From: Nitrososphaeria archaeon
GTDB lineage: Archaea > Thermoproteota > Nitrososphaeria > Geothermarchaeales > JDFR-13
Length of the DNA: 64,000 bases
Direction of reading: 5' to 3'
Assembly (NCBI GenBank): GCA_027078545.1
Contig: JALWXN010000004.1
Location: forward strand, 672,001-736,000
Shown here: positions 1 to 64,000 of the stretch, in pieces
How positions within the stretch are numbered: position 1 is the stretch's first letter
Layout: the number at the start of each line of letters is the position of its first letter
The notes under the pieces: generated by a model
What the model saw: the letters and a program-made list of their open reading frames with translations, nothing else
Told to the model about the DNA's origin: nothing
Database searches by the model: none
Made by a program: the position numbers and the translations under genes

Positions 1-1
1 C

Positions 2-1435
2 GACGATTTCACGATCTACCTAGCAAGTATGAAGGGTGACCCTAAGATCCTCCACATATCCAATATTCCGAGCGTTACCCTACTCATCCTCCACAAGGCT
101 ACACCGCCGGAGACCTATATGGATCTCAGGGAGTTTGGGAAGTGGAGTGAGATCGAGATCCATGGGAGGGCCTCGATAGTCAGGGATGAGCGTGAGAGGG
201 AGTATGCCATCAAGATGTTGGCTGAGAGGAGCCCGATAGTCAAGCTCCTCTACCAGAATAACCAGACAGGCGTGTTGGAGGTTATCAGGGTGGAGCCACA
301 GATAATCAAGTATAAACGTGTCCGCGACATACTGGAGGGTAAGCCCCCCATAGTCATATCCTTCGAGGAGGCTGGGGAGCGTGGGGGGGACATAACCATC
401 CTGGCTAGGAAGCTTAAGAACCTATACTATGCTATGCGCGTCCCCTTCATAGCGGCAACCATTCCATCGATAGTCCTCGGCGGGCTATTGGCGCTGTATC
501 ATAGGAGTGTCTTCGACCCAATACTGTTCATACTGACGTTGATAGGTACTGTGGCGGCCCATCTAGGGCTTAACCTGATGAACGACTACTACGACTATAG
601 GATGGGTGTCGACCAGGTGAATAAGGAGGGGGTATTCCCCTTCACCGGTGGGAGTAGAGTGCTCCAGATGGGTCTATTGTCACCCTTAGAAGTGTTCTTC
701 ACATCAATATTCATGATCTCTCTAAGCGTCGCCATAGCCGTGTATCTAGCCCTCGTGGTGACGCCCCTGGTACTAGCTGTCGCAGCCCTCGGCTTCGCAA
801 TAATACTTGCCTACCACGTCCCACCACTGAGGCTGGTCGATAGGGGGCTTGGCGAGCTATTGGTTGGCCTCGGCTTCGGGCCGGTGTATACACTCGGTAC
901 ATACCTTGTGATGACTGGTGAGCTCTCGGTGATACCTGTCCTGGCATCACTCCCACTAGCCCTCCTAGTGGCTGATATACTTGTGGTCAACGAGTTCCCC
1001 GACTATAAGGGTGATCTCGAGGCTGGTAAGCATAACCTAGTGGTTAGGCTTGGGAGGAGGCGTGCCAGGTGGCTATCACACATACTCCACTTCACCGCCT
1101 ACCTCCTCATACCCGTCCTCTACCTCATCGGGATATACCCATTCGAGTCGTTGATAGCGCTGCTAGGACTACCACTATCCATCTATGGTAAGGCCAACCT
1201 TCATAGGAACTATGAGTCGCCCTTCGACATGATACCAGCCATCGTCTCCAACATAGTGGTATACGTGGTTACAGGCTTCCTGATATCCGTCGGCATACTA
1301 TTCTCAGTCAGCCCCAGCCCAGCCCTACTAGCATCGATACTAGCGGGAATAGCGGGCTTCACCCTCTACGAGCTGGTGGAGCTGAGGCGTGGGGTCAGGG
1401 CCTTCAACCTCCTGAGACGCACGGTCTCCTCCTAG
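2..1435 (+). CDS. menA: 5'-truncated fusion: pyridoxamine-5'-phosphate-oxidase-like (split beta-barrel) domain + MenA/UbiA-family prenyltransferase
   Basis: Frame is open from base 2 (DDFTIYLASMKGDPK..NIPSVTLL, PNPOx-like), so the true start is upstream of the window. C-terminal part has UbiA motifs NDYYDY..GVD and NEFPDY.GD..AGK and about 9 TM helices. Confidence 0.75.
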   Translation, partial: DDFTIYLASMKGDPKILHISNIPSVTLLILHKATPPETYMDLREFGKWSEIEIHGRASIVRDEREREYAIKMLAERSPIVKLLYQNNQTGVLEVIRVEPQIIKYKRVRDILEGKPPIVISFEEAGERGGDITILARKLKNLYYAMRVPFIAATIPSIVLGGLLALYHRSVFDPILFILTLIGTVAAHLGLNLMNDYYDYRMGVDQVNKEGVFPFTGGSRVLQMGLLSPLEVFFTSIFMISLSVAIAVYLALVVTPLVLAVAALGFAIILAYHVPPLRLVDRGLGELLVGLGFGPVYTLGTYLVMTGELSVIPVLASLPLALLVADILVVNEFPDYKGDLEAGKHNLVVRLGRRRARWLSHILHFTAYLLIPVLYLIGIYPFESLIALLGLPLSIYGKANLHRNYESPFDMIPAIVSNIVVYVVTGFLISVGILFSVSPSPALLASILAGIAGFTLYELVELRRGVRAFNLLRRTVSS

Positions 1436-1502
1436 ACACCCTGCTGGGATGGGGTAACTTTTTATCCCCCTCCATCCTTAGATTCCATAGCGGTGTGTAG
1501 AG

Positions 1503-2450
1503 ATGAGTATATGGATGCTCCGCCTGAGACTGCTACTAGCCACCACGGTATTCATAGCAATATCGACACTGGCCTTCACAATCATCCTAAGCGTTACGGG
1601 ACTCTTCAACCTATACCTCCTAGCACTATTCGTGATCCTCTTCAACCTACTCCAGTGGTTGATAGCCCCTAAGATAATCAATAGTATCTACCGTGTCCGG
1701 GAGCCTAGGCCGGGCGAGTCATGGCTGGTATCCGCTGTGGATGAGCTAAGCAGGAGGAGTGGGATAAAGACCCCCAAGGTCTACGTGGCTGAGGTGCCGA
1801 TACCTAATGCATTCGCCTATGGCAGCCCTCTTACTGGTAACATGGTGGCTGTCACGACTGGATTGCTGGAGACCCTTGATAGGGACGAGGTTGTGGCTGT
1901 CCTCGGACATGAGGTGGGGCATCTCAAGCATAGGGATGTCCAGCTCATGATGCTCCTATCGATACTCCCCTCGGTCCTATACTTCATAGGCTACTCCCTA
2001 TACTTCTCAAGCCTCTTCAACAGGGATAGGGGCGGCGCGTTACTACTCGTGGGACTCCTATCCATACTCCTCTACTACGTCCTAAGCCTGGTAGTCCTAT
2101 GGGTAAGTAGGATTAGGGAGTACTATGCCGATCTCCATGCGGCTCAGATAGTCGAGAATGGGAATATTAAGCTGGCCAATGCCCTGGTCAAGATCGTCTA
2201 TGGGACGACTAGGTATGTGGCTAGGGGAGGTGATGTACATAGGTTCAGCGCTGTGAAGCCCCTATTGATAGCTGATCCCGACACTGCTGTGGATGATCTC
2301 CGCGACCTTGCTAGGGAGGGAATCGTAGATAGGCGTGTCCTAGACCTGGCGAGGAGGAGGCTGAGCACTGGTGAGAGGATCATGGAGCTATTCTCGACCC
2401 ATCCACATATAGTGAACAGGATCAGGAGGCTCCTCAGCTACTCAAGGTAG
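1503..2450 (+). CDS. htpX: Zn metalloprotease HtpX (M48)
   Basis: PNAFAYG, HEVGH (HExxH), REYYAD, FSTHP; TM segments. Confidence 0.92.
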   Translation: MSIWMLRLRLLLATTVFIAISTLAFTIILSVTGLFNLYLLALFVILFNLLQWLIAPKIINSIYRVREPRPGESWLVSAVDELSRRSGIKTPKVYVAEVPIPNAFAYGSPLTGNMVAVTTGLLETLDRDEVVAVLGHEVGHLKHRDVQLMMLLSILPSVLYFIGYSLYFSSLFNRDRGGALLLVGLLSILLYYVLSLVVLWVSRIREYYADLHAAQIVENGNIKLANALVKIVYGTTRYVARGGDVHRFSAVKPLLIADPDTAVDDLRDLAREGIVDRRVLDLARRRLSTGERIMELFSTHPHIVNRIRRLLSYSR

Positions 2451-3778
2451 CTCCTCCTCTCCACCCACCTCTTTACCAATCCATTCCTCTCTAGGAACCT
2501 CCTGTAGCTGTATAGGCTCCTCAATACCTGTAGATATGCGTTGGGCGAGTAGGAGACAGGTATCCCCTGGCTGGGTAGTTTTAGGGAGGCCCTGAAGCTA
2601 TATCCATAGGGATAGGTAAGTATCGTGAGGGGCTTGACATGTCCCTGGCCCCACATCTCCCTCATGAGGCTCGAGACCATACCACCAAACTCGGTGGATA
2701 GGCTTGGGGATGGGTAGTAGGGTATAACAACGATAGCGTCGACGTCACCCCTCCTATAGAGCTCCTCGATCCTCCTCAGATACTCCTCGTCGCCAGCCGT
2801 GCCGCCCACATCTATGTATGCCGATATCTCCATATCCATAGCCCTAGCCCTGTTTAGCAGGGATATCCCGAAGCCACCTGCCCCTGTGACTATGCCTAGC
2901 CTGAGGCCCCTGGGTAGGGGCTGCTTCAAGACGTGTAGAGCCGCCTCACCCACCAGGTCTACGTCGTCGAGGAGTATGCCACCAGCCTGCCGGACAGCGG
3001 CCCTCAGAACCTCTCCACCCGCCAGCTGTCCGGTGTGGCTCTTTACGACTCCCCCGATACCCTTGTCCCCACCTACAACCACTAATACGGGCTTCTCGCC
3101 AGAGACGCGCCTTAGAACCTTGTAGAATTCACGGCCGTCTAGGACGCCCTCCACGTAAAGGGCTATCAGCTCCGTATCCGGGTCTCCATACAGCTCCGCA
3201 AGAACCTCCACGATCCCGACATCTATCTCCCGGCCTAGCCCCATGAATATGGAGACCCCCAGCCCAATCTCGGCCAGTATATCGAGTATCTGTGTACCCA
3301 CGGCTCCCGACTGGCTAACCACGGCTATAGAGCCTCTTCTCGGGTATCCCTGGCGGATCGGGTCTAGGAAGAGGGTGTTGAGGCCCCTGGAGGGCATGTA
3401 TATCCCTATGCTGCCAGGCCCCACTATACGCATTCCACTCCCACCAAGCACCTGTAGGAGTTGGTCGAGCTCCTCCCCAGATATCTGTGAGATCACTATG
3501 GAGATCTTCACACCCTTCGAGACCGCCTCTCCAACAACCCTGGGCACTGCATTCCCGGGGACAACGATGATGGCCATGTCTACTGGGTATGGGATGTCGA
3601 GGAGGCTCTTGTAGCACCTCATGCCTAGGATCTCCCTGGCTGATGGGTTGACGGGGTATATCCTGCCGCGGAAGCTCCTTATAAAGTTCCTTAGAATTAT
3701 GTGTCCAGGCTTGGAGGGGTCTCTAGACGCCCCCACAACGGCTACGCTCCTCACCCTCCTGATGGTCTCCAGCGGCAT
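2438..3778 (-). CDS. Acyl/acetate-CoA ligase (ADP-forming) alpha subunit
   Basis: CoA-binding VAVVGAS..P.KPG, YPVNP, SQSGA, phospho-His motif SHTGQLAG. Confidence 0.85.
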   Translation of the reverse strand: MPLETIRRVRSVAVVGASRDPSKPGHIILRNFIRSFRGRIYPVNPSAREILGMRCYKSLLDIPYPVDMAIIVVPGNAVPRVVGEAVSKGVKISIVISQISGEELDQLLQVLGGSGMRIVGPGSIGIYMPSRGLNTLFLDPIRQGYPRRGSIAVVSQSGAVGTQILDILAEIGLGVSIFMGLGREIDVGIVEVLAELYGDPDTELIALYVEGVLDGREFYKVLRRVSGEKPVLVVVGGDKGIGGVVKSHTGQLAGGEVLRAAVRQAGGILLDDVDLVGEAALHVLKQPLPRGLRLGIVTGAGGFGISLLNRARAMDMEISAYIDVGGTAGDEEYLRRIEELYRRGDVDAIVVIPYYPSPSLSTEFGGMVSSLMREMWGQGHVKPLTILTYPYGYSFRASLKLPSQGIPVSYSPNAYLQVLRSLYSYRRFLERNGLVKRWVERRSYLE

Positions 3779-3874
3779 TATAATGATGCTTTGGATATCG
3801 TGGATATAAAGGGTGGTGGAGGAGTATCCATCTAGTTATGGGATTACCTCGACCGGGTGGCTGGTGCATAGGCG

Positions 3875-4603
3875 ATGGGTAGGAGGGCATTCTCATTCTT
3901 CACAGGTGGCAAGGATAGTACGGCGGCCCATCTAATGGCTAGGAAGGAGGGTATAGACCCAGACCTACTCGTGACTATCAGGCCCCTCAATAGGGAGAGC
4001 TACATGTTCCACTCTGTAAACCTCTGGGTAACGACTATCCAGGCGGCGGTTCTTAGGAGGAGGCAGATATTCTACACGGTCTCGGGTAGGCGTGAGGAGG
4101 AGGTTGGGGAGCTGCGCCCACTCATCGAGAGGCTCCACGAGGCCGGCTATGAGGTCGCGACTGTAGGGGGGCTCCTCAGCAATTATCAGAGGAGGCGGTT
4201 TGAACGCCTACTGGGTGAGTATGGGATCGAGCTCTTCAGCCCCTTCTGGGGCGTGGAGCAGGAGGAGATTCTACATAGCTACATTGGCCTAGGCATCAGG
4301 TTCATGTTGACATCTGTCTCGGCACATGGCCTTGGTGAGGAGCATCTAGGCTGGGTCATCAAGAGCTTGGAGGATGTCGAGCGGCTGGTGGAGATCGCTA
4401 ATAGATATGGGTTCAACCCCACCGGTGAGGGTGGCGAGTATGAATCCCTAGTCCTCTATGCCGAGGGCTTCAGCCACGCCCTACACCCAACCAGGGTGTT
4501 GAGGTACTGGGACGGCTACACGGGCTATCTAGAGATCCTCGGTGTTAGACTCGTGAAGAGCCTTGTGGAGAGGAGGGGGCAGGAGGTGGTTAGCCGTGGA
4601 TGA
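3875..4603 (+). CDS. dph6: Diphthine--ammonia ligase (Dph6)
   Basis: PP-loop TGGKDS, SYMFH, GEGGEYES. Confidence 0.88.
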   Translation: MGRRAFSFFTGGKDSTAAHLMARKEGIDPDLLVTIRPLNRESYMFHSVNLWVTTIQAAVLRRRQIFYTVSGRREEEVGELRPLIERLHEAGYEVATVGGLLSNYQRRRFERLLGEYGIELFSPFWGVEQEEILHSYIGLGIRFMLTSVSAHGLGEEHLGWVIKSLEDVERLVEIANRYGFNPTGEGGEYESLVLYAEGFSHALHPTRVLRYWDGYTGYLEILGVRLVKSLVERRGQEVVSRG

Positions 4604-5132
4604 GGTGTCTGAGGGTAAGATATGGGAGCTGGAGTCTAAATGCCCGAGGTGTGGGGCGAGCTATAAGATTACGGAGTATCTATACCATGTCCCGATGGTT
4701 GGGAGGGTAATAATCTCCAGCGGTGAATGCCCATCATGTGGATACAAGTATCGTGACATTAGGGCTGCTGAGAGCCATGGCCCGCAGAGGTTGAAGCTAT
4801 GGGTCGATGGGCCCGAGGATCTAAACGCTATCGTTGTTAGGGCCTCGACAGCCTCTATATATATCCCGGAGCTGGGAGTCTCGATAGAGCCAGGCCCGGC
4901 CTCCCAGGGCTTCATAACGACTGTCGAGGGTATACTGGACAGGGTCTCAAGGGTATTGACGGTACTCAAGGATGATGAGGAGGTTGATAGGAGGGCGTGG
5001 GAATCGGCTAAGAAGGATTTGGAGGATGCTAGGAGTGGTAGGAAGAGCTTCACCCTGATAATCGTGGATCCAGAGGGGGTTAGCAGGATAGTATCGGACA
5101 AGGCTGAGAAGGAGCGTATGTATAGCCAGTAG
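4596..5132 (+). CDS. ZPR1 zinc-finger protein
   Basis: CPRC..CPSC, IPELG..IEPGPASQGFITTVEG, FTLIIVDPEG.S; GTG at 4596 overlapping the dph6 end is the likelier start. Confidence 0.88.
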   Translation: MDEVSEGKIWELESKCPRCGASYKITEYLYHVPMVGRVIISSGECPSCGYKYRDIRAAESHGPQRLKLWVDGPEDLNAIVVRASTASIYIPELGVSIEPGPASQGFITTVEGILDRVSRVLTVLKDDEEVDRRAWESAKKDLEDARSGRKSFTLIIVDPEGVSRIVSDKAEKERMYSQ

Positions 5133-5171
5133 CCCCGGGTTAATATCTAGGCGGGCTTAATAACCATCTAT

Positions 5172-6458
5172 ATGGCCCGGATGAGTCCAAGGCTTATATA
5201 CATAGTCCTAGACGGTGGATGCGACGGTAGGCCCAATGGTGAGACCAGTCTGGAGAGGGCGGATACGCCTAATCTAGACCTCATCGCCCGGAGGGCGAAG
5301 GCCGGGCTCGTCCATGTACTGGGTATGGGTGTAGCACCGCAGAGCGACGCGGCTACGCTGAGCCTCCTGGGGTATAGCCCCTACAAATATAGGGTTGGCC
5401 GTGGAGTTCTGGAGGCCCTAGGCCTGGGCATAAAGCTTAGGCCGGGTAGGGAGATAGCTCTCAGGGGGAACCTAGCAACGGTCGACGAGTCTGGCTGGGG
5501 GATCATAGATAGGAGGTGTGGAAGGGACGTCTCCTCGGGGGAGGCTAGGGAGCTTCTCAGAGACCTCTCCATGGTGGATCTCGGGATCCATGGGGGCTAT
5601 GCTAGGGCCATCCCCAGCAAGGGGCATAGGGTAGTGGTGATAATTGGGAGTAGGGAGAGGAGGCTGAGCCCAGAGATCTCGAACATGGATCCTGCATATA
5701 GGAGGGTCGGGTATATCTCCGAGGCGGTGGAGAATCCGGGTAGCCGTGTAACACCCTGTGAACCGTTATCGTCGGAGGAGCCTGCAATCGTGGCTGCGGA
5801 GCTCGTAAACAGGTTCTACGAGGTCAGCCATAGACATTTGAGGGACCATCCACTGAACAAGGCTAGGGTTGAGAAGGGCCGGCTACCATGTAACGCTATC
5901 CTTGTGAGGGACGCTGGCTCGAGGCCTGAAGACATACCTATGTTCCAGCACCGCTTCGGCTTCAAGATGGCCTCGGTGGTGGAGATGCCTGTGGAGCGTG
6001 GGATAGCGGAGCTCATAGGGCTGGTAATAGCGGATGTGGATACCTCTGGTACTAGGGCCGCAAGGTATATAAGGATGGCGGATAGGGCTGTGGACATCCT
6101 CGACTATGCCGATGGTGTATATGTCCATCTGAAGGGGCCGGATGAGCCTGCCCATGACGGCGACGTCTCGGGGAAGGTGGAGGCGCTGGAGGATATTGAC
6201 CAGTACTTCCTCGGTAGGCTTCTAGACAGGATTGATCTTGACAACACCGCTATAGTCATAACCTGTGACCACTGCACCTCACCAAGGGTTAGGAGCCACA
6301 CTTCAGACCCGGTTCCACTCGTCGTCTATAAATATGGCTTCAAGAATGATGGGCTATACCGCTTCACGGAGAGGGAGGCCGCCAAGGGGAGTATAGGGGT
6401 CTTGACGGGTGGATGGGACGTCCTACCACTGGTTAAGAGGCTCCTCTGGGGTGGCTAG
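5172..6458 (+). CDS. apgM: 2,3-bisphosphoglycerate-independent phosphoglycerate mutase, archaeal type
   Basis: LDG..D, TPNLD, PQSD, HLKGPDEPAHDG, DHCT, HTSDPVP. Confidence 0.9.
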   Translation: MARMSPRLIYIVLDGGCDGRPNGETSLERADTPNLDLIARRAKAGLVHVLGMGVAPQSDAATLSLLGYSPYKYRVGRGVLEALGLGIKLRPGREIALRGNLATVDESGWGIIDRRCGRDVSSGEARELLRDLSMVDLGIHGGYARAIPSKGHRVVVIIGSRERRLSPEISNMDPAYRRVGYISEAVENPGSRVTPCEPLSSEEPAIVAAELVNRFYEVSHRHLRDHPLNKARVEKGRLPCNAILVRDAGSRPEDIPMFQHRFGFKMASVVEMPVERGIAELIGLVIADVDTSGTRAARYIRMADRAVDILDYADGVYVHLKGPDEPAHDGDVSGKVEALEDIDQYFLGRLLDRIDLDNTAIVITCDHCTSPRVRSHTSDPVPLVVYKYGFKNDGLYRFTEREAAKGSIGVLTGGWDVLPLVKRLLWGG

Positions 6459-7156
6459 CCAGAGATGAAGTAGTTCTGATACTTCCCAACCTTCTCCTCC
6501 ATATATTCGAGATCCTTAATCGTGTCTATGCTCCGCCAGAAAACGCCCTGGTACCTCACACCCACCATAAGCTTCTCCTCAGCCAGGTGTGGGAAGACCG
6601 TCTTCTCTATATCACCCTTCTCAGGAAGGATGCGTAGCACCTCCTTTCTCAGGGCGTAGACACCGCCGTTTATCCATTTATCCTCGAGGATCGGTTTCTC
6701 CCTGAACCTCGTGACCACCCCCTCCTCATCCGTCTCCACTATCCCGTATGGGCTGGGCATGGGGATCAGGGCTATCGAGGCCTTATACCCGCCTAGATTC
6801 TCGAGGAGGGGGAGTATACGTAGATCGGTTATCACGTCCCCATTGAGGACTATGAAGATATCCTCATCCACATATTTAGATGCGTTTCTAAGGGCTCCGC
6901 CGGTGCCTAGGGGCTCGTCCTCCACGCTATACTCTATCTCCACACCCCATCTCGAGCCGTCGCCGAAGTACTCGATGATCTTGTCGGCCTTATACCCTAC
7001 TAGGAAGACGAACCTATCCACGCCCTGGCTCTTGAGCCAGTGGAGCTGGTACTCGAGTATTGGGCGGCCCTTGATGGGTATCAGGGGCTTAGGGATGTTC
7101 TCAGTGTAGGGGCGGAGCCTCTTACCATATCCCCCGGCCAGTATCAACGCCTGCAT
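6455..7156 (-). CDS. Sugar-phosphate nucleotidyltransferase
   Basis: LAGGYGKRLRP..PKPL, EPLGTGG, NGD, REKP. Confidence 0.9.
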   Translation of the reverse strand: MQALILAGGYGKRLRPYTENIPKPLIPIKGRPILEYQLHWLKSQGVDRFVFLVGYKADKIIEYFGDGSRWGVEIEYSVEDEPLGTGGALRNASKYVDEDIFIVLNGDVITDLRILPLLENLGGYKASIALIPMPSPYGIVETDEEGVVTRFREKPILEDKWINGGVYALRKEVLRILPEKGDIEKTVFPHLAEEKLMVGVRYQGVFWRSIDTIKDLEYMEEKVGKYQNYFISG

Positions 7157-7182
7157 ATTAACTGATTCGGGGTAGCCAGCCT

Positions 7183-8997
7183 TTAAACCGGTACCTCCTG
7201 AGGGACACCCTCCTCGCTCCAGCCCCTGAGCCTATAGTATGTCTTAAGCATCGACTCGAACTCCTCTAGGCTAAGGGACTTAGCGCCGCCCCTAAGGGTC
7301 TTGCCCGGCTCCTTGAATAGCCTCTTGGGGAGGTAGTCCTCCTTCGGGCTCATACCGGTAGCGAGGTTGAACCTCCTAATCACGGTGTGGATATCGTTGG
7401 CTATCTCTGTGAGGCTCTCCCTCGTATATCCGTAGCCGGTTAGGCTGTTTAGGATATCCACTGTGAAGTCCCATTCATAGACGAATCTGCCGAAGCGGCA
7501 TAGGATCATGCTGTCGTGGATCGAGAAGAGGTTCTCCACATCGACTAGGAACCTGACCTTCTCAGGGCCTGTATCATCCTTGTTTAGTATCCCCTTCATC
7601 TCGTAGGCATAGCTCGTCGTCCTCAGGTGGTCAGCACCCCTGGTTGAGGTGGCGTATGAGAGGGCCATTCCCTTCAGGCTCCTCGGGTCGTAGGCGGGTG
7701 GGCTTAGGCCCTTCACATGTATGGCGACGTCCTCCAAGCCATACTTCTTGGCCAGGTGCTTCACACCCTCCCCAATGTCGTACCCTATACCCCGCCTCTC
7801 CATTGTGAGCTGGAAGAGGTAGTATACGCTGTCCACGTCGCCGAACCTTACTGGGCGGTCCAGCTTGACCAGTCCCTTCTCATATGCGTAGATGACTAGT
7901 GATATCAGGCTCCCCATCTCTATGGTGTCGACCCCATACCTATCGGCTAGGAGGTTGAGGGCTATCACGGGCTTCATATCGTCCAGCTCGTTAAGGACTC
8001 CGAAGGCGAATATAGTCTCATACTCAGGGCCCTTCGTCACTATCCCCTTGTACTGCCCATCCTCCTCTATAACCGAGATCTTGCCACAGGAGTACATACA
8101 GTTCCAGCAGGCGACGCTCGACTTGTAGAAGTTCTCCCTCAGGGCCTCTGGATCCAGTGCCTCGTAGACACGGGTCTCCACATACTCCCAGTAGCGTGAG
8201 GGTATTGCGGAGTTGGCCTGTGTAGCTGAGAGGGTTATAGGGGTCCCATACTTCCTATAGCTATTCACGCCTGACTTCAAGGGGTCCCCGATAGCCTTCT
8301 CGACAAACTTCTTGGCATTCCTCCTGACAGCCTCCTCGTCATAAACCCTTATGATGGGCCTGCCAGGGTTCCTTAGGACTATGGCCTTCAGGTTCTTACT
8401 ACCCATTACAGCGCCGCCACCTGTCCTGCCGGCCTTGCTCTCCCTCATCCTAGTGCCGTGTCCATGGCTTATGGCGGCGAAGCGTATCAGCCTCTCACCG
8501 GCCGGGCCTATCTCCGCGACCTCGATATCCCTGCCGAGCTCCTCCATCAGCCTCTTCTCCGTCTCCTCCGTGTTGAGGCCCCAGAGATCGGAGGCATCCC
8601 TGATCTCCACGTTCTCCCCGTCGAGGTATAGGTAGACAGGCTTCTCACTCCTACCATGGATGGCTAGACCCACGTATCCGAGCCAACGGAATACAGCTGG
8701 GAAGTTGCCCCCCATGATACTCTCTCCGAAGATCCCCGTGAGGGGGCTCTTGAAGAAGAAGCCTATCTTGGAGGCTAGGGGTAGCCACGTCCCTGTAGCA
8801 GGGCCTGTCGAGACGAACAGGATGTTCTCAGGGGATAGGGGGTCTACCCTGGGGTCTAGGTTCTCAAATAGGTAGTGGGCGGCCAGGCCCTTCCCACCTA
8901 TCCACCTCTTAAGGATCTTCTGGTCCAGCTCCTCCTCAACAATCTTCCCCCTGGTAAGGTCTATCTTAACCAGTTTTCCACCGTAGCCCCTATCCAT
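7183..8997 (-). CDS. aor: Tungsten aldehyde:ferredoxin oxidoreductase family protein
   Basis: KSPLTG, IGPAGE, AGRTGGGAVMGSKNLKA, CxxCxxxC, GPEYET, YDPR, RGADH; start moved to ATG 8997 (MDRGYGG). Confidence 0.9.
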   Translation of the reverse strand: MDRGYGGKLVKIDLTRGKIVEEELDQKILKRWIGGKGLAAHYLFENLDPRVDPLSPENILFVSTGPATGTWLPLASKIGFFFKSPLTGIFGESIMGGNFPAVFRWLGYVGLAIHGRSEKPVYLYLDGENVEIRDASDLWGLNTEETEKRLMEELGRDIEVAEIGPAGERLIRFAAISHGHGTRMRESKAGRTGGGAVMGSKNLKAIVLRNPGRPIIRVYDEEAVRRNAKKFVEKAIGDPLKSGVNSYRKYGTPITLSATQANSAIPSRYWEYVETRVYEALDPEALRENFYKSSVACWNCMYSCGKISVIEEDGQYKGIVTKGPEYETIFAFGVLNELDDMKPVIALNLLADRYGVDTIEMGSLISLVIYAYEKGLVKLDRPVRFGDVDSVYYLFQLTMERRGIGYDIGEGVKHLAKKYGLEDVAIHVKGLSPPAYDPRSLKGMALSYATSTRGADHLRTTSYAYEMKGILNKDDTGPEKVRFLVDVENLFSIHDSMILCRFGRFVYEWDFTVDILNSLTGYGYTRESLTEIANDIHTVIRRFNLATGMSPKEDYLPKRLFKEPGKTLRGGAKSLSLEEFESMLKTYYRLRGWSEEGVPQEVPV

Positions 8998-9154
8998 GTA
9001 ACCGTGAATTGATTTGAACCCCGATAAATACCGAGGTTTAAACCCCTCCCGTTGAGGCATGGGCCTACGCATTTACGAGGCGATACACGTATTTTTTGTA
9101 TAGACGTGGCCACCCGATGTAAATACATTTCTCACGCTGTTTGGGGGAGCCGAT

Positions 9155-9170
9155 CCCTAACCTCTTAGGG
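9155..9170. promoter_or_regulatory. Palindromic operator CCCTAA-cctc-TTAGGG upstream of nosZ
   Basis: Perfect 6-bp inverted repeat, extending to 9150-9175 with one mismatch; same motif recurs at 46434 and 50702. Confidence 0.65.
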
Positions 9171-9221
9171 CTCGGGAATATGGGGCTATCCTCCCAATTC
9201 CATTGATGAGGTGATTATTTA

Positions 9222-11288
9222 ATGGCGGCTAGGAGGAGGGGCGCCGGTAAGGGCGTCTCGAGAAGGGACTTCATAACACTAGCTGGTGGGGCTGCTGTCG
9301 GAGCTGCTATTGGCTATACCGCCTTCAAGCTTACACAGCCAGCGCCTGCTGCTGAGCTACCCTACCAGGAGATCATCCAGGCACGTGGCCTAACCCCGGA
9401 GGATGTAGAGGCTGCGCTGAAGACCTACCTTCCTGGTGGGAGACAGGACGAGTTTATATTGTTTGCCAGCGGTGGACATTCGGGACAGGTGCTGGTCTTC
9501 GGAATACCCAGTATGAAGCTCTACAGAGTGATAGGTGTATTCACTCCAGAGCCTTGGCAGGGATATGGATACGGCGCAAAGGAGACTATGGAGGTTCTTA
9601 GGGGTGGCAACAATGGTGTGAGGGAGCTTACATGGGGCGATGTACACCACCCAGAGGTCAGCAGGACGAACGGCGAGTTCGATGGCGAGTGGCTATTCGT
9701 CAACGACAAGGCTAATGGGAGAGTAGCGGTGATAAGCCTGAAGGACTTCGAGACGAAGCAGATCGTGAAGATACCTAATATGCAGAGCCAGCATGGAGGT
9801 GCATTCGTTACTCCGAATACGGAGTACGTCGTCGTCGGTTCACAGTATCCGACTCCTTGGGATCCTGACAAGGGATATATTCCTGGGGAGACTTATGTAG
9901 AGCTGGATCCAAAGGATCCCGACACGCTAAAGAACAACTTCAGAGGGCTAATAGCATTTCTCAAGTTTGACAGAGAGCGTGGAAGGATCGATCTTAGCAG
10001 GAGCTTCGAGATTGAGCTTCCACCATATTCACAGGATCTAGTTGTGGTTGGCTGGGGGGCCTCAGATGGAATGGCTTTTATCAACAGCTTCAACACTGAG
10101 ATGGCGGTGGGTGATGTTCTTAATGGGGTTCCAGCATTGGAGGTAGGATCAGCAGAGTATGACTACGACTTCCTCCACATTGTATTCTGGAAGAAGGCTG
10201 AGCAGCTTATTCAGCAGGGAAGATATAGAGAGCTAAATGGAGTCAAGGTTATTAGTCTGGAGGATGCAGTGAGGGAAGGGATTCTCTACTTCGCCCCAGA
10301 GCCTAAGAGCCCACACGGTGTTGACATTGCTCCCAGAGGAGATTATATAGTTGTCAGTGGTAAGCTGGAGCCATCAGCCACGATTTATAGTGCTGATGCG
10401 ATAAAGAACGCTGTACAGGCTGGAGACTTCGAGGGTAGGGACGACTTCGGAGTGCCCATCCTGAAGTTTGACAAGGTTAAGGTGGCCCAGGTTGAGCTCG
10501 GCCTAGGGCCGCTGCACACAGAGTTCGACGACAAGGGCTATGCATATACTAGCCTCTTCATAGATAATGCGATAGCCAAGTGGACACTAGGCCCGCCATA
10601 CTTCGAGGGCGACGAGGCATGGAAGGTTGTGGACAAGGTGACTATACACTACAACATCGGCCACCTAGCGGCGCCTGAGAGTAACAGCCCATCCCCTAAG
10701 GGTAAGTACGTCGTGGCCCTCAACAAGTGGAGCATAGACAGGTTCCCAGTCCTAGGCCCATTGAAGCCGCAGAACTTCCAGCTTATAGACATAACTGGGG
10801 AGAAAATGAAGGTTCTCCTAGACTTCCCGATAGGCATCGGTGAGCCGCACTACGCCAAGATCATCGATATAAACAAGATCAAGGCACTAGAGGTCTATCC
10901 TCCTGGAACTGATCCACTGACATTTGAGCCGCATCCACACGCCATACAGCCTGGTGAGGAGAGGATTGAGAGGACCACGATTGATGGTAGGCCAGCTACA
11001 GTAGTCTACGGCACCTTGATCAGGAGTACAGTAACACCAGACTTTATCAGGGTTCGGCAGGGAGACTTGGTGAGAATGTATCTAACCAATGTCGAGACTA
11101 CGCCAGACGCTACCCACGGATTCTCGATATGTGAGTATAACATCAACGCTAGTATAGAGCCGGGCGAGACGGTGACGATAGAGTTCGTAGCTGATAAGCC
11201 AGGTGTTTATGCCTTCTACTGTACAGAGTTCTGTTCACCGCTCCACCTAGAGATGGCTGGCTGGCTAGTCATCGAGCCCAGGGGGTAG
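9222..11288 (+). CDS. nosZ: Nitrous-oxide reductase, clade II type, with Tat signal
   Basis: SRRDF Tat motif; clade II SGGHSGQ..G.PSM; CuZ His motifs DVHH, QHG, PHG, PLH, GH, EPH; CuA THGF...CTEFCSPLHLEM. Confidence 0.96.
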   Translation: MAARRRGAGKGVSRRDFITLAGGAAVGAAIGYTAFKLTQPAPAAELPYQEIIQARGLTPEDVEAALKTYLPGGRQDEFILFASGGHSGQVLVFGIPSMKLYRVIGVFTPEPWQGYGYGAKETMEVLRGGNNGVRELTWGDVHHPEVSRTNGEFDGEWLFVNDKANGRVAVISLKDFETKQIVKIPNMQSQHGGAFVTPNTEYVVVGSQYPTPWDPDKGYIPGETYVELDPKDPDTLKNNFRGLIAFLKFDRERGRIDLSRSFEIELPPYSQDLVVVGWGASDGMAFINSFNTEMAVGDVLNGVPALEVGSAEYDYDFLHIVFWKKAEQLIQQGRYRELNGVKVISLEDAVREGILYFAPEPKSPHGVDIAPRGDYIVVSGKLEPSATIYSADAIKNAVQAGDFEGRDDFGVPILKFDKVKVAQVELGLGPLHTEFDDKGYAYTSLFIDNAIAKWTLGPPYFEGDEAWKVVDKVTIHYNIGHLAAPESNSPSPKGKYVVALNKWSIDRFPVLGPLKPQNFQLIDITGEKMKVLLDFPIGIGEPHYAKIIDINKIKALEVYPPGTDPLTFEPHPHAIQPGEERIERTTIDGRPATVVYGTLIRSTVTPDFIRVRQGDLVRMYLTNVETTPDATHGFSICEYNINASIEPGETVTIEFVADKPGVYAFYCTEFCSPLHLEMAGWLVIEPRG

Positions 11289-11291
11289 AGG

Positions 11292-11798
11292 ATGAAGAAG
11301 TACCTTATCCCAATCCTTTTTATATTTGCCCTTATAGTCATTGGTCTAAACCTCTCCAACCTGTTTATGCGTGGGGAGTCGATCCCCAAGATATATCTGG
11401 ATCAGGACAGATGTGCCCAGTGTGGGATGGTGATTAGCAGGGCGGAGTACGCCGCCCTGGCATACAGGGTAGATACTGGGGAATGGGTGAAGTTCGACGA
11501 TATCGGATGCCTGCTTAAATATATGATCGAGAATGGTGGGACCTCCAACTTTCGCGACATATATGTGGCTGACTACAACACTGGTGAGTTGATAGGGGCT
11601 GTGGACGCATTCTTTGTCAGGGCCTCCGCCGAGGATGTATCCACCCCTATGTCAAGCGGAATAGTGGCGTTCAAATCCCTGGGTGATGCGGAGGCCTTCT
11701 CCAACAGGTATGGAGGCACGGTATACACCTTCCAGGAGCTATACTCCTGGGCCGCCTCCAACCCGGGCGTGATTTATCAGAAGGAGATGTCGATGTGA
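11292..11798 (+). CDS. nosL: NosL copper chaperone
   Basis: CAQCGM, FDDIGC, TPM; directly after nosZ. Confidence 0.9.
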   Translation: MKKYLIPILFIFALIVIGLNLSNLFMRGESIPKIYLDQDRCAQCGMVISRAEYAALAYRVDTGEWVKFDDIGCLLKYMIENGGTSNFRDIYVADYNTGELIGAVDAFFVRASAEDVSTPMSSGIVAFKSLGDAEAFSNRYGGTVYTFQELYSWAASNPGVIYQKEMSM

Positions 11799-11799
11799 G

Positions 11800-12360
11800 G
11801 TGGTCATATTGGATAGGATGATGATCCTCAAGATCGTGCTGGTCGTGGCGCCACTCATAGCTATAGCCCTCCCGCTTTGGAGCCTACGTGTACACCCAGC
11901 TTTCATGGGTCAGAAGTGGCTGGACATCGATGTATGGGGATATGGGGCTGTAACAGGACCTTTAGATAGTCTAAACATTGCAAACCACTATGTAGGGCTT
12001 AAAGAGATCAGGCCTGAGGAGATGTTCGAGCTGAAGTTGCTACCCCTTCTATATCCCTTGATGGCGGTAGTGAACGGGCTTATACTCTTCGGGGATGAGG
12101 CGAAGTATAGGGTTGGGAAGTGGCTCGGCCTAGCCACATTGATAGGTGTGGTTGCCTATTTCCAGTGGTGGCTATACAGATACGGACATGATATAGACCC
12201 TAAATTAGCTAGGATTGAGATAGACCCCTTCACACCGTATGTAACGGGCTACTACAAGATAGCCAACTTCGAGATCATAGCCTTCTTCAACATTGGCTAC
12301 ATCATCCTGCTCGTGAGCTACATCCTATCCCTCTACCTCAGGAGGAGGGAGTATGGGTGA
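11800..12360 (+). CDS. nosB: Clade II nos-associated 4-TM membrane protein (NosB-like)
   Basis: LNIANHYVG motif, WLYRYGH; lies inside the nos cluster. Confidence 0.7.
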   Translation: MVILDRMMILKIVLVVAPLIAIALPLWSLRVHPAFMGQKWLDIDVWGYGAVTGPLDSLNIANHYVGLKEIRPEEMFELKLLPLLYPLMAVVNGLILFGDEAKYRVGKWLGLATLIGVVAYFQWWLYRYGHDIDPKLARIEIDPFTPYVTGYYKIANFEIIAFFNIGYIILLVSYILSLYLRRREYG

Positions 12361-13781
12361 TGACCAACATCCAGAGAACCCTCTCCATCCCAATACTCCT
12401 TTTTATCGCCCTTATCCTTGCTCAGCCCGTAGACGGGTTGGTGGGTAACTCCTCCATATACGATGATCTCGGGAATAGATACTCCTCCCTCGGGGAGGCT
12501 GTGAGGGAGGCATCCCCAGGCTCAACAATATATGTCGAGGGTGGTATCCATAGAGGCGGTATAGTCATCGATAAACCCCTAAGCTTAGTAGGTATAGACA
12601 GGCCAGTTCTCGACGGTGAGTATAGTGGTAGCGTTGTCACTATAGAGAACACTGAAAATGTCTCGATAACAGGCTTCAGGATTGAGAGGAGTGGACGGGT
12701 ATACTCCACCGAGGACTCCGGGGTAAAGATCATCAACTCCACAAGAGTATTTATACGGTACAATGTGTTCGACGACGTCTTCTTCGGGATACTGGTCAAG
12801 GATAGTAGGGGTGTCGAGATAGTAGGGAATAATATTACTGGGATTGATGAGTACTATCTCTCCGACAGGATGCATGGTATCTACAACTGGTACTCCTACA
12901 ACATATCGATTATAAACAATACCTTCCGCTATGTGAAGGACGGGGTCTATAACGACCATAACTATGACACGGTCATTGCTAACAACACATTCCGCTACGG
13001 CCGCTACGGTGTACACCTGATGTATAGCGATAGGTTCGTGATAGAGCGGAATGATATCTCTGGCTTCATAGCAGGGATGGCCCTGATGTATAGTGAGAAT
13101 TTGACGATACGATATAACAAGATACATGGGAATAGGGTAGGTGGCATTGGTGAGGGCCTATTCATACCTGAGACCGACAACATATTGATCGAGCATAACT
13201 GGATAGTCGGGAATGTGGTGGGGATCAATATTAGGTATACTCCATATACGCCCGGCAAATACTCTATTATACGGTTCAACGTGATAGCCTACAACTATGT
13301 GGGGCTCCATGTAGATACTGATAGCGAGGCGGAGGTCTATGGGAACGACTTCATAGAGAATGTCCAGGAGATTAGGTATATCGGCTATACCAAGAGCAGG
13401 ATAAAGTGGTATAGCGAGGAGCTAAGGATAGGTAACTACTGGTCCGGGGTCAAGGCCTTCGACTCCGATGGAGACGGCCTTGTCGATGTGCCCTATACCC
13501 TGGTCGACCCGCTATACCGTTTTATAAGGGAGCACCGTGAGCTGAGCGTATACTACCTCAGCCCTGTCTACGAGGTCCTCGATATCGTGTTTAAATACTC
13601 GTATGAGAGCCCCCTCCAGGGCCTGATAGAGGATCCATACCCGTTGAGGGAGCCATACAATATTGATAGGCTAGACCTAACCATTTACATTGAGAACCTT
13701 CCATATACACTTGTGTTGACCCTGATACCCATGTATATCGTCTATAGAGGTGTATACCGTGCTAGAGGTAAGAGGGGTTAA
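12357..13781 (+). CDS. nosD: NosD beta-helix maturation protein
   Basis: Parallel beta-helix repeats, YGVHLMYS, GNYWS...D.DGDG..D.PY. Confidence 0.92.
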   Translation: MMTNIQRTLSIPILLFIALILAQPVDGLVGNSSIYDDLGNRYSSLGEAVREASPGSTIYVEGGIHRGGIVIDKPLSLVGIDRPVLDGEYSGSVVTIENTENVSITGFRIERSGRVYSTEDSGVKIINSTRVFIRYNVFDDVFFGILVKDSRGVEIVGNNITGIDEYYLSDRMHGIYNWYSYNISIINNTFRYVKDGVYNDHNYDTVIANNTFRYGRYGVHLMYSDRFVIERNDISGFIAGMALMYSENLTIRYNKIHGNRVGGIGEGLFIPETDNILIEHNWIVGNVVGINIRYTPYTPGKYSIIRFNVIAYNYVGLHVDTDSEAEVYGNDFIENVQEIRYIGYTKSRIKWYSEELRIGNYWSGVKAFDSDGDGLVDVPYTLVDPLYRFIREHRELSVYYLSPVYEVLDIVFKYSYESPLQGLIEDPYPLREPYNIDRLDLTIYIENLPYTLVLTLIPMYIVYRGVYRARGKRG

Positions 13782-14634
13782 CAAGTTTTTCGGGGATTAC
13801 CAGGTGTTGAAGGATATATCCTTCAGCCTCGGCCCTGGGGAGGCTGCTGTCCTCCTCGGGCGTAACGGGGCTGGGAAGACCACCCTCCTGAGATGTATAG
13901 CGGGTATCCTACGGTATGAGGGGGAGGTCCTTGTCGAGGGTATAGACATGGCTAGGGAGCCTATAGAGGCTAAGAAGAGGATCGGCTACCTCCCCCAGGT
14001 CCCCCCTGTCAGGAGCGACGTCACAGGGTATGAGCTCTTCAACATGTATACCGAGCTACACGGGATAGACCTCGACGCCGATGAATGGTTTGAGAGGTTC
14101 GCCCTCCACGACGCGATGGATTTATATATCGACGAGTATAGCGGGGGTATGAGGCAGAGGCTCTTCCTAATGATGACGATAGCCCACGACCCCAGCCTGG
14201 TTCTCATGGACGAGCCTATGAACAACCTGGACAGCCTGGGTAAGAAGCTCCTAATCGACATAATCAACGAGATGAAGGGGCGTGGCAAGAGCTTCCTAAT
14301 AAGTGTCCACAGGGTCTCAGACTTCATAGCATATGCCGATGAGATCCTCGTGGTGGATGATGGGAGGCTCCTCTTCAAGGGCCCGGTCACCCGCCTATTC
14401 GAGGGCCTAGGGATATCCCGTATATTCATCTACGCCCCGGACGGGCTTGAGAGGAGGATGGTTGAGGAGGTAGGTGGGGAGAGGATAGGAGAGAATAGAG
14501 TAGTTGTCGAGGCGGAGAATATCCATGAGACCGTTATCCGCCTCGTCGAGATGGGCGTGAGGAGCTTCTTCATCGAGGAGCCAGGTATCGACGTGATTAT
14601 CAGGAGGCTGAGGAGGGATGAGGACGGTCTATAG
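13750..14634 (+). CDS. nosF: NosF ABC ATPase
   Basis: GRNGAGKT, YSGGMRQR, DEP; between nosD and nosY. Confidence 0.88.
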   Translation: MYTVLEVRGVNKFFGDYQVLKDISFSLGPGEAAVLLGRNGAGKTTLLRCIAGILRYEGEVLVEGIDMAREPIEAKKRIGYLPQVPPVRSDVTGYELFNMYTELHGIDLDADEWFERFALHDAMDLYIDEYSGGMRQRLFLMMTIAHDPSLVLMDEPMNNLDSLGKKLLIDIINEMKGRGKSFLISVHRVSDFIAYADEILVVDDGRLLFKGPVTRLFEGLGISRIFIYAPDGLERRMVEEVGGERIGENRVVVEAENIHETVIRLVEMGVRSFFIEEPGIDVIIRRLRRDEDGL

Positions 14635-15442
14635 CCTGGCCCGTGAAGAGTTTCTGAGCGGGCTTAGGAATAGATGGATACTTGTATACTCACTCTCATA
14701 CCTACTCCTGGCGATAGCCATATCACCCTTCTCCCTGGCAGGGCTCAACATCCTGGGTATGAAGGCGGTTGGCAAGGTCCTATCCGCATTGATAAATATA
14801 TCGCTATACCTAGTCCCCCTAATATCCCTGATAACCTCGACGGTCGCTATAGTGGGGGATAGGGAGACGAGATATCTTGAGTGGCTAATGTCCAACCCAG
14901 TCTCCGAGAGGGCCTACCTACTCGGCAAGTTTATAGGTCTCTTCCTATCGATAACTGTGGCCACCCTCCTAGGCTTCGGGGTTGCAAGCTGGTTCGTCAT
15001 CCTATTCCTACCGCCGGAGGACGTGTCTAAATACTTCCTCCTAATCTCTGTCGCCCTACTACTATCAGCGGTATACGTGGCTATGGGGCTACTGATAAGC
15101 GTCCTGAGCAGGACACGCTACCACGCACTGGGCACAGGCTTCCTCATATGGTTCTTCACAGTCTTCGTCTTCGACCTATTCGTGATGAGCTTCCTACTAA
15201 GCCTCCTAAACGACCCACTACTCGCCTCCATAGCCGCTACACTCAACCCGATACAGGGTATAAGGCTCAACATGATCTCCGTCATAGATCCCGAGATGAC
15301 CTTCCTAGGCTTCACAGGGATAGGTGAGCTGAGGGAGAATGTATGGCTCGTACTAGGGACTTCGCAGGCGGTGGTGATCGGCTACACAATCCTATTCGCA
15401 GGATTGGCATATCTACAGCTGAGGAGGCAGGACGTGATATAG
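14618..15442 (+). CDS. nosY: NosY ABC permease
   Basis: LRNRW, YLVPLI, LLGKF.G, LNP; 6 TM. Confidence 0.88.
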   Translation: MRTVYSLAREEFLSGLRNRWILVYSLSYLLLAIAISPFSLAGLNILGMKAVGKVLSALINISLYLVPLISLITSTVAIVGDRETRYLEWLMSNPVSERAYLLGKFIGLFLSITVATLLGFGVASWFVILFLPPEDVSKYFLLISVALLLSAVYVAMGLLISVLSRTRYHALGTGFLIWFFTVFVFDLFVMSFLLSLLNDPLLASIAATLNPIQGIRLNMISVIDPEMTFLGFTGIGELRENVWLVLGTSQAVVIGYTILFAGLAYLQLRRQDVI

Positions 15443-15482
15443 CCCCCATCCTATAAGGGCTTGAACGATATATGGGCTTTGT

Positions 15483-16844
15483 ATGGATGGTCAGCTAGGG
15501 AGGCTTCTCCACCCAAGGAGCGTAGCGGTTATAGGTGCGAGTAGTAAGCCGGGTAAGATCGGGAATGAGATACTGAGGCTCCTCGTATCCAATGGCTATA
15601 GGGGCAGGATATACCCAGTTAACCCGAGGGGTGGGGAGGCCTATGGAATAAGGTTCTACACATCGATCGACGAGCTGCCAGGAGATATAGACCTCGCATT
15701 GATAGCCCTCCCCGGTGAGCAGGCCGTGGATAGTCTAGAGGCGATGGCTACACGTGGCCTCGGAGCAGCGGTGATATATGCCTCTGGCTTCGCTGAGCAG
15801 GGGAGGGCTGAGCTAGAGGGGAGGATTCGGAGGATAGTGGAGAGGTATGGAACCAGGGTTGTAGGCCCAAACTGTGCAGGCTTCATAAACTGGGCCGCCA
15901 ACCTATATGCAGGCTTCGTGCCGGATGTAAAGCCTGGGGAGATGGCCCTGATAAGCCAGAGCGGGGCCTTCTCAGCGGCTGTGAACCACTACCTAGGTGT
16001 GAAGGGCCTCGGCCTGGGGCTCCTCATAACCCTTGGGAACAAGGCGGACGTCGCGGAGTGGGAGCTGATAAGGCATCTCGGGGATCAGCATCCAGTCTAC
16101 ATGCTCTATATGGAGGGGCTAAGGGAGGGTGAGGGTAGGAGGCTGGCCCTAGCCATCAAGGGTAGTGGGAGGCCAGTGGTCATACTCAAGACCGGGTGGA
16201 CAGAGGCGTCTCAACGGGCCCTGGCAAGCCACACAGCCTCCCTTGCAGGGGACTACCGCCTCTTCAGAACGATTATGCGTGGGGCTGGTGCATACCTGGT
16301 TGGCGACTATGTCTCCCTGGTCGATGTTGCGGAGGCGGTGTATAGGCTCAAGCCCCCCAGGGGTGGTGGGATAGGGATAGTTACGAATGGCGGCGGCCCA
16401 GCGGCTGTCCTCATGGATCATCTGGGGAGGCTTGGACACAGCCCCGGCCCAACGCCTAGGGAGGTCGTGGATAAGCTGGGCTTCCTTAGGCCACATATGC
16501 AGAGGGGGAACCCCATAGACTTGACGGCCGATGGTGGGTCTGACTACTACTACCACACTGTCAAGACTCTGATGGAGAGTAGCTGGCCCGGTGTACTGGC
16601 CGTCCTCCACGTCCCGCCGAGCTTCGTAGACCCTGTGGAGGTGGCTAGGGCCGTCGGCGAGGCATATAGAGACGGTGGTGAGTCTAAGCCCCTGATCCCC
16701 CTCTTCCTAGGCCCCCGCTACGTGGAGGCGTGGAGAGTACTGGATAGGTATGGCCTCCCGAGGATGCTTACATATTCATCGGCGGCGGAGGCGATAGACT
16801 ATCTACTGGCTAGGGGTTTGAGGGGCGGTCCCCCCTCTCGATAG
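15483..16844 (+). CDS. Acyl/acetate-CoA ligase (ADP-forming) alpha subunit, second paralogue
   Basis: PRSVAVIGAS, GPNC, SQSGA, SHTASLAG, NPIDLT. Confidence 0.87.
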   Translation: MDGQLGRLLHPRSVAVIGASSKPGKIGNEILRLLVSNGYRGRIYPVNPRGGEAYGIRFYTSIDELPGDIDLALIALPGEQAVDSLEAMATRGLGAAVIYASGFAEQGRAELEGRIRRIVERYGTRVVGPNCAGFINWAANLYAGFVPDVKPGEMALISQSGAFSAAVNHYLGVKGLGLGLLITLGNKADVAEWELIRHLGDQHPVYMLYMEGLREGEGRRLALAIKGSGRPVVILKTGWTEASQRALASHTASLAGDYRLFRTIMRGAGAYLVGDYVSLVDVAEAVYRLKPPRGGGIGIVTNGGGPAAVLMDHLGRLGHSPGPTPREVVDKLGFLRPHMQRGNPIDLTADGGSDYYYHTVKTLMESSWPGVLAVLHVPPSFVDPVEVARAVGEAYRDGGESKPLIPLFLGPRYVEAWRVLDRYGLPRMLTYSSAAEAIDYLLARGLRGGPPSR

Positions 16845-17724
16845 GGAGGGGGATATACTCCACCCCCGGCCTCCTCTGCTGTGCCTGTGGATAGAGATCC
16901 ATCAGCTCATAGATCTCAGGCGGTATCTCAGTCTTCACGTTTAGCCCGAGCTCCCTAGCCTTCTCCGGGGTTATTGGGTAGCTATGTGTCCACTCGCCCC
17001 TCGTCAATATATCGGCGACCTCCCTAGCCCTCTCCTCACCCATCCTATCCCTGAGCAGCTCCGTAATCACCTCCCTCATCTCCCGTATCGACTTCTCCGC
17101 TATATCGGCCAGGACTAGGAACTGGTCACCAGCCTTATCACCCTTCTCCCTAGCCACCTTCACGATGCTGGGGGCCGGCATAGGAGGTGTCTGCCCACCG
17201 AGACCAACCTGTGGATCTAGTGGGCCCAAAACGGCGGACTCGTCCATCCATATCTCGTCAGCAGCCAAGGCTATCAAAGTCCCGCCAGACATCGCGTAGT
17301 GGGGTACGATAACCACCTTCTTGGCGGGATGCTTCTTCAAAGCCCTCGCGATCTGCGACGCCGCTAGTACTAGCCCACCAGGCGTGTGTAGGACCAGCGC
17401 TATAGGCTTGTCTCTAGGCGTAGTCCTTATAGCCCGGAGAACCTCCTCCGAGTCCTCAATATCGATATACCTATAGATCGGTATGCCTAGAAAGCCAACC
17501 CTCTCCTGCCTATGGATCATCGTTATGAAACGCATGCCATACTTCCGCTCCAAGGCACGCAGCATCCCAAGCCTCGCAGCTCTCAGATTCCTAGCCTGGA
17601 TATACGTCGAGAAAGGCATGATGAAGAAGAGGAGCCAGAAGAGCAGCCAGATTATTGAGGTGAAGTCGATACTATCCATCTGTAATGTAAGTCTACCGAT
17701 AAACTCTGGGAGTGGCTGAATCAT
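16810..17724 (-). CDS. SDH-family ClpP-fold membrane serine protease
   Basis: HTPGG, YAMSGGT, GPLDPQ, WTHSYPI; N-terminal TM. Confidence 0.88.
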   Translation of the reverse strand: MIQPLPEFIGRLTLQMDSIDFTSIIWLLFWLLFFIMPFSTYIQARNLRAARLGMLRALERKYGMRFITMIHRQERVGFLGIPIYRYIDIEDSEEVLRAIRTTPRDKPIALVLHTPGGLVLAASQIARALKKHPAKKVVIVPHYAMSGGTLIALAADEIWMDESAVLGPLDPQVGLGGQTPPMPAPSIVKVAREKGDKAGDQFLVLADIAEKSIREMREVITELLRDRMGEERAREVADILTRGEWTHSYPITPEKARELGLNVKTEIPPEIYELMDLYPQAQQRRPGVEYIPLPIERGDRPSNP

Positions 17725-17778
17725 GAAATAATTTATCTAGCTTGATGGACTTAAAGTCGGCATATTATCAAGATCTGG

Positions 17779-18963
17779 CTATGGGTTTTCTACGGCTCTC
17801 TGCATTAGTCTGCGGTATACCGTGAATCCTATTATGTAGATTATGACTGCTGTTGATAGTCCGTATATGGCGTCCCATAGGAGGTTGGTGGTTGGTATGT
17901 CGTAGATTATCATGTCCCTCATTGACTTGACTAGTCTGCTGACTGGGTATATGTTGGCGAACTCCCTGAGGTATGTCGGTAGTATGATGTCTGGTATAAC
18001 TATCCCGCCTAGGAACATGAGTGGGAAGGCTATCATGTTGGCTAGGGCGTTGGCTCCCTCAATCGTCTTGGGGAGCATGGAGAGGATTAGGCCTAGGCCG
18101 GTCATGAATAGGCTTCCTATGAGTGAGAAGGCTATTATCACGGCCATCCTGTCGGGGGTCAGCAGTGTATAGTCCGCACCGAGTATGAGCCCGCCTAGGA
18201 CGATCGAGGCTATCGAGACGCCTACAGCTAGGAAGTTGCCCAGCGTGTCTGAGAGTAGCATGGCTGTGCTGCTCATAGGGCTGCTAAGAATGACTTTTAG
18301 GAGGCCCTCCTGCTTCTTCGATATTATGCTCATGACCCCTGTGTATAGCCCTATGAATAGGACCTCGACACCTATCATCGAGATTACCCAGTAGAGGACG
18401 AGGCCACCCCTATTCATCACGACCCTGGGCTCCACACCCTCCGTGACGGTCTTGACAGGGTCTGCTAGGAACCTTACCCAGCCAATCATCTGTTCGGGCA
18501 CCACATTGCTCTCCTCCACAAAGGTGACTATCCCCTCCCGTATCCTGTCCTCGAAGCCGGAGACAACACCCTCCACTATCCTGGCGGCCGTCTCGGAGTC
18601 GCTGATGTTCTCCAGGTAGTAGATCTCGACGCGGCTGGGCATCCTTATATCTCCCTGTTCCGTCACGTTGGCCATGTATACAGCCACGTCTACCGAGCCG
18701 TTCCTAAGCATGTCTAGGGCCTCGTCCCTACTCGAGGCATTGACTATTGATAGGGTCTCTATCTCGAGCATCACGTCCTTCAATAGGTTGTCCTCACCAG
18801 CTACTGCAACCTCCACGGTCACGTCGGATGGGTTTGCGAAGATCGTGGTGAATATTGTTAGGAGTATCAGGGGAAAGACCACTACCCAGAAGGCCACCTC
18901 CTTACTCCTAACAAGGCTCGTGGCGTAGGAGTATACCTGTGCGAGTAGCTGCCATAGACTCAT
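17779..18963 (-). CDS. ABC-2 transporter permease
   Basis: N-terminal TM, large extracellular loop, FPLMFLGG..P. Confidence 0.85.
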   Translation of the reverse strand: MSLWQLLAQVYSYATSLVRSKEVAFWVVVFPLILLTIFTTIFANPSDVTVEVAVAGEDNLLKDVMLEIETLSIVNASSRDEALDMLRNGSVDVAVYMANVTEQGDIRMPSRVEIYYLENISDSETAARIVEGVVSGFEDRIREGIVTFVEESNVVPEQMIGWVRFLADPVKTVTEGVEPRVVMNRGGLVLYWVISMIGVEVLFIGLYTGVMSIISKKQEGLLKVILSSPMSSTAMLLSDTLGNFLAVGVSIASIVLGGLILGADYTLLTPDRMAVIIAFSLIGSLFMTGLGLILSMLPKTIEGANALANMIAFPLMFLGGIVIPDIILPTYLREFANIYPVSRLVKSMRDMIIYDIPTTNLLWDAIYGLSTAVIIYIIGFTVYRRLMQRAVENP

Positions 18964-19865
18964 GACAACTTCTCACCCGTCAGGGATATGAATACCTCTG
19001 AGAGGCTGGGCTCAACCACCTCTATCCTGGTGAACCTGACGCCCCTCTCCCTCAGGGCGTGTACGATATCCTCAACAGTCAGCCTCTCCAGTGGGTAGCG
19101 GTACATCATGCCCACCTTCTCAGGCTCCACCCCATCTATTGCCGGGGCCTCCCCCTCGGGTATGAGTACGGCGGCCTTGGGGTGGGGCATATACCGCTTC
19201 TTAAGCTCCTCGGGCTCACCCTTCTCGATCACCCTCCCCCGATGCATTATGTAGACCTGTGTAGCGAACCTCTCGACCTCCTCCCCATCGTGGCTGGAGA
19301 AGACTATGAGCCTATCCCCCCAATGTGTAATGAGTAGGGACCACAGCTCCTCCCGGGCCTTGGGGTCTAGGCCTGAAGCCGGCTCGTCGAAAACCAGTAT
19401 CTCGGGGTCGTGTATCAATGCGGCTGCTATGGCGAGCCTCCTCCTCATACCCCCGCTCAGCTTCGAAACCTGCCTGTTACGGGCCTCCCACAGTCCAACA
19501 GCCTCGAGGAGCTCCTTGCCACGCCTCTTAGACTCGAATATTGAGAGGCCGTGTAGGAGGCCGTAGTAGACGAGGTTGTTCATAGCGGTTAAGTGTTTGT
19601 AGAAGGGCATGTCCTGGGGGGCGAAGCCTATGAGCCTCCTAGCCTCCACCCAGCCGTCCCCCCACATCGAGTACCCCTTAACCAGTACCTCCCCGGCATC
19701 GGGCTTGAGGCTCCCAGTAATCATGGAGAGGGTCGTCGTCTTACCACTCCCATTTGGACCCATTAGGGCGTATATCCCCCTATCCATCTCGAGGTCGACA
19801 TTCTCGACAGCAACGACGCCGGATGGATACTTTTTCCTGAGGCCCCGGGCGACTAGGAGAGACAT
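18960..19865 (-). CDS. ABC transporter ATP-binding protein
   Basis: GPNGSGKT, LSGGMRRR, DEP; start moved to ATG 19865 downstream of a TTTATATTTA TATA-like box. Confidence 0.9.
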   Translation of the reverse strand: MSLLVARGLRKKYPSGVVAVENVDLEMDRGIYALMGPNGSGKTTTLSMITGSLKPDAGEVLVKGYSMWGDGWVEARRLIGFAPQDMPFYKHLTAMNNLVYYGLLHGLSIFESKRRGKELLEAVGLWEARNRQVSKLSGGMRRRLAIAAALIHDPEILVFDEPASGLDPKAREELWSLLITHWGDRLIVFSSHDGEEVERFATQVYIMHRGRVIEKGEPEELKKRYMPHPKAAVLIPEGEAPAIDGVEPEKVGMMYRYPLERLTVEDIVHALRERGVRFTRIEVVEPSLSEVFISLTGEKLS

Positions 19866-19925
19866 ATAATTATTACCCCCAGCCCCGTGACGCATATATT
19901 CCCATCTCGATAAATATAAAAAGCC

Positions 19926-19945
19926 TTGTCGAGTATGCTCGACAA
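19926..19945. promoter_or_regulatory. Palindrome TTGTCGAG-tatg-CTCGACAA upstream of the ABC operon promoter
   Basis: Perfect 8-bp inverted repeat next to the TATA-like box at 19911-19920. Confidence 0.45.
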
Positions 19946-20238
19946 AGGGTTTAGGGACTAGCCAATACAGATACTTCCTCAGCACCTCCGGCTCTCTAAG
20001 CATCTCTCTGCAACGATTATGTGGACGATGCTTAGCATGATCCTGGCTACGAGTAGTAATTGATCTCCCTCGAGGTTCTCAATAGCATCGAGTAATATGG
20101 ACATCGGTGGCAGCATGAGATCTTTAGATATGTGGAGCCGTCTCCTCATCTCGTACTAGGAAGGGTTGAAAGTAGTGGCTCGGCAAGCCTAGTAAGGATG
20201 TATCATCTATCTATTGGGACTATGCATCAAAGTATTTC

Positions 20239-21096
20239 TTGGGGATGGGTGTGAGGATTGGGGCTAAGGACGCCTTCTATATCTCGATAATACTCGTCCT
20301 ACTCCTGATCAATATCGCCCAGTACTTCAACGTCACCAACCTCCTATCGGCCTATGAGGATCTGAGTAGTGAGTATACCATGCTTAGTGAGAGGTATCGC
20401 GAGTTGATGGGCTATGTTGCTGATCTCCAGCGTCTGAACCCGGAGGTCGTCGAGACGGCTGAGGGCTGGGAGGTGAACTGGTGGATCGTCGGCGTGGCCT
20501 ATGTGGGTGGTGAGGTTAGGGGGGCTGTCCTCCCCTTCACGATGAGGCTCCTCCCCGGGGCTGGGCGGATATTCATCAATATAGATACCCCTGTCGGGAT
20601 CGATATGCAGGAGAGCCTCCTCATAGCTAGGGAGCTTGTTAGGCGGAGCGGCCTCGTCGATATCGACCTGGATAGGTATGACATATACCTTGAGATTAGG
20701 GGTGGTAGCCTGGCTGCGGCTGTCGAGGGGCCGAGCGCGGGCCTAGCCATGGCCATCGCGTTGGCTGCCATAGCGCTGGAGGACCTCTCCCTAGAGGGTG
20801 TATGTGCTACTGGGGCGCTTAACTATTATGGGGGTGTGGAGAAGGTTGGGGCGGTCTTGGAGAAGAGTATCGCCTGTGCAGAGGCTGGGGCTGAGCTAAT
20901 AATTGTTCCCCAGGGCCAGTCAAGGGTCGTCGAGTATATAGATAGGGCTGTTGAGATCCTGCCCGGCCTAACAATGACTATCCGTCAACCTGTCGAGGTG
21001 GAGCTGGAGGAGAGGCTCAGGGAGCTGGGCTACTCCGTCGAGGTGGTTGAGGTCTCATCCCTTGACGAGGCCATATCACTCCTGAGGAATAGGTAG
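20239..21096 (+). CDS. Membrane-anchored Lon-C/S16-type serine protease (no ATPase domain)
   Basis: EGPSAG catalytic Ser, VGAVLEK catalytic Lys; N-terminal TM and coiled coil. Confidence 0.82.
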   Translation: MGMGVRIGAKDAFYISIILVLLLINIAQYFNVTNLLSAYEDLSSEYTMLSERYRELMGYVADLQRLNPEVVETAEGWEVNWWIVGVAYVGGEVRGAVLPFTMRLLPGAGRIFINIDTPVGIDMQESLLIARELVRRSGLVDIDLDRYDIYLEIRGGSLAAAVEGPSAGLAMAIALAAIALEDLSLEGVCATGALNYYGGVEKVGAVLEKSIACAEAGAELIIVPQGQSRVVEYIDRAVEILPGLTMTIRQPVEVELEERLRELGYSVEVVEVSSLDEAISLLRNR

Positions 21097-21773
21097 GGCC
21101 TAAGCTCTGGCGATGCAGAAGCCAACGCCCTGGCCACGGCCAGGTATATCGCCGCAGCGGCTAACGCCATCAAGAGCCTCTCAACGGGGTAGACCAGGGC
21201 TGTTGCGATCCATATACCTTTGAAGCTCTCGGCCTCAGGGATTATCACTGGGTAGTATAGGAGCATGAAGAGGAGTGTCCCACCGGCCTGTCCAGCCAGG
21301 GCGGCCAGGAGAGTTGTTGATAGCCAGCCATGCCTTGGTAGGAAGGTGTTTGTAGCTATGTATATCACTAGGCCTAGGATGTGGAACCATGGGTGTAGGG
21401 GGTATGTCCATAGAGGACCTACTGGTGGGTAGGCTATGTATAGTGCTAGAACCGGGATGTATATGGCTAGGGGCGTCTTCCATCCATATCTATAGAGTGA
21501 CGCCACCGTAGCACCTATAGTCGCGGGTATGAAGCCTAGTAGGTGGAATGGCGGCCTGGGATTCAGTGTAGAGGCTACTGCCTCGCCTATGGCTACTGAG
21601 GGGATGGATATCCAGGGTGGGAACAGTAGGGACAGGGCTATAACCACCGCCTGTGAGATGTTTATCACCGCCCCCTCAACACCTATGACGGGGAAGCCCA
21701 GCGGTATTAACTTCAGAACTAGGAATAGCGCCGCTAATATCGAGGTCAACGCCACCTTTAGACTGAGCCTCAT
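21030..21773 (-). CDS. Polytopic membrane protein, ECF S-component-like
   Basis: About 7 TM, N-terminal AAL motif, YPVER near C-terminus. Confidence 0.55.
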   Translation of the reverse strand: MRLSLKVALTSILAALFLVLKLIPLGFPVIGVEGAVINISQAVVIALSLLFPPWISIPSVAIGEAVASTLNPRPPFHLLGFIPATIGATVASLYRYGWKTPLAIYIPVLALYIAYPPVGPLWTYPLHPWFHILGLVIYIATNTFLPRHGWLSTTLLAALAGQAGGTLLFMLLYYPVIIPEAESFKGIWIATALVYPVERLLMALAAAAIYLAVARALASASPELRPYLFLRSDMASSRDETSTTSTE

Positions 21774-21870
21774 CAGATAGCTAATATATCACGTCTTGGG
21801 GGAATAATCGGTAGGCAATAAAATATTTCTCCTGACGAGTGATGGTTAATAAAAAATAGATTTTCGGGGG

Positions 21871-24570
21871 CTATGCCCCGGTAGACTTGATGATCTTCCT
21901 TAGGACGTAGTGGAGTATACCGCCGTTCCTATAGTAGTCCACCTCCACCCAGCTGTCGAGCCTAGCCATCACCCTGAACTCCGTCTTTGACCCGTCATCC
22001 CTAATCGCCTCCACCCTAAGAATCTTCTGTGGCTCCAGCCCGGATGAGATACCCCTGATGTTGTATACCTCGCTCCCGTCCAGGCCGAGGCTCTCCCTAT
22101 TCTCACCGTCCATGAACTGTAGTGGGAGTATCGCCATGCCTATAAGGTTGCTCCTGTGTATCCTCTCGAAGCTCTCGGCTATCACGGCCTTGACGCCTAG
22201 GAGCGCCGGGCCCTTGGCTGCCCAGTCACGGCTGCTCCCGACTCCATAGTTCTTACCCGCTATGACTATGAGGGGTGTACCCTCAGCCTTATACCTCATG
22301 GCGGCGTCGTAGACCGTTGTAACCTCCCTTGTCGGCCAGTACACGGTGTATCCACCCTCCCTATCGACGAGGAGGTTCCTGATCTTCGGGTTGGCGAATG
22401 TACCCCTCATCATGACCTCGTGGTTACCCCTCCTGGCCCCATAGGTCCCGAACTTGCTCGGCGGGACTCCTAGGCTGAGTAGGTACTGCCCAGCCGGGCT
22501 GTCCACGGGTATTGGGCCTGCCGGGCTTATATGGTCTGTCGATACCCTGTCACCCAGCATTACTAGTACCCTTGCACCTAGTATATCCTCAGGCTCCCTG
22601 ACCTCGGGTGTGAAGCCCTCGAAGAAGGGCGGCTTCTTTATGAATGTGGACTTCTCGTCCCAGTCATAGTATATCGTGTCCGGCGCATCTATCCTCTTCC
22701 ACCTCTCTGGGCCTTCATAGACATTCTTATACTTCTCCTTGTATAGCTCGGGCTTGACATACTTGCTGATATACTCCGCTATCTCCTCCTGGCTCGGCCA
22801 TATGTCTCTCAGGTATACAGGCTTCCCATCGGGCCTGGTGCCTATCGGCTCGTTATAGGGATCCCAGTTGATGTATCCCTTTATGGCGTAGGCAACCACC
22901 ATGATCGGGCTGGCCAGGAAGTTGCCTGCCGTGAGTGGATGTACCCTCCCGAGGAAGTTACGGTTACCGCTCAGGACCGCTGCAGAATATAGGTTGTTCT
23001 CCCTGATAGCGTCCTCTACAGGCTTGAGGAGTGGCCCAGCATTGCCTATACATGTGGTGCATCCAAAGGCTACTACGTGGTAGCCCAGTGCCTCTAGATA
23101 GGGCATCAGGCCGCCGTTGGATAGGTAGCTGGGTACTACGCTACTCCCAGGTGCGAAGCTCGTCTTGACCCATGGCTTCGTCCTGAGGCCCTCCTGGACA
23201 GCGTTCCTAGCGAGTAGCCCAGCCCCGACCAGGACGCCTGGGTTAGAGGTGTTGGTACAGCTGGTTATGGAGGATATCACTACTACGCCGTCCCTTATGA
23301 GGTAGTCTACATCCCCTATCCTCACGGTTGCCGAGCCACGCGACTTCTTCGCCCTCCTATACTCCTCGATAAGCTTCTCAACCTCCTCCTTCGCCCTCTC
23401 CAGCGGTATCCTGTCCTCGGGGTTGGCCGGCCCAGCTATGCTTGGCTCCACATCTCCAAGGTCTATCCTGAGCCTATATGGATACTCCGGCTCCACACCC
23501 TCCTCGTAGAAGAGTCCCTGTAGCCTGGTATACTCCTCGACTAGCCTTATCAGGGCGGGATCCCTGCCAGTTATCCTGAGGTACTCCAGGGTATGCCTAT
23601 CCACTGGGAAGAAGCCCGTGGTTGCTCCGTACTCTGGGGCCATGTTTGAGACTGTCGTCCTGTCAAATGCTAGTAGCTGGTTCAGCCCCTCGCCGTAGAA
23701 CTCGACTATCCTCCCTACAGTCGGGATCCCAGCCCGTTTCCTGAGATACTCGGTGATGTATAGGACTATATCCGTGGCCGTGACCCCCTCCCTAGGCTCG
23801 CCTACAAGCTCTACACCGATCACCTCGGGTAGGATCATGTAGTATGGCTCCCCCAGTAGGACTGCCTCAGCCTCTATACCGCCCACTCCCCATGCTAGGA
23901 CGCCTATACCACTCACCATCGGTGTATGGCTATCCGTCCCTATCAATGTGTCTGGGAAGGCGTAGAGCTCCCCATCAACCTCCTGGGTAGCAACAACCTT
24001 CGCCAGGTACTCGATATTCACCTGGTGCACAATGCCGACGCCGGCCGGGACTATCTTCAGCCTCTTAAAGGCCTTCTGGGCCCACTTCAGGATCCTATAC
24101 CTCTCCTCGTAGAGGCTGAACTCGGACATTATATTTAGCTGTAGAGCCTCCCTGAAGCCATAGTAGTCGACCCTTACGCTATGATCCACCACGAGGTGTG
24201 CATCCAGGAATGTATCCACCTTCTCCGGTGGAACCCCATACCTGGCGGCCTCGTCCCTCAGCGTTGCCAGGTCGACTATGAGTGGGACGCCTGTATAGTC
24301 CTGCATGAGGACTCGGTAGGGCATGTAGGGTATCGTCTCCCTACCCATGCTCCTCCTCCAGTTGACGACCTTCTCTAGATCCTCCTCGGTCACCTTGTAG
24401 CCATCCATCTTCCTCAGGATATTCTCGATGAATATCTTGGTTGTGAATGGGGCCTTGGAGACGTCTCCGTAGCCGGTCTCTTCCAGCCTGTCTAGCCGGA
24501 ATATTCTATACTTCTCGCCGTCTACAACGAGTTCCTCACGTGTAACCTCGACGGCCTCGGCCATACCCAA
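21871..24570 (-). CDS. acnA: Aconitate hydratase A
   Basis: QDYTG, DHSV, GTDSHT, ITSCTNTSNP, CTTCIGN, GSSRDWAAKG. Confidence 0.96.
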   Translation of the reverse strand: MGMAEAVEVTREELVVDGEKYRIFRLDRLEETGYGDVSKAPFTTKIFIENILRKMDGYKVTEEDLEKVVNWRRSMGRETIPYMPYRVLMQDYTGVPLIVDLATLRDEAARYGVPPEKVDTFLDAHLVVDHSVRVDYYGFREALQLNIMSEFSLYEERYRILKWAQKAFKRLKIVPAGVGIVHQVNIEYLAKVVATQEVDGELYAFPDTLIGTDSHTPMVSGIGVLAWGVGGIEAEAVLLGEPYYMILPEVIGVELVGEPREGVTATDIVLYITEYLRKRAGIPTVGRIVEFYGEGLNQLLAFDRTTVSNMAPEYGATTGFFPVDRHTLEYLRITGRDPALIRLVEEYTRLQGLFYEEGVEPEYPYRLRIDLGDVEPSIAGPANPEDRIPLERAKEEVEKLIEEYRRAKKSRGSATVRIGDVDYLIRDGVVVISSITSCTNTSNPGVLVGAGLLARNAVQEGLRTKPWVKTSFAPGSSVVPSYLSNGGLMPYLEALGYHVVAFGCTTCIGNAGPLLKPVEDAIRENNLYSAAVLSGNRNFLGRVHPLTAGNFLASPIMVVAYAIKGYINWDPYNEPIGTRPDGKPVYLRDIWPSQEEIAEYISKYVKPELYKEKYKNVYEGPERWKRIDAPDTIYYDWDEKSTFIKKPPFFEGFTPEVREPEDILGARVLVMLGDRVSTDHISPAGPIPVDSPAGQYLLSLGVPPSKFGTYGARRGNHEVMMRGTFANPKIRNLLVDREGGYTVYWPTREVTTVYDAAMRYKAEGTPLIVIAGKNYGVGSSRDWAAKGPALLGVKAVIAESFERIHRSNLIGMAILPLQFMDGENRESLGLDGSEVYNIRGISSGLEPQKILRVEAIRDDGSKTEFRVMARLDSWVEVDYYRNGGILHYVLRKIIKSTGA

Positions 24571-24597
24571 GACTGTTCACCCAGTATTCATAGGCTT

Positions 24598-25074
24598 CTA
24601 CCTAGATATTAATGCTAGGATATCGACCCCGGCTAGGCGGAAGTAGTATATCGTGAGGGCCAAGGCGCCTAGGAGCATCAACCCCCTGTTCACATACTTG
24701 TTGTCCGACCTGAATAGCCTGAGGGATACCTGCCAATGGCTGAGTGGGTAGAAGGGCTTCAGCGGGGTATAGGTGAGTATGTCCCCCAGTATGTGGAGCC
24801 CTTGGGCCGTGAAGAGTATTATGAATCCATAGATGAAGCCTGGGCCGAAATAGCTGGTTAGGGCTCCACCCAGTATGGAGACTATGAATGCAGTCACGTA
24901 GGAGTGGGTCACACCCCTATGCCTGATCCTGAGCCTGAGGTCGAGGTCCGGTATGAAGGATAGGGCCGCGGCTATGAGCCCCATAGCCACGTATTCCCAG
25001 CCATCGATGGAGAGGATGTATAGGGCTGTGAAGTAGACTAGGAGTGTGAATCCGAAGTGGCCGTCCCTATCCAT
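24598..25074 (-). CDS. YdjM-like membrane metal-dependent hydrolase
   Basis: GH, PDLD, HRGVTHS, HILGD. Confidence 0.85.
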   Translation of the reverse strand: MDRDGHFGFTLLVYFTALYILSIDGWEYVAMGLIAAALSFIPDLDLRLRIRHRGVTHSYVTAFIVSILGGALTSYFGPGFIYGFIILFTAQGLHILGDILTYTPLKPFYPLSHWQVSLRLFRSDNKYVNRGLMLLGALALTIYYFRLAGVDILALISR

Positions 25075-25176
25075 TCCAAAATATCTCTATGCCTCCCCAG
25101 CCCTATTTAGCGGGCATAGGTATAGAGTGTTTAGACACTCCTTGTTTAACAAGGGGGAGGCATCAAGTATTATGCA

Positions 25177-26493
25177 ATGAAGTACATGGGTGTGGCTGGG
25201 AAATACTTTCTCGATACTGGCCATAGGTTCCAGCGGGAGATAATCTGGGCGATGGGGGCGATCAAGGCGGCCGCTGCCAAGGCGAACAATGAGCTGGGGC
25301 TCCTGGATGACCAGAGGGCAGAGGCTATATACAGGATCGCGAAGAGGCTGATGGATGGTGAGCTTGACGATGAGATAACGGTTGACGTATTCCAGACGGG
25401 GAGTGGGACCGGGCTCAACATGAATGTGAACGAGGTCATTGCTAAGTATGCCTCGGAGGAGTCGGGCCTCGATATACATCCCAACAACCATGTAAACATG
25501 AGCCAGAGCTCCAACGACGTGGTGCCCACAGCTATTAGGCTGGCCGCCCTTAAGAGGCTAGAGTCTTTCAGGGAGGTCTATGTAGAGTTCCTAAACTCCT
25601 TGAAACGGGCCTCGAGGAGCTTCTCCGACGTGGTCAAGCCGGGTAGGACGCATCTCAGGGATGCCCTCCCCGTCACGCTCGGCCAGGAGCTCGAGGGCTT
25701 CATGGAGAGCCTAGCCAAGGACTTGTCGATGCTGGAGAGGGCTGCCGAGGATCTGAAGGAGCTCCCACTGGGAGGGACGGCTGTCGGGACGGGCTTCAAT
25801 ACCCATGAGGAGTACATCCCCACGGTCTTCAAGCATCTAAGGGAGGTCACTGGGATGGATCTCAGGCCTGCTGGGAGTAGGTTCAGGGGTATCAAGCTAC
25901 TCACCGATGTGAAGACCCTGAGCTCGATACTCGCCTCGGTGGCCCTCGACCTCTATAGGCTCTCACAGGATATTAGGCTGATGTTCTCAGGCCCCTTCAC
26001 AGGGCTGAACGAGATAGATATCCCGATGGAGATCGCTGGGAGCAGCATGATGCCCGGTAAGACCAACCCGGTGACTGTCGAGGCTGTACTCCAGGCCTCT
26101 GCCTATGTCATGGGGCTTGACCACGCCAACCAGGTCGCTGGTATGCTTGGGGAGCTGGAGCTCAGCATGGGGATACCACTGATGGGCCACAACATCATAG
26201 AGATGATGGATATACTCTCAACGTCAATGTCCAAGCTCGCAGCCAACGCCCTCGACATAATGGTGCCTAGGAGGGAGTATCTAGAGGAGCAGGCCAGGAA
26301 GAGCCCCGCACTGGTCACTGCGTTGGTCCCCATCATAGGGTATGACAAGGCTGCGGAGCTGGGTAGGAAGATCCAGGAGGGCATGGATCTGGTCGAGGCC
26401 CTCAAGAGACTTGGCTATGGCGATGAGGAGATCAGGAAGCTCCTCGACGTGAGGCGGATGACTAGGCCGGGTATCTATGTTTTGGAGGATTAG
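25177..26493 (+). CDS. fumC: Class II fumarate hydratase
   Basis: FQTGSGT, QSSND, GRTHL.DA, GSSMMPGKTNP. Confidence 0.93.
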   Translation: MKYMGVAGKYFLDTGHRFQREIIWAMGAIKAAAAKANNELGLLDDQRAEAIYRIAKRLMDGELDDEITVDVFQTGSGTGLNMNVNEVIAKYASEESGLDIHPNNHVNMSQSSNDVVPTAIRLAALKRLESFREVYVEFLNSLKRASRSFSDVVKPGRTHLRDALPVTLGQELEGFMESLAKDLSMLERAAEDLKELPLGGTAVGTGFNTHEEYIPTVFKHLREVTGMDLRPAGSRFRGIKLLTDVKTLSSILASVALDLYRLSQDIRLMFSGPFTGLNEIDIPMEIAGSSMMPGKTNPVTVEAVLQASAYVMGLDHANQVAGMLGELELSMGIPLMGHNIIEMMDILSTSMSKLAANALDIMVPRREYLEEQARKSPALVTALVPIIGYDKAAELGRKIQEGMDLVEALKRLGYGDEEIRKLLDVRRMTRPGIYVLED

Positions 26494-26546
26494 GCCGGGC
26501 CTTAGTATTTAAACATCCCACTCCCTATTTTTTACAAGGGATTCCC

Positions 26547-27992
26547 TTGAGGATAGCCGATGGGCAGGGACTCACCTTCGACGATGTACTGCTCAAGCCT
26601 AGGCTGAGCAGGGTTAGGAGCCGGTCAGAGGTCGACACCTCCACATGGTTCACGAGGCGTATCAGGCTCAACATACCCCTCGTCTCCTCACCCATGGACA
26701 CGGTTACTGAGCATATGATGGCCATCGCCCTGGCGAGGCTGGGTGGGATAGGGATTATACACCGCTTCACATCGATAGAGAGGCAGGTCGCGGAGATCCG
26801 TAAGGTGAAGAGGGCGGAGAACATCGTTATACGCGACCCCTACAGCATCTCGCCAGACGCCACTGTGGGTGAGGCCCGTAGACTCATGGAGGAGAAGGGT
26901 GTAAGCGGCCTCCTAGTAGTTGGTGAGGACGGCAGGCTGAAGGGGATCGTTACGAGTAGGGATATCCTCTTCCAGGGTGACGACGTCCCTGTGAGGGAGG
27001 TTATGACGCCTCGTGAGAGGCTTGTCGTGGCCCATGAGGAGATAGACCTCGAGTCTGCTAAGAAGCTCCTCTGGAGGCATAGGGTGGAGAAGCTCCCCAT
27101 AGTCGATGAGGAGTGGAGGGTTAAGGGGTTGATCACGGCTGCAGACATCATCAAGAAGATCAGGTATCCCAACGCGGCTAGGGATAGGAAGGGCCGTCTA
27201 CTCGTCGGGGCCGCTGTGGGTATTAGGGGAGACTATCTCGAGAGGGCGGAGAAGCTTTATGAGGCGGAGGCCGACGTCCTGGTTATAGACGTTGCACATG
27301 GCCATATGGAGCGTGCCCTCGAGGTTATCAAGGAGCTGAAGAAGGCCTTCGGGGAGGATATCGACGTGGTTGGTGGGAACATAGCCACCTATGAGGGTGC
27401 ACGTGACGTCATAGCGATGGGCTCCGACGCTGTGAGGGTCGGGATAGGCCCAGGCTCAACATGCACGACGAGGATAGTGGCCGGCGTGGGTGTGCCTCAG
27501 CTCACAGCGATTATGGAAGCCTATAGGGCCGCGTCCGAGGCCGATGTACCGGTGATAGCTGATGGCGGGATCAGGAATCCTGGGGATGTGGTCAAGGCAT
27601 TGGCCGCCGGGGCCTCGACCGTTATGATAGGTGGGCTCTTCGCGGGTACCGACGAGTCGCCGGGCCCGATAGTCCTGAGGAATGGTAAGAGGTATAAGGT
27701 CTTCAGGGGTATGGCGAGCCTATCGGCGAGGGTTGGTAAGGAGGCCGTCACGAAGGGTGTGGAGGATACGGAGGTGGCTGAGTATAGCTACTCGACGGAG
27801 GGTGTGGAGGCCTTCGTGGAGTATAAGGGGAGTGTGGAGGACATTGTTAAGAGGCTCGTGGCTGGGCTACGCTCAGGGATGAGCTACCTAGGGGCATTCG
27901 ATATTGAGGAGCTTAGGTTGAATGCAGAGTTCATCGTGATCTCCGGTGCAAGTATTAGGGAGAGCTATCCCCACGACGTCATACTCTGGTAG
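26547..27992 (+). CDS. guaB: IMP dehydrogenase
   Basis: [11 protein letters not shown] pair, [20 protein letters not shown]. Confidence 0.95.
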
Positions 27993-27994
27993 TT

Positions 27995-28300
27995 GTGATG
28001 CCCTACCAAAACCTGGTTGTGGAGGCGGATCCATCGGAGATACATAGGATTATAGAGGAGGTCTGCGAGTCGGAGAAGCTTGAGTACTCGCTGGAGTATG
28101 ACGGCGATCTCTACAGGATATATTATAGGAAGAGGATGCTATTCGTGAAGAGGGTCCAGATGGAGGTTGCACGTGTAGTCCCCCTACGCATGGGTGATGG
28201 ACGGCTACACATAGTCTTCTGGCTCAGCGACCTAGAGTCGGAGAAGAGCCAGCGCTTCTACCAGAGGATGAGGATGCTCCTAAACAGGTATATATCCTAG
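27995..28300 (+). CDS. Hypothetical protein
   Basis: Fills the gap after guaB; host-like codon usage. Confidence 0.6.
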   Translation: MMPYQNLVVEADPSEIHRIIEEVCESEKLEYSLEYDGDLYRIYYRKRMLFVKRVQMEVARVVPLRMGDGRLHIVFWLSDLESEKSQRFYQRMRMLLNRYIS

Positions 28301-29886
28301 AGAACCACCTCTGGTAGATACCTCTCCACAACCTCCTCCCTAGACTCACGCAGCATCTTGACCGCCTTAGGGAGCTTCTCAAGGATGTCCCAAGATGTCA
28401 TGCCATCCATACCCAGCTCCTCAGCGGCGAGGTCACCCGCCAGGCCATGTATGAAGACGCCGTTCTTCACCGCATCCCTCATCCTTAGGCCCAGGCCGTA
28501 CATTGCGGCAATTACTCCGTTCAACACGTCGCCAGAGCCGGCGGTCGCCATCCCGGGGTTACCAGACATGTTTATAAATACCTCTCCATCCGGCGTGGCT
28601 ATCTGTGTATGGGCACCCTTATAGACGATGTAGCACCTATTCTCCTGGGCGATCTCCCTAACCATCTCCACGGCGCTCCCCTCCAACATCTCCATCGAGA
28701 CCCTGAAGATCTTGCTGAACTCCGCCCTATGGGGAGTCAACACGGTCTCCCCACCCCTGTTCTTAACGATCTCGGGCTCCTCCCTCAGGATGTAGAGCCC
28801 ATCCCCATCCAGTATCACGGGTATATCCACCTTCTTGAAGAGCTCCCGGGCCAGCTCCTGGCTCTCACCACTCCTACCCAGGCCGGGGCCTAGGATCAGG
28901 ATGTCTATACCCGCATCCCTGATAATCTCGAGTATATGGTCGATATTCGCTGTGGATAGGCCTCCCCTACCATCATCCTCCAGTGGGTGGTAGACGATCT
29001 CTGGGGCCCTGGATGCGGCCACCCTGATCACCTCTGGCAGAGAGGCTAGCCTGGCGTAGCCGCCACCCGCCTTGAGGAAGGCGTAGGTGGAGAGTAGGGG
29101 CGCCCCATAATAGTTGGCTGCCCCACCCACCGTCAGGAGCTTTCCAAACTCCCCCTTATGCCCACTCTCCTTCCTAGGCTTTATCTCGATCGGTATGTTT
29201 AGATAGGTCCTTGTCTCGAGCTGCCTAAGGAGTGATGAGGGGTAGGCCAGCCTAGTGATGTATAGCCTCCCATTATACTCAGCCCCTGGATATATGATGT
29301 TCCCGATCTTGAGTATGCCGAGGGCGACTGTGTAGCTGGCCCTCACAGCCTCTCCATATATCTTCGCATCGCCCCCACCCACGCCCGATGGTATATCAAC
29401 CGATACAACGGGCTTCTTAGAGGCATTCACCATCTTGATAACCTCTCTGTAGAATCCCTCGACCTCCCTGTTCAGCCCAGTCCCGAATATGCCGTCGACA
29501 ATAACTGTTGACCATTCGAGATACTCCCTAAGCCTTGGTAGGTCTGGCCTGCCAAGTATCGGGGTGACCTCAGCGTCCAGCGATACCAGGACCCTATAAT
29601 ACCTCTCCGCCGGGTACCCATACCTGCCGGGGTCACCCACTATACAGATCTTGACGTCATAACCCTCCACGAAGAGCTTGAGCCCAGTGCCCAGGGCGTC
29701 ACCACCATTATTACCCGTACCCGCAAGGATAAGTACACGCTCCCTATCAAGATCAAAATTACTCCTCAGGACCCTGAAGACGGCGAGAGCCGCATTATCC
29801 ATGAGGATTAAGGGGTCTATACCCGCCTCAGCCGCCAGACGGTCGAGCTGGGCAGCATCCTCAGAGGTACCCACCAGATACTTCAA
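28297..29886 (-). CDS. nnr: Bifunctional NAD(P)H-hydrate epimerase/dehydratase
   Basis: GTGNNGGD, DGIFGTG, DIPSG, HKG, TPHRAE, GSGDVL; TTG 29886 after a GGGTGGG site is the likelier start. Confidence 0.92.
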   Translation of the reverse strand: MKYLVGTSEDAAQLDRLAAEAGIDPLILMDNAALAVFRVLRSNFDLDRERVLILAGTGNNGGDALGTGLKLFVEGYDVKICIVGDPGRYGYPAERYYRVLVSLDAEVTPILGRPDLPRLREYLEWSTVIVDGIFGTGLNREVEGFYREVIKMVNASKKPVVSVDIPSGVGGGDAKIYGEAVRASYTVALGILKIGNIIYPGAEYNGRLYITRLAYPSSLLRQLETRTYLNIPIEIKPRKESGHKGEFGKLLTVGGAANYYGAPLLSTYAFLKAGGGYARLASLPEVIRVAASRAPEIVYHPLEDDGRGGLSTANIDHILEIIRDAGIDILILGPGLGRSGESQELARELFKKVDIPVILDGDGLYILREEPEIVKNRGGETVLTPHRAEFSKIFRVSMEMLEGSAVEMVREIAQENRCYIVYKGAHTQIATPDGEVFINMSGNPGMATAGSGDVLNGVIAAMYGLGLRMRDAVKNGVFIHGLAGDLAAEELGMDGMTSWDILEKLPKAVKMLRESREEVVERYLPEVVL

Positions 29887-30234
29887 TATACCGTTCCCAC
29901 CCAACACCTCAACCAGCCTATCCATAGAGTCCCAACAAAACATTTTAAAAATAATTATCTCATCCAGGTCCATAGGTTCAACCCACGACAAAACAGTTAC
30001 ATTAACTTAACCATAAAAACCATATAGTTAATGTTAGGAATCTCTTATAGTGCATGTATATGAGAACTAAACATAGTGAATCAAGGTAGTGATGTTTAAG
30101 GCAAACACCTCCAAGTATTTACCCTTTATGTTTTTCTTCCCCTTTATAAAGGTAACTCAATTATTCGTGCATGTTAGATTGTATCTATCCAGAGCAAAGA
30201 TTTATTAGGAAATTTTTGATGTATTTTTATTGAG

Positions 30235-31029
30235 ATGATAGTTAAAGAGCGTTTGGCGAATATTGCACTCAGAGCATTTTCAGTGATAACCATCGCATTA
30301 TTACTTCTAGGTCAGTTAGCGATAGCATGGCCCCCAGCACATCAATCCTATAGCGAAGCGATAGGGGGAGTTCATATAAAGATTTATAAGTTCTATGAGA
30401 GGTCACTTCAGGAGTACCTAGTTGGAACGTGTACGTTAGGATATGCCGCAGAATTAAATGGAGTTAGTGGTATTGTAACGGCAGGACATTGTTTCGACGG
30501 GATTACTGGGAATTACGACCCTCCTGAGATATGGTGGTGGACCGTTTACCAGCCTGATAGGACAGGTCTTTATGTTGGTTCTCCATCCCATGTCTATGGT
30601 GATCTAAGCTATATAGATACTGCGTTCATACCAAGTAGCCATGTATCCCCCAGTATACTGACAAAAGATCCATATGGCAATGCGGCTGTCTTACCAGTAG
30701 AATCAATAGTGCCTTGGTCTTCTATATCTGTAGGTATGGCTGTAACTAAAACAGGTTCAAACTCTGGTGTAGAGAATGGACACGTTCAGGGATATTACAT
30801 GAATCTCTATGGATTGAAATGGGTTGTAAGGTACATTAACATGAGTGCTGTACCTGGAGATAGTGGGGGTCCAGTTTATCAAAGAACTTTAGTTAGAGAA
30901 GAGGGGTACTGGACATACCAGATTAGCTTGATAGCGATAATGGTGGCTGTGGACGGTACTTACGTCTACTCCATATCAGTAGATGGTATCCAAACTGAAG
31001 TTGGGATAGTTCCTCAAACATGGTGGTGA
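30235..31029 (+). CDS. Secreted S1 (trypsin/alpha-lytic-like) serine protease, copy 1
   Basis: Signal peptide; AIGG mature-like N-terminus; CTLG, TAGHC, YIDT, GDSGGP triad motifs. Confidence 0.85.
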   Translation: MIVKERLANIALRAFSVITIALLLLGQLAIAWPPAHQSYSEAIGGVHIKIYKFYERSLQEYLVGTCTLGYAAELNGVSGIVTAGHCFDGITGNYDPPEIWWWTVYQPDRTGLYVGSPSHVYGDLSYIDTAFIPSSHVSPSILTKDPYGNAAVLPVESIVPWSSISVGMAVTKTGSNSGVENGHVQGYYMNLYGLKWVVRYINMSAVPGDSGGPVYQRTLVREEGYWTYQISLIAIMVAVDGTYVYSISVDGIQTEVGIVPQTWW

Positions 31030-32018
31030 TCACCATGAGAAATGTCATACAAATAATAATGATGGTCCTCACTATATCGCTGCTGGTTAGCTCTTCTGCC
31101 TTAGTGGCAAGAGATGGCTTTGAGGTCTCGTATGAACCGATATACTCAAGTAACAGACTTTCAATTACAAGGGTAGTCATGGAGCTTAACATCATAGACA
31201 ACGTTGTTATCATGAGGTATGAGGATTTCTCTAGGGATCCCGTCACCCTCATAACTGGGGAGATAGCTAGGAGGACTGGAGGAGGGTTGGACGAGTCAGA
31301 CTTTAGCTGGATGATTAAGGTAGGCTATAACGATGTGTTGCGGGACCTCTACAATAGGTATCCTAGTCTCGGGGGTGTCTACCCAGTCGATAGGGACACG
31401 TTCCTACTTATGATGATGGGGAGTGACGAGTCCAAGATCCAGCGTGATGTCTTGGGCATAGCTGGCTATATGAAGTCTGGCCTCGGGCTTGGATCGATAG
31501 ATATCTACTATATCCAGCTACCCATCGACCCCTACGTGCCAGACACCGATCTCTATCACTACTCTGAGCTGTACTCCAGCCTAATGGCTAGCGGTGAGAT
31601 ACCCGAATATCTCTTCATGTTCACGATAACGAATGGCGTGCCCGAGTTCGGGGCCTGGCTCAGCTGTGAGGTTGACGGCACCAGGGTTACACATAACTAC
31701 TATGAGGTCGTCAATGGGGTTAGGAGCCTAGCCGACAAGATGTTCGGGAAGGATTCTAAAGTGGTTCTACACGTTGTGTCGGTGTGCGGTGGCCTGGAGC
31801 CCCTAGTAAACCCTGGGTCTAGCCAGGCAGTATCGATAGAGGACCAACTAGCCCCCAGTTTAGAGGAGGAAAAGGAGACCGAGGCCTCAACAGAGAGTGG
31901 ATCATCACACATGGCAGGAGAGATAGCCAGTCTCTACCCATACATAACACTACTCATAGCACTATCCATAGCTATCCCAGCAGCATACCTACTCCTCCGC
32001 AGAGTATCAGGAATCTAA
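31020..32018 (+). CDS. Secreted, C-terminally anchored protein of unknown function (protease partner 1)
   Basis: Signal peptide, acidic/Ser linker, C-terminal TM with RR tail; start overlaps the protease stop. Confidence 0.8.
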   Translation: MVVITMRNVIQIIMMVLTISLLVSSSALVARDGFEVSYEPIYSSNRLSITRVVMELNIIDNVVIMRYEDFSRDPVTLITGEIARRTGGGLDESDFSWMIKVGYNDVLRDLYNRYPSLGGVYPVDRDTFLLMMMGSDESKIQRDVLGIAGYMKSGLGLGSIDIYYIQLPIDPYVPDTDLYHYSELYSSLMASGEIPEYLFMFTITNGVPEFGAWLSCEVDGTRVTHNYYEVVNGVRSLADKMFGKDSKVVLHVVSVCGGLEPLVNPGSSQAVSIEDQLAPSLEEEKETEASTESGSSHMAGEIASLYPYITLLIALSIAIPAAYLLLRRVSGI

Positions 32019-32309
32019 TTCCCATCCCTCATCCTTTTTACCATCTTTGGATGAGCGGTTAGCCGTAGTTCAATGCTAGAGACGGCCTGTTCAGCAAATA
32101 TGACAATATATGGATAGATATCGTCAATACCATGCTTTCCAAATTAGGAGATCGAGGATAAGATTGCTTAGGGGTAAATACATAGATTGGTCTTTTGGGG
32201 TAATGTCTCCCATAGTGTTTATAAATAAAACATGCTTATTGATACATCCTAACATGTAGTAACAAGGTGTTAAAACTTATTAGGTCTTAATAGAGATATT
32301 ATTTTTGAA

Positions 32310-33110
32310 ATGGTAGTTAAAGGGCACAATAGGAATATCAAGCTGAAAATATTGTCACTGGTGACGATCCCAATGCTGTTACAGGTGCAGCTGATCCCGT
32401 TGGTATGGCCGCCCGCTTGGTACCCCCGTAGCGATATCATTGGAGGATTGGCGATTGGAATCTACCTGTACTATGATAGAACAATGGAAGAGTATCCGAC
32501 TTCTATATGTACAGTAGGATATGCGGCTATAAAGGACGGAGTTGAAGGATATGTAACCGCGGGACATTGTTTCGACGGTGTTACGGGCTATTTCAATCCA
32601 CCAAATATGTGGTGGTGGAAAGTCTACCAACCACCTAATGGATCAAACATCCGCTACGTCGGTTCACCATCCCATGTATATGGGGACGCAGACTATATCG
32701 ATACAGGGTTCGTCCCCTATAGCAATGTAAAGCCATTAGTGCTAACCCTAGATGCTCTTGGTAATCCGTTTATGGCACCAGTGAAGAGAATGATCCCATG
32801 GTTTGAGATCACTAGGGGTATGGAAGTCTATAAGACTGGATCCATCTCGGGGGTTACCTACGGCGAAGTTGATAACAAATACATCACCTTCTTAAGGGTT
32901 AAATGGGTTGTAAAGATAGTAGGTGAACCGTCGACTGGTGGCGATAGTGGCGGTCCAGTATATGTTAAGAAACCAGTAAGAATCGATTGGTTCTGGACAT
33001 ATGAGATCCACTTAGTCTCAATCGTCTCTGGTGGCACTCCATTTTCGACATACACAATATCAGTCCATGGAATTTTCCTTGAAACTAACATTCAGCCCAT
33101 TAGGTGGTGA
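32310..33110 (+). CDS. Secreted S1 serine protease, copy 2
   Basis: Paralogue of 30235: IIGG, CTVG, TAGHC, YIDT, GDSGGP. Confidence 0.85.
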   Translation: MVVKGHNRNIKLKILSLVTIPMLLQVQLIPLVWPPAWYPRSDIIGGLAIGIYLYYDRTMEEYPTSICTVGYAAIKDGVEGYVTAGHCFDGVTGYFNPPNMWWWKVYQPPNGSNIRYVGSPSHVYGDADYIDTGFVPYSNVKPLVLTLDALGNPFMAPVKRMIPWFEITRGMEVYKTGSISGVTYGEVDNKYITFLRVKWVVKIVGEPSTGGDSGGPVYVKKPVRIDWFWTYEIHLVSIVSGGTPFSTYTISVHGIFLETNIQPIRW

Positions 33111-34138
33111 GGTGTATGATCGCGGCGAGGGTGGGCATAATAGTGTTATGTCTAATTCTAGTAGGGTCTCTGGTGGTTACTGACGCTAAGCCCAGCGGTG
33201 TCAGCTATCAAACAATAATTATCAACTCGCGTTATGAGGTGACTAGGGTTCATATGCCCTTCGAGTACGTGGATGATATGCTTGTTTACAATGAGCTGAT
33301 GTTAGATGCATATGTATTGGTCAATGCCAGTATAGCTAATAAAAGTCAGCATAAGCCTTTCCTAAGGTTGATCGAGGAGGATCCGATTTTCTATGGGTTA
33401 CTAAAGGACAAATTCATGCAGGAGAGAATAGTCTTGTTCCCTAACATGAATGTGTTCTGGGTAACTCTTGACAGCTTCTACGCTGAAGTGATGAATGCGG
33501 ATGAGGATGAGGCTCTGGAAGAGGTTTTGAGGCTAGCTGGCTATCTATGGTCTCTGCTCCGCTCTAATAAGATTCATGTAGATAGGGTTAGGGTGTACTA
33601 TCTTCAGATACCGTTGGATCCGTACATACCTAGTGAGATGGAGATGTACTATGCGGATAAGTACTTCGGGTTGATGGACAACGGCTCTATACCCGAGTAC
33701 GTCTTTATGTTCGGCTTCCTATATGGGCGTGATGCCATGATACCTCAGTTCGGTGGCTGGCTTAGCTGTAAGTTTGACGACACCAAGGTGTTGTATACCC
33801 GTCAGGAGGTCCTGTCGGGTATCCGCTCCCTGGCGGATAGGATGTTTGGTGAGGGATCCCCAATAGTTGTGATCATCACATCAGAGTGCCCCGAGATAGC
33901 GCCATTACCAGCTAGATTAAATGACGTTCAGGGGATGGATACTCAGGTCACCCCCAATACCACTCCTGGTGATGGTAATACCGAGCCTATAGCCAGGGAT
34001 GGTAGGGATGTTGAGCGTGTGGATACGGGTCTTGAGGTTGGCGGGGTCGATGAGAGCTATCTACTATCCTTCCTGGCCGCTGTGGCTATAGTGTTGCTAA
34101 CCACTTTCGTGCTCCTGGGTAAGAGGCTTGGTGGCTAG
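33104..34138 (+). CDS. Secreted, C-terminally anchored protein (protease partner 2)
   Basis: Paralogue of 31020: YY.Q.P.DPY.P, IPEY.FMF, FG.WLSC, RSLAD.MFG; C-terminal TM. Confidence 0.8.
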   Translation: MVRCMIAARVGIIVLCLILVGSLVVTDAKPSGVSYQTIIINSRYEVTRVHMPFEYVDDMLVYNELMLDAYVLVNASIANKSQHKPFLRLIEEDPIFYGLLKDKFMQERIVLFPNMNVFWVTLDSFYAEVMNADEDEALEEVLRLAGYLWSLLRSNKIHVDRVRVYYLQIPLDPYIPSEMEMYYADKYFGLMDNGSIPEYVFMFGFLYGRDAMIPQFGGWLSCKFDDTKVLYTRQEVLSGIRSLADRMFGEGSPIVVIITSECPEIAPLPARLNDVQGMDTQVTPNTTPGDGNTEPIARDGRDVERVDTGLEVGGVDESYLLSFLAAVAIVLLTTFVLLGKRLGG

Positions 34139-34560
34139 GGTTTCTGTACTACCCCCTCCCCCTCTTTATCTCCTCCCCTCTCGGTGAATAGGTTCTTAGC
34201 CTCCTCGGTGGATAGTAGATAGATTATCCCCAGGTTTATCACTATGAGTATGAAGCCTTGGGGGAGGAAGAGGGTAGCGACTATCCCAGCAGTTGCCGCC
34301 AGGGCGATGGCTATGTATCTCCCCCACCACCTCCTGAGTATTAGCCCTACCCCCGCGGCAACGGAGAGGCTGTTTATGAAGAGGATTATTATGATGTCGA
34401 GTAGGTAGAGGAGGGGCTGGTCCCTCTCCACTGGGAGGCCGGGCATCCTAGAGCCGGTTATGAGTGAGTATGCCAGGACACCTAGGTTTGCGGCTCCCCA
34501 TACTAGGTAGACCACGCCTAGACCCTGTATAACCGTCTTCAACGCCATGCTACTCCCCAC
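34135..34560 (-). CDS. Small 4-TM membrane protein
   Basis: Hydrophobic; GL..RRWWGR and YL...E.K..F pattern. Confidence 0.7.
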   Translation of the reverse strand: MGSSMALKTVIQGLGVVYLVWGAANLGVLAYSLITGSRMPGLPVERDQPLLYLLDIIIILFINSLSVAAGVGLILRRWWGRYIAIALAATAGIVATLFLPQGFILIVINLGIIYLLSTEEAKNLFTERGGDKEGEGVVQKP

Positions 34561-34975
34561 CCATCGTCACATCCTCACCAGGCTCCTCCAGGAGGTTGAA
34601 GAACCTCTTCACCCCTGGGCTGGCGAGGTATGCAAGGGGTATTAGGAGGAGGCCTGCAAATACTATGTTGCCTATACTGAATATACTTGTGAAGAGTATG
34701 TTGAGTATCCCCGTGAGTATGAGTAGGACCTCCCCATACCAGGACCATATCCTCCCGTGGTAGAGGCCATAGCTCATCATGAATCCCAGGCCCGAGAGGA
34801 TCATGATCGTGGTGGATATGTATAGGACCTGTACAAGCCCAACTTCACCGTTATCTACCATCGTTATGGGGAGGAGTAGGGTTGTTATGGCGGTGAAGAA
34901 TAGTAGGGTGGAGAAGGCTATCTGTATGAGTGACAGGACCACTATGCCTGTTGGCCTCTCGACGCCCCTGTCCAT
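34550..34975 (-). CDS. Small 4-TM membrane protein, similar architecture to its neighbour
   Basis: RPTGI, GL..GRIWSW, YL..PGVKRFF. Confidence 0.7.
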   Translation of the reverse strand: MDRGVERPTGIVVLSLIQIAFSTLLFFTAITTLLLPITMVDNGEVGLVQVLYISTTIMILSGLGFMMSYGLYHGRIWSWYGEVLLILTGILNILFTSIFSIGNIVFAGLLLIPLAYLASPGVKRFFNLLEEPGEDVTMGGE

Positions 34976-35016
34976 GACAAGATGTATATCATGGCGAGTA
35001 GGTATAATAGTGTGGC

Positions 35017-35487
35017 ATGGAGGGGCTGGGGGATAGGTACGACGCCTCTGTCGAGGCCTATGAGAAGCTCTACTCGGGTATAAACACTAGGAAGTATATG
35101 GTCCTCCTAGACAGGCTGGGTGATGGCGACCTACTCGAGATAGGTATTGGGACTGGCTACCACTGCGGACTTATCGGGGGCTACGGGGTAGGCGTGGATA
35201 TAAGCCTCGAGAGTCTTAGGAGGGCGTCGGGGAGATGTGGAAACCTTGATCTTATCTATGGCGATGTTAGGCATGGCTTCCTCAGGCCCGGATTCAGGAG
35301 GGGCTTAGCAGTGTCGACATGCCACCACATCGGGCTAGATAAATGTATCGAGATACTGGGCAGGCTTACCGAGAGATGGGCGGCTGGGCTCCTAGCAAAA
35401 CTGGTTAGTGATGACCTCCTCCAGATGCTTAGCGAGGACTATGAGGTTGTGAGGCTCTGGGACGAGGTATTCATACTAGGGCCCTAG
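35017..35487 (+). CDS. Class I SAM-dependent methyltransferase (short)
   Basis: LLEIGIGTG, GVDIS, GD. Confidence 0.75.
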   Translation: MEGLGDRYDASVEAYEKLYSGINTRKYMVLLDRLGDGDLLEIGIGTGYHCGLIGGYGVGVDISLESLRRASGRCGNLDLIYGDVRHGFLRPGFRRGLAVSTCHHIGLDKCIEILGRLTERWAAGLLAKLVSDDLLQMLSEDYEVVRLWDEVFILGP

Positions 35488-35618
35488 TGGGATCCCAATT
35501 GGAGTCACTCCTCATCCCATGAAGGGTCAGAACCCTTTAGCGGTCATCTCCCACTCAAATAGGATTGGCTAGAGAGAAAATTATCCCGTTTTAACCCTGG
35601 AGGGTGGAATGTATTCTT

Positions 35619-35683
35619 GGCGATGATATAGGATCAACCGGCTGACCCCCAAGGGGGATGAAGAGTTTTACCCATGTTGAGCC
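35619..35683 (+). ncRNA. Archaeal C/D-box guide sRNA
   Basis: GGC/GCC terminal stem; C ATGATAT 35623-29; guide AGGATCAACCGG; D' CTGA 35642-45; CCCCC-aa-GGGGG stem; C' ATGAAGA 35658-64; second guide; D TTGA 35677-80. The first guide is the exact complement of the conserved 16S segment CCGGUUGAUCCU. Confidence 0.88.
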
Positions 35684-35738
35684 TTCAAGCAGATGGGATG
35701 AACCCTTTATTCCCGACCCCGGCTAATCACCTATATAC

Positions 35739-38210
35739 ATGGTCGTAGAGGCCTATCGAAAGGTGGGTAGGGGGTTCACCTTCCCCGGCTATGAAGCGAG
35801 GTTCACCCCTAGGCCCGGCTACCTACTCACACATGCATCGATAGAGGTGTGGATCAAGCCTGTGGAGAAGACCCTTGAGGGCGTGGTGGAGTATAAGATC
35901 TCCTCGGGTGAGAGGGCTAGGAGGATCGAGCTCGACGCCTCGGAGATGGAGATCCTGGAGGTCCTGGTTGATGGGGAGCCGGTAGAGTTTAGATATACCG
36001 GTGAGAAGCTGGTAATACCCTTTACACCCCCTCTTACAAGGAGGATTAGGAGCCTCGTCGTCAGGTATCGGGTTGTGGATCCCAGGTATGGCCTCTACTT
36101 CATAGAGGACCCGCCTATGGTATATACCCAGGGGGAGACGATATGGACTAGCTACTGGCTCCCCACCTATAGGGAGCCTAACATGAGGATCTCCTTCGAC
36201 ATGACTATCCACGCACCAGCCGAGTGGAGGGCCTTCTCAAACGGCGTCCTAGTCTCGGCCGAGAGGGTTGGGGGCGAGTCTATATGGAGATACAGCTTCA
36301 GCTACCCAGTCCCGACCTACCTCATAGCCTTCGCGGCGGGCCGCTTCACCGTTGAGAGGGAGGATTATAGGGGTATCCAGCTCGAGTATATAGTGGCTGA
36401 GGGTGAGGAGGCCAAGATAGAGCCTACCTTCAGGATGACCCGGGACATGATGAGGTTCTTCGAGGAGTGGCTCGGGGTACAGTATCCCTACCCGGTCTAT
36501 AGACAGGTCATGGTTAGGGACTTCGTCGTGGGTGGTATGGAGAACGTATCGATAACTATCCTTAATGACGCCACACTCATGGATGAGCATTCCAAGAAGG
36601 ACTTCAGGGTCGAGGATCTCCTGAGCCATGAGCTTGCCCACCAGTGGTTCGGAGACCTAGTCACGTGTAGGGACTGGAGCCATATATGGATAAACGAGGG
36701 CTTCGCCACCTTCCTCAACCTACTGTATATCAGGCACTGGCTCGGGATGGATGAATACATATATAGCCTCTTAGGAGTCATGGATAGGTACCTCGAGGAG
36801 ACGAGGAGGTATACAAGGCCGACTGTATATAGGGTGTATAGATATCCCGAGGAGCTCTTCGACAGGCACGTCTATGAACGGGGAGCCCTGATCCTAAACA
36901 TGCTGATGAACCTACTGGGGGAGGAGGTCTTCAGGAAGGCTGTTAAGAAGTTCCTCAACCGTTACCGCTTCCAGAACGTGGATACTGAGGATCTCAGGAA
37001 GACTTTTGAGGAGGTCTCCGGCGAGGATCTCGACTGGTTCTTCGAGACATTCGTCTACAACGCGGGGCATATGGAGCTGGAGGTCTCTGTGGAGCCCCTG
37101 GAGGATCAGCAGGCTGTCAGGATAGACATATCACAGAGGCAGGGTGTGGATATGCCGGAGGTCTATAAAGTGCCTATCGAGGTGGAGGTTGTCGGGGATG
37201 GCTGGAGCATAAGGAGGACATACAGGCTTGAGAAGAGGGATGAGCGGATAATAATGCCTGTTAGGAAGGGCTTCAAATATGTACTGGTGGATCCGGACTT
37301 CAAGTTGATGGCTAGGATCAGGCCTAAGTATCCCCTCGACATGCTGGGTGAGATACTCCTCGGCTCCAAGAGCACTTATTGGAGGCTCCTAGCCGCGAGG
37401 GCACTAGGGGAGAAGAAGGGGAAGAGGGTGGTCGACCTACTCGTAGAGGCGATAAGGAGGAGCGGCTTCTATGGTGTAGCCAAGGAGGCGGCGGTATCAC
37501 TCGGCCTCGAAGGCTCGGACTATGCGAAGAAGATGCTTAGGGAGCTGCTTGGGGAGGATCTACACCCCAGGGTGAGGGCCGCCCTAGTAAGATCCCTAGG
37601 AGGCTATAGGGACGAGGGTGATGCCCAGCTATTCATTGACATCCTTAGGGATCCCGGTGAGCCCTACGGGGTCAGGGCGGAGGCTGCCCAGGCCCTCGGC
37701 AAGACAAGGTATAGAGGGGGTATAGATGTGCTTAGATCCATACTTAATGAGTGGAGCTATGCATATGTTGTCCAGAGATATGCACTCAGAGGCCTAGCGG
37801 AGTATGACGATGACGAGGCCTTCCAGGAGATACTTAGGAGATCGAGGCCCGGGAACCCCCTACCGATAAGGGTGGAGGCTATTACACAGCTGGGCAGGTA
37901 TCCGGAGAGGAAGGAGGTCTACAGGGCTCTTGACGAGTATGCCTCGGACAGGCATGAGCGGGTCAGGAGGGCCGTGGTAGCCGCGGCTAGGCAGCTGATG
38001 AATAGGCGGGCATTACCCATTATTGAGAAGATACTTAGGGACGAGGCCAACGGGTTCATAGCCAAGGCATGCCTCCTGGCAAGGAGAGAGGTTGAGGAGG
38101 CCCTGGAGAAGGGTGAGGAGTATAAGAGGCTTATAAAGAAGCTGGAGGAGATCGAGAGCCGCTGGAGAGACATATACAGTAGGATCGAGGTGCTCGACAT
38201 CCATGGATAG
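35739..38210 (+). CDS. pepN: M1 aminopeptidase with C-terminal HEAT repeats
   Basis: GGMEN, HELAHQW-x-NEG, YERG; HEAT-like repeats and coiled-coil tail. Confidence 0.92.
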   Translation: MVVEAYRKVGRGFTFPGYEARFTPRPGYLLTHASIEVWIKPVEKTLEGVVEYKISSGERARRIELDASEMEILEVLVDGEPVEFRYTGEKLVIPFTPPLTRRIRSLVVRYRVVDPRYGLYFIEDPPMVYTQGETIWTSYWLPTYREPNMRISFDMTIHAPAEWRAFSNGVLVSAERVGGESIWRYSFSYPVPTYLIAFAAGRFTVEREDYRGIQLEYIVAEGEEAKIEPTFRMTRDMMRFFEEWLGVQYPYPVYRQVMVRDFVVGGMENVSITILNDATLMDEHSKKDFRVEDLLSHELAHQWFGDLVTCRDWSHIWINEGFATFLNLLYIRHWLGMDEYIYSLLGVMDRYLEETRRYTRPTVYRVYRYPEELFDRHVYERGALILNMLMNLLGEEVFRKAVKKFLNRYRFQNVDTEDLRKTFEEVSGEDLDWFFETFVYNAGHMELEVSVEPLEDQQAVRIDISQRQGVDMPEVYKVPIEVEVVGDGWSIRRTYRLEKRDERIIMPVRKGFKYVLVDPDFKLMARIRPKYPLDMLGEILLGSKSTYWRLLAARALGEKKGKRVVDLLVEAIRRSGFYGVAKEAAVSLGLEGSDYAKKMLRELLGEDLHPRVRAALVRSLGGYRDEGDAQLFIDILRDPGEPYGVRAEAAQALGKTRYRGGIDVLRSILNEWSYAYVVQRYALRGLAEYDDDEAFQEILRRSRPGNPLPIRVEAITQLGRYPERKEVYRALDEYASDRHERVRRAVVAAARQLMNRRALPIIEKILRDEANGFIAKACLLARREVEEALEKGEEYKRLIKKLEEIESRWRDIYSRIEVLDIHG

Positions 38211-38309
38211 CATAGAGAAGCGCTATATCGCCGATTTCAATACTTAATTATAAGTAGGTCGTATATACGAATCGGTATATTGGCCTAATAACATAATTTA
38301 TATTTTTCA

Positions 38310-38870
38310 ATGAGGACGAGTAGAGCCATCATACTTTTGGCGCTGTTGACGCTCTTAGCACTGGTAGGTACTGCGGTCTTCGTCTACCTACCAGTGAACG
38401 TCACCATCAATTCCGTAGGCCCACCAGTGATATTCCAGGCCGGTTCCAACGCTGGTGGAACTGATCTGGGCGGCAACACAATTCAAGTGACACTTGGGCC
38501 AAACTCGTCTAGTGCAACGATAGTTCTCCACCCAACGTATCAGAAGACATATTACCACGATATACTCCAGGTCTCTAACCCATCTCCCCCGGCTGGTGAC
38601 AACTACTACATAGGTATAAAGGTAGTATCACCCCTCACTGGAGCCGCCTTCTCATCAGCCGTTGCTAGGGTCTACGACTCTGCGAACAACCTCTTATTCA
38701 CAGCGGACCTGAAGACAGCTGGTACATATGGCTGGGCCACGCTTCTCCCAGATGGCCAGACATTCAGGATAGATATAGAGATAGTTATTACTGAGGGTGT
38801 CCCACTACCCAGCGGGTCGGTGACGTTCGAGCTAGTCTACAGCCCGCAGAGCGTGACGCCGCCACCGTAG
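38310..38870 (+). CDS. Secreted beta-rich pilin/fibre-like protein (TasA/AbpA-like candidate)
   Basis: Signal peptide, no C-terminal anchor, N-terminal Y.P...T.NSV.PP strand shared with next gene, operon with SipW-type peptidase. Confidence 0.5.
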   Translation: MRTSRAIILLALLTLLALVGTAVFVYLPVNVTINSVGPPVIFQAGSNAGGTDLGGNTIQVTLGPNSSSATIVLHPTYQKTYYHDILQVSNPSPPAGDNYYIGIKVVSPLTGAAFSSAVARVYDSANNLLFTADLKTAGTYGWATLLPDGQTFRIDIEIVITEGVPLPSGSVTFELVYSPQSVTPPP

Positions 38871-38875
38871 TAGCG

Positions 38876-40084
38876 ATGCTCTCCAGGATAGTGGCTATAC
38901 CCCTCATACCAATACTTTTTTTCATACCATATGTCCTGGGTGCAGAGTTTAGCTACTATCCTACATCCCTCACCCTTAATTCCGTCTCTCCCCCCATATC
39001 ACTGTATGATCCTGGGGTGTCGGGGGTAACGGTCTCCCTAGGGCCTAACTCGACTAGTGCCTCTATAACTGTTAAGGCTAGCGCACAGCCCTTCGATATA
39101 GTGGCTAATAGCGACTTTATAGGGCCTAGCCCCTGGCTATTCATCCCAGGCACGGACCTGATTAGTGCCACGGTTCTCCCGAGCTACTTAGGTAGGGTGG
39201 GTGTTGCTAATGTCTCTGGATCAGGTTCTCTCTTCACGGGATATACGGACTCGGCGTTCCTCTATCAGCAGATTACTTGGCCGACGACGCCTATCCTATT
39301 CGCCAATGTATATCTCGAGGCCTGTGTAGAGTATGCAGTGACCTCGGGCTTCTCAATACTTCTCCTCGACGCCACCGTATTCGTGGTTGATGCCAATACG
39401 TTGGCCGTGGTAGACTCGATAACCTTCATCCTAGACGTAGGATCATCATCCACCTGTACATGGAACACCTATACTGGTGGCCTGAACGTGGGTGCTTATA
39501 CCCCTGGTGGGACGTACTACTTCCTTATCAGGTATAGGGTGCAGAGCCTCTTTACACTCTTCGGTGGCTCGTACTATGCCAGGTTCTATACCGATCTGGC
39601 GAACATCACGGTTGCACCGGCTAACCCCACCTTCCTAGGTATATTCCTACTTGCCAATGCGTCTACAGGTATTTATAACGCCTCGCTGAGCCTCGTATCA
39701 GCCAGCTTCACCGGCACCGTGGATGCCAATATATGGCTGAGGAACAATACGGTCCAGGTCCAGTCCAGCTCGATCACTATATCGGCCTCCACGATAGTCA
39801 CCAGCCAGACATCAGAGCTCATCGTTACAACGGTTCCACCTGGATATTATAGTCTCGAGATGTGGCTGGACACCACGATCTCGCCTGGTGCCTCGGCCAC
39901 CCTAAACCTGGTCCTCAAGTATAGGATTCAGGACGGTGTTTATGTCGAGTACCCCATCCTGCTCAATATTGTTGACCCTCCCGATAGGGGTGGCCAGCCT
40001 AGTGAACCCCCTGATAAGATCTTCAAGATCTTATCTATTGATCCGCCCCCATATATTGAGTTCTTGAGGAGCTATGATCCGTAG
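38876..40084 (+). CDS. Larger secreted paralogue (possible minor/adhesin fibre subunit)
   Basis: Shares YYPTSLTLNSVSPP...VSLGPNSTSASITV with 38310; many N-x-S/T sequons; inserted domain. Confidence 0.5.
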   Translation: MLSRIVAIPLIPILFFIPYVLGAEFSYYPTSLTLNSVSPPISLYDPGVSGVTVSLGPNSTSASITVKASAQPFDIVANSDFIGPSPWLFIPGTDLISATVLPSYLGRVGVANVSGSGSLFTGYTDSAFLYQQITWPTTPILFANVYLEACVEYAVTSGFSILLLDATVFVVDANTLAVVDSITFILDVGSSSTCTWNTYTGGLNVGAYTPGGTYYFLIRYRVQSLFTLFGGSYYARFYTDLANITVAPANPTFLGIFLLANASTGIYNASLSLVSASFTGTVDANIWLRNNTVQVQSSSITISASTIVTSQTSELIVTTVPPGYYSLEMWLDTTISPGASATLNLVLKYRIQDGVYVEYPILLNIVDPPDRGGQPSEPPDKIFKILSIDPPPYIEFLRSYDP

Positions 40085-40487
40085 GCCGGGGCCCACGACA
40101 CTTATCGTACTAGTATTCGCCATACTGGTTCTCGGACGCTTCGTGGGTAGCCCGGTTGCAGCTGTGGTGATTGTTGGGCCCTCTATGGAGCCTACCCTGA
40201 ACGTGGGTGACCTGGTCATTCTCCGCTGGGCCGATCCGGAGGTTGGGGATATAGTCCTCTGGTGTAACACCCTGATGAACTGTGTTCTACACCGTGTTGT
40301 TGAGGTGGGCAAGGACTATATAGTTACGAGGGGAGACGCCAACGACATCAATGACCCTCCCGTCCTGAGGGAGCAGGTTAGATATGAGGCCCTACTATCG
40401 ATACCCAGGTATCTATGGATACCCGGCCTAGCCATACTGGTTATAGGTGCACATCTATATGAGAAGAGGAAGGAGGGGGGCGATTAA
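40074..40487 (+). CDS. Signal peptidase I, Ser-His (SipW/ER) type
   Basis: GPSMEP, GDL, HRVV, TRGDAN..DP. Confidence 0.88.
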   Translation: MIRRPGPTTLIVLVFAILVLGRFVGSPVAAVVIVGPSMEPTLNVGDLVILRWADPEVGDIVLWCNTLMNCVLHRVVEVGKDYIVTRGDANDINDPPVLREQVRYEALLSIPRYLWIPGLAILVIGAHLYEKRKEGGD

Positions 40488-41226
40488 GGGGCTCGTAGCT
40501 GGCGGCCTAGGCCTATGGCTCTACAGCTTTTACGAGCCAGTCCTAAGGATAGAGTTAGTGAGGCATAGGATTGACCTTGACCTGGGGCTGGAGATCCTCT
40601 TCGTGACTGACACCCATCTCCACGGTGTCCCGGGTAGGGAGGATAGCGTCATAAAGCTTGTTGAGGATCTCTCTAGGGAGGTAGACCTCACGATACTGGG
40701 GGGAGACATGTATGACGAGTTCTCGGAGAGCCTGGAGAGCTTCTCATCCCTCCTAGATGCGATAAGTGGCGAGGCTATCATGGTTCTCGGTAACCATGAA
40801 CACTGGGCTGCCGATAGGTATCCCCTCGAAGAGACTATAGAGATGGCTGAGTCGAGAGGCGTGACTGTGCTTAGGAACGGGGTGGTGGAGTATAAAGGTC
40901 TCCATATCGGAGGGGTAGACTGGTATGGTGATAACCCGCAGCTGGCGAGGAGGTACTACAGGGACGTTGGGAGTGTAGATATCCTGGTATCCCACACACC
41001 CGACATACTTGGTGATGCGGAGGTCGATGCACGCCTCGTATTGGCTGGCCATACGCATGGTGGCCAGATACTGGGTCCACTTGGGCTGATAACGAATAGT
41101 AGGCATGGCTATGTAAGCGGCTTCTATAGGAGGGGTGAGGCCCTGATGTATGTCTCTAGGGGGGCTGGGGAGATTATTCCCTTCCGCCTATTGACGCCCC
41201 GGGAGGTCACATTACTAAGCGTCTAG
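40459..41226 (+). CDS. Metallophosphoesterase (YkuE-like)
   Basis: DTH, GGD, GNHE, SHTPD, GHTHGGQ; ATG 40459 gives an RR-containing leader. Confidence 0.88.
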   Translation: MRRGRRGAIKGLVAGGLGLWLYSFYEPVLRIELVRHRIDLDLGLEILFVTDTHLHGVPGREDSVIKLVEDLSREVDLTILGGDMYDEFSESLESFSSLLDAISGEAIMVLGNHEHWAADRYPLEETIEMAESRGVTVLRNGVVEYKGLHIGGVDWYGDNPQLARRYYRDVGSVDILVSHTPDILGDAEVDARLVLAGHTHGGQILGPLGLITNSRHGYVSGFYRRGEALMYVSRGAGEIIPFRLLTPREVTLLSV

Positions 41227-42218
41227 CCAGACATCCTTATCAATATCTTCCCGTCACGCTCCCTGCTGAATAGGCTGTTTAGCGCCTCACCAGCCTGGTC
41301 TAGGCTATATATCCTCCATATCCTAGGCTTTACCACACCCCTCTCTAAATCCCTAAGCACATCCTTGAACTCTTGGATGGTTCCCCCGGTCACCCCTATT
41401 AGGCTGGTCTCTCTACGGTAGATCGGGGCTACCCCGCCTGGAATGTCCATCGAGGTTAGGCCGCCGAATGTCATTACATATCCATGTCTCTTGACGATGA
41501 TTAGCGACTCTGCCAATAATTTTCCGCCCAATGGGTTGATGATGAGGTCTGGCTCTCCCCACTCATCTATAAGCTGCTTAACATCCCCGGGAGGGACTAC
41601 CCTGGAGGCCCCGAGCCCTGAGACCCAGTCCTTCCTCGTTACGGCTGCGACGTCTATCCCTGCTTTTGCTAGGTACTGGACTATATACATCCCGACGTTG
41701 CCCGATGCCCCATATACCAGGGCCTTCTCAATACATAGCTCCAAAGCCCTATTCACCGCATGCTTGGCCGTTAGGGCTGATACACCGGCCGTGGCCTGTA
41801 TCTCAGGCTCTCCACCAGCCTCATAAACGTTCTTCTCCGGTAGCTTGACATACTCCGCGTATGTCCCATCCACTACACCACCTACGATACCGCCCCGTAG
41901 GCAGAGGTTCTCATGCCCCTCCCTACACTCCTCACACTCTCCACAGTGTATCCAGGGATAGATACTGACCTGCATCCCCTTCTTGAGGCGGTTTACACCA
42001 TCGCCCACATCGACGACTATCCCTGAGGCCTCGCTCCCCACGATCCTTTTAGGCGGGTCCAATGGGTATCTACCACTGGCTATCCAGTAGTCTATAGGAT
42101 TCACACCTGTATAGAGAATCTTCACCAGGACCTCTCCCGGGCCAGGCTCCGGCGTCCCTACCTCCCCAACCACTAGTCTGGGCGGGTCAACCTTCCCACT
42201 ATATGTTGCTGCCCTCAT
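41223..42218 (-). CDS. Zinc-containing medium-chain alcohol dehydrogenase
   Basis: GVNPID, GSE.SG, CGECEECREGHENLC, GASGNVG. Confidence 0.88.
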   Translation of the reverse strand: MRAATYSGKVDPPRLVVGEVGTPEPGPGEVLVKILYTGVNPIDYWIASGRYPLDPPKRIVGSEASGIVVDVGDGVNRLKKGMQVSIYPWIHCGECEECREGHENLCLRGGIVGGVVDGTYAEYVKLPEKNVYEAGGEPEIQATAGVSALTAKHAVNRALELCIEKALVYGASGNVGMYIVQYLAKAGIDVAAVTRKDWVSGLGASRVVPPGDVKQLIDEWGEPDLIINPLGGKLLAESLIIVKRHGYVMTFGGLTSMDIPGGVAPIYRRETSLIGVTGGTIQEFKDVLRDLERGVVKPRIWRIYSLDQAGEALNSLFSRERDGKILIRMSG

Positions 42219-42287
42219 CCCATATCCACATCATTATCTATAGCCTCCGACCGATTATGTATCATCTACATTGCCTGGTGGTGGGGC

Positions 42288-43028
42288 TTGAGGATACGCG
42301 GCGTATCTATAGACCTATGGTTCACACTCGTGTATGACGATGCTGAGAGGTATAGGCTGTTCCAGAGGTCTAGGATAGACTATATCTATGGAGTCCTGAA
42401 GATGTATCGTGACGATGTGGCGAGGGAGGACTTAGAAGGCCTATTCGAGGAGTTCAAGACCTTCATGATGGAGGTTCATCCCTATAGGCTGATGCAGATG
42501 GTCGCCGCGGCTCTTGGAGTCGACTCCGAGGCTGTGGACGAGATGTATAGCAGGTATATAGACGCCGCCTGGAATGCGAGGCCCTATGTAAACAGAGACG
42601 CCCTCAAATTCCTCGAGTGGTGTGAGGAGCGTGGCCTACCAGTAGTTATAACAACGAACACGACCTACTCTAGGGAGATGATAGAGCGGATGTTCAGCAA
42701 CATCGGGCTGGAGAAGTATTCCGAGAACGTGGTCTCGTCGGCGGAGGTGGGTGCTGCCAAGCCTAAGCCCGAGATCTTCAGGGCAGCGGTCGATAAGCTT
42801 GGACTTAATCCCAAGGAGGTTCTACACGTGGGGGACAAGTATGTCCATGACGCGTTAGGGGCGTATCTAGCAGGGCTTAGGCCTGCCCTCTACAGGGGGC
42901 TCTGGGACAGGTATGGACGGTTCATGGGCTTTGGTGAGGAGTTCGAGGTCAGGAGTTATCCACCGTATATCTGGGTCGTGGATAGCTTCGAGGAGCTTAT
43001 CGAGAGGCTGGAGAGGATAACAGGCTAG
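42288..43028 (+). CDS. HAD-superfamily hydrolase
   Basis: DLWFTL, TN, KP.PEIF, HVGD...D. Confidence 0.85.
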   Translation: MRIRGVSIDLWFTLVYDDAERYRLFQRSRIDYIYGVLKMYRDDVAREDLEGLFEEFKTFMMEVHPYRLMQMVAAALGVDSEAVDEMYSRYIDAAWNARPYVNRDALKFLEWCEERGLPVVITTNTTYSREMIERMFSNIGLEKYSENVVSSAEVGAAKPKPEIFRAAVDKLGLNPKEVLHVGDKYVHDALGAYLAGLRPALYRGLWDRYGRFMGFGEEFEVRSYPPYIWVVDSFEELIERLERITG

Positions 43029-43111
43029 CCTAATACCCCTATTTAAATCGGCGTGGGGGCAATACAATACTTGACACTTATTTGAACACCCCATTGGATG
43101 AGGTGTCGCCG

Positions 43112-44254
43112 GTGGCCGATGTCGGTATAATAGGGGTTGGGACGACCCAGTTCCGTCCCGAGACCCGTGAGAAGCTGTTCAAGGAGCTTATGTACGAGGC
43201 TGCCTACCGAGCCTATCTCGAGGCGGGTGTCGATCCTAGGCGTGACATAGATGCCTTCATAACGGCCTCTGAAGACCTCTGGGAGGGCCTGGCAATATTC
43301 GATGAGTATGTCCCAGACCAGCTGGGCGGAGTATTGAAACCGGTCTTCACTGTGGGTGGGGACGGTATACATGGGCTTATCCATGGATACATGCTCATAA
43401 AGACAGGTAGGTTCGACGTCGTGGCCGTGGAGGCGCATAGTAAGGCCAGCGAGATAGAGAATATCAAGAAGGTGGTTAGGTTCGCCCTCGACCCGATATA
43501 TCTACGCCCAGTCATCGAGGATGTCGACGTCCTAGCGGGGCTGGAGATGGCTGCCTCCCTAGGCTGCTACGGCATAGACATGGATACTGTGAACGAGGTG
43601 ATACTGAAGAACCACTTCAACGGATCCTTCAACTCGGCTCCCTATGCCCAGAACCTCGACGAGAACAGCTTCGAGACCCCTGAATACCTTGCCGAGCCGC
43701 TGAGGGCACTGGACGTGGCTCAATACGTCGATGGAGGAGTGGTCATCGTCCTAGCCTCCAAGGAGTACATCTCGAGGGAGGGATTGGAGCCCGTATGGAT
43801 AGAGGGTGTAGGCTGGGCTACACAGGGTGGACGCTTCGAACGCTTCCTAGACATGCCCGGCGAGGGCTTGGCTGCAGCTGCTAGGATGGCCTACGACATG
43901 GCTGGCGTCTCGAGGCCTAGGAGGTATTTCGACCTGGCAGAGGTGGACGACAGGTTCAGCTTTAGGGAGCCTGTATCACTGATAGCCCTCGGCCTAGCCA
44001 GTGGAGACGTCAACCTGGACTATGCGGACAGGATTTTCGATATGGATGGGGAGCTCCCAGTGAACGTCTCCGGCGGGTTCCTCGCAAATGGGTATCCACT
44101 AGAGGCGGGAGGCCTTATGAAGCTTGTCTACGCAGCTAGGCAGATATGGGGCGAGGCCGGGCCCAACCAGCTCGACGATGTGGAGAAGGCGTTGGTGGCG
44201 ACTAGGAGGGAGATACCCTCAACCACATATGGGGTAGTAGTCCTATCGGGGTGA
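43112..44254 (+). CDS. Thiolase-fold (SCP2/Ltp4-like) protein lacking catalytic Cys
   Basis: Thiolase fold: DGG, AEVDD, NVSGG; GGDG at the Cys loop and GYP in place of GHP; GTG 43112 follows GAGGTG. Confidence 0.8.
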   Translation: MADVGIIGVGTTQFRPETREKLFKELMYEAAYRAYLEAGVDPRRDIDAFITASEDLWEGLAIFDEYVPDQLGGVLKPVFTVGGDGIHGLIHGYMLIKTGRFDVVAVEAHSKASEIENIKKVVRFALDPIYLRPVIEDVDVLAGLEMAASLGCYGIDMDTVNEVILKNHFNGSFNSAPYAQNLDENSFETPEYLAEPLRALDVAQYVDGGVVIVLASKEYISREGLEPVWIEGVGWATQGGRFERFLDMPGEGLAAAARMAYDMAGVSRPRRYFDLAEVDDRFSFREPVSLIALGLASGDVNLDYADRIFDMDGELPVNVSGGFLANGYPLEAGGLMKLVYAARQIWGEAGPNQLDDVEKALVATRREIPSTTYGVVVLSG

Positions 44255-45438
44255 TCAATATGAAGATGAATATCTATAGGAAGAACCGTGTCGCGTGTGT
44301 TGGGGCCGGGCTAACCCTCTTCAGGCGTAGGCTGATGGAGACGAGCGACGAGCTCATGTGGCTAGCCGCTAGACAGGCGCTCGACGAGGCAGGCCTAACC
44401 ATAGAGGATATAGACTGCATAATATTCGGGACAGCCCCGGACAACTTCGACGGCATCCATATGCAGAGCGAGGCCCTTGCTGATGGGGCAGGAGCCGTGA
44501 ATAAGCCCTATACAAGGGTCTATGTAGGTGGTGGTACAGGGGTCTTCAGCGTTATAGCCGGGTGGTGGCACGTGGCCTCTGGACTGTGTGACAGGGTGCT
44601 CGTCATAGCGGAGGAGAAGATGAGCCATGTACAGCCCCATCCCCAGTACCTCTTCCACCACATCTTCGACCCCGTGACTGAGAAGCCCCTGGGCGTCAAC
44701 CTGATATGGATCTTCGCCCTGGAGATGCATCGATACATGTATAAATACGGCATCAAGAAGGAGGACATCGCCCTCGTCTCGGTGAAGAATAAGAGGAACG
44801 CGTTGGACCATCCATCCGCCCAGGTGGCTGCGAAGATAACTGTGGAGGACGTCCTCAACAGCGAGGTACTGGTATGGCCCGTCCAGAGGCTCGACATCTC
44901 ACCCGTCTCAGACGGTGCTGGGGCCCTCGTGCTTGTCAGTGAGTCGGAGGCTAAGAAGCTTACCGACGAGCCTATATGGATCGACGGCGTAGGGTGGAGC
45001 CTCGACACGATGTACTGGACAAATAGGGACCTGGCATTCCCCGTCTACCTATACTACGCAGGTAAGATGGCCTATGAGATGGCGGGGATCGAGAACCCGA
45101 GGAAGGAGATAGACTTCGCAGAGGTCTACGACCCCTTCGACTATAAGGAGCTCCACCACATGGAGGGTCTACAGCTTGCTAGGAAGGGTGAGGCGCCTAT
45201 ACTAACTAGGGAGGGAGTCACCGAGCGGGATGGAGACCTCCCGATAAACCCGAGCGGAGGCCTACTAGGCGTGGGGAACCCGATCGCTGCAGCCGGGATA
45301 ATGAAGGTGGCCGAGGTCTACTGGCAGCTGAGAGGAATGGCGGGTAAGAGGCAGGTCAAGAAGGATGTGGTCACCGGCCTGGCCCAGGCCTGGGGAGACC
45401 TTATGCAGGTGGGCACAGTCGTGGTTATGAGGAGGTGA
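44251..45438 (+). CDS. Thiolase-fold (SCP2/Ltp3-like) protein lacking catalytic Cys
   Basis: GGGTG at the Cys loop, SDGA, EVYDPF, NPSGG, GNP in place of GHP. Confidence 0.82.
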   Translation: MINMKMNIYRKNRVACVGAGLTLFRRRLMETSDELMWLAARQALDEAGLTIEDIDCIIFGTAPDNFDGIHMQSEALADGAGAVNKPYTRVYVGGGTGVFSVIAGWWHVASGLCDRVLVIAEEKMSHVQPHPQYLFHHIFDPVTEKPLGVNLIWIFALEMHRYMYKYGIKKEDIALVSVKNKRNALDHPSAQVAAKITVEDVLNSEVLVWPVQRLDISPVSDGAGALVLVSESEAKKLTDEPIWIDGVGWSLDTMYWTNRDLAFPVYLYYAGKMAYEMAGIENPRKEIDFAEVYDPFDYKELHHMEGLQLARKGEAPILTREGVTERDGDLPINPSGGLLGVGNPIAAAGIMKVAEVYWQLRGMAGKRQVKKDVVTGLAQAWGDLMQVGTVVVMRR

Positions 45439-45971
45439 GCCGGATGGATACTAGGCCTAAGAACCCGGAGGGAACCCCATATAGGATGGAGGATCTGAGG
45501 AGTGGGGCCATACCATATACCGAGGATAGTCTAGAGGCATGGTACCGCTGGAGCCTGGGGAAATATCTAGGCAAGTATCTAGAGGGGCTTAGGGAGGGTA
45601 AGATCTATGGTAGGAGGTGTAACAACTGTGAGAGGATCTATGTCCCGCCTAGAGAGGTGTGCCACCACTGCTTCCGCACCACCGATGAGTGGGTGGAGGT
45701 CGGTGATACTGGGAGGGTTAACACAGCCGTGGTTAGCTATATATCCGCTGATAGGGGTAGGGTGGAGGAGCCCATAATAATTGCGGTTATAGAGCTGGAG
45801 GGAGCCTCGCCAGGGATCGGCATCCTACATAGGCTTGGAAACGTGTCCCCCGAGGACGTGAAGAGTATGAAGATATTCGGTAAGAGGGTAAGAGCAGTTT
45901 GGAAGCCTCCTGAGGAGAGGACTGGCTCGGTAAACGATATCCTATACTTCGAGCCTATCGAGGAGGTGTAG
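45435..45971 (+). CDS. DUF35 Zn-ribbon/OB-fold acyl-CoA-binding protein
   Basis: CNNC..YVPPR..CHHC, R.GS..DI.YF. Confidence 0.88.
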   Translation: MSRMDTRPKNPEGTPYRMEDLRSGAIPYTEDSLEAWYRWSLGKYLGKYLEGLREGKIYGRRCNNCERIYVPPREVCHHCFRTTDEWVEVGDTGRVNTAVVSYISADRGRVEEPIIIAVIELEGASPGIGILHRLGNVSPEDVKSMKIFGKRVRAVWKPPEERTGSVNDILYFEPIEEV

Positions 45972-45975
45972 GGGT

Positions 45976-46392
45976 ATGGAGTATAGGTTTAAGGTGGATG
46001 TCCCCGGCTATATCTACCCCACGGGGAGGGCTGGAAAGATATTCGCCGAGAACATTAAGAAGGGCGTAGTAGTAGCGTCTCGCTGTGACGAGTGTAGGGT
46101 GTACTTCCTACCCCCAACAGCCTACTGCCCACACTGCTTCAACGAGCTCAGGAACTATACCCCGGTGGAGACATTCATACTGGTCGCCAAGACGGTCCTG
46201 GAAAAGGGTGTTGAGAAGGTCGCCTATGGATATGTCAAGGGGATTATAGGTGGTGAGGAGACCCAGGGAGGCTTCATACACAGGGTCGACCCCGACGCCG
46301 AGCCGGGAGAGGTTTTGAAACCCGTTCTGAAGCCCGAGGAGGAGCGCCGGGGGATCATTACAGATATAGAGTTCTTCGCCAAGGCGGACTAG
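45976..46392 (+). CDS. DUF35 Zn-ribbon/OB-fold protein, second copy
   Basis: CDEC..FLPP..CPHC, RRGIITDIEFF. Confidence 0.85.
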   Translation: MEYRFKVDVPGYIYPTGRAGKIFAENIKKGVVVASRCDECRVYFLPPTAYCPHCFNELRNYTPVETFILVAKTVLEKGVEKVAYGYVKGIIGGEETQGGFIHRVDPDAEPGEVLKPVLKPEEERRGIITDIEFFAKAD

Positions 46393-46433
46393 CCCCCCTC
46401 CCCCAATTTTTACACCAGTCGTAAATACTCTTA

Positions 46434-46449
46434 TCCTAAGTAATTAGGG
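46434..46449. promoter_or_regulatory. Palindromic operator TCCTAA-gtaa-TTAGGG
   Basis: Same motif as upstream of nosZ; 65 nt before the CuA-protein ATG. Confidence 0.62.
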
Positions 46450-46514
46450 GGATTGATTAAATCTGCCCTGATTGATATGAGATTGTGGATAACTAAGACC
46501 GGAGGTGAAGCGAT

Positions 46515-47111
46515 ATGGATCAGAAGGTTATTGCCGGTGTAGCGATCGTCATACTCATAGCTGCCATCGCGGGATACTTCATGATGAGTAGCCCCGCCGG
46601 TGAAACAGGCGGGGGTGAGGCTGGTGAGGAGACATACATAGTTATCGGCTACTACTGGGGCTTCAAGATATACGACTCCAACTACAACCCTGTGGACAAG
46701 ATCATGGTTAAGAAGGGAACGACCCTAAAGATAATATTCCTCAACGCCAGATCCTTCGCCGAGGACTTCTATGGCCCACTGGAGGAGGAGAGTAAGCAGA
46801 AAGGCGTAGGTGGCCTCGACAACGGGCCATTGGAGCAGAAGATCATGGAGGCTTTGGAGACTAACTTGGTTGACCATGGCCTACAGATAATTGGATATGG
46901 CGTGAGTGTAGCTACGAACTATAAGGCTTTCAGCGGAACTGCCAAGACACTCCAGGAGTTCTTCCAGAACGAGCCTCAGGACGCTATTAACCAGCACACA
47001 GTAGTCTTCAAGGCCGATAAGACGGGTGTATTCGACTTCGTCTGCTACGTCGTCTGTGGCTATGGCCACTCCTTCATGAGCCTAAAGGGCGCTCTCCAGG
47101 TGTACGAGTAG
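46515..47111 (+). CDS. Membrane-anchored stand-alone CuA-type cupredoxin
   Basis: N-terminal TM; YWGF strand; DHG and C-x3-C-x3-H-x2-M (CYVVCGYGHSFM). Confidence 0.8.
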   Translation: MDQKVIAGVAIVILIAAIAGYFMMSSPAGETGGGEAGEETYIVIGYYWGFKIYDSNYNPVDKIMVKKGTTLKIIFLNARSFAEDFYGPLEEESKQKGVGGLDNGPLEQKIMEALETNLVDHGLQIIGYGVSVATNYKAFSGTAKTLQEFFQNEPQDAINQHTVVFKADKTGVFDFVCYVVCGYGHSFMSLKGALQVYE

Positions 47112-47122
47112 GCGCCCAACAC

Positions 47123-47671
47123 CTAATCCTTTTTACCCAGCTTGTCAAACTCTCCTCTGAGGGCTAGCTCCAGGTTCCTGAGGTACCATCTAGTATCCTC
47201 GTCCACCCACTTCTCAACTTCATAGTATCTAATCTTCCCGTCACTACCCATCGTGACGACGAGGGAGATCCCGCTGTTTATTATGGCCCTCCTACATCTC
47301 TCACAGGGCTTTGCGTCTAGGACCTTGCCTGTCTTCGGGTCTATGCCGTAGAGGTATAGTGTCCCTCCATACACCGAGGCGCCGTTCCTGGCGGCGTTGA
47401 TTATACAGTTCTCCTCGGCATGTACCGCTGGGCATAGGTCGTAGGCCGTGCCATGTGGAAGGTTGAGTATATCCTTTATACACCCACCGACCTCGTAGCA
47501 GTTTACACCTCCCCTTACAGGGCCGTTGTAGCCGGTAGATACGATTGCGTCCTTAACCACGACTATGGCTCCGTAGTGTGCCCTTGTACATGGGCTCCTC
47601 ATCGAGACTGCCTTGGCTATCTCGAGGTAGTATAGGTCCTTCTCTATCCGCCCACCGCTCTGGCCAGACAT
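47123..47671 (-). CDS. dCMP/cytidine deaminase family protein
   Basis: GYNG, HAEEN, PCERC; ATG 47671 is the likelier start. Confidence 0.88.
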   Translation of the reverse strand: MSGQSGGRIEKDLYYLEIAKAVSMRSPCTRAHYGAIVVVKDAIVSTGYNGPVRGGVNCYEVGGCIKDILNLPHGTAYDLCPAVHAEENCIINAARNGASVYGGTLYLYGIDPKTGKVLDAKPCERCRRAIINSGISLVVTMGSDGKIRYYEVEKWVDEDTRWYLRNLELALRGEFDKLGKKD

Positions 47672-47719
47672 AATATCAATAACTCTCCCTGGGCGGGGAT
47701 AAACCATTCCAACCTATTA

Positions 47720-49099
47720 ATGGGAAGCCTGATTGAAATATCTCCTAGCCAGAACACCACCTACATGGATAGCCTCAAGAGGGGGATAGAGTCCTTCCTC
47801 CTCGAGAAGCTGGGTGGTAGGCCTCCAAGCGCCAGCTACACAGTCGTATGGAGGGATGGAGAGACTCTACGAGGGGCTGTTGGCTATAGGGATGTGGAGG
47901 AGGGGCTCCCGGCGACGCCTGAGACGCTATACGGGGTGGGTAGTATAACGAAGACCTTCACCGCCTTAACAGTACTCATGCTCCAGAGGGAGGGCCTACT
48001 ATCGCTCGACGACCCCATATCACGATACGTACCCATCGATATGGAGATCGGGGGTGAGGAGGTTAGGATATGGCACCTCCTAAGCCACACCTCTGGGGTA
48101 GCCGCACTGGCCTATGCGGAGAGCCTGCTGAGGGGCTATGTAGGTGAGTCGCCCAGCTACCTACCCATCTCGGGGCCGGAGGACATACTCTCCTTTATGG
48201 AGGGGTGGAGGGACTGGGCCATCGCATGGCCTGGTGAGAAGTACTTCTACCTTAACGAGGGGTTCGTCCTCGTGGGTATGGCCATCGAGAAGGCGACTGG
48301 GATGAAGTATGAGGATGCCCTCAGGAAGTATGTCCTGGAAAGGCTGGGCATGAGTAGCACAACTGTTGGTAGGCCTATAGACATGGGTATGATGGCGACG
48401 CCCTACGTGGTCGGTAAAGAGGGTTTGAGGAGGGCTAGGGTCCCACCCCTAGGGGCAGATGGAGGGATGATAACAAATGCAGTTGACATGTCACGCTTCC
48501 TAATGGCTATGCTCAACAGGGGTGGCGACGCCCTTCCCAGAGAGGTTGTCGATGAGCTTGAGAAGCCAAGGATAAGGACCTCCCTACTCAATAGGGAGGA
48601 GTATTACTGCCTAGGCCTATCAAAGACCGTCGTGGGTGGGCTGGAGCTGTATGGGCATAGCGGCTCAGTCCTGGTCTACACGGCCTACATGGCCTACAAC
48701 AGGGAGGAGGGCGTCGGCGTCGCCGTCATGTCGAACGGGACTGGCTACCCAATGTCTAGCGCCGGGCTATACATACTGGCCAGGGCCCTAGGCAGGAACC
48801 CGCTAGAGTTCGAGCCACTCCTCATCGACGAGGCTCTGAACAGCCTGGTAGGCACCTATGAGAGCTTCAAGGGCGGCTTCAGAGCCAGGGTTGAGAGGAT
48901 GGGTGGTATACTCATAATCAAGTATAGTGGGAGGAGCTACGAGGTCTCAATACCCCTGATTCCAAGGGATCTCTCAGGGGACGAGAAGATCTTCGAGGCT
49001 ATAAATGGTGACCGGCGCTACGAGGCGGTCTTCTACAAGCGGGACGGTGAGCTGTATCTACAGGTTGAGAGGTATCTATTCCGGAGAGTCCCTGCTTGA
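47720..49099 (+). CDS. Serine hydrolase, beta-lactamase/Pab87-like peptidase
   Basis: SITK (SxxK), LLSHTSG, YLN, HSG; extra C-terminal beta domain. Confidence 0.88.
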   Translation: MGSLIEISPSQNTTYMDSLKRGIESFLLEKLGGRPPSASYTVVWRDGETLRGAVGYRDVEEGLPATPETLYGVGSITKTFTALTVLMLQREGLLSLDDPISRYVPIDMEIGGEEVRIWHLLSHTSGVAALAYAESLLRGYVGESPSYLPISGPEDILSFMEGWRDWAIAWPGEKYFYLNEGFVLVGMAIEKATGMKYEDALRKYVLERLGMSSTTVGRPIDMGMMATPYVVGKEGLRRARVPPLGADGGMITNAVDMSRFLMAMLNRGGDALPREVVDELEKPRIRTSLLNREEYYCLGLSKTVVGGLELYGHSGSVLVYTAYMAYNREEGVGVAVMSNGTGYPMSSAGLYILARALGRNPLEFEPLLIDEALNSLVGTYESFKGGFRARVERMGGILIIKYSGRSYEVSIPLIPRDLSGDEKIFEAINGDRRYEAVFYKRDGELYLQVERYLFRRVPA

Positions 49100-49167
49100 T
49101 ACCCATAGACGGGTCGCCCGGCATATATAGTATATCGCCCCATTAGGGCGGGAGAGGTGTTCAGACA

Positions 49168-50025
49168 CTGAGTAATAGGAGGCTACTAGTCCTACTCCTA
49201 ATCCCCATCCTAATCATGCCTGGGGTCTCGGCCGAGACCTACAGCTTCATGGATGGCTCGGGAGTAGACTACTTGGCGGATAACCTGGGAGAGTTTAGCG
49301 ACTTGATGGATAAGGTTGATGTTATACGTGGCTCATTCACACTGGAGGGTAACAGCTTCAGCATAGAGGTAGAGATGGCTGATAAGCCCCTAGTGGGGGC
49401 CGAGGCGAGCAGCTATGCAAGCAACGCCTCAGGCCTACTGATGCGCATACTGATGATGTTCAGGATGGATGGACCCGGCGGCGAGGCTGTTGACCTAAGC
49501 GTCAGAACCCTATATACCTATAGCGAGGCACCCAGTGGGGATGGCTACGTGTTCACAACCTTCTACTGGGAGCTGCTGGTTGACTACTATAGGGTCGACG
49601 AGGGTTATGGCAACTACAGCGTCATGGGCAATACGATGATCTTCGCTGGCGAGGCTACAAACACATCTATACTAGACGGCTCGACACCGAACCTGCTGAA
49701 CGTCACAGCCCTATTCAACTGGCAGGGTATCTACCTAGCTGTGGACTATGCAGGGGAGGGATGGGAAGCTCCCGACACCGCGCCTGTAGACACACCCGTC
49801 GTGGATCCCGACACGACGCCGGGAGTAGTCGATGATACAGACCAGGGAGTACCTAGTGATACTGATGATGCTGTGGAAGATAGTCAGGAGAAAGGTGGAG
49901 AGGAGAAAACTGGTGTGGAGACGGGTGATACGGGTATGTGGATACTCATCGGACTAGTGGCGGTTGGAATTGTAGGTGCCGGTGTAGCGCTTTACATCCT
50001 GAGGAGTGGTGGGCTATCCAAGTAG
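49168..50025 (+). CDS. Cell-surface protein with acidic D/T/P linker and C-terminal TM anchor
   Basis: A signal peptide is completed only by an in-frame CTG at 49168, 8 nt after GAGGTG; the ORF-track start at 49216 lies inside that peptide. Confidence 0.7.
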   Translation: MSNRRLLVLLLIPILIMPGVSAETYSFMDGSGVDYLADNLGEFSDLMDKVDVIRGSFTLEGNSFSIEVEMADKPLVGAEASSYASNASGLLMRILMMFRMDGPGGEAVDLSVRTLYTYSEAPSGDGYVFTTFYWELLVDYYRVDEGYGNYSVMGNTMIFAGEATNTSILDGSTPNLLNVTALFNWQGIYLAVDYAGEGWEAPDTAPVDTPVVDPDTTPGVVDDTDQGVPSDTDDAVEDSQEKGGEEKTGVETGDTGMWILIGLVAVGIVGAGVALYILRSGGLSK

Positions 50026-50616
50026 CCTAGCCATATACTCCTCAAGCCCCTTGAAGATCATCTCAGCAGCTATCGAGGCAACTATTATCGACATTAGGCG
50101 GCCGAACGTCTTTATAACTCCTGGCCCCAGTATGCTGTAAAGCTTATCAACATACCTAAGCATCAGGTAGGTAGCCCCCACGACTAAGTAGCCAGCAAGG
50201 AGGACTAGATATACGGGGTAGACCGTTGTTAGGAGGATCAGGGTCGTTATCGTGCCCGGCCCGACTAGCAGGGGTGTGGATATAGGCACCACCGCCATCT
50301 CCTCTGGCGAGATCTTCTTAGCCTTTGGCAGGCCGCCGAGCATATCTATGGCTATCGCCATGAGCAGGACTCCACCGCCTATACGTGTAGCCGCTACACT
50401 CACGCCGAAGAACATCAGGATGTAGGCCCCTCCAATGGTGAATACGGTTATCAATACTGCGCATACAAGGGCTATGCTCCTCACGATCCTCAGGTGCCTA
50501 TCACGGTCGAGGCCGGACATGAAGCTGAGGTATAGGGGTAGGATCCCAGGTGGATCCATGATGGCGAAGATCTGTATGAAGGCCGTGGCCAGCGCTATAA
50601 AAGTCACCGGGTCCAT
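50014..50616 (-). CDS. marC: MarC-family membrane protein
   Basis: IMDPPG, IGGG.LL, VPISTPLLVGPG; start ATG 50616. Confidence 0.88.
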   Translation of the reverse strand: MDPVTFIALATAFIQIFAIMDPPGILPLYLSFMSGLDRDRHLRIVRSIALVCAVLITVFTIGGAYILMFFGVSVAATRIGGGVLLMAIAIDMLGGLPKAKKISPEEMAVVPISTPLLVGPGTITTLILLTTVYPVYLVLLAGYLVVGATYLMLRYVDKLYSILGPGVIKTFGRLMSIIVASIAAEMIFKGLEEYMARLLG

Positions 50617-50701
50617 GATACACCACTCCCTGGGCCCATGGCGTTGATACGGATGATTAGTAATTAAATCATCCCCTGGGCATGGTTTAGAAAACATATA
50701 C

Positions 50702-50717
50702 TCCAAAGGTCTTAGGG
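50702..50717. promoter_or_regulatory. Operator variant TCCAAA-ggtc-TTAGGG upstream of the heme-copper operon
   Basis: One mismatch to the CCTAA-N4-TTAGG core; 52 nt before ATG, versus 51 nt at nosZ. Confidence 0.55.
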
Positions 50718-50769
50718 ATATACCATATATACAGATAGGGAGGAAGTATATACATGCGGGGGGTTCGAG

Positions 50770-51330
50770 ATGGAGGTCCAATGGGCCGTCGAGATGTTCT
50801 ACTACAGCCTCATAACGACCTACACCATAGTCATCCTACTATTCATCTACAAGACCCGTAAACCCCCCAAGATATCGACCGACGGCGGAGTCCACCAGGG
50901 GATGGATAGGCGGGAGAAGATATGGATGTACAGCCTGATAACAGTGGCAATAATAGGCAACATAATCTTCTTTAGTCCACTCATACCATCGATGCAGTAC
51001 AACATCTACCTTGACGAGGAGCCTGTGAAGACAATCGTGATAAGGATGGAGGACCATAGATTCATCCTGCCTGAGGAGCCTATAGTCATACCCCTGGGCG
51101 AGCCTGTGGAGTTCAAGGTGTATAGCGAGGATCTTACCTATGGCTTCGGGGTCTTCAGGGAGGATGGTATGCTAGTCTTCCAGATGCAGGTCGTGCCCGG
51201 CTATGAGAATAGGCTGGTCTGGATATTCACCGAGCCTGGCAACTACACGATCAGGAGTACTGAGTACAGTGGGCCGGAGCATCCCTACATGTATATCGAG
51301 GACGCGATAGTCGTGGAGGAGGTGGGTTAG
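50770..51330 (+). CDS. Heme-copper superfamily subunit II lacking CuA ligands (gNOR-type)
   Basis: 2 TM plus cupredoxin; DLTYGF replaces DV.HGF; STEYSGPEH replaces CxExCG.GH. Confidence 0.8.
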   Translation: MEVQWAVEMFYYSLITTYTIVILLFIYKTRKPPKISTDGGVHQGMDRREKIWMYSLITVAIIGNIIFFSPLIPSMQYNIYLDEEPVKTIVIRMEDHRFILPEEPIVIPLGEPVEFKVYSEDLTYGFGVFREDGMLVFQMQVVPGYENRLVWIFTEPGNYTIRSTEYSGPEHPYMYIEDAIVVEEVG

Positions 51331-51331
51331 C

Positions 51332-52864
51332 ATGGGGCCTAGGGAGAAGCTAGCCCTTAAATACGTCTTGGCAGGGGTCTTCTGGCTAGGCGTCGCAGGT
51401 ATAGAGGGCATATTAATGAGGCTCAGGATACTTAACCTCCTCACCGAGATCTATACACCTGAGCATTACTACGCCATGATGACTGTCCACCCCTTTGTAG
51501 GCATATATGGCTGGGCCTACATGGCCGTCATGGGTGCCTTCTACTACCTAGTCCCGGTCGTGCTTAAGAAGGATCTCTATAGTGAGTGGGTCGCCAACCT
51601 GGCCTGGTATGTGATGATGGCCGGTGTATTGATAACCTGGCTCTCAGGCTTCCTATTCAGCTATAGCCCCCTATACACGCTCTACTGGCCCCTACCAGTC
51701 GTTGAGTATAACGGTATCCAGCAGATAGTCTTCGGCTTCGGCAGCGCACTCATCTTCATCTCCGTACTCATGTTCTTCTTCAACATGTTCGCCACGATCT
51801 TCCTCCCCCAGAGGGGCGCGGGTGGAGCTGGCTACGTGGCTAAGGAGCTCCTCACACTCGCCTTCAACCTTGATAAGCTGAAGGCTAAGACGAAGGGTAT
51901 TAAGGAGTATCTACCAAGGGTGAATAACTACCCAGTCTTCGTAGTGGGCGTCTTCAGGGGCTGTGTAGACACCACTCTTAACGCTATTGTCCTACTACTA
52001 GTATCCCTCACGATAGGTGTCTATGGGATAACGGAGGTTCTGGGCAACGAGCTGAGCCCCAGCCTTATAGACCCGCTTATCTATAAGAACGTCTTCTGGT
52101 GGGGCCTCGACCTCATAGCGGATGGCAACGTCCTCATCTTCACAGCGGCAACCTGGTACTTCCTGGTCCCACTACTTACTAACCAGCCACTATTCGGGGA
52201 GAACGTGGTTAGGAGCGTGATCCTGGCCGACCTCGTGATAAGCCTCTTCGTCTGGAACCACCACATGATGAGTGATACTCCACAGCCACTATTCCTACTC
52301 GTCCAGGGCCAGATATTCACATGGGGTGAGTTGATAACCATGGGGCTAACCATGTTCGCCGTGCTGATGACGATCTGGAGGGCTAGGCCGGTAGAGTATA
52401 GCCCAGCCCTACTGGCGATAGTCCTCTCGATCCTCGGCTACGCCATGGGTGGCTCGGCAGGTATGATACAGGCCAACATAGCTATGAACAGGTATTTCCA
52501 CAATACCCAGTGGGTCATAGGTATACATGGCCATATCCAGCTACTGGCTGGTCTTAGCCTAACGATCTTCGCGGCGATCTACGCACTAGCCCCGATCCTC
52601 ACTGGTAAGGAGATGGATAGGAGGCTGTCATACCTACACATTGTCCTCTTCTTCGTGGGGGCTGTGGTGATGGGTCTGAGTCAGGGAGCGGCTGGGGCCG
52701 CTGGTATGCTTAGGAGGACGCTGTACTTCAACGGTGAGTACGCTGGATACATGACTGTTGCCGCCATCGGGTCCTTCCTAATGGCGGTAGGCTTCCTAAT
52801 ATTCCTATACAACTTCGTCAAGACCTACGGCTTCAAGAGTGTGATAGAGGTTCTAAAGCCATAG
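51332..52864 (+). CDS. Heme-copper superfamily subunit I, putative gNOR-type nitric-oxide reductase
   Basis: About 12 TM; MTVH, WNHH, IHGH ligands kept; helix VI reads FWWGLDLIADG instead of FW..GHP.VY. Confidence 0.75.
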   Translation: MGPREKLALKYVLAGVFWLGVAGIEGILMRLRILNLLTEIYTPEHYYAMMTVHPFVGIYGWAYMAVMGAFYYLVPVVLKKDLYSEWVANLAWYVMMAGVLITWLSGFLFSYSPLYTLYWPLPVVEYNGIQQIVFGFGSALIFISVLMFFFNMFATIFLPQRGAGGAGYVAKELLTLAFNLDKLKAKTKGIKEYLPRVNNYPVFVVGVFRGCVDTTLNAIVLLLVSLTIGVYGITEVLGNELSPSLIDPLIYKNVFWWGLDLIADGNVLIFTAATWYFLVPLLTNQPLFGENVVRSVILADLVISLFVWNHHMMSDTPQPLFLLVQGQIFTWGELITMGLTMFAVLMTIWRARPVEYSPALLAIVLSILGYAMGGSAGMIQANIAMNRYFHNTQWVIGIHGHIQLLAGLSLTIFAAIYALAPILTGKEMDRRLSYLHIVLFFVGAVVMGLSQGAAGAAGMLRRTLYFNGEYAGYMTVAAIGSFLMAVGFLIFLYNFVKTYGFKSVIEVLKP

Positions 52865-52955
52865 CCTCCCACCCCTACCCATTTTTTATCACATGTATTA
52901 TCGGGTATCGAGCCCCCTTTATTCCCCACCTCTATAGAGATATGTATATGAGCCT

Positions 52956-53555
52956 GTGATGAGTATATCCGAGGTCTCGATAGATATTGCTAGGAGCAGG
53001 TGTAGGCTCTACAGGAAGTATGGGAGCCGTATAAAGATCCTGTCGATCACGAATAATGGGGAGCGTATCATCCACCTCGTCACATGTCCAAAGGACCTGG
53101 TGGGTAATATCAGGGATGAGGAGGATCTCAAGGTACTGGGTCTAAACCTCGTCGATAACGAGGCGAGTGTATGGTGCCTATCCAGGGGCTGCGATGTATG
53201 TAAGCCGCTTGTGGATGAGGGCTGTATAATCCTGGATGGCTATATAGGGCAGGACGGCTCGATGAACATAACCTTCCTATCCCCCAGCGACAAGACTACT
53301 GAGAAGATCTTCAGGATCTATAGGGAGCTGGGTATCGAGTATGAGGTGAGGTATACGAGGAGGTATGGGAAGAGTAGGATACTGACCGATAGGCAGGAGC
53401 AGGTCCTATACCTGGCGTATAAAATGGGGTTCTTCGACTTCCCCAGGAAGACCTCGCTGAAGGAGCTGAGTGAGATACTGGGTATTAAGGAGGCGACCCT
53501 CAGCGAGATCCTGAGGAGGGGTGTGAAGAAGGTTATCCAGGAATACTTCAAATAG
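52956..53555 (+). CDS. Bat/NarO/DmsR-like HTH_10 transcriptional regulator with Cys-rich N-domain
   Basis: LTDRQ..L..AY.MGFFDFPR..L.EL...LGI...TLSE.LRR; six Cys in the N-terminal half. Confidence 0.85.
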   Translation: MMSISEVSIDIARSRCRLYRKYGSRIKILSITNNGERIIHLVTCPKDLVGNIRDEEDLKVLGLNLVDNEASVWCLSRGCDVCKPLVDEGCIILDGYIGQDGSMNITFLSPSDKTTEKIFRIYRELGIEYEVRYTRRYGKSRILTDRQEQVLYLAYKMGFFDFPRKTSLKELSEILGIKEATLSEILRRGVKKVIQEYFK

Positions 53556-53653
53556 GCTCTACAGAGAATCTATAAAGTTTTAACTATTGCCACTCCTCCC
53601 CAGGATGTATAAACAGTCTGGTTAAATATTATGGCCCCCACTTATCTCGGCTC

Positions 53654-54211
53654 ATGAGCCGGGGAGATGGGCTTAGGTATGGACTCCTAGCCAGCATAGC
53701 AGCCTTCATAATTATCGAGTACCTCTTGATACAGGTCTTCCTATACGGTGTCTACACCCCCTATGCCTGGCCAAACATAATACTCATCTCGAGCCTCATA
53801 CCCATAGGGCTTGTAGCCTATATAGGCTATCTATCCTGGCTGGTTGAGGGTAGGGATGTGTTTAAATACGCCAGTGCACTGGCCCTCCTGCTTGGCTCGG
53901 CCTCCATCGCCACTGGCTATATGGGGGAGCCGGTATCCCTATACCTCCTCTTCACCGCATACTTCACCGAGGTTGTCGTCGGGCCCTTCCTCATGAGGGG
54001 GTTCGAGACCTATGACTGGCTAGGTGCCAGGCTCTTCCTGGTCGGTATCATGGGCTTCGTCCTCAGCCTCCCACTGGTCTCACTGGCGAACGAGTTTGCC
54101 CTTGTACCCTTCGCCGCCAACCTGTTGAAGGGATATGGACTCATAAGGATCTATCTAAAGGCTGTTGAGAAGCCTATACCTGTTGAGGAGGCGGTCGAGG
54201 CGGTTGCCTAG
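53654..54211 (+). CDS. Hypothetical multi-TM membrane protein
   Basis: About 6 hydrophobic segments; host-like codon usage. Confidence 0.7.
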   Translation: MSRGDGLRYGLLASIAAFIIIEYLLIQVFLYGVYTPYAWPNIILISSLIPIGLVAYIGYLSWLVEGRDVFKYASALALLLGSASIATGYMGEPVSLYLLFTAYFTEVVVGPFLMRGFETYDWLGARLFLVGIMGFVLSLPLVSLANEFALVPFAANLLKGYGLIRIYLKAVEKPIPVEEAVEAVA

Positions 54212-55053
54212 TGGTGTAGGCTGGCCTCCAACATACCCGTCTTCCTGACCAACCTCTCCACCAGCCTGAAGTATAGGTATGTTATGACTATCGTGGCTAG
54301 GGTCTTGATCACGAGCAGTGTCCATAGACCCCCTATATCCCCGGGTATGTAGCTGGGGTTTAGGTAGTGCCTCATAAGCTCCATCCACTCAACCATTGGG
54401 AAGATGTGTGCCAGGGGCTGTAGCCAGGGCGGGAGTGCAGATACTGGGTATAGCACGGCTCCTAGGAGGAATAGTAGGCCTCCGAAGGACTCGCTTATGA
54501 CTGGACCATACTCGGAGCTGTAGATGCTTAGGCCCGCCACTACTACCCCTATCTGGCTGCTCCAGGCGATGCCTATGAGGAGTAGGATGGCTATGTTGGG
54601 GAGTGTGTCGAGGCTCCCAAGCATTGGGTATCCTATAAGTAGCATTCCCAGCCCCAGCATTGCTAGGGAAGTGGCTAGTCCGACGAGGTAGTGGTATAGC
54701 CCGCGGGAGGTGAGGTATAGCTGTAGGTCTGGGAATGCTAAGTAGGTGTATTTCAGGGTTCTGAAGTGCTCCCTCTCACTATGGATCGTCCATATCACCC
54801 CGTATAGGCCGGAGCCTATATAGTTGAAGAGGGCTATCCCAGAGACCATGTAGAAGGCCGCCTCTGGACTGGTTATCCCTGATAGGTGGGCCACAGCTAT
54901 GTAGATATAGCCGTATAGAGCCACCTGGAACACGGGGTTTATAAAGATGTAGAGGAGGTATACGGGGAGGCTGGTCCAGTTACTCTGCTCCTTAAAGGTC
55001 AGCCATACGACGGCCAACATCCTCCTTATAATCCCCCACATAGCTATAGCCAC
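54208..55053 (-). CDS. ABC-2 permease
   Basis: 6 TM, LLGAVLYPV..LP. Confidence 0.85.
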   Translation of the reverse strand: MAIAMWGIIRRMLAVVWLTFKEQSNWTSLPVYLLYIFINPVFQVALYGYIYIAVAHLSGITSPEAAFYMVSGIALFNYIGSGLYGVIWTIHSEREHFRTLKYTYLAFPDLQLYLTSRGLYHYLVGLATSLAMLGLGMLLIGYPMLGSLDTLPNIAILLLIGIAWSSQIGVVVAGLSIYSSEYGPVISESFGGLLFLLGAVLYPVSALPPWLQPLAHIFPMVEWMELMRHYLNPSYIPGDIGGLWTLLVIKTLATIVITYLYFRLVERLVRKTGMLEASLHH

Positions 55054-55865
55054 CTCATGATAAGCCTCCCATCCCTCCTCCCCTTCTCAACCATCCTATT
55101 CAGTATCCATATGCCGAGTGGGAGGAGGATAAGGGTCATTATCCCCAGGCCGGCTAGATGGATATATAGGTTCTCCATTCCCTCTCCAAGGAGTAGGGCC
55201 CTCCTGACACCGTCTAGACCTATGGTGAGTGGTAGTAGGGATGCCACTGCCTGGAGCAGGGTTGGGAAGACGGATATCGGGTAGTACTGGCCGGATAGAA
55301 AGCTTATGGGGTCGCCCAACACCTCGTTTATCCTTATCCCCTTCCTCCCATATACCAGGTGCAGGCTTGAGAACATTAGGCCGAGGCTGTATAGAGCTGC
55401 TAGAGTGAGCAGGAAGACGAGTGTGGCTGGGAGGAGGCCAGCAGCATTGAACTCGGCTCCGAATACGAGTATCCCGATCAGCAGTATGGCTAGGCTCCTA
55501 ATACCAGTGTTTAGCATACCGCCTAGCGCCATACCCAGTAGGAGCATGTAGATCGGCCTATTGCTAAGTAGATATACCTCTAGGTTACCAGTCTCCTTCT
55601 CCCAGTATAGTACGTTGCCCATACCCCAGAGCACGTTGAACCAGAAGTTCATCATCATCGTGCCGACCACGACGAAGCCGATGAATATTCGGGGTGCGTC
55701 GAGGTTGTGGTACGCGTATATCACGCTGGCCATGAATATCGTTGGTAGGACAACCTCCCACAGGAGCCATGTCTTCACCCTCATGTTCCCCCTGATCCTC
55801 ACCCATGCCCTTGCATAGGCTGGTCTCAGGGCATCAAGTATCCTACTCATCAAGCCCCCTCCCAA
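55044..55865 (-). CDS. ABC-2 permease
   Basis: EKETGNLE, LSGQYYPI, PLT. Confidence 0.85.
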   Translation of the reverse strand: MGGGLMSRILDALRPAYARAWVRIRGNMRVKTWLLWEVVLPTIFMASVIYAYHNLDAPRIFIGFVVVGTMMMNFWFNVLWGMGNVLYWEKETGNLEVYLLSNRPIYMLLLGMALGGMLNTGIRSLAILLIGILVFGAEFNAAGLLPATLVFLLTLAALYSLGLMFSSLHLVYGRKGIRINEVLGDPISFLSGQYYPISVFPTLLQAVASLLPLTIGLDGVRRALLLGEGMENLYIHLAGLGIMTLILLPLGIWILNRMVEKGRRDGRLIMRWL

Positions 55866-56847
55866 CCAGCTTTAGGAAGACGTCCTCCAGACTGATCTCA
55901 TCCCTCACGATCCTCCTAACCCTATACATCTTCCTCTCTAGGAGGCTGATCACCCTGGAGATGTCTTCATAAGCCATTATGATCCTAAGCCTAGCCTCTC
56001 CAGGTACGTTGCTCAGCCTTACCTTGTAGCCGATTACGCTGTCGAGCTCCCTCAGAAAGTCTAGGTTTCCATTACTCCCCTGTAGGGTCAGTTCATATAT
56101 TACGTGGCTACTGACCCTCTCCTTCAACTCCTCGACAGTTCCCTCCTCAATTATTCTGCCCCGATGTATGATCGCTACCCTGTCACACAGCTCCTCCACC
56201 TCGTGCATATAGTGGCTGGTCAGTAGGATAGTCTCTATATACCCCTCGTCCACCAGGCGTCTGATCAGCCTCCTTATAGACCTAGCGTTCTCAACATCGA
56301 GGCCTAGGGTCGGCTCATCTAGGAAGAGTATCCTCGGATTGTTTAGGAGTCCCCTGGCGAGGCTATATTTTTGAACCATCCCCGTGGAGAGCTCGTTGAG
56401 CCTCTTATTCATAAACTCGTCCAGTCCTATCAGCTGGGAGACCTCCTCCACCCTCCTCTCCGCCTCTCTCCGGCTATAGCCGTATAGCATAGCATAGTAG
56501 ATCAGGTTCTCTCTAGTAGTGAGTATCCCGTAGCCCGGCCTCTCACCACCCGAGACAAGGTTTATTATACTCCTGACCTTGGACGCCTCTCTAACTACGT
56601 GGTATCCACCTACATATGCGTCTCCCGAGGTGGGTAGTAGGAGTGTGGATAGGATCCTTATCAACGTTGTCTTCCCCGCCCCGTTGGGGCCGAGTAGGCC
56701 ATATATCATCCCGCTGGGTATCTCCAGGTTGACCCCGTCGAGGGCCCTGAAGACACCCTTACTCGTCTTGAACTCCCTGACGAGGTCTATCGTCTTTATA
56801 GCCGTCTCCAAGGGGCTCCACCAATATATAGTGGCTATGGAGGCCAT
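55843..56847 (-). CDS. ABC transporter ATP-binding protein
   Basis: GPNGAGKT, LSTGM, DEPT. Confidence 0.9.
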   Translation of the reverse strand: MASIATIYWWSPLETAIKTIDLVREFKTSKGVFRALDGVNLEIPSGMIYGLLGPNGAGKTTLIRILSTLLLPTSGDAYVGGYHVVREASKVRSIINLVSGGERPGYGILTTRENLIYYAMLYGYSRREAERRVEEVSQLIGLDEFMNKRLNELSTGMVQKYSLARGLLNNPRILFLDEPTLGLDVENARSIRRLIRRLVDEGYIETILLTSHYMHEVEELCDRVAIIHRGRIIEEGTVEELKERVSSHVIYELTLQGSNGNLDFLRELDSVIGYKVRLSNVPGEARLRIIMAYEDISRVISLLERKMYRVRRIVRDEISLEDVFLKLVGRGLDE

Positions 56848-56865
56848 GCTTGATTAATATATGGT

Positions 56866-57630
56866 CTATCCACCCCTCATCTCTGGTGGGTATAGGTCTC
56901 TGTAGAGGCATTTATCAGGCTCTATCACCAGGTCGCGCCATGTCCCCTCTCCCAGTATGTCTAGTCCCCTTACCAGTGCCCCGGGCCTCGACTCGCTCCC
57001 CTCACCCATGACTAGGTGTGCCGCCGAGGCTATCTCATCCGCCAGGTTTAGGACTGTGTACTCTATCCTCCGGCCATACATGTCCTTCTCGCCCCTATAG
57101 TCCCTCAGGGGCTTGATCCCGGCTATATCCACTGCGTATGCCCTGGTACCCATCCTGAGGGGGTATACTACGCTGTCCGTTATAACAACGCCTATCTCGA
57201 CCTCCAGCCTATGCATAACCACATTCCTAATCTCGTTGGCCACCCCCCTTAGTAGGTGTGGCGGTAGGGCGGCCCTCCCATGCCCAATGTTCTTCCTATC
57301 TATCCCCGCGTTGGCCGTCAATACGCCGCCTGTATAGGTCAGTATGACTCCCTCCACGCCTCCTAGTATGGCGTCGGAGTATTCAGTGACTAGCTGGGCC
57401 ATCCTTGGGTCTACACGGTATTCCTCGGCGAGCATTATGGCATATTTACTTAGTAGCACCTTGTTCAGCTCTACATACATCTCCCTAGCCATTAGGAGGG
57501 GTTTCGAGGCCAGTACAAGTATGTCTCCATCCTGTATCATTGTCCTGAGCCTATCCACAAGCTTGTCGAGGAACTCTCTCCACCCAGGCTCTACACGCAT
57601 CTCGATGGGTATGATGCTTATCCCATCCAT
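56866..57630 (-). CDS. cofE: Coenzyme F420:gamma-glutamyl ligase family protein
   Basis: DGDILVLASK, ANAGID..N, VVITDS, D.RG..D.YG, ADEIASAAHLVMGE. Confidence 0.82.
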   Translation of the reverse strand: MDGISIIPIEMRVEPGWREFLDKLVDRLRTMIQDGDILVLASKPLLMAREMYVELNKVLLSKYAIMLAEEYRVDPRMAQLVTEYSDAILGGVEGVILTYTGGVLTANAGIDRKNIGHGRAALPPHLLRGVANEIRNVVMHRLEVEIGVVITDSVVYPLRMGTRAYAVDIAGIKPLRDYRGEKDMYGRRIEYTVLNLADEIASAAHLVMGEGSESRPGALVRGLDILGEGTWRDLVIEPDKCLYRDLYPPEMRGG

Positions 57631-57743
57631 CCCATTGCACCGGATACTGGATTGGTCGTCGCCACATTATATGTTATATACGGCGGCCAGAAATCGTATT
57701 ATAAATCTTCTCTTGACTTGGGCATGGATATGGGTGTCTAGGG

Positions 57744-59012
57744 ATGGGGGATAGGTTCGACGTAGTGGTGATCGGGGCGGGGCCGGCTGGCTCCTCAGCA
57801 GCATACAACCTTGCGAAGAGGGGCTTCAAGGTCGCCCTGATAGAGAGGGGGCGGAAGCCCGGCTCCAAGAACATGTTTGGGGGGCGTGTATATGCAAAGC
57901 CCCTGGAGGAGGCCTTCGACGGCCTGGATAAGGCGCCTATCCATAGGTGGGTGGTGAAGGAGCGGCTATCGATAGTGAATGGGGAGGAGTACGTCACCCT
58001 CGAGTATAGTGGTAGTGGGGGGAAGAGCTTCACCACATACCTGACCGACCTCACAGACTGGATGGCCAGCAAGGCGGTCGATGCTGGTGCAACCCTGATC
58101 ACAGAGGTGGTCGTGGATAGGCTCCTGATTAGGGATGGACGCGTCGCAGGGATCGTCTCAGGCAGTGACGAGCTGGAGGCTGATGTGGTGGTCGATGCCG
58201 AGGGGGTTAATAGGCTCGTGCTCGAGAAGAGCGGCCTCGTTGAGAGGCTTACACCTAGGCATGTAGCCCTCGGTGTGAAGGAGGTGATCAAGGTTGAGAA
58301 GGGGGATATCGAGAAATTCTTCGGCCTCGGTGAGGATGAGGGCCTCGCCTGGGTATTCATGGGTAGTGTGAGCGACGGCCTCCCCGGGGGCGGCTTCTTC
58401 TACACGAATAGGGATAGCCTGAGCCTAGGCCTAGTAATCTATCTCGAGAAGGCTGTGGAGGGGATGAAGCGGCATATCTACGACATGGTGGAGGATCTTA
58501 GGATAGGCCCCCTATTCAGCAAGTATGTTGAGAATGGTAGGGTGATGGAGTACTCGGCCCACATGATACCAGCCGATCCAAGGGCTATCAGGCCTCCACG
58601 CCTGGTCTGGGACGGCCTCCTAGTTACCGGTGACGCCGCCGGCCTACTCATAAACATGGGCTATACCTACCGCGGAGTCGATACAGCCGCCTATTCAGGC
58701 ATGTTGGCCGCCAAGGCTATTGAGGAGGCGGAGGGGGATTACAGCGCCTCCAGCCTAAAAAGGTATGAGGAGATGCTTATGAAGAGCTATGTGGGACGTG
58801 ACCTAGAGAAGTTCAAGGGTGTCCACGACCTATACATGAACCCGAGGCTCTTCAAGGAGTACCCCATCCTCCTAACCGGCCTCCTCAGGAGGCTATACGA
58901 GTTCGACTATGGTGGGTATAGGCTATCCGAGGCCTTCTCCGAGGCTAGGAGAGGCCTTGTGAGCCTACCCCGTATAATACTCGACCTCTTGGAGGTGTAT
59001 AGGAAGCTATGA
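57744..59012 (+). CDS. fixC: ETF-quinone oxidoreductase FixC/EtfC
   Basis: GAGPAG, PGSKNMFGG, GGGFFYTN, EYSAH.IP, GDAAG. Confidence 0.92.
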   Translation: MGDRFDVVVIGAGPAGSSAAYNLAKRGFKVALIERGRKPGSKNMFGGRVYAKPLEEAFDGLDKAPIHRWVVKERLSIVNGEEYVTLEYSGSGGKSFTTYLTDLTDWMASKAVDAGATLITEVVVDRLLIRDGRVAGIVSGSDELEADVVVDAEGVNRLVLEKSGLVERLTPRHVALGVKEVIKVEKGDIEKFFGLGEDEGLAWVFMGSVSDGLPGGGFFYTNRDSLSLGLVIYLEKAVEGMKRHIYDMVEDLRIGPLFSKYVENGRVMEYSAHMIPADPRAIRPPRLVWDGLLVTGDAAGLLINMGYTYRGVDTAAYSGMLAAKAIEEAEGDYSASSLKRYEEMLMKSYVGRDLEKFKGVHDLYMNPRLFKEYPILLTGLLRRLYEFDYGGYRLSEAFSEARRGLVSLPRIILDLLEVYRKL

Positions 59013-59317
59013 GTAGCCAGGCAGCTGGGGAGAGGAAGAGGAGGAAGATCAGGCTTGAGGATCTCCTGAACAATAATATATGGGACGTCGATCCAAGGCC
59101 ACATATTAGGCTGGACACCTCGAAGTGTAGGGACTGTAACTATAAGCCCTGTGTACTCCTATGCCCCACCGGCTGCTACACGACACATGGTGACGACGTC
59201 CTCTTCAGCTATGAGGGGTGTGTGGAGTGTGGAACCTGTAGGGTGGTATGCCCAGAGGAGGCTATCACCTGGGAATACCCCAGGAGTGGGCGTGGGATAC
59301 ACTTCCGCTTCAGCTAG
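59009..59317 (+). CDS. fixX: Ferredoxin-like FixX/EtfX
   Basis: PHI, C..C..KPC...CP, CVECGTC..C, W.YP.G.G. Confidence 0.92.
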   Translation: MSSQAAGERKRRKIRLEDLLNNNIWDVDPRPHIRLDTSKCRDCNYKPCVLLCPTGCYTTHGDDVLFSYEGCVECGTCRVVCPEEAITWEYPRSGRGIHFRFS

Positions 59318-59386
59318 TATATACCAATCCATCAACCGGGTGGAGAGACAATGATATGGATTAGGGTCTGGGGGAGGTAGTCCGAG

Positions 59387-60181
59387 GTGGGGCTGGACAT
59401 CATAGTCGGTATCAAATACGTCCCCAACACGACGAATGTCAACATCGATCCCAAGACGGGTACACTCGTGAGGGAAGGCGTGCCCAGCGTGGTGAATCCC
59501 CATGACCTCGTGGCTGTGGAGCTGGCCCTACGCCTACGCGACCGCTACGGGGGGAGCGTGACAGCCATATCTATGGCTCCTCCCCACGCAGTTGCTGGTC
59601 TTGAGCATGTCCTAGGCATGGGTGTAGACAGGGCTATACTAGTCTCCGACAGGGTATTCGCGGGGGCTGATACACTGGCGACCTCATATGTACTGGCTAA
59701 GACGATCGAGAGGATTGGGAGGTATGACCTGATAGTCATGGGTCAGGAGACCATCGACAGCTCCACAGGCCATATAGGGGCGCAGGTCGCCTCGTGGCTA
59801 GACCTTCCATACGTCTACTACGCGATAGAGGTTGAGTATACCGGGGACGGCTTCATCGTGACCCGTGAGCTGGAGGATAGGATAGAGAAGTATCGGCTCT
59901 CGAAGCCCGCGTTGATCTCGGCTAAGATGTACTCCCTGGAGCCTAGACAGGTGACGCTTAGGGATAAGCTCAGGGCAGTACTCGAGAGGCCTATTGAGAC
60001 GTGGAGCAATAAGGACCTAGGCCTAGACCCCAACTGTGTAGGGCTGAGGGGGAGCCCAACAATAGTCTCGAAGGTGGAGTTCACGCCGAAGGTCCCCAGG
60101 AAGAACATCATCTTCGAGGGGGATCTCCGGGAAGCCGTTAGGAAGCTTGTCCAGGCCCTGGTCGAGGAGGGGGTGATATAG
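59387..60181 (+). CDS. fixA: Electron transfer flavoprotein beta subunit
   Basis: NPHD, GADTLATS, GQETID..TG, GL.GSPT. Confidence 0.92.
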   Translation: MGLDIIVGIKYVPNTTNVNIDPKTGTLVREGVPSVVNPHDLVAVELALRLRDRYGGSVTAISMAPPHAVAGLEHVLGMGVDRAILVSDRVFAGADTLATSYVLAKTIERIGRYDLIVMGQETIDSSTGHIGAQVASWLDLPYVYYAIEVEYTGDGFIVTRELEDRIEKYRLSKPALISAKMYSLEPRQVTLRDKLRAVLERPIETWSNKDLGLDPNCVGLRGSPTIVSKVEFTPKVPRKNIIFEGDLREAVRKLVQALVEEGVI

Positions 60182-61228
60182 ATGTCCGAGCCGAGGTGTA
60201 GCGAATGGTCACCACTCAAGGAGGGTGTCTTCAGGGGTGTCTGGGTCTATCTTGAGGTGGTGGATGGAGAGATTCATGAGGCTAGTCTACAGCTCCTATC
60301 CAAGGCCCGTGAGGTGGCCGATATCCTGGAGACCTATGTAGGTGGGGTACTTATTGGTAGCGGGGTCTCCCACCTCGCCGAGACTGCCTGGGAGTATGGC
60401 GTGGACAAGGTATTCCTCGTCGATGACGAGAGGCTTGAGAAGTATTCCCCACCGCTGTATGGCTATGTCGTCTCGGAGCTCTGTAGGGAGTATAGGCCTG
60501 AGGGCCTACTAGTGGCTGGTACACTGAGGGGTAGGGAGCTCGCCCCAAACATAGCGAACAACCTGAAGACCGGTATAACTGCTGATCTAACCATGGTCTC
60601 GGTGGATAAGGAGACGAGGGACATCATACTGATCAGGCCCCCCTTCGGTGCCTATATGCTAGCCCATATCAAGACGAGGTGGGGGAAGCCGGTGATGGGG
60701 AGTGTCAGGCCCAATGTATTCCCAATGCCTGAGAGAGAACCTGGTAGGAAGGGTGAGCTGGTGGAGTATAGCCTCGGCGAGCTTCCCAGCTATGGTGTCG
60801 AGCTCCTAGAGACTAGGAGGATCGAGAAGGCCGAGGAGATACCTATCGAGAAGGCCCGTGTAATAGTCGCTGGTGGGAAGGGGCTGGGTAGTAAGGAGGG
60901 CTTCAAACTACTGGAGGAGCTGGCGAACCTACTTGGGGGAGTCGTCGGTGGGAGTAGGAAGGCTGTGGACGCTGGGTGGATAAGCCATGATAGGCAGATT
61001 GGGCAGACTGGGAAGACGGTGAAGCCAGACCTCTACATAGCCGTGGGTATAAGCGGGGCTGCCCAGCACATCTTCGGGATTAGGGAGGCGAAGATAATCG
61101 TCGCGATAAATATCGACCGCTACGCCCCGATATTCGAGAACGCGGACTACGGCATTGTGGGCGACTATAGAGAGGTTATACCCCTCCTTATAGAGGAGAT
61201 AAAGAGGGTCAGGATGGAGCTCAGGTAG
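60182..61228 (+). CDS. fixB: Electron transfer flavoprotein alpha subunit
   Basis: TGITAD, GGKG, SR.AVD, QIGQTG, GISGA.QH. Confidence 0.92.
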   Translation: MSEPRCSEWSPLKEGVFRGVWVYLEVVDGEIHEASLQLLSKAREVADILETYVGGVLIGSGVSHLAETAWEYGVDKVFLVDDERLEKYSPPLYGYVVSELCREYRPEGLLVAGTLRGRELAPNIANNLKTGITADLTMVSVDKETRDIILIRPPFGAYMLAHIKTRWGKPVMGSVRPNVFPMPEREPGRKGELVEYSLGELPSYGVELLETRRIEKAEEIPIEKARVIVAGGKGLGSKEGFKLLEELANLLGGVVGGSRKAVDAGWISHDRQIGQTGKTVKPDLYIAVGISGAAQHIFGIREAKIIVAINIDRYAPIFENADYGIVGDYREVIPLLIEEIKRVRMELR

Positions 61229-61230
61229 GG

Positions 61231-62148
61231 CTAGGAGACGAGCTCCCTAAGCAGGTTCTCAAGCCCCGATCCACAGCTCTCCGCCAGTCTATAGACAGGG
61301 CTCTCCACGTCGTCTATCAATGTTCCTGAGAAGCGGAGTATCCTCGTGGCGAGTAGGAGCTTGGCAAGCTCACCAGTCATTATGGGTAGATCGGCTAGGT
61401 GGTCCACCATGAGGACGTACTCCTCCCTGTCAGAGTTCGTCCCCACGAGGTAGACGCTATTGATCGTCTTGAGGGCATCATCGACTATACGTCCATTCTC
61501 CAGTAGATCCATCATCGTCTTGTAGAGCCCCTGGTTATAGGCTAGGCCGCCCATCCTGAGCCTGGCCACAACATCTATCCCAATATCCTCGAAGGGGTTT
61601 ATAGCCCTCCAGTCCACCGTCCCTGTTGATCCCTGGGGTTCACCATCACCATGTATCACTAGGCGCCACCCACCCCTGATCCTGTTCTCCACCGCGAAGA
61701 GGTCGCGTACAACCCTCTCCAACACCCCTGATGCATAGGTGTTGCTCAGGTATAGCGTCGCCTCCACCTCCTCCTCAACAAGGTCTGAGAGGGGCTTCAC
61801 AAGCTCCATGTAGAGATACTGGTCTAGGGAGACCCTTCCCTTGAACCTCCCGGTGAACCCCGTCTCTGGGCATCTATACTCCCCCGTTACAGGGTATACA
61901 ATCACCCTGTAGTCGAAGCTGTTCTCCAGGCGGTATATAATGTCTTCATAGACGCCCCAGGCCGAGTATATCACGTTCTTATACTCGAACATGTGGAGCT
62001 CAGCCACCGCCACGTTATGTATGGCGGCGTCCTCACCCACGACTAGGATTATATAGTCCGGCTCCAGGCTGGAGAGGACCTCATCCAGCCTATGCCTAAG
62101 CTTGTGTACCTCCTCATCAGTCGCTATGGATCCTATGAAGAGCTTCAT
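61231..62148 (-). CDS. Hypothetical protein (possible degenerate Csx1-like CARF fold)
   Basis: Long ORF with host codon usage; ATG 62148 avoids head-to-head overlap; fold guess is weak. Confidence 0.55.
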   Translation of the reverse strand: MKLFIGSIATDEEVHKLRHRLDEVLSSLEPDYIILVVGEDAAIHNVAVAELHMFEYKNVIYSAWGVYEDIIYRLENSFDYRVIVYPVTGEYRCPETGFTGRFKGRVSLDQYLYMELVKPLSDLVEEEVEATLYLSNTYASGVLERVVRDLFAVENRIRGGWRLVIHGDGEPQGSTGTVDWRAINPFEDIGIDVVARLRMGGLAYNQGLYKTMMDLLENGRIVDDALKTINSVYLVGTNSDREEYVLMVDHLADLPIMTGELAKLLLATRILRFSGTLIDDVESPVYRLAESCGSGLENLLRELVS

Positions 62149-62219
62149 AGGATTGTGAATCCCAGGATATACGTTATAAATATAGTCGGCGGGAGAAATC
62201 AGTATGCCAGGGATGAGTA

Positions 62220-62930
62220 ATGGTATTATACACAACCCTATCAAGGGGCTCCTCCACATCTATAGGGGGGCAGAGGATAGAGCTTAGGGATGGGGATCCA
62301 CCCAGGTACGTGAGGGATGGTTATGAGGTACTTCTAGCGGGGATAGATAGGCTCCTCATACACCCCGCACCGCCGATCTACCTACCGATACTAGGGCTTT
62401 TCAGGCATGTGATGATACCGATAAAGCCGGCAGTAATAGTGGGGCCTAAGGCGGAGATAGAGGTTGTCAGGAGGGTGGTCACGGATATAGCCGTCTCCAC
62501 CCCTACAGAGGAGGTCGAGTATGTCGACGTCTTCCCCCTCAGGACGCCTAAGATGGCTGTATATGGTAGGACTGCCGACGGCCTACTCTGTAGATACATG
62601 TTCCCCGGCGAGGGGCCGGGCACTGTTGAGGTTAGGCTCAGGATCAGGAGTGACTGTAGACATCCCGTGACGCTCAGCAGGATAGTTGTCCCCACATCAC
62701 TATTCCGAATCTTCTACGCACCTGAGAGTGATAGGGCGGTGACAGCCCCACTAGACGTTACATTGGAGTGTGACGTCGCTGTGATAAGGGCTGGTGATGA
62801 GCCTGAGGACATGGTCCCAATACCGCTGGAGACGGAGAGGATGTTGACGAGGAGGATGCAGGTGGAGCCGAGGATACTGCGTACCGTTTTAGCACATGTC
62901 GAGGAGTTTATTATGGATAGGGGGTATTGA
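62220..62930 (+). CDS. DUF432-like protein
   Basis: P.PP..LP, VYG...GLLCRY pattern; precedes mscS as in other archaea. Confidence 0.7.
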   Translation: MVLYTTLSRGSSTSIGGQRIELRDGDPPRYVRDGYEVLLAGIDRLLIHPAPPIYLPILGLFRHVMIPIKPAVIVGPKAEIEVVRRVVTDIAVSTPTEEVEYVDVFPLRTPKMAVYGRTADGLLCRYMFPGEGPGTVEVRLRIRSDCRHPVTLSRIVVPTSLFRIFYAPESDRAVTAPLDVTLECDVAVIRAGDEPEDMVPIPLETERMLTRRMQVEPRILRTVLAHVEEFIMDRGY

Positions 62931-62933
62931 GGC

Positions 62934-63746
62934 ATGGCCAACATAGAGATCTTGGGCTTCCAGCTACCCTTCACATATCAACAGCTCTACAGCGGGGTAG
63001 TGACACTGGCATTCTTCGCGGTTCTAGGACTCATACTACGGGTAATCCTCTACAGGTATGGTGTCCGTGTCCTCCCCAAGAAGATCGCCGAGAGCATATC
63101 GAACACCGTATTCTACATACTGATCTTCATAGGCGTCCTGGGCCTACTGGGCAACCTAGGTGTAGACCCAACCAGCCTCGTGGTTGCCGGCGGCATAGCC
63201 GGACTAGCAATCGGCTTCGCCAGTAGGACGGTTGTCTCCAACCTCTTGAGCGGGATCTTCCTATACATCGATAGGCCGATTAAGGAGGGCGACCCAGTCG
63301 AGGTCGAGGGAGTCGGAGGAGTAGTGGAGGATATAAACGTACTCTCCACGAGGATAACCAGCTGGGACGGCGTCTTCCACAGGATACCCAATGAGAAGGT
63401 GTTCACCACCATTATAAAGAACTTCAGCAAGACCACGGCTAGGAGGGTGGAGTATAAGATAGGCATCTCGTATAAGGACGATGTAGACAAGGCGAGGGAG
63501 ATCATCTATAGGGTCATCGATGAGGAGCCCTTGGCACTGGTGGAACCGGGTCCACAGGTCTTCCTAGAGAGCCTGGGAGACTCGGCCCAGATACTGGCCG
63601 TCAGGTTCTGGGCACCCACTCCACAGTGGTTCACGGCGAAGACGAAGGTGTTGCAGAGGATTAAGGAGGCCTTCGACAGGGAGGGTATAGAGATACCGTT
63701 CCCGAGGAGGGTTGTCTATATAAAGGATGAGAGGGATATGGCCTAG
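62934..63746 (+). CDS. mscS: Small-conductance mechanosensitive channel
   Basis: GLAIGFA, GD.V, IPN, GIEIPFP. Confidence 0.92.
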   Translation: MANIEILGFQLPFTYQQLYSGVVTLAFFAVLGLILRVILYRYGVRVLPKKIAESISNTVFYILIFIGVLGLLGNLGVDPTSLVVAGGIAGLAIGFASRTVVSNLLSGIFLYIDRPIKEGDPVEVEGVGGVVEDINVLSTRITSWDGVFHRIPNEKVFTTIIKNFSKTTARRVEYKIGISYKDDVDKAREIIYRVIDEEPLALVEPGPQVFLESLGDSAQILAVRFWAPTPQWFTAKTKVLQRIKEAFDREGIEIPFPRRVVYIKDERDMA

Positions 63747-64000
63747 ATAGTCAGCCTCTTAACCGCCTCGACCTCGACCTCGGACCCGTCGTCGAACATT
63801 AGTATTACGCGGAGCCTATCCTCATCGGCTACGCGGGCACCCTTAAACATTATGTGGTAGCCACCCCTCTCAAGCCTGATCTCCCCACCCGGGGAGGCGC
63901 ATACCCTCTCGACAGGCCTCATCATCTCGACTCCTCCGCTACTCACCGTCTCGTGGAGAGTTACCTTCGCCTCGGGATAGTCCGGGAGCCTAGCCCCCAC
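63743..64000 (-). CDS. PCu(A)C copper chaperone (5' end outside window)
   Basis: LHET....MM....GG...L..GGYHIM copper-binding pattern. Confidence 0.75.
   Translation of the reverse strand: MGARLPDYPEAKVTLHETVSSGGVEMMRPVERVCASPGGEIRLERGGYHIMFKGARVADEDRLRVILMFDDGSEVEVEAVKRLTI

Follow-up and report, generated by a model that had tools for sequence, protein, structure and literature searches.

A palindrome of 16 bases with the consensus YCCTAA-N4-TTAGGG precedes three transcription units in the window analysed here (the whole stretch of 64,000 nucleotides, from a Geothermarchaeota archaeon), and its conservation in sequence and position identifies it as a regulatory DNA site. The units are the operon of a gNOR-type haem-copper oxidoreductase, the nosZLDFY operon and the gene of a stand-alone CuA cupredoxin. 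With slightly more confidence than doubt, the palindrome is read as an operator that defines a small regulon of NO and N2O respiration, probably activated by the NarO-like protein encoded at 52956. The three promoters would then be coordinated by one dimeric transcription factor.

Three palindromes in the window

Operator 1 (CCCTAA-cctc-TTAGGG, CCCTAAcctcTTAGGG) occupies positions 9155..9170 and is a perfect palindrome, 51 nt 5' of the nosZ ATG at 9222; operator 2 (TCCTAA-gtaa-TTAGGG, TCCTAAgtaaTTAGGG) occupies 46434..46449, 65 nt 5' of the ATG of the CuA gene at 46515; and operator 3 (TCCAAA-ggtc-TTAGGG, TCCAAAggtcTTAGGG) occupies 50702..50717, 52 nt 5' of the ATG at 50770 with which the gNOR operon begins. 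None is assigned to a strand and all are intergenic; the coordinates, intergenic location and start-codon distances claimed in an earlier note on this DNA are correct. A minus-strand ORF (50014-50781) that seemingly covers operator 3 is an over-extended MarC gene with its true ATG near 50617.

The rarity of the core, also claimed earlier, stands for the exact sequence: CCTAA-N4-TTAGG occurs twice in the window, where 0.10 copies are expected, none of 100 shuffles reaches two, and the whole 1.24-Mb genome contains only these two copies, operators 1 and 2. It does not extend to operator 3, which has one core mismatch. When one mismatch is allowed, the window has three matches, with 2.58 expected, and the genome has 32, with about 37 expected (arithmetic with uniform base composition), and the count is likewise at expectation in five relatives; operator 3 and the raw counts are therefore not significant by themselves, and enrichment by count was discarded as proof. 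The significance of the palindromes comes from placement and conservation, not from counts. For the best site per 200-nt upstream region, the shuffle P is at most 0.006 in 10 of 11 orthologous promoters, with values of 0/5000 for operator 1, 0.0002 for operator 2 and 0.005 for operator 3.

Genes downstream of the palindromes

The nos operon (9222..15442, plus strand) is assigned by Pfam matches and consists of contiguous or overlapping ORFs: nosZ with a twin-arginine signal (9222-11288), nosL (11292-11798), a gene for an unknown membrane protein (11800-12360), nosD (12357-13781), a nosF-like ABC ATPase gene (13750-14634) and a nosY-like ABC permease gene (14618-15442). The gene at 46515..47111 (plus strand) encodes a predicted membrane-anchored cupredoxin of 198 aa, classed as CuA-type by its ligand pattern, DHG ... 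C-x3-C-x3-H-x2-M, which is invariant in four homologues; the protein has no match in Pfam, and its alignment with the CuA loops of COX2 is weak (E = 0.16). In relatives this gene is linked to nosZ, the two diverging in G003 and lying about 4 kb apart in G007, which bears out its earlier inclusion as a member, and its product probably serves NosZ.

The third unit starts with gNOR subunit II (50770..51330, plus strand), a PF00116 match with a cupredoxin fold in which STEYSGPEHPYM occupies the place of CxExCGxxHxxM, so that the CuA cysteines are replaced and the CuA ligands are gone. Subunit I (51332..52864, plus strand) is a haem-copper oxidoreductase by HMMER alignment to 2YEV, in which FWWGLDLIAD aligns with FWFYSHPTVY; Asp260 stands for the first CuB histidine and Asp264 for the cross-linked tyrosine, and WWGLDLIADG, including both residues, is invariant in five subunit I orthologues. 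These residues mark what had been called a NOR-like enzyme as gNOR-type. The published description of gNOR matches subunit I of the window; gNOR is a proposed NOR there, and the biochemistry in that paper concerns eNOR only (Murali et al. 2024, PMC11214002). An operator common to gNOR and nosZ lends regulatory support to the proposed role of gNOR as an NO reductase in N-oxide respiration. Copper, which had been suggested as a unifying theme of the loci, is not one, because subunit II lacks CuA ligands.

Conservation in relatives and further sites

Before the gNOR operon, a CCCTAA-N4-TTAGGG-like site lies 44-52 nt upstream in all eight Geothermarchaeota genomes compared, and before nosZ such a site lies 47-55 nt upstream in four of five, operator 1 having its counterparts in G002, G003 (CCCTAAcgaaTGAGGG) and G008 (CCCGAAtataTTCGGG). 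Different genera thus share the sites, both in sequence and in position, amid flanking DNA that has diverged, and operator 2 lies inside a 44-nt block that is conserved with G002, with different flanks. Conservation before orthologues, on which the earlier note had made its reading depend, is found for the gNOR operon and nosZ, with a constant distance to the start codon and a constant placement relative to a TATA-like box. In G007 the site is missing before nosZ and before both CuA paralogues, and one stands in front of the gene of an HTH_10 paralogue. A hemerythrin gene is preceded by the site in G008 and G012; it has no orthologue in the window's genome (G000).

Mismatch and PWM scans of G000, the latter being the genome-wide search for extra members suggested earlier, gave nothing convincing; the window's own sites were part of the PWM training set, which makes the ranks partly circular. 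The site at C4:163683 (CCCTAATTATATAGGG) was rejected, as it lies 14 nt before an ORF and resembles a TATA box, as were C4:130321 and C4:653289, where the downstream genes are unrelated. Searches for nirK and nirS found neither, and so turned up no nir promoter in which a further site might lie. No site precedes the type-1-like cupredoxin gene at C4:598591, and the promoter of the regulator gene at 52956 has no site and hence no autoregulatory one.

Promoter layout

The three sites of the window have a common layout of palindrome, a gap of 6-7 nt and an AT-rich 8-mer. The TATA-like 8-mer AATATGGG (9177..9184, plus strand), 6 nt 3' of operator 1, is the putative core promoter element of nosZ, and ATTAAATC (46456..46463, plus strand), 6 nt 3' of operator 2, is likewise predicted from sequence; the TATA-like box at 50724..50731 (plus strand) aligns with the conserved TTATAC(C/A) of the relatives, the TATA at 50726-50729 being invariant. 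Across the orthologous promoters the TATA-like box is always 5-7 nt 3' of the palindrome, a gap that equals the length of a BRE. Alignment of the gNOR promoters gives the common order palindrome, TTATAC(C/A), TATATA, GGGG and ATG, in which the TTATAC(C/A) and TATATA blocks are invariant and at fixed spacing. TATA-like sequence is also found just 5' of several sites. GTAAATAC was considered as a general TATA box and rejected: it is enriched in intergenic DNA, yet has no fixed distance from start codons.

The centre of the site would fall about 44 bp 5' of the point at which transcription is predicted to start, where a regulator bound to it may help to recruit TFB and TBP. On this geometry the regulator would activate transcription when oxygen is absent or N-oxides are present.

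Candidate regulator

The gene at 52956..53555 (plus strand) encodes a protein of 199 aa with two N-terminal ferredoxin-like repeats, a C79-x2-C82 motif and a C-terminal HTH_10 (PF04967, E = 4.9e-20, residues 143-194). No other Pfam domain is detected, so there is no PAS or GAF domain. The HTH is 37% identical to that of NarO, and hhalign aligns the two proteins with 97.9% probability over 96 columns of the C-terminal half, including about 45 residues before the HTH; the earlier nomination of this gene as the regulator candidate is strengthened by this homology. The hhalign homology stops short of the cysteine region, and the cysteine motif, although collinear with NarO C80/C82/C91 in a MAFFT alignment, lies outside the significant region. 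C79-x2-C82 is unchanged throughout 20 homologues, most of which also have C16; C90 is confined to close relatives. It is proposed that the protein would bind the palindrome as a dimer and that its cysteine motif may sense O2, NO or redox state.

The protein is the only HTH_10 protein above the cut-off in the genome; a second, weak match at C4:62583 is, by eye, the C-terminus of a TFB-like zinc-ribbon protein. This CxxC-bearing HTH_10 regulator is genetically coupled to gNOR: its gene lies directly 3' of gNOR in G000, G002, G005, G007, G008 and G013, which represent four genera, and among 14 genomes of the family both genes occur in seven, neither in four and one alone in three, the last being fragmentary. 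A Foldseek search with the regulator model (pLDDT 89) gave no informative solved relative, the matches being generic ferredoxin-like or ACT-like domains with TM 0.3-0.4. The membrane protein at 53654-54211, 3' of the regulator, has no similarity to the membrane protein that neighbours the G007 paralogue and is a target there.

Boxes in other archaea

It has been reported that in H. mediterranei nirK, nor and nosZ are each preceded, at 66-79 nt, by CGAAYATDKTYG and that the nos and nor promoters lose activity when this box is mutated (PMC10062603), so that the haloarchaeal precedent invoked earlier is upheld; the box is proposed to be read by HTH_10 regulators of the 'bacterio-opsin activator-like' kind (PMC10062603, PMC11218638). 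In other Thermoproteota (L070-L072), CGAACATGTTCG, which is the haloarchaeal denitrification box, stands 47 nt before gNOR, between gNOR and a divergent HTH_10 gene. In Caldarchaeales, ATGCAA-N4-TTGCAT lies 37-47 nt before gNOR, adjoined by CxxC-HTH_10 genes. HTH_10 genes adjoin gNOR both in Caldarchaeales and in L070-L073, and each group has its own AA-N4-TT palindrome. The narO/nar intergenic region of H. volcanii (narO at L041:25437-26072) contains CGAATCCGTTCG.

A wider reading, which we hold tentatively and with rather more doubt than confidence, is that cysteine-bearing HTH_10 sensors and xxxxAA-N4-TTxxxx operators form one ancient pan-archaeal system for the control of N-oxide reductases. 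The operator position would then be fixed at about 40-55 nt before the ATG, abutting the BRE/TATA, while the outer half-site bases would be recoded by lineage, as CGAA in haloarchaea and some Thermoproteota, CCCTAA in Geothermarchaeota and ATGCAA in Caldarchaeales. In crustal-fluid Geothermarchaeota without a detectable nitrite reductase, the system would join the putative gNOR to NosZ and to a CuA protein dedicated to electron transfer, as a self-contained pathway from NO to N2.

Alternative explanations

The operator and regulon may be real and yet be read by a factor of another family encoded elsewhere, of the Lrp, TrmB or ArsR type, a reading that we consider unlikely though not negligible. 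It draws on G001, where the gNOR site is kept and no orthologue of the regulator was found in a genome that is 85% complete, on G003, where both sites are kept and the regulator lies on another contig rather than beside gNOR, and on the regulator gene itself, which carries no site. Against these stand the status of the 52956 product as the genome's only HTH_10 protein, the adjacency to gNOR in four genera, which recurs for HTH_10 genes in Caldarchaeales and L070-L073, and a box type that matches the haloarchaeal box associated with NarO in the literature. Still less probable is that the same HTH_10 factor acts at this operator as a repressor, in which case the palindrome would lie between the true, upstream TATA and the start and would block polymerase recruitment until a signal arrives. 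The TATA-like sequences 5' of several sites make this geometry possible: GTAAATAC precedes operator 2 by 5 nt and the G013 site by 1 nt, AACATATAC abuts operator 3, and TATATATA directly adjoins, on the regulator side, the site in front of the G007 HTH_10 paralogue. However, the upstream flank is not conserved and has no such element in G008, and at nosZ the distance to GTAAATAC is 27 nt, the element there suiting the divergent AOR gene rather than nosZ; it is the downstream blocks that are invariant at fixed spacing, and mutations of the haloarchaeal box reduce promoter activity (PMC10062603).

That the site coordinates copper-protein genes by copper supply, rather than by N-oxides or oxygen, is highly improbable. 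In its favour, nosZ and the gene at 46515 encode CuA proteins, and copper handling is the task of nosL and nosD; yet the CuA cysteines are missing from subunit II of gNOR and an Asp replaces a CuB histidine in subunit I, the targets in G008 and G012 include a hemerythrin gene, the type-1-like cupredoxin gene of G000 has no site, and the positionally equivalent boxes of other archaea are denitrification boxes. Chance similarity, or a hairpin or terminator with no regulatory role, is disfavoured most strongly and regarded as very improbable. The one-mismatch motif is indeed no commoner than expected, and operator 2 lies 42 nt 3' of a co-directional gene; however, the sites persist across genera in otherwise diverged DNA, their half-sites are conserved while the spacer is not, no T-run follows the palindromes, and the T-run of the upstream gene precedes operator 2.

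Significance

The proposed regulon of NO and N2O respiration, whose operator is most likely read by the 52956 protein, is a solid prediction of a type already known and not a new kind of biology. For an archaeal lineage of the deep subsurface that is uncultured, it puts forward concrete members of a regulon of N2O and NO reduction and names a candidate regulator. It would extend the NarO/denitrification-box paradigm from haloarchaea to Thermoproteota and flags the stand-alone CuA cupredoxin as a likely partner of NosZ. Three half-site variants at one promoter position provide a ready system for studying the evolution of HTH_10 specificity; if the pan-archaeal reading is true, they would be a natural specificity series.

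Comparison with known systems

Among the closest known counterparts is the haloarchaeal denitrification box CGAAYATDKTYG, likewise a semi-palindrome with an AA-N4-TT core, which stands tens of nt upstream of the nor and nosZ start codons and is common to dispersed N-oxide reductase promoters and accessory genes. Exact fits to its consensus are CCCGAAtataTTCGGG before nosZ of G008 and CGAACATGTTCG before gNOR of L070-L072, whereas the sites of the window do not have the half-site CGAA/TTCG but CTAA or CAAA paired with TTAG; the half-site here is CCCTAA, with T for the haloarchaeal G and an additional conserved CC/GG. Site and ATG are 44-66 nt apart here and 66-79 nt apart in haloarchaea, the targets here are gNOR and a stand-alone CuA cupredoxin in Thermoproteota, not Halobacteria, and no nir or nar member of the regulon is known here. 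The box of the window appears to work like the haloarchaeal one, its sequence being a lineage-specific variant.

Like NarO, the candidate regulator has about 200 aa, no PAS or GAF domain and a C-terminal HTH_10, and the NarO gene likewise lies beside its respiratory target with the box in the shared promoter region. The cysteines of the two proteins, about 60 residues before the HTH, may correspond. NarO of Haloferax volcanii (Hattori et al. 2016, J Bacteriol 198:1077) is said to have four Cys, whereas the candidate regulator family conserves only CxxC and one N-terminal Cys. The bacterial FNR/DNR/NnrR systems also unite nor, nos and accessory genes under an O2 or NO sensor by one palindromic box at a fixed promoter position; that box, however, is a different one (TTGAT-N4-ATCAA), their protein family (CRP) is unrelated, and their promoters are of the sigma-70 type rather than the archaeal TBP/TFB type. 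The enzyme of the window agrees with the gNOR family in having Asp for an active-site His, no active-site Tyr and a cupredoxin subunit II without CuA ligands (Murali et al. 2024, PMC11214002); structurally there is no difference, and what is new here is the operator common to the gNOR operon and nosZ.

Palindromic Sites and the Genes Behind Them

Three palindromes of the type CCTAA-N4-TTAGG, described in an earlier note, were all found in the window with exactly the sequence and position claimed. Operator 1, CCCTAAcctcTTAGGG, is located at 9155-9170, 51 nt from the nosZ ATG; operator 2, TCCTAAgtaaTTAGGG, at 46434-46449, 65 nt from the ATG at 46515; and operator 3, TCCAAAggtcTTAGGG, at 50702-50717, 52 nt from the ATG at 50770. 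Of the exact 10-base core, the window has 2 copies versus 0.10 expected, and the rest of the 1.24-Mb genome has none. When one mismatch is allowed, the counts (3 in the window versus 2.58 expected; 32 genome-wide) equal expectation, so operator 3 is not acceptable from counts alone. An 8-mer, GTAAATAC, lies 27, 5 and 1 nt 5′ of three palindromes (window 9120-9127 and 46421-46428, and the gNOR site of record L045); of its 29 copies in the genome, 13 fall in intergenic DNA, and its distance to start codons is not fixed.

Operator 1 precedes the nos operon (9222-15442), in which nosZ and nosL are followed by an uncharacterized membrane protein gene and by nosD, nosF and nosY. The interposed gene (11800-12360) encodes a 186-aa protein without a Pfam family, overlaps nosD by 4 nt and may specify an undescribed nos accessory protein. 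Operator 2 precedes a gene for a membrane-anchored CuA-type protein (46515-47111); this protein has no Pfam match. Four homologues share its set of CuA ligands, DHG ... CxxxCxxxHxxM, without variation, and the set aligns weakly with the CuA loops of COX2. Operator 3 precedes a two-subunit haem-copper oxidoreductase (50770-52864). In subunit I, Asp replaces the first CuB histidine, a second Asp replaces the cross-linked tyrosine, and the motif WWGLDLIADG is invariant in five orthologues, while subunit II is a cupredoxin with serines in place of the CuA cysteines. The same features of both subunits have been given for gNOR, a proposed NO-reductase family (Murali et al. 2024, PMC11214002).

The 37 kb separating the loci is occupied by housekeeping genes (aconitase, fumarase, IMPDH, M1 peptidase and thiolases), and neither nirK nor nirS was found in the genome, which is 92% complete. 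Divergent from gNOR, a MarC-family membrane protein gene lies on the minus strand at 50014-50617; the longest-ORF call, reaching 50781 and engulfing operator 3, is wrong, and the gene is not kept as a gNOR neighbour in relatives. In the related genome G003, the gene divergent from gNOR (L038:1692-2231) encodes a membrane-anchored type-1-like cupredoxin, whose orthologue in the window's genome (C4:598591-599127, 45% identity) is located elsewhere, without an operator.

Conservation of the Palindrome in Related Genomes

Phylogenetic footprinting, proposed in the earlier note, found the palindrome kept before orthologues of both the gNOR operon and nosZ. A site with at most two mismatches to CCCTAA-N4-TTAGGG lies 44-52 nt before the start of the gNOR operon in 8/8 Geothermarchaeota genomes examined, among which subunit II identity is 52-98%. 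The multiple alignment of these promoters has four conserved islands only: the half-sites, a TTATAC(C/A) box 5-7 nt 3′ of them, TATATA about 14 nt beyond, and then a Shine-Dalgarno-like GGGG. For nosZ, the site is present 47-55 nt upstream in four of five genomes, with CCCTAAcgaaTGAGGG in G003 and CCCGAAtataTTCGGG in Ca. Geothermarchaeum rappei JdFR-14 (G008); the nosZ upstream region of Ca. Scotarchaeum otlingeri JdFR-13 (G007) is without it. In 10 of 11 promoters, the shuffle P of the best site in each 200-nt upstream region was ≤0.006. The site before the CuA gene is kept in G002. In G003, the CuA gene is divergent from nosZ and shares one intergenic region with it, and in G007 it is about 4 kb from nosZ, a linkage that backs a functional link between the CuA protein and NosZ. 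It also suggests that the CuA gene of the window retained its own operator when it became separated from nosZ. The G003 nosZ operator is part of an extended inverted repeat whose arms, cgaaTGAGGG ... CCCTCAttcg, enclose a 12-nt loop, and a TATA-like sequence is also found on the CuA side of this region, 6 nt from the site.

Intergenic sites in relatives also occur before a hemerythrin gene (G008, G012) and an HTH_10 paralogue (G007). The former, CCCTTAATATTTAGGG (L036:1501-1516 and L032:1501-1516), is 27 nt before a gene for a 197-aa HHE-domain protein in both genomes; this gene, without an orthologue in the window's genome, is likely to belong to the regulon as an additional member, its function being related to NO/O2. 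The latter, CCCTGAAATTTTAGGG (L035:1501-1516), separates the paralogue from the gene of a polytopic, 200-aa membrane protein whose family is unknown, a possible case of autoregulation.

Candidate Regulator, Promoter Geometry and Alternative Readings

The gene at 52956-53555, on the gNOR strand and 92 nt 3′ of gNOR, encodes the genome's sole HTH_10 protein to score above cut-off. This gene or its orthologue is found immediately 3′ of gNOR in six genomes of four genera (G000, which holds the window, G002, G005, G007, G008 and G013); across 14 family genomes, both genes are present in seven, neither in four, and three fragmentary assemblies are discordant. C79-x2-C82 is invariant in 20 homologues, most of which have an N-terminal cysteine as well. 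The AlphaFold model, confidently predicted (pLDDT 89), has two ferredoxin-like repeats and an HTH; among solved structures, this model has no informative relative. With NarO, the denitrification regulator of Haloferax volcanii (pHV3), BLAST aligned the HTH at 37% identity, and hhalign gave 97.9% probability over 96 columns, extending to some 45 residues on the N-terminal side of the HTH. MAFFT also places the cysteine clusters in collinear positions, a collinearity that is not statistically established. The adjacent NarO-like protein is the probable reader of the palindrome; one rival is that a different transcription factor reads it.

Each of the three window palindromes has an AT-rich 8-mer 3′ of it, across a gap of 6-7 nt, which is the length of a BRE. 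In archaea, transcription usually starts about 23 nt beyond the 3′ end of the TATA box. This spacing predicts starts 10-28 nt before the ATGs, which leaves enough space for the GAGGTGA or GGAGGTGA motifs seen there, and it would put the operator's centre near -44, a typical position of archaeal activators. Activation is favoured over repression; a TATA-like sequence also precedes several sites, so the geometry may instead be that of a repressor. Unlikely rivals are a copper-responsive regulon and chance similarity or a hairpin. The earlier reading of one regulon of N-oxide loci with the CuA protein as a member is supported, and the palindrome is very likely a conserved cis-regulatory operator common to gNOR, the nos operon and the CuA cupredoxin.

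Comparison with Other Archaeal Boxes

In H. mediterranei, nirK, nor and nosZ are each preceded by CGAAYATDKTYG at a distance of 66-79 nt. Mutations in this box reduce the activity of the nos and nor promoters, and its proposed readers are HTH_10 "bacterio-opsin activator-like" proteins (PMC10062603, PMC11218638). On H. volcanii pHV3, CGAATCCGTTCG (L041:26111-26122) lies in the narO/nar divergent intergenic region, 39 nt before the narO start codon. Among 31 further gNOR loci, three from Thermoproteota MAGs carry CGAACATGTTCG, a perfect copy of the haloarchaeal nor/nos box, 47 nt before gNOR (L070:3339-3350, L072:3339-3350 and L071:1018-1029); on the box's other side, about 60 nt away, begins an HTH_10 gene (193 aa) that is divergent from gNOR. 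Similarly, eight Caldarchaeales-type loci (L049, L050, L056, L058, L060, L064, L067 and L074) have a perfect or near-perfect ATGCAA-N4-TTGCAT 37-47 nt before the subunit II ATG, matching the Geothermarchaeota site in promoter position, and a CxxC-HTH_10 gene adjoins gNOR in several. A different conserved palindrome, TCATAaaattgTATGA, lies 85-92 nt before gNOR in L052, L053 and L057, where no HTH_10 gene was seen within 4 kb. HTH_10 recognition helices differ between groups: STL(S/T)E for Geothermarchaeota, STVSR for Caldarchaeales, SYLSE for L070-L073 and STFTE for NarO. From the boxes of the three MAGs, Caldarchaeales and haloarchaea, there appears to be a single operator type with at least three half-site variants, the Geothermarchaeota palindrome among them; an AA-N4-TT core and a common promoter position are found in every variant. 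The predicted regulon is well supported and, with its operator, belongs to an already known type of system rather than to a new kind.

Follow-up and report, generated by a model that had tools for sequence, protein, structure and literature searches.

The window analysed here comprises 64,000 nucleotides from an uncultured, Geothermarchaeota-like Nitrososphaeria archaeon (assembly GCA_027078545.1, contig JALWXN010000004.1, positions 672,001 to 736,000 of the forward strand). Between window positions 30235 and 34138 it carries two paralogous two-gene operons in tandem, all features of which lie on the + strand. Each operon consists of a protease gene (264–266 residues) and, starting at most 6 nt from it, a partner gene (327–340 residues): protease 1 (264 residues; 30235..31029) with partner 1 (P0010; 327 residues; 31035..32018), and protease 2 (266 residues; 32310..33110) with partner 2 (340 residues; 33116..34138). 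All four open reading frames are present as the initial annotation had them, and the unit is indeed duplicated: the protease copies are 49% identical (E 1e-87) and the partner copies 33% (E 4e-43), far beyond chance.

A TATA/BRE-like box read from the sequence, TTTATTAGG (30201..30209), and a second putative promoter box, CTTATTAGG (32276..32284), lie 25 nt upstream of the protease 1 and protease 2 ATG codons, respectively. The same box, again at 25 nt, precedes both protease 2 and an orphan partner 1 in relative L003. The protease 1 mRNA is probably leaderless.

The partner genes had been described as translationally overlapping the protease genes. The sequence GGTGGTGA does occur at both junctions, but the overlapping starts (ATG 31020 for partner 1, GTG 33104 for partner 2) are possible only as alternatives. 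The starts at ATG 31035 and ATG 33116, each 5 nt past the protease stop codon, appear likelier because they agree with the database gene calls (327 and 340 residues) and with Shine-Dalgarno spacing. With these starts, GGTGGTGA would be a Shine-Dalgarno site; it is complementary to GGATCACCTCC, the 3' end of the 16S rRNA in this genome. The candidate sites are GGTGATC (31025..31031), within the final codons and the stop codon of protease 1, and AGGTG (33102..33106), within the last codons of protease 2 and 9 nt before ATG 33116.

Protease family and pro region

Both proteases carry the WPPA, IGG, and TAGHC/GDSGGP motifs, and the copies differ as originally noted (SAVPGDS versus PSTGGDS). In protease 1, a signal peptide (hydrophobic stretch 6–35) and the WPPA spacer lead to IGG at residues 43–45; the catalytic residues are His85 (30487–30489), Asp128 (30616–30618), and Ser210 (30862–30864). 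Protease 2 has its signal peptide at 12–33, WPPA at 33–36, and IGG at 44–46, with a triad of His86 (32565–32567), Asp131 (32700–32702), and Ser213 (32946–32948). These three residues (copy 2 numbering) do not vary among 21 homologues and stand in chymotrypsin order; the triad is intact as claimed. Cys67 and Cys87 are also invariant in the protease alignment, and presumably form the His-loop disulfide (Cys42–Cys58 in chymotrypsin numbering).

The proposed S1E affinity holds. A profile of the short proteases, compared with the PDB, reached SGPB at E 7e-10, and its 22 best matches were all S1E (SGPB, Nocardiopsis protease, SGPA, alpha-lytic protease, and others). Single sequences score 14 bits against Pfam Trypsin, under the 20.6 cut-off, and therefore represent a very divergent S1E branch.

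S1E proteases typically have an N-terminal pro region of about 70–170 residues. Neither of these proteases does: only about 13 residues or fewer separate the signal peptide from the mature IGG start, as the initial annotation had observed. A hidden pro region is ruled out, because the stop-to-stop frames begin no more than 5 and 12 codons before the protease ATGs. Of the double beta-barrel typical of S1E enzymes, AlphaFold2 modelling of the protease alone from an alignment of five sequences formed the C-terminal barrel only, with a mean pLDDT of 51, too poor for use; in the complex runs described below, the protease chain reached a pLDDT of 89–90. The Phe94-cisPro95 turn, said to be conserved among kinetically stable proteases (PMC2829044), is not evident in these sequences when the alignment is read by eye, and a folding catalyst may therefore be unnecessary.

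The partner family and its pairing

Partner 1 consists of a signal peptide (1–26), a folded ectodomain, an acidic/Ser-rich linker, and a C-terminal transmembrane helix (approximately 296–324). In partner 2, the signal peptide (1–27) is followed by an ectodomain (27–262) of three alpha/beta sub-domains, modelled with a core pLDDT of about 90; a disordered linker (262–312); and a transmembrane helix (313–339). The stalk before the helix is long, acidic, and Ser/Thr/Pro-rich. The motifs DPYxP, IPEYxFMF, FGxWLSC, and RSLADxMFG, along with two cysteines, are conserved, as first described. Landmarks in partner 2 include the predicted interface strand Phe197-Met-Phe199, a helix with Tyr179 and Tyr183, and residues Cys218 and Cys258.

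The linker to the anchor is preceded by a conserved tail, C-x(4-6)-P-[L/F]. Three partner positions are invariant, among them the proline of this tail (Pro263 in partner 2), which is followed by Leu or Phe in all eight members; the pair is Pro256-Leu257 (31800–31805) in partner 1 and Pro263-Leu264 (33902–33907) in partner 2. Pro-Leu/Phe pairs are of the kind found in standard chymotrypsin-type test substrates. In relative L023, a partner 2 variant stops four residues past the pair and has no anchor.

The partner is a near-orphan. An exhaustive profile search of 1.84 billion proteins returned three representatives: both partners described here plus a single distant protein. Word-indexed searches added close relatives only, and scanning metagenomes with partner patterns did not turn up any relative. 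None of the four proteins had a significant match in Pfam, NCBIfam, or PADLOC; a Pfam scan of eight partner-family members gave no match at E up to 1; and sequence and profile searches of the partner against the PDB gave nothing relevant. (A weak partner match in L026 was rejected as spurious, since it falls inside an Old-Yellow-Enzyme-like reductase.)

The two genes co-occur. All nine inspectable short-protease loci, from about seven lineages (the two window copies, L003, L020, L022, L034, L047, L050, and L051), have a gene of the same architecture directly downstream. It encodes 300–390 residues with a signal peptide and a C-terminal transmembrane segment, and the junction ranges from a 14-nt overlap to a 13-nt gap. 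Among these paired loci, identity falls to 27–33% for the proteases and to 18% for the partners. About 20 long-type relatives have N-terminal extensions of 130–250 residues, with no partner in the flanks examined. The short proteases form essentially one clade, so pro-region loss and partner gain would amount to approximately one evolutionary event. Partner homologues occurring mostly without the protease, a pattern that the initial annotation had set against its own proposal, were not observed; for one distant intact partner (P0011), no protease was found within 10 kb.

The locus also varies among close relatives. In a sister lineage (L001–L006 and L009, one population and counted once), protease 1 is deleted and partner 1 is intact. 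This orphan took over the protease promoter and first codons, and has a dN/dS of 0.24. (A suspected truncation of partner 1 in L005 was rejected as a 100-N scaffold gap, with no deletion.) Protease and partner dN/dS values are matched and high, 0.24–0.32, versus 0.014–0.057 for the flanks at similar dS, and divergence is faster in the partner than in the protease. Pro regions are also reported to diverge faster than their proteases (Nixon et al. bioRxiv 10.1101/2020.08.30.274340). The GC content of the island is 0.45, versus 0.55–0.58. Recent horizontal transfer, suspected from this low value, was rejected: in the comparison with the sister lineage, the island and its flanking genes have equal dS, and the island is therefore old in the lineage.

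Predicted complex and possible roles

Complex prediction for the copy 2 pair gave ipSAE values of 0.91, 0.83, and 0.90 (median 0.90), versus 0.00 for the best of three controls. In a benchmark, 58 of the 80 solved complexes reached this ipSAE mark, as did 2 of the 110 mismatched pairs; since the alignments were our own, these counts apply only roughly. At least 87% of contacts are common to the runs, and the partner's pLDDT does not fall below 88. This controlled prediction speaks for direct binding, in a mode resembling that of the pro region; ipSAE is a measure of model confidence, and could conceivably reflect recall of solved alpha-lytic:Pro complexes.

The tightest predicted contacts join protease residues 190–195, within the putative docking hairpin (188–205), to partner residues 197–201. 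Protease residues 190–195 align with alpha-lytic residues 117–122, at the start of the 118–130 hairpin that, together with Pro, makes up a five-stranded sheet (PMC2829044; Nixon et al. bioRxiv 10.1101/2020.08.30.274340). The predicted interface also takes in protease residues 210 and 240–243, which are residues 192 and 214–217 by our mapping to chymotrypsin numbering, and partner residues 258–262. (The modelled partner construct ended at residue 262, one before the Pro-Leu pair.) A test for enrichment of conserved residues at this interface came out negative: the partner's interface residues are no more conserved than the remaining ectodomain (mean 0.39 versus 0.46).

The initial annotation had considered the partner a split-off, tethered foldase or inhibitor, or else an immunity or surface-display factor. 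The S1E protease without a pro region, the conserved pairing, and the predicted binding all stand; a split-off origin in the sense of homology is not supported, and neither sequence nor profile comparison links the partner to pro regions. Comparison with 13 archaeal (thaumarchaeal) protease N-terminal extensions by hhalign gave a probability of 0.14%, not significant. (The single stretch that hhalign aligned, a helix and the last strand before the tail, is a curiosity only.) The alpha-lytic pro-region model PF02983 missed a Streptomyces precursor too, and is therefore not very sensitive. At the level of fold, the partner model weakly resembles the alpha-lytic pro region: residues 71–262 align with 4PRO chain C residues 15–166 (129 of 154 residues; Z 5.5; rmsd 5.6 Å), statistically tied with generic alpha/beta modules (Z 4.7–5.7). 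The alignment extends to the Pro C-terminal residue, 166, and is the longest listed and the only one spanning two sub-domains. Foldseek of the partner model against the PDB gave no match at E up to 1e-3, and 4PRO was not among the top 50 of a wide fold search (VIA), which generic alpha/beta modules lead (top Z 5.7).

The reading with about an even chance of being right is that the partner is a separately encoded, tethered analogue of the pro region, acting as inhibitor and/or foldase. Each operon encodes a secreted S1E-type protease that has no covalent pro region and a membrane-anchored partner co-translated with it stoichiometrically. The partner would bind the C-terminal beta-barrel of the protease in the manner of the alpha-lytic pro region: its edge strand, with the conserved EYxFMF, would add onto the protease C-terminal hairpin, and its conserved tail would enter the substrate cleft. 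Bound in this way, the partner would keep the freshly exported protease capped and silent on the cell surface; it may also catalyse folding. Release would come through cleavage at or after the Pro-Leu tail, or through partner degradation. Because a pro-like binder is also an inhibitor, the partner could additionally shield the producer's own surface, and such self-protection would explain why orphan partners are retained after protease loss.

A fuller version is possible, though doubtful. The pair would be a natural split pro-enzyme: in one archaeal lineage, a separately encoded, membrane-tethered protein would have taken the place of the covalent folding catalyst/inhibitor. This protein would have arisen independently, or from a source too remote to recognise, and would bind as the pro region does. 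The held protease would cut the Pro-Leu/Phe tail, and folding, latency, release, and self-protection would reside in one partner.

It is rather unlikely that the partner is an obligate private foldase and nothing else: a Lif-like steric chaperone that each protease molecule requires once, to fold after export, with no protective or inhibitory role. The intact orphan partner of the sister lineage argues against this, since a foldase without its client should decay unless it serves protease 2. The solo partner P0011 points in the same direction, and pro-less homologues are known that need no help to fold (Nixon et al. bioRxiv 10.1101/2020.08.30.274340). Such a role would nevertheless suit the tight 1:1 coupling, the predicted contact on the folding-critical hairpin, and the contrast between the short proteases, which lack a pro region, and their long-type relatives, which retain an N-terminal extension; moreover, membrane-anchored Lif is classed as a steric chaperone with the alpha-lytic and subtilisin propeptides (PMC3352829, PMC7046727).

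Less probable still is a surface-display anchor that tethers active protease non-covalently, digestion products staying near a cell that has no outer membrane. The transmembrane helix, the long acidic stalk, and the predicted binding would all fit. However, the predicted interface covers the substrate-binding strand (240–243) and the oxyanion-side residue 210, and would block activity while bound; the L023 variant dispenses with the anchor altogether. That the partner is a co-expressed unrelated surface protein or a substrate, with no direct interaction and an autonomous protease, is very improbable: pro-less homologues do need only seconds to minutes to fold (Nixon et al. bioRxiv 10.1101/2020.08.30.274340), conserved residues are not enriched at the interface, and the partner is of no recognisable family, but adjacency and coupling are kept despite identities as low as those above (27–33% and 18%), and the predicted ipSAE is 0.90 versus 0.00 for all three controls.

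If the partner is indeed a tethered pro-region analogue, the pair would be a ready-made two-component system, with a membrane tether, for kinetic-stability studies; would reveal how an organism that has no periplasm holds a dangerous secreted protease in a latent state on its surface; and would give a role to a wholly unannotated protein family. Alpha-lytic protease is the textbook example of a protein that cannot fold to its native state unless a folding catalyst is covalently attached, and its pro region can act in trans, as shown experimentally. The archaeal pair is small and easily expressed, so the idea is directly testable. Strain variation and the fast evolution of the locus hint at an ecological role, for example predation or competition with protective orphan partners.

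Comparison with known systems

Lif has a largely helical, unrelated fold and is anchored at its N terminus. Pfam and NCBIfam scans of the partner gave no Lif family match, and the resemblance is functional only. The Lif client is a lipase, whereas the archaeal partner's neighbour is an S1E protease. Lif/LipH of Pseudomonas and Burkholderia is described as a dedicated membrane-anchored steric chaperone encoded in its client's operon (PMC3352829, PMC7046727, PMC13381987).

The pro-less alpha-lytic homologues N2–N4 of Actinobacteria fold alone and are without the catalytic triad (Nixon et al. bioRxiv 10.1101/2020.08.30.274340). These proteins (PDB 6XHZ, a weak match of the short-protease profile) belong to the same fold family and, like the archaeal proteases, have only 0–20 residues between signal peptide and protease domain. 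They have no reported partner gene, whereas the archaeal short proteases keep His/Asp/Ser and a coupled partner. Literature searches found no description of such a protease-partner pair, nor of a natural split pro-enzyme.

The alpha-lytic/streptogrisin precursors (MEROPS S1E; PDB 4PRO, 3PRO, 2PRO) have a catalytic domain of the same group by profile. The hairpin docking of alpha-lytic Pro, and its tail in the active-site cleft, are predicted for the archaeal partner as well; the partner model weakly resembles the Pro chain over two domains, and the partner likewise evolves faster than its protease. However, there is no detectable sequence homology between them, and the host here is an archaeon. 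Alpha-lytic Pro is a covalently joined N-terminal segment of the precursor that autoprocessing removes, whereas the archaeal partner comes from a gene of its own, downstream of the protease, which has a separate Shine-Dalgarno site and encodes a separate signal peptide. The partner also has an additional sub-domain at its N terminus, a long stalk, and a membrane anchor at its C terminus.

Two protease-partner units and their products

Two protease-partner units lie in tandem on the plus strand: protease 1 (30235-31029, 264 aa) with partner 1 (31035-32018, 327 aa), and protease 2 (32310-33110, 266 aa) with partner 2 (33116-34138, 340 aa). On their left, the NAD(P)HX-repair gene (28297-29991) is transcribed divergently from the minus strand; on their right, also on the minus strand, are two small four-TM genes (34135-34975). 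The proteases are 49% identical (E 1e-87) and the partners 33% identical (E 4e-43), dS between the copies is saturated (1.6 and 3.2), and the unit is an old tandem duplication. G+C is 0.45 in the protease-partner block versus 0.55-0.58 in the flanking genes.

A (T/C)TTATTAGG box precedes each protease ATG by exactly 25 nt, a fixed spacing which suggests that each unit has its own promoter and a leaderless mRNA. The partner ATGs lie 5 nt past the protease stop codons in both units, and database gene calls start at these same ATGs (31035 and 33116). The initial annotation described the two genes of each unit as overlapping at a shared element. The element, GGTGGTGA, is indeed common to both junctions, but it is complementary to the 3' end of the genome's own 16S rRNA, GGATCACCTCC, and so is best read as a Shine-Dalgarno site inside the last protease codons. 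Overlapping starts (ATG 31020 and GTG 33104) also are open and may be used.

Single protease sequences score below every curated family threshold in Pfam and NCBIfam. A seven-member family profile searched against the PDB has top matches exclusively among S1E enzymes: streptogrisin B first (E 7e-10), then Nocardiopsis protease, SFase-2, SGPA, alpha-lytic protease, Glu-specific protease, and Thermobifida protease A. Two features noted initially, an intact catalytic triad and the lack of a pro domain, are borne out. Across 21 aligned homologues, His86, Asp131, and Ser213 (protease 2 numbering) do not vary; the Cys67/Cys87 pair likewise is invariant. The amino terminus runs from basic residues through a hydrophobic segment of 20 residues to a conserved WPPA and about 8 residues leading to IGG, which aligns with the mature I-x-G-G start of S1E enzymes. 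A hidden pro region is ruled out because the frames stay open for just 5 and 12 codons ahead of the ATGs.

Nixon et al. (bioRxiv 10.1101/2020.08.30.274340) define a "No-pro" homologue as one with 0-20 residues before the protease domain, and the archaeal proteases class, by sequence, as No-pro homologues. The No-pro proteins characterized in that study are self-folding and lack the catalytic triad, whereas the archaeal proteases retain it. The latter are a divergent, pro-less, catalytically intact branch of S1E. The S1 pocket rim differs between the paralogues (AVPGDS versus STGGDS), so their substrate specificities may differ.

Both partners contain a cleavable-looking signal peptide, a predicted folded ectodomain of about 235 residues, an acidic Ser/Thr/Pro-rich linker of 40-50 residues, and a carboxyl-terminal TM helix. 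They have no sequence match in Pfam, NCBIfam, PADLOC, or the PDB, and a profile search of 1.84 billion representative proteins yields three entries: the two window copies and a distant 347-aa homologue, P0011. The family is therefore almost an orphan, outside every described family. The AlphaFold2 model, built from eight sequences, is confident over a core of three alpha/beta sub-domains (residues 30-257, pLDDT about 85-95). Only Asp129, Tyr195, and Pro263 are invariant in the eight members; Pro263 belongs to a tail motif, C-x(4-6)-P-[L/F], that immediately follows the last strand in all eight. Each member has both cysteines of the partner pair or neither (both are missing, by reading of the alignments, in the family member P0015 and in the partner at locus L051), a pattern consistent with a disulfide at the tail base.

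Distribution and history of the pairing

The relatives surveyed are labelled Candidatus Geothermarchaeota, within a class that also has Nitrosopumilus- and Nitrosarchaeum-labelled genomes. Every short, pro-less protease inspected (nine loci) is directly followed by a gene for a 300-390 aa protein with a signal peptide and a carboxyl-terminal TM helix. Besides the two copies in the window and their counterpart unit, an orthologue, in a sister species (L003), partner homology is clear in two different units of genome G011 (L034, 267 + 390 aa; L047, 248 + 318 aa with a 4-nt overlap), where the downstream genes align along their length and have the tail motif in common, and on the metagenome contig L050 (269 + 369 aa; E 4e-4 over the full profile). 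At L020 (ATGA overlap), a downstream fragment aligns with the partner amino terminus. At L022 (13-nt gap, secreted downstream fragment) and on the metagenome contig L051 (14-nt overlap), the likeness is in architecture only. With that qualification for two loci, the gene pairing first noted in the window extends to all short proteases inspected.

A different layout, with 130-250 aa separating the start from the catalytic domain, is found in about 20 related proteases of Nitrosopumilus-like archaea and bacteria, and no partner gene is present in the available flanks of these loci. The extensions, a coiled coil plus a beta-alpha-beta unit, are named by no Pfam family. In the protease tree, all but one of the nine short proteases group together with good support (97/100); the exception has a very long branch and is unplaced. 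Because of this single clade, the complementary distribution (short with partner, long without) counts as about one evolutionary event.

S1E-like proteases of about 400 aa with a 190-240 aa amino-terminal extension are encoded at L035-L046, L012, L015, and L017 (for example L038:1369-2580, minus strand), in Nitrosopumilus/Nitrosarchaeum-type archaea and one Anammoxibacter MAG. Their extension consists of a signal peptide, a coiled coil of about 100 aa, and the beta-alpha-beta unit; it is not matched by PF02983 and could represent a kind of pro region not yet described.

Partners with no protease directly upstream also exist: P0011, a G011 fragment, and cases in the sister lineages. P0011 (L018:10001-11044) is intact, keeping the signal peptide, both cysteines, the Pro-Leu tail, and the carboxyl-terminal TM helix. 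It has no protease within 10 kb, and its neighbors are an ABC transporter operon on one side and a metallo-beta-lactamase-fold gene on the other. The G011 fragment adjoins an assembly gap. Genome G011 (L034, L047, L048, L027) holds two very divergent units plus a third partner fragment; it has about 35% G+C, versus 53.5% in the window, and its label as the same genus, or its bin, may be questionable.

Comparison with the sister species (one population, comprising L001-L006 and L009) rules out a recent import of the locus, since dS is alike in the unit (0.42-0.68) and in the genes beside it (0.43-0.53). The unit has a dN/dS (protease 2, 0.30; partner 2, 0.32; partner 1, 0.24) about ten times higher than the flanks (0.014-0.057).

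No two of the three lineages seen have the same gene content. Both units are complete in the window lineage. In the sister species, protease 1 is deleted; its promoter box, with the same 25-nt spacing, and first codons (MLVKGH; the window proteases begin MVVKGH and MIVKE) are left, fused to an intact partner 1. The third lineage (L023:1-1707) is represented by a contig whose first bases look like the 3' end of a protease gene and lead into the AGGTGGTGA junction. Here an internal loss of some 45 residues, the interface motifs among them, splits partner 1; protease 2 is precisely absent, with the Shine-Dalgarno site kept; and partner 2 stops four residues past Pro-Leu, a naturally anchor-less form without linker or anchor. 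In each lineage the remaining protease is accompanied by at least one intact partner, and an orphan partner is kept under purifying selection.

Three features of the neighborhood deserve mention. The two four-TM genes directly downstream of the units (34135-34975) are overlapping paralogues of 141 aa; they are kept in L003 and L023 but absent beside the G011 units, and so probably are not part of the module. Between the IMP dehydrogenase and NAD(P)HX-repair genes, a 101-aa ORF (27995-28300) without a recorded Pfam match has a conserved counterpart of 100 aa in the sister species. Finally, the unit lies within 1-2.5 kb of an IMP dehydrogenase gene in this genome (26547-27992), in G011 (L034:3-347), and on an unrelated metagenome contig (L050:889-2364). 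These units are just 27-34% identical, and the neighborhood looks like an old, conserved chromosomal position.

A predicted complex and the proposed role of the partner

One controlled complex prediction paired protease 2 residues 43-266 (21-row alignment) with partner 2 residues 24-262 (8-row alignment). The ipSAE scores are 0.91, 0.83, and 0.90 (median 0.90), against 0.00 for the best of three controls. In calibration, 58 of 80 solved complexes and 2 of 110 mismatched pairs reach the tool's mark, a rough guide here as our own alignments were used. The runs have at least 87% of contacts in common, with partner pLDDT at least 88. The prediction supports direct binding of protease 2 and partner 2. 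Solved complexes of alpha-lytic protease with its pro region (Pro) are in the PDB, so the score may partly be recall of that likeness; the partner itself has no sequence resemblance to Pro.

All but one of the predicted protease contacts fall within the carboxyl-terminal barrel. Those of lowest error join protease 190-195 to partner 197-201, the conserved FMF strand. The protease segment aligns with alpha-lytic residues 117-122, at the beginning of the 118-130 hairpin; this hairpin joins the Pro region in a five-stranded sheet, and Pro-catalyzed folding depends critically on it (PMC2829044; bioRxiv 10.1101/2020.08.30.274340). The predicted interface also includes protease 210 and 240-243 (chymotrypsin 192 and 214-217 in our mapping, the substrate-binding strand) and partner 258-262, the last five construct residues, just before the invariant Pro263-Leu264. 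Partner residues at the interface are no more conserved than the remaining ectodomain.

The initial annotation supposed that the partner might be a split-off pro domain; homology to pro regions finds no support, and fold comparison gives a weak resemblance. A VIA-align rerun over a Foldseek list ranks the Pro chain of PDB 4PRO (4pro_C) second (Z 5.5, rmsd 5.6 A), aligning 129 of 154 residues (partner model 71-262 on Pro 15-166) up to the Pro carboxyl terminus, the end that occupies the active site. This alignment is the longest in the list and the sole one to span two sub-domains; its Z score is tied with generic modules. The match is a hint, consistent with a pro-like fold and not evidence of homology. 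On the other side, a Foldseek search of the PDB with the partner model gave no hits at E up to 1e-3, a wide fold search does not list 4pro_C, and the partner has no profile similarity to the protease amino-terminal extensions.

The most economical explanation is that the partner, encoded by its own gene and tethered to the membrane, is an analogue of the S1E pro region that acts as inhibitor and foldase combined; we judge this about as apt to prove right as wrong. Made 1:1 with the protease, the partner would capture it on the outside of the membrane by strand addition to the carboxyl-terminal hairpin. Its Pro-Leu/Phe tail would fill the cleft and keep the enzyme latent, and it perhaps would also catalyze folding. 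Release of the protease would follow a cut in the tail or linker, or degradation of the partner.

A partner that is a foldase only would share the predicted hairpin contacts, but an orphan under purifying selection then is hard to explain, and this alternative seems unlikely. Retention is easy to explain if the binder also inhibits: the orphan would either cross-serve the other protease or protect from neighbors' enzymes. Less likely again is a display anchor, a role for which the partner has a linker and TM helix; the L023 partner 2 has neither, and the predicted contacts include the substrate-binding strand. That protease and partner have no direct interaction is the least probable reading, given the complex prediction.

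Comparison with known systems

A literature search found no paper describing such a protease-partner pair. By sequence, the partner belongs neither with the pro regions nor with the lipase-specific foldase Lif. In its proposed action, the partner may nonetheless be likened to both, Lif being a steric chaperone (PMC3352829, PMC7046727).

Follow-up and report, generated by a model that had tools for sequence, protein, structure and literature searches.

The window analysed here, the whole stretch of 64,000 nucleotides, comes from the genome (1.24 Mb, 92% complete) of a thermophilic hot-vent archaeon. The original prediction took this genome to be crenarchaeon-like, which holds insofar as the organism belongs to the Thermoproteati (TACK) archaea; it is, however, Geothermarchaeota-like, with a relative that is 98% identical, and not a classical crenarchaeon. 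On the forward strand, two co-directional genes with intact frames are separated by a single base between the stop codon of the first and the start codon of the second: P0001 (50770–51330), encoding a subunit II of 186 amino acids with a weak match to Pfam COX2 (25 bits), and P0002 (51332–52864), encoding a subunit I of 510 amino acids with a full-length match to Pfam COX1 (221 bits). They are followed by a gene for a short HTH_10 regulator (52956–53555, forward strand) and by an open reading frame (53654–54211) for a multi-helix membrane protein that matches no family and is not conserved beside such gene pairs. Upstream on the same strand lie a gene for a stand-alone, membrane-anchored cupredoxin (46515–47111) and a nos cluster (9222–15442) consisting of clade II nosZ, nosL, an unassigned open reading frame, nosD, nosF, and nosY, in which NosZ (9222–11288) matches TIGR04246 with 769 bits.

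P0002 has the 12-helix fold of heme–copper oxidases and is the catalytic subunit. Its helix VI contains the motif FWWGLDLIADG (residues 255–265), in which Asp had been claimed to replace both the metal-ligand His and the cross-linked Tyr. A HMMER alignment pairs this motif without gaps with FWFYSHPTVY of the Thermus thermophilus caa3 oxidase (PDB 2yev), placing D260 at the CuB His and D264 at the Tyr, and the pairing recurs in an L-INS-i alignment that includes B- and A-family oxidases, where an insertion of one residue follows D264. An alignment with aa3-600 (6kob) is shifted by a gap of one residue, so that L259 and A263 occupy these positions instead of D260 and D264; His and Tyr are missing from helix VI whichever alignment is used. 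The substitution by Asp is borne out by the first two alignments and by its invariance, as the pattern W-W-G-L-D-x-[IV]-A-D-G is present in 117 of 117 homologues (46–97% identity), and at least 586 species genomes carry a gene with the Asp pattern.

The other five His ligands (H53, H310, H311, H399, and H401) are retained, as had also been claimed, and are invariant or nearly so among the 117 homologues. H53 and H401 are the ligands of the low-spin heme and H399 that of the high-spin heme; the metal ligands H310 and H311 make up the former CuB site together with D260 and D264. One helix away from this site, on helix VIII, E333 is invariant and forms part of a conserved polar stripe (T330, E333, T336, T340, and T347). 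Near the N-terminus, E25 (invariant) and H45 (87 of the 117) align with two quinol-site residues of aa3-600/bo3, pairing with D74 and H94 of aa3-600; the other two residues of that site are V21 and A48 here.

Subunit II combines two transmembrane helices, predicted at its N-terminus, with a cupredoxin domain without CuA. Y124, S163, and S167 replace CuA His and Cys ligands, which confirms the predicted exchange of one His for Tyr and of both Cys for Ser, and H171 and M174 are retained. The Tyr–Ser–Ser combination recurs in 59 of 60 family members, the exception (L006) having His, Cys, and Cys. At the start of the second helix, the nearly invariant E49 sits where the entrance Glu residues of K-paths lie.

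Judged by sequence, the operon encodes a member of the gNOR family, active-site and subunit II features all matching. According to its description (Murali et al. 2024; PMC11214002), the family has Asp where the helix VI His would be, lacks the Tyr, has a cupredoxin devoid of CuA, and shows an affinity to the B family, and a table in PMC8756737 lists D for gNOR where O2 reductases carry Y; earlier sources on the family, both cited in PMC8756737, are Hemp & Gennis (2008) and Sievert et al. (2008). Because the features of P0001 and P0002 are these published hallmarks, they constitute an ordinary gNOR, that is, a new member of a family already published, and the occurrence of gNOR in Archaea, too, has been reported before.

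A phylogeny of heme–copper oxidases, which the original prediction had named as a check, is compatible with this assignment. The gNOR sequences form a monophyletic clade (SH-aLRT 100, stem 0.82) in the non-A half of the tree, among B-type sequences and adjoining the ba3-type (B-family) oxidases; its sister group, which includes the ba3-type oxidase P0185, is weakly supported. Campylobacterales and Methylomirabilota, the taxa for which the name gNOR was introduced, fall inside the clade (represented by L083 and P0082 in a tree that does not contain the named references Damo_1118 and the Sulfurimonas and Persephonella genes), and sequences with H...N and H...E motifs fall outside it. A homologue search with the Methylomirabilota sequence and a listing of cluster members returned no entry named M. 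oxyfera. Foldseek was uninformative for family placement because it recovered only the generic oxidase fold, with A-type chains ranked top. The expectation that gNOR is found mainly in sulfur oxidisers has to be modified: they are among its carriers but not the sole ones, and the family is commonest in Anaerolineae and several archaeal lineages.

Related families were considered and rejected. A B-family O2 reductase is ruled out by the lack of a His–Tyr cofactor, of a three-His CuB, and of CuA. The sNOR/bNOR and eNOR families, which have three His with Asn or Gln, respectively, at the Tyr position (table in PMC8756737), are ruled out by D260 and D264. The cNOR/qNOR families are ruled out by the cupredoxin partner, the different helix VI motif, and the outcome of a search of curated families, in which neither P0001 nor P0002 matched a NorB-type family.

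Within the genome, matches to PF00115 are limited to the gNOR subunit I and an A-type oxidase; gNOR is therefore the only candidate NO reductase, and the nos cluster is the proposed consumer of the N2O that it would make. NirK, NirS, and NarG were not found in this 92%-complete genome, so any NO would need an extracellular or a chemical origin. The earlier claim that gNOR makes the N2O consumed by NosZ thus lacks an internal source of NO but is plausible because the upstream regions of the gNOR genes and nosZ have a palindrome in common.

Exact copies of this palindrome, CCTAA-N4-TTAGG, occur only twice in the 1.24-Mb genome: CCTAACCTCTTAGG (9156–9169), 52 nt before nosZ, and CCTAAGTAATTAGG (46435–46448), 66 nt before the cupredoxin gene. 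A version with one mismatch, CCAAAGGTCTTAGG (50703–50716), stands 53 nt before the start of the subunit II gene, in the divergent marC/gNOR intergenic region and just upstream of an AT-rich, TATA-like stretch; a scan for sigma-70 promoters and terminators is not meaningful in an archaeal host. One-mismatch palindromes are not rare (three in the window versus 2.6 expected, and 32 genome-wide, mostly intragenic), but such sites recur at the equivalent position at loci L004, L014, L018, and L005, the position before the gNOR genes being kept in three further genomes, and the related genome G011 has one 56 nt before nosZ. In JdFR-13, neither nosZ nor the cupredoxin gene is preceded by a clearly conserved copy of the palindrome. 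Two other genes with one-mismatch palindromes 67–72 nt upstream, one of unknown family (C4:206636–207121) and one for an ABC ATPase (C4:845920–846639), were dismissed as members of an N-oxide regulon, no link to N-oxides having been found for either.

The HTH_10 protein, of the Bat/NarO/DmsR type, contains C16, H40, and a C-x2-C motif (C79 and C82), all four conserved in most aligned homologues, and 13 further archaeal loci have a homologue beside their gNOR genes. It is the probable binder of the palindrome. The stand-alone cupredoxin, which has the full set of CuA ligands (H121, C177, C181, H185, and M188), is a candidate member of the same regulon and more probably tied to NosZ: in G011, the gene of its homologue and nosZ are divergently oriented, and in G015 the homologue is found near the expected end of the nos cluster. 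A complex prediction of gNOR subunits I and II with the soluble domain of this CuA protein scored 0.02, which speaks neither for nor against binding.

Taken together, our main reading, to which we assign a probability of roughly 0.55, is that the operon encodes a quinol-fed, NO-reducing gNOR that is co-regulated with NosZ and the CuA protein in an NO → N2O → N2 module. The enzyme probably turns NO into N2O, an assignment that rests on active-site logic and gene context. Its carboxylate-rich site would hold a non-heme iron, as in cNOR, and this iron and the high-spin heme would couple two NO to N2O. Four-electron reduction of O2 should be beyond the enzyme because the redox-active Tyr is gone, and since CuA is lost, membrane quinol would be the most likely electron donor. 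Alignments are the basis on which we infer which metal is bound, what D264 and E333 do, and where the quinol site lies. The gNOR operon, nosZ, and the CuA gene would be switched on jointly through their common site by the adjacent Cys-bearing regulator, and the module, for want of a detected nitrite reductase, would run on NO from neighbours or from chemistry.

A K-type proton path may also be retained, leading from E49 of subunit II to T340, T336, and E333 on helix VIII; if kept, it would make the NO step energy-conserving. A secondary table in PMC8756737, citing Hemp & Gennis (2008), lists gNOR without a proton channel. In its fullest form, the proposal is of a Geothermarchaeales regulon in which a NarO-like HTH_10 protein governs gNOR, NosZ, and the CuA protein in a truncated NO → N2O → N2 respiration, possibly with a K-path. 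We put this forward tentatively; if it were true, an archaeon without nitrite reductase would depend on NO and N2O that escape from neighbouring organisms or arise in hot-fluid chemistry.

The principal competing explanation is that gNOR serves only to detoxify NO and does not feed NosZ, the palindrome being part of a general low-oxygen or stress regulon. Among 50 carrier genomes, NosZ is encoded in five, a NirK-like protein in about five, and NirS in two, and the gNOR-like gene is the sole heme–copper enzyme in about two-thirds; carriers are mostly of anaerobe-type lineages (Anaerolineae, Bathyarchaeia, Caldarchaeales, and Methanomethylicia). Since NosZ and nir genes are so scarce among carriers, a respiratory link to NosZ is not a family trait, and the lack of nir and nos in most of them favours, family-wide, NO scavenging or detoxification over classical denitrification. 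The same explanation gains from the neighbours, as about half of 15 loci, from at least five bacterial and archaeal phyla, encode a hemerythrin-domain protein one or two genes downstream, with RIC/YtfE/DnrN, proteins of nitrosative stress, as the nearest curated families (matches below cut-off), and it accords with the failure to find a nitrite reductase in the host. A hemerythrin gene, looked for as the commonest gNOR neighbour elsewhere, was not found in the host genome. What makes pure detoxification somewhat unlikely in this lineage is that the same rare palindrome stands at the same distance at the nosZ, CuA, and gNOR promoters and that three of the four Geothermarchaeota relatives tested also have NosZ.

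The heme and non-heme-metal site might, alternatively, be only NOR-like and act on another substrate, such as trace O2, peroxide, or another small oxidant. According to PMC11214002, no member of the family has yet been assayed for NO reduction; O2 scavenging would also be sensible for strict anaerobes without nir that have this gene as their sole heme–copper enzyme, and the polar stripe of helix VIII and E49 of subunit II are compatible with an energy-conserving reductase. We nevertheless consider it rather improbable, because O2 reduction is held to need the His–Tyr cofactor (PMC11214002), of which both residues are gone, and because the neighbours point to N-oxides, namely the hemerythrin/RIC-like proteins, the Crp/Fnr regulators that flank the operon in nine loci, and a NirK gene about 9 kb upstream of the gNOR genes at locus L024. 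That the pair has decayed from a B-type oxidase into a relic without catalytic function, as the missing CuB His, Tyr, and two CuA Cys could suggest, is very improbable given replacement residues invariant in 117 homologues from at least seven phyla and spread over the many species genomes noted above, heme ligands all kept, two intact frames, a confident AF2 model (pLDDT 87), and a subunit II gene directly upstream of the subunit I gene in 57 of 73 related loci.

Misnaming of such genes, which the original prediction expected, proved to be general: homologues are called ‘cbb3-type cytochrome c oxidase subunit I’ or ‘cytochrome c oxidase subunit 1’. Because gNOR genes are everywhere annotated as cytochrome c oxidase, a putative capacity to reduce NO and produce N2O goes unseen in genome surveys. 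One study (PMC10547907) describes Caldarchaeales as having nirK and ‘no nitric oxide reductase’; other Caldarchaeales genomes that we searched carry the gNOR family. Conversely, the lack of nir and nos in most carriers cautions against scoring gNOR as a marker of denitrification. The operon described here is a tractable case, being compact, from a thermophile, and close to a candidate regulator, a candidate binding site, and NosZ, and it is therefore a reasonable first biochemical and structural target for the family.

Among known systems, the ba3-type oxidase of T. thermophilus (PDB 1xme and 1ehk) shares with gNOR the 12-helix fold, the heme ligands, the HH pair of helix VII, and the II–I gene order. 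The archaeal enzyme differs in having Asp for the CuB His and for the Tyr, no CuA, and two predicted N-terminal helices in subunit II. The ba3 subunit II has one such helix. We take Y248 and T312 of the ba3 K-path to be kept as Y276 and T340 in P0002 and S309, Y244, and T315 to correspond to M337, A272, and A343 (ba3 numbering throughout for the former residues).

The cNOR/qNOR (NorB) enzymes resemble gNOR in the reaction that it probably catalyses, 2 NO → N2O at a site of heme and non-heme metal, and in a conserved carboxylate cluster on helices VI and VIII, in which D260, D264, and E333 of gNOR presumably correspond to E211, E215, and E280 of Pseudomonas aeruginosa cNOR. They differ as a C-family branch with three His ligands and Glu, in which a cytochrome c subunit or a fused N-terminal domain takes the place of the cupredoxin. 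On the regulatory side, the haloarchaeal NarO/DmsR proteins (PMC10062603; PMC11218638) are likewise short HTH_10 proteins without PAS or GAF domains that adjoin genes of anaerobic respiration. The nir, nor, and nos promoters of H. mediterranei have a common semi-palindrome 66–79 nt upstream (PMC10062603), and Haloferax thus resembles the present case in a palindrome with a 4-nt spacer about 50–80 nt before the nor and nos start codons; it differs in its half-sites (CGAA/TYG versus CCTAA/TTAGG) and its phylum.

With published gNORs, finally, the operon shares Asp for one active-site His, D at the Tyr position, a CuA-less cupredoxin, kinship with the B family, possible quinol-site residues, and an occurrence in both Bacteria and Archaea, often from sulfidic or hydrothermal habitats. 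A His-to-Glu change of a heme ligand, described for gNOR in a preprint (10.1101/592808), is not seen in P0002, where H53, H399, and H401 are present. We find no defining difference from the published family; peculiar to this lineage are the genome without nitrite reductase, the HTH_10 regulator, and the palindrome that the operon has in common with nosZ.

On sequence grounds, the gene pair adds a member to an already described heme-copper oxidoreductase family, gNOR, a putative NO reductase. It consists of a subunit II ORF (window positions 50770-51330, + strand, 186 aa), with a weak COX2 match (25 bits), and, separated from it by one base, a co-directional subunit I ORF (51332-52864, + strand, 510 aa), which Pfam COX1 matches over its whole length (221 bits) and which falls well under all curated NCBIfam oxidase cut-offs (e.g. 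CtaD, 131 bits versus a cut-off of 671). A confident AlphaFold2 model of subunit I, based on 42 homologues, has the 12-helix oxidase fold (pLDDT 87, pTM 0.89), and its Foldseek matches are subunit I chains (TM ~0.8).

In a HMMER alignment with Thermus thermophilus caa3, FWWGLDLIAD of subunit I pairs with FWFYSHPTVY without gaps, placing D260 at the copper-ligand His and D264 at the cross-linked Tyr. L-INS-i, run against B- and A-family oxidases, reproduces this pairing with a one-residue insertion after it; a pairwise alignment with aa3-600 is shifted by one residue and puts other residues at both positions, the His and Tyr being absent regardless. The remaining canonical His (H53, H310, H311, H399, and H401) are all kept. 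In subunit II, the first CuA His is replaced by Y124 and both CuA Cys by S163 and S167, with H171 and M174 retained. The original prediction had claimed Asp for both helix VI residues (borne out in the caa3 HMMER and L-INS-i alignments), five kept His ligands, and Ser for both CuA Cys and Tyr for one His in subunit II, and each of these readings holds.

The motif W256-W257-G-L-D260-x-[IV]-A-D264-G is invariant in 117 full-length homologues (46-97% identity), in which the five canonical His are invariant or nearly so; the R-S-T-E-Y-S-G-P stretch of subunit II is likewise essentially invariant in homologues. A survey taking a single genome for each species yielded at least 586 that code for a relative showing the pattern [FY]WWGLD[ML][IV]. 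In a library of 50%-identity clusters the family has sharp limits: full-length representatives extend to E 1e-106, fragments lie below that, and the next full-length non-family protein appears at E 6.5e-26 (27% identity). An origin of the Asp/Asp pattern by chance or decay is made very unlikely by the invariant motif, the number of genomes, and this boundary. In one Thermofilaceae MAG (locus L006), subunit II (L006:1713-2285) retains every CuA ligand (H, C, C, H, and M), and subunit I (L006:2295-3827), at 66% identity, was positive in the [FY]WWGLD motif scan; NirS is encoded in the same genome, which has no heme-copper enzyme other than the gNOR-like gene. The locus represents either a gNOR with CuA or a reversion.

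A maximum-likelihood tree of 56 sequences (quick search, LG+G4; named reference gNOR genes left out) recovers a monophyletic D...D clade (SH-aLRT 100, stem 0.82), whose members include Campylobacterales (L083) and Methylomirabilota (P0082). It sits among GHP[VI]VY sequences; the A-family clade, in which the motif is HPEVY, is split off with a support of 100, and H...N and H...E sequences (sNOR- and eNOR-like) fall outside it. P0185, one of its sister pair (weakly supported, 87), matches T. thermophilus ba3 at E 1.7e-83; ba3 is also the best match of P0151 in a neighbouring clade. Murali et al. (2024, PMC11214002), who assayed eNOR alone, described gNOR as the first family of heme-copper enzymes with an active-site His exchanged for Asp, and with a cupredoxin subunit lacking CuA residues, possible quinol-binding residues, B-family ancestry, and bacterial and archaeal members that prefer sulfidic habitats. 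A published table gives D as the gNOR residue at the O2-reductase Tyr position and names Sulfurimonas, Sulfurovum, and Persephonella (PMC8756737); the M. oxyfera gNOR is Damo_1118-1119. The D/D residues, the CuA-less cupredoxin, and the monophyletic placement among B-type sequences fit the description in PMC11214002, and the family originally predicted is the right one. In contrast, the His-to-Glu heme-ligand change attributed to gNOR in a preprint (10.1101/592808) is absent from subunit I. A clade with bacterial sequences from Methylomirabilota and Terriglobales (P0053, P0066, and P0082) is nested within the archaeal part of the D...D clade, with Nitrososphaerota/Caldarchaeales neighbours (P0035, P0038, and P0056), and this nesting suggests transfer from Archaea to Bacteria.

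The metal site would comprise two His, D260, and D264 and would suit iron better than copper; E333 is invariant and lies one turn below T330, the universally conserved helix VIII Thr. Such a site resembles the FeB site of cNOR, which is rich in His and Glu and has glutamates on helices VI and VIII. With CuA gone, quinol is the likeliest electron donor, and E25 (invariant) and H45 (87 of 117 homologues) align with D74 and H94, quinol-site residues of Bacillus subtilis menaquinol oxidase. Loss of the Tyr would take away the fourth electron required for O2 reduction (PMC11214002). A polar stripe on helix VIII (T330, E333, T336, T340 [T or S], and T347) is invariant, with T340 at the K-path Lys/Thr position, and E49 of subunit II, where the second helix begins on the cytoplasmic side, is nearly so; gNOR may thus have a cytoplasmic proton path, although one secondary source lists it without a proton channel (PMC8756737).

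The closest relative is a Candidatus Geothermarchaeota MAG (L004; 98% identity, conserved synteny), and other Geothermarchaeota are 69-78% identical. The only further heme-copper enzyme in the host assembly (1.24 Mb) is A-type with fused subunits I and III, which leaves the gene pair as the only candidate NO reductase; the fused oxidase, a 777-aa open frame, is encoded outside the window (G000:C4:303000-311000, L090). The window contains a clade II nos cluster, nosZ-L-?-D-F-Y (9222-15442), and its NosZ (9222-11288) scores as a member of the Sec-type clade II family (TIGR04246, 769 bits), despite which its N-terminus bears SRRDF, a twin-arginine motif, and matches a TAT signal weakly. NirK, NirS, NarG, and hemerythrin were searched for in the 92%-complete assembly and not found; without the first three, the cell has no evident NO source of its own.

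When the ORFs of 80 related loci were clustered, subunit II was directly upstream of subunit I in 57 of 73 loci. About half of 15 loci, from at least five bacterial and archaeal phyla, have a gene for a hemerythrin-domain protein one to two genes downstream; among curated families the protein comes closest, though below cut-off, to RIC/YtfE/DnrN, which are nitrosative-stress proteins. Nine loci have Crp/Fnr regulators and eight a UbiA-type prenyltransferase. These neighbours are compatible with an N-oxide role of the family. Among 50 carrier genomes (MAGs of unknown completeness), NosZ is found in five, a NirK-like gene in five, and NirS in two, and roughly two thirds have no PF00115 match besides the gNOR-like gene. 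Even so, this pattern argues that the family usually scavenges or detoxifies NO rather than serving classical denitrification, the link to NosZ appearing specific to Geothermarchaeota and a few others.

A stand-alone membrane-anchored cupredoxin (46515-47111), conserved in Geothermarchaeota, has a CuA motif (H121, C177-x3-C181-x3-H185-x2-M188), all five ligands of which are retained in five homologues. In one related genome (G011) the gene and nosZ are divergently arranged, and in another (JdFR-13) it sits near the expected end of the nos cluster, as calculated from the length of the cluster in the window; these positions make a partnership with NosZ the more probable role. The protein could be an electron donor to NosZ, no donor gene being apparent in the window's nos cluster.

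The exact palindrome CCTAA-N4-TTAGG has two copies in the whole host genome, 52 nt upstream of nosZ and 66 nt upstream of the stand-alone CuA gene. The gNOR operon has a one-mismatch version, CCAAAGGTCTTAGG, 53 nt upstream of its start. This site is truly intergenic, since the divergent gene was annotated from a TTG start that lies far ahead of its MarC domain. Sites with one mismatch are not unusual, with 32 genome-wide, most of them within genes. Their position is nevertheless conserved: they occur at the equivalent place in three related loci (L014, L018, and L005; 629-638 nt before the subunit I start). One also lies 56 nt upstream of nosZ in G011, and in JdFR-13 the palindrome is not clearly kept at the nosZ or CuA promoters. 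Each of the three window palindromes directly adjoins a TATA-like stretch rich in AT, the placement expected for the binding site of an archaeal activator. The next gene after the operon encodes a short HTH_10 regulator (52956-53555), which shares a single Cys, a single His, and a C-x2-C pair with most aligned homologues; regulators of the same kind flank gNOR genes in 13 other archaeal loci. It is followed by a 185-aa protein (53654-54211) with several predicted membrane helices, no family match, and no conserved adjacency to gNOR in other loci. In L009:520-6337 and three similar Caldarchaeales/Nitrososphaeria loci, an HTH_10 regulator and gNOR II-I are inserted between L1 and L10 of the conserved ribosomal protein string Spt5/NusG-L11-L1 ... 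L10. Five loci of Anaerolineae and other Chloroflexota (L050, L067, L056, L065, and L076) have a different recurrent motif, CCGAAGTAATTTGG and variants, at a fixed distance of ~82 nt upstream of subunit II, and Crp/Fnr-type regulators flank the gNOR operon in other loci of that phylum.

What the window's operon adds is a candidate regulon of gNOR with NosZ, with no nitrite reductase found, and its gNOR system is a tidy thermophilic target for a first characterisation of the family. The HTH_10 regulator has the same short architecture as haloarchaeal NarO and DmsR (PMC10062603, PMC11218638), and the nir, nor, and nos promoters of Haloferax have in common a functional semi-palindrome 66-79 nt upstream (PMC10062603).
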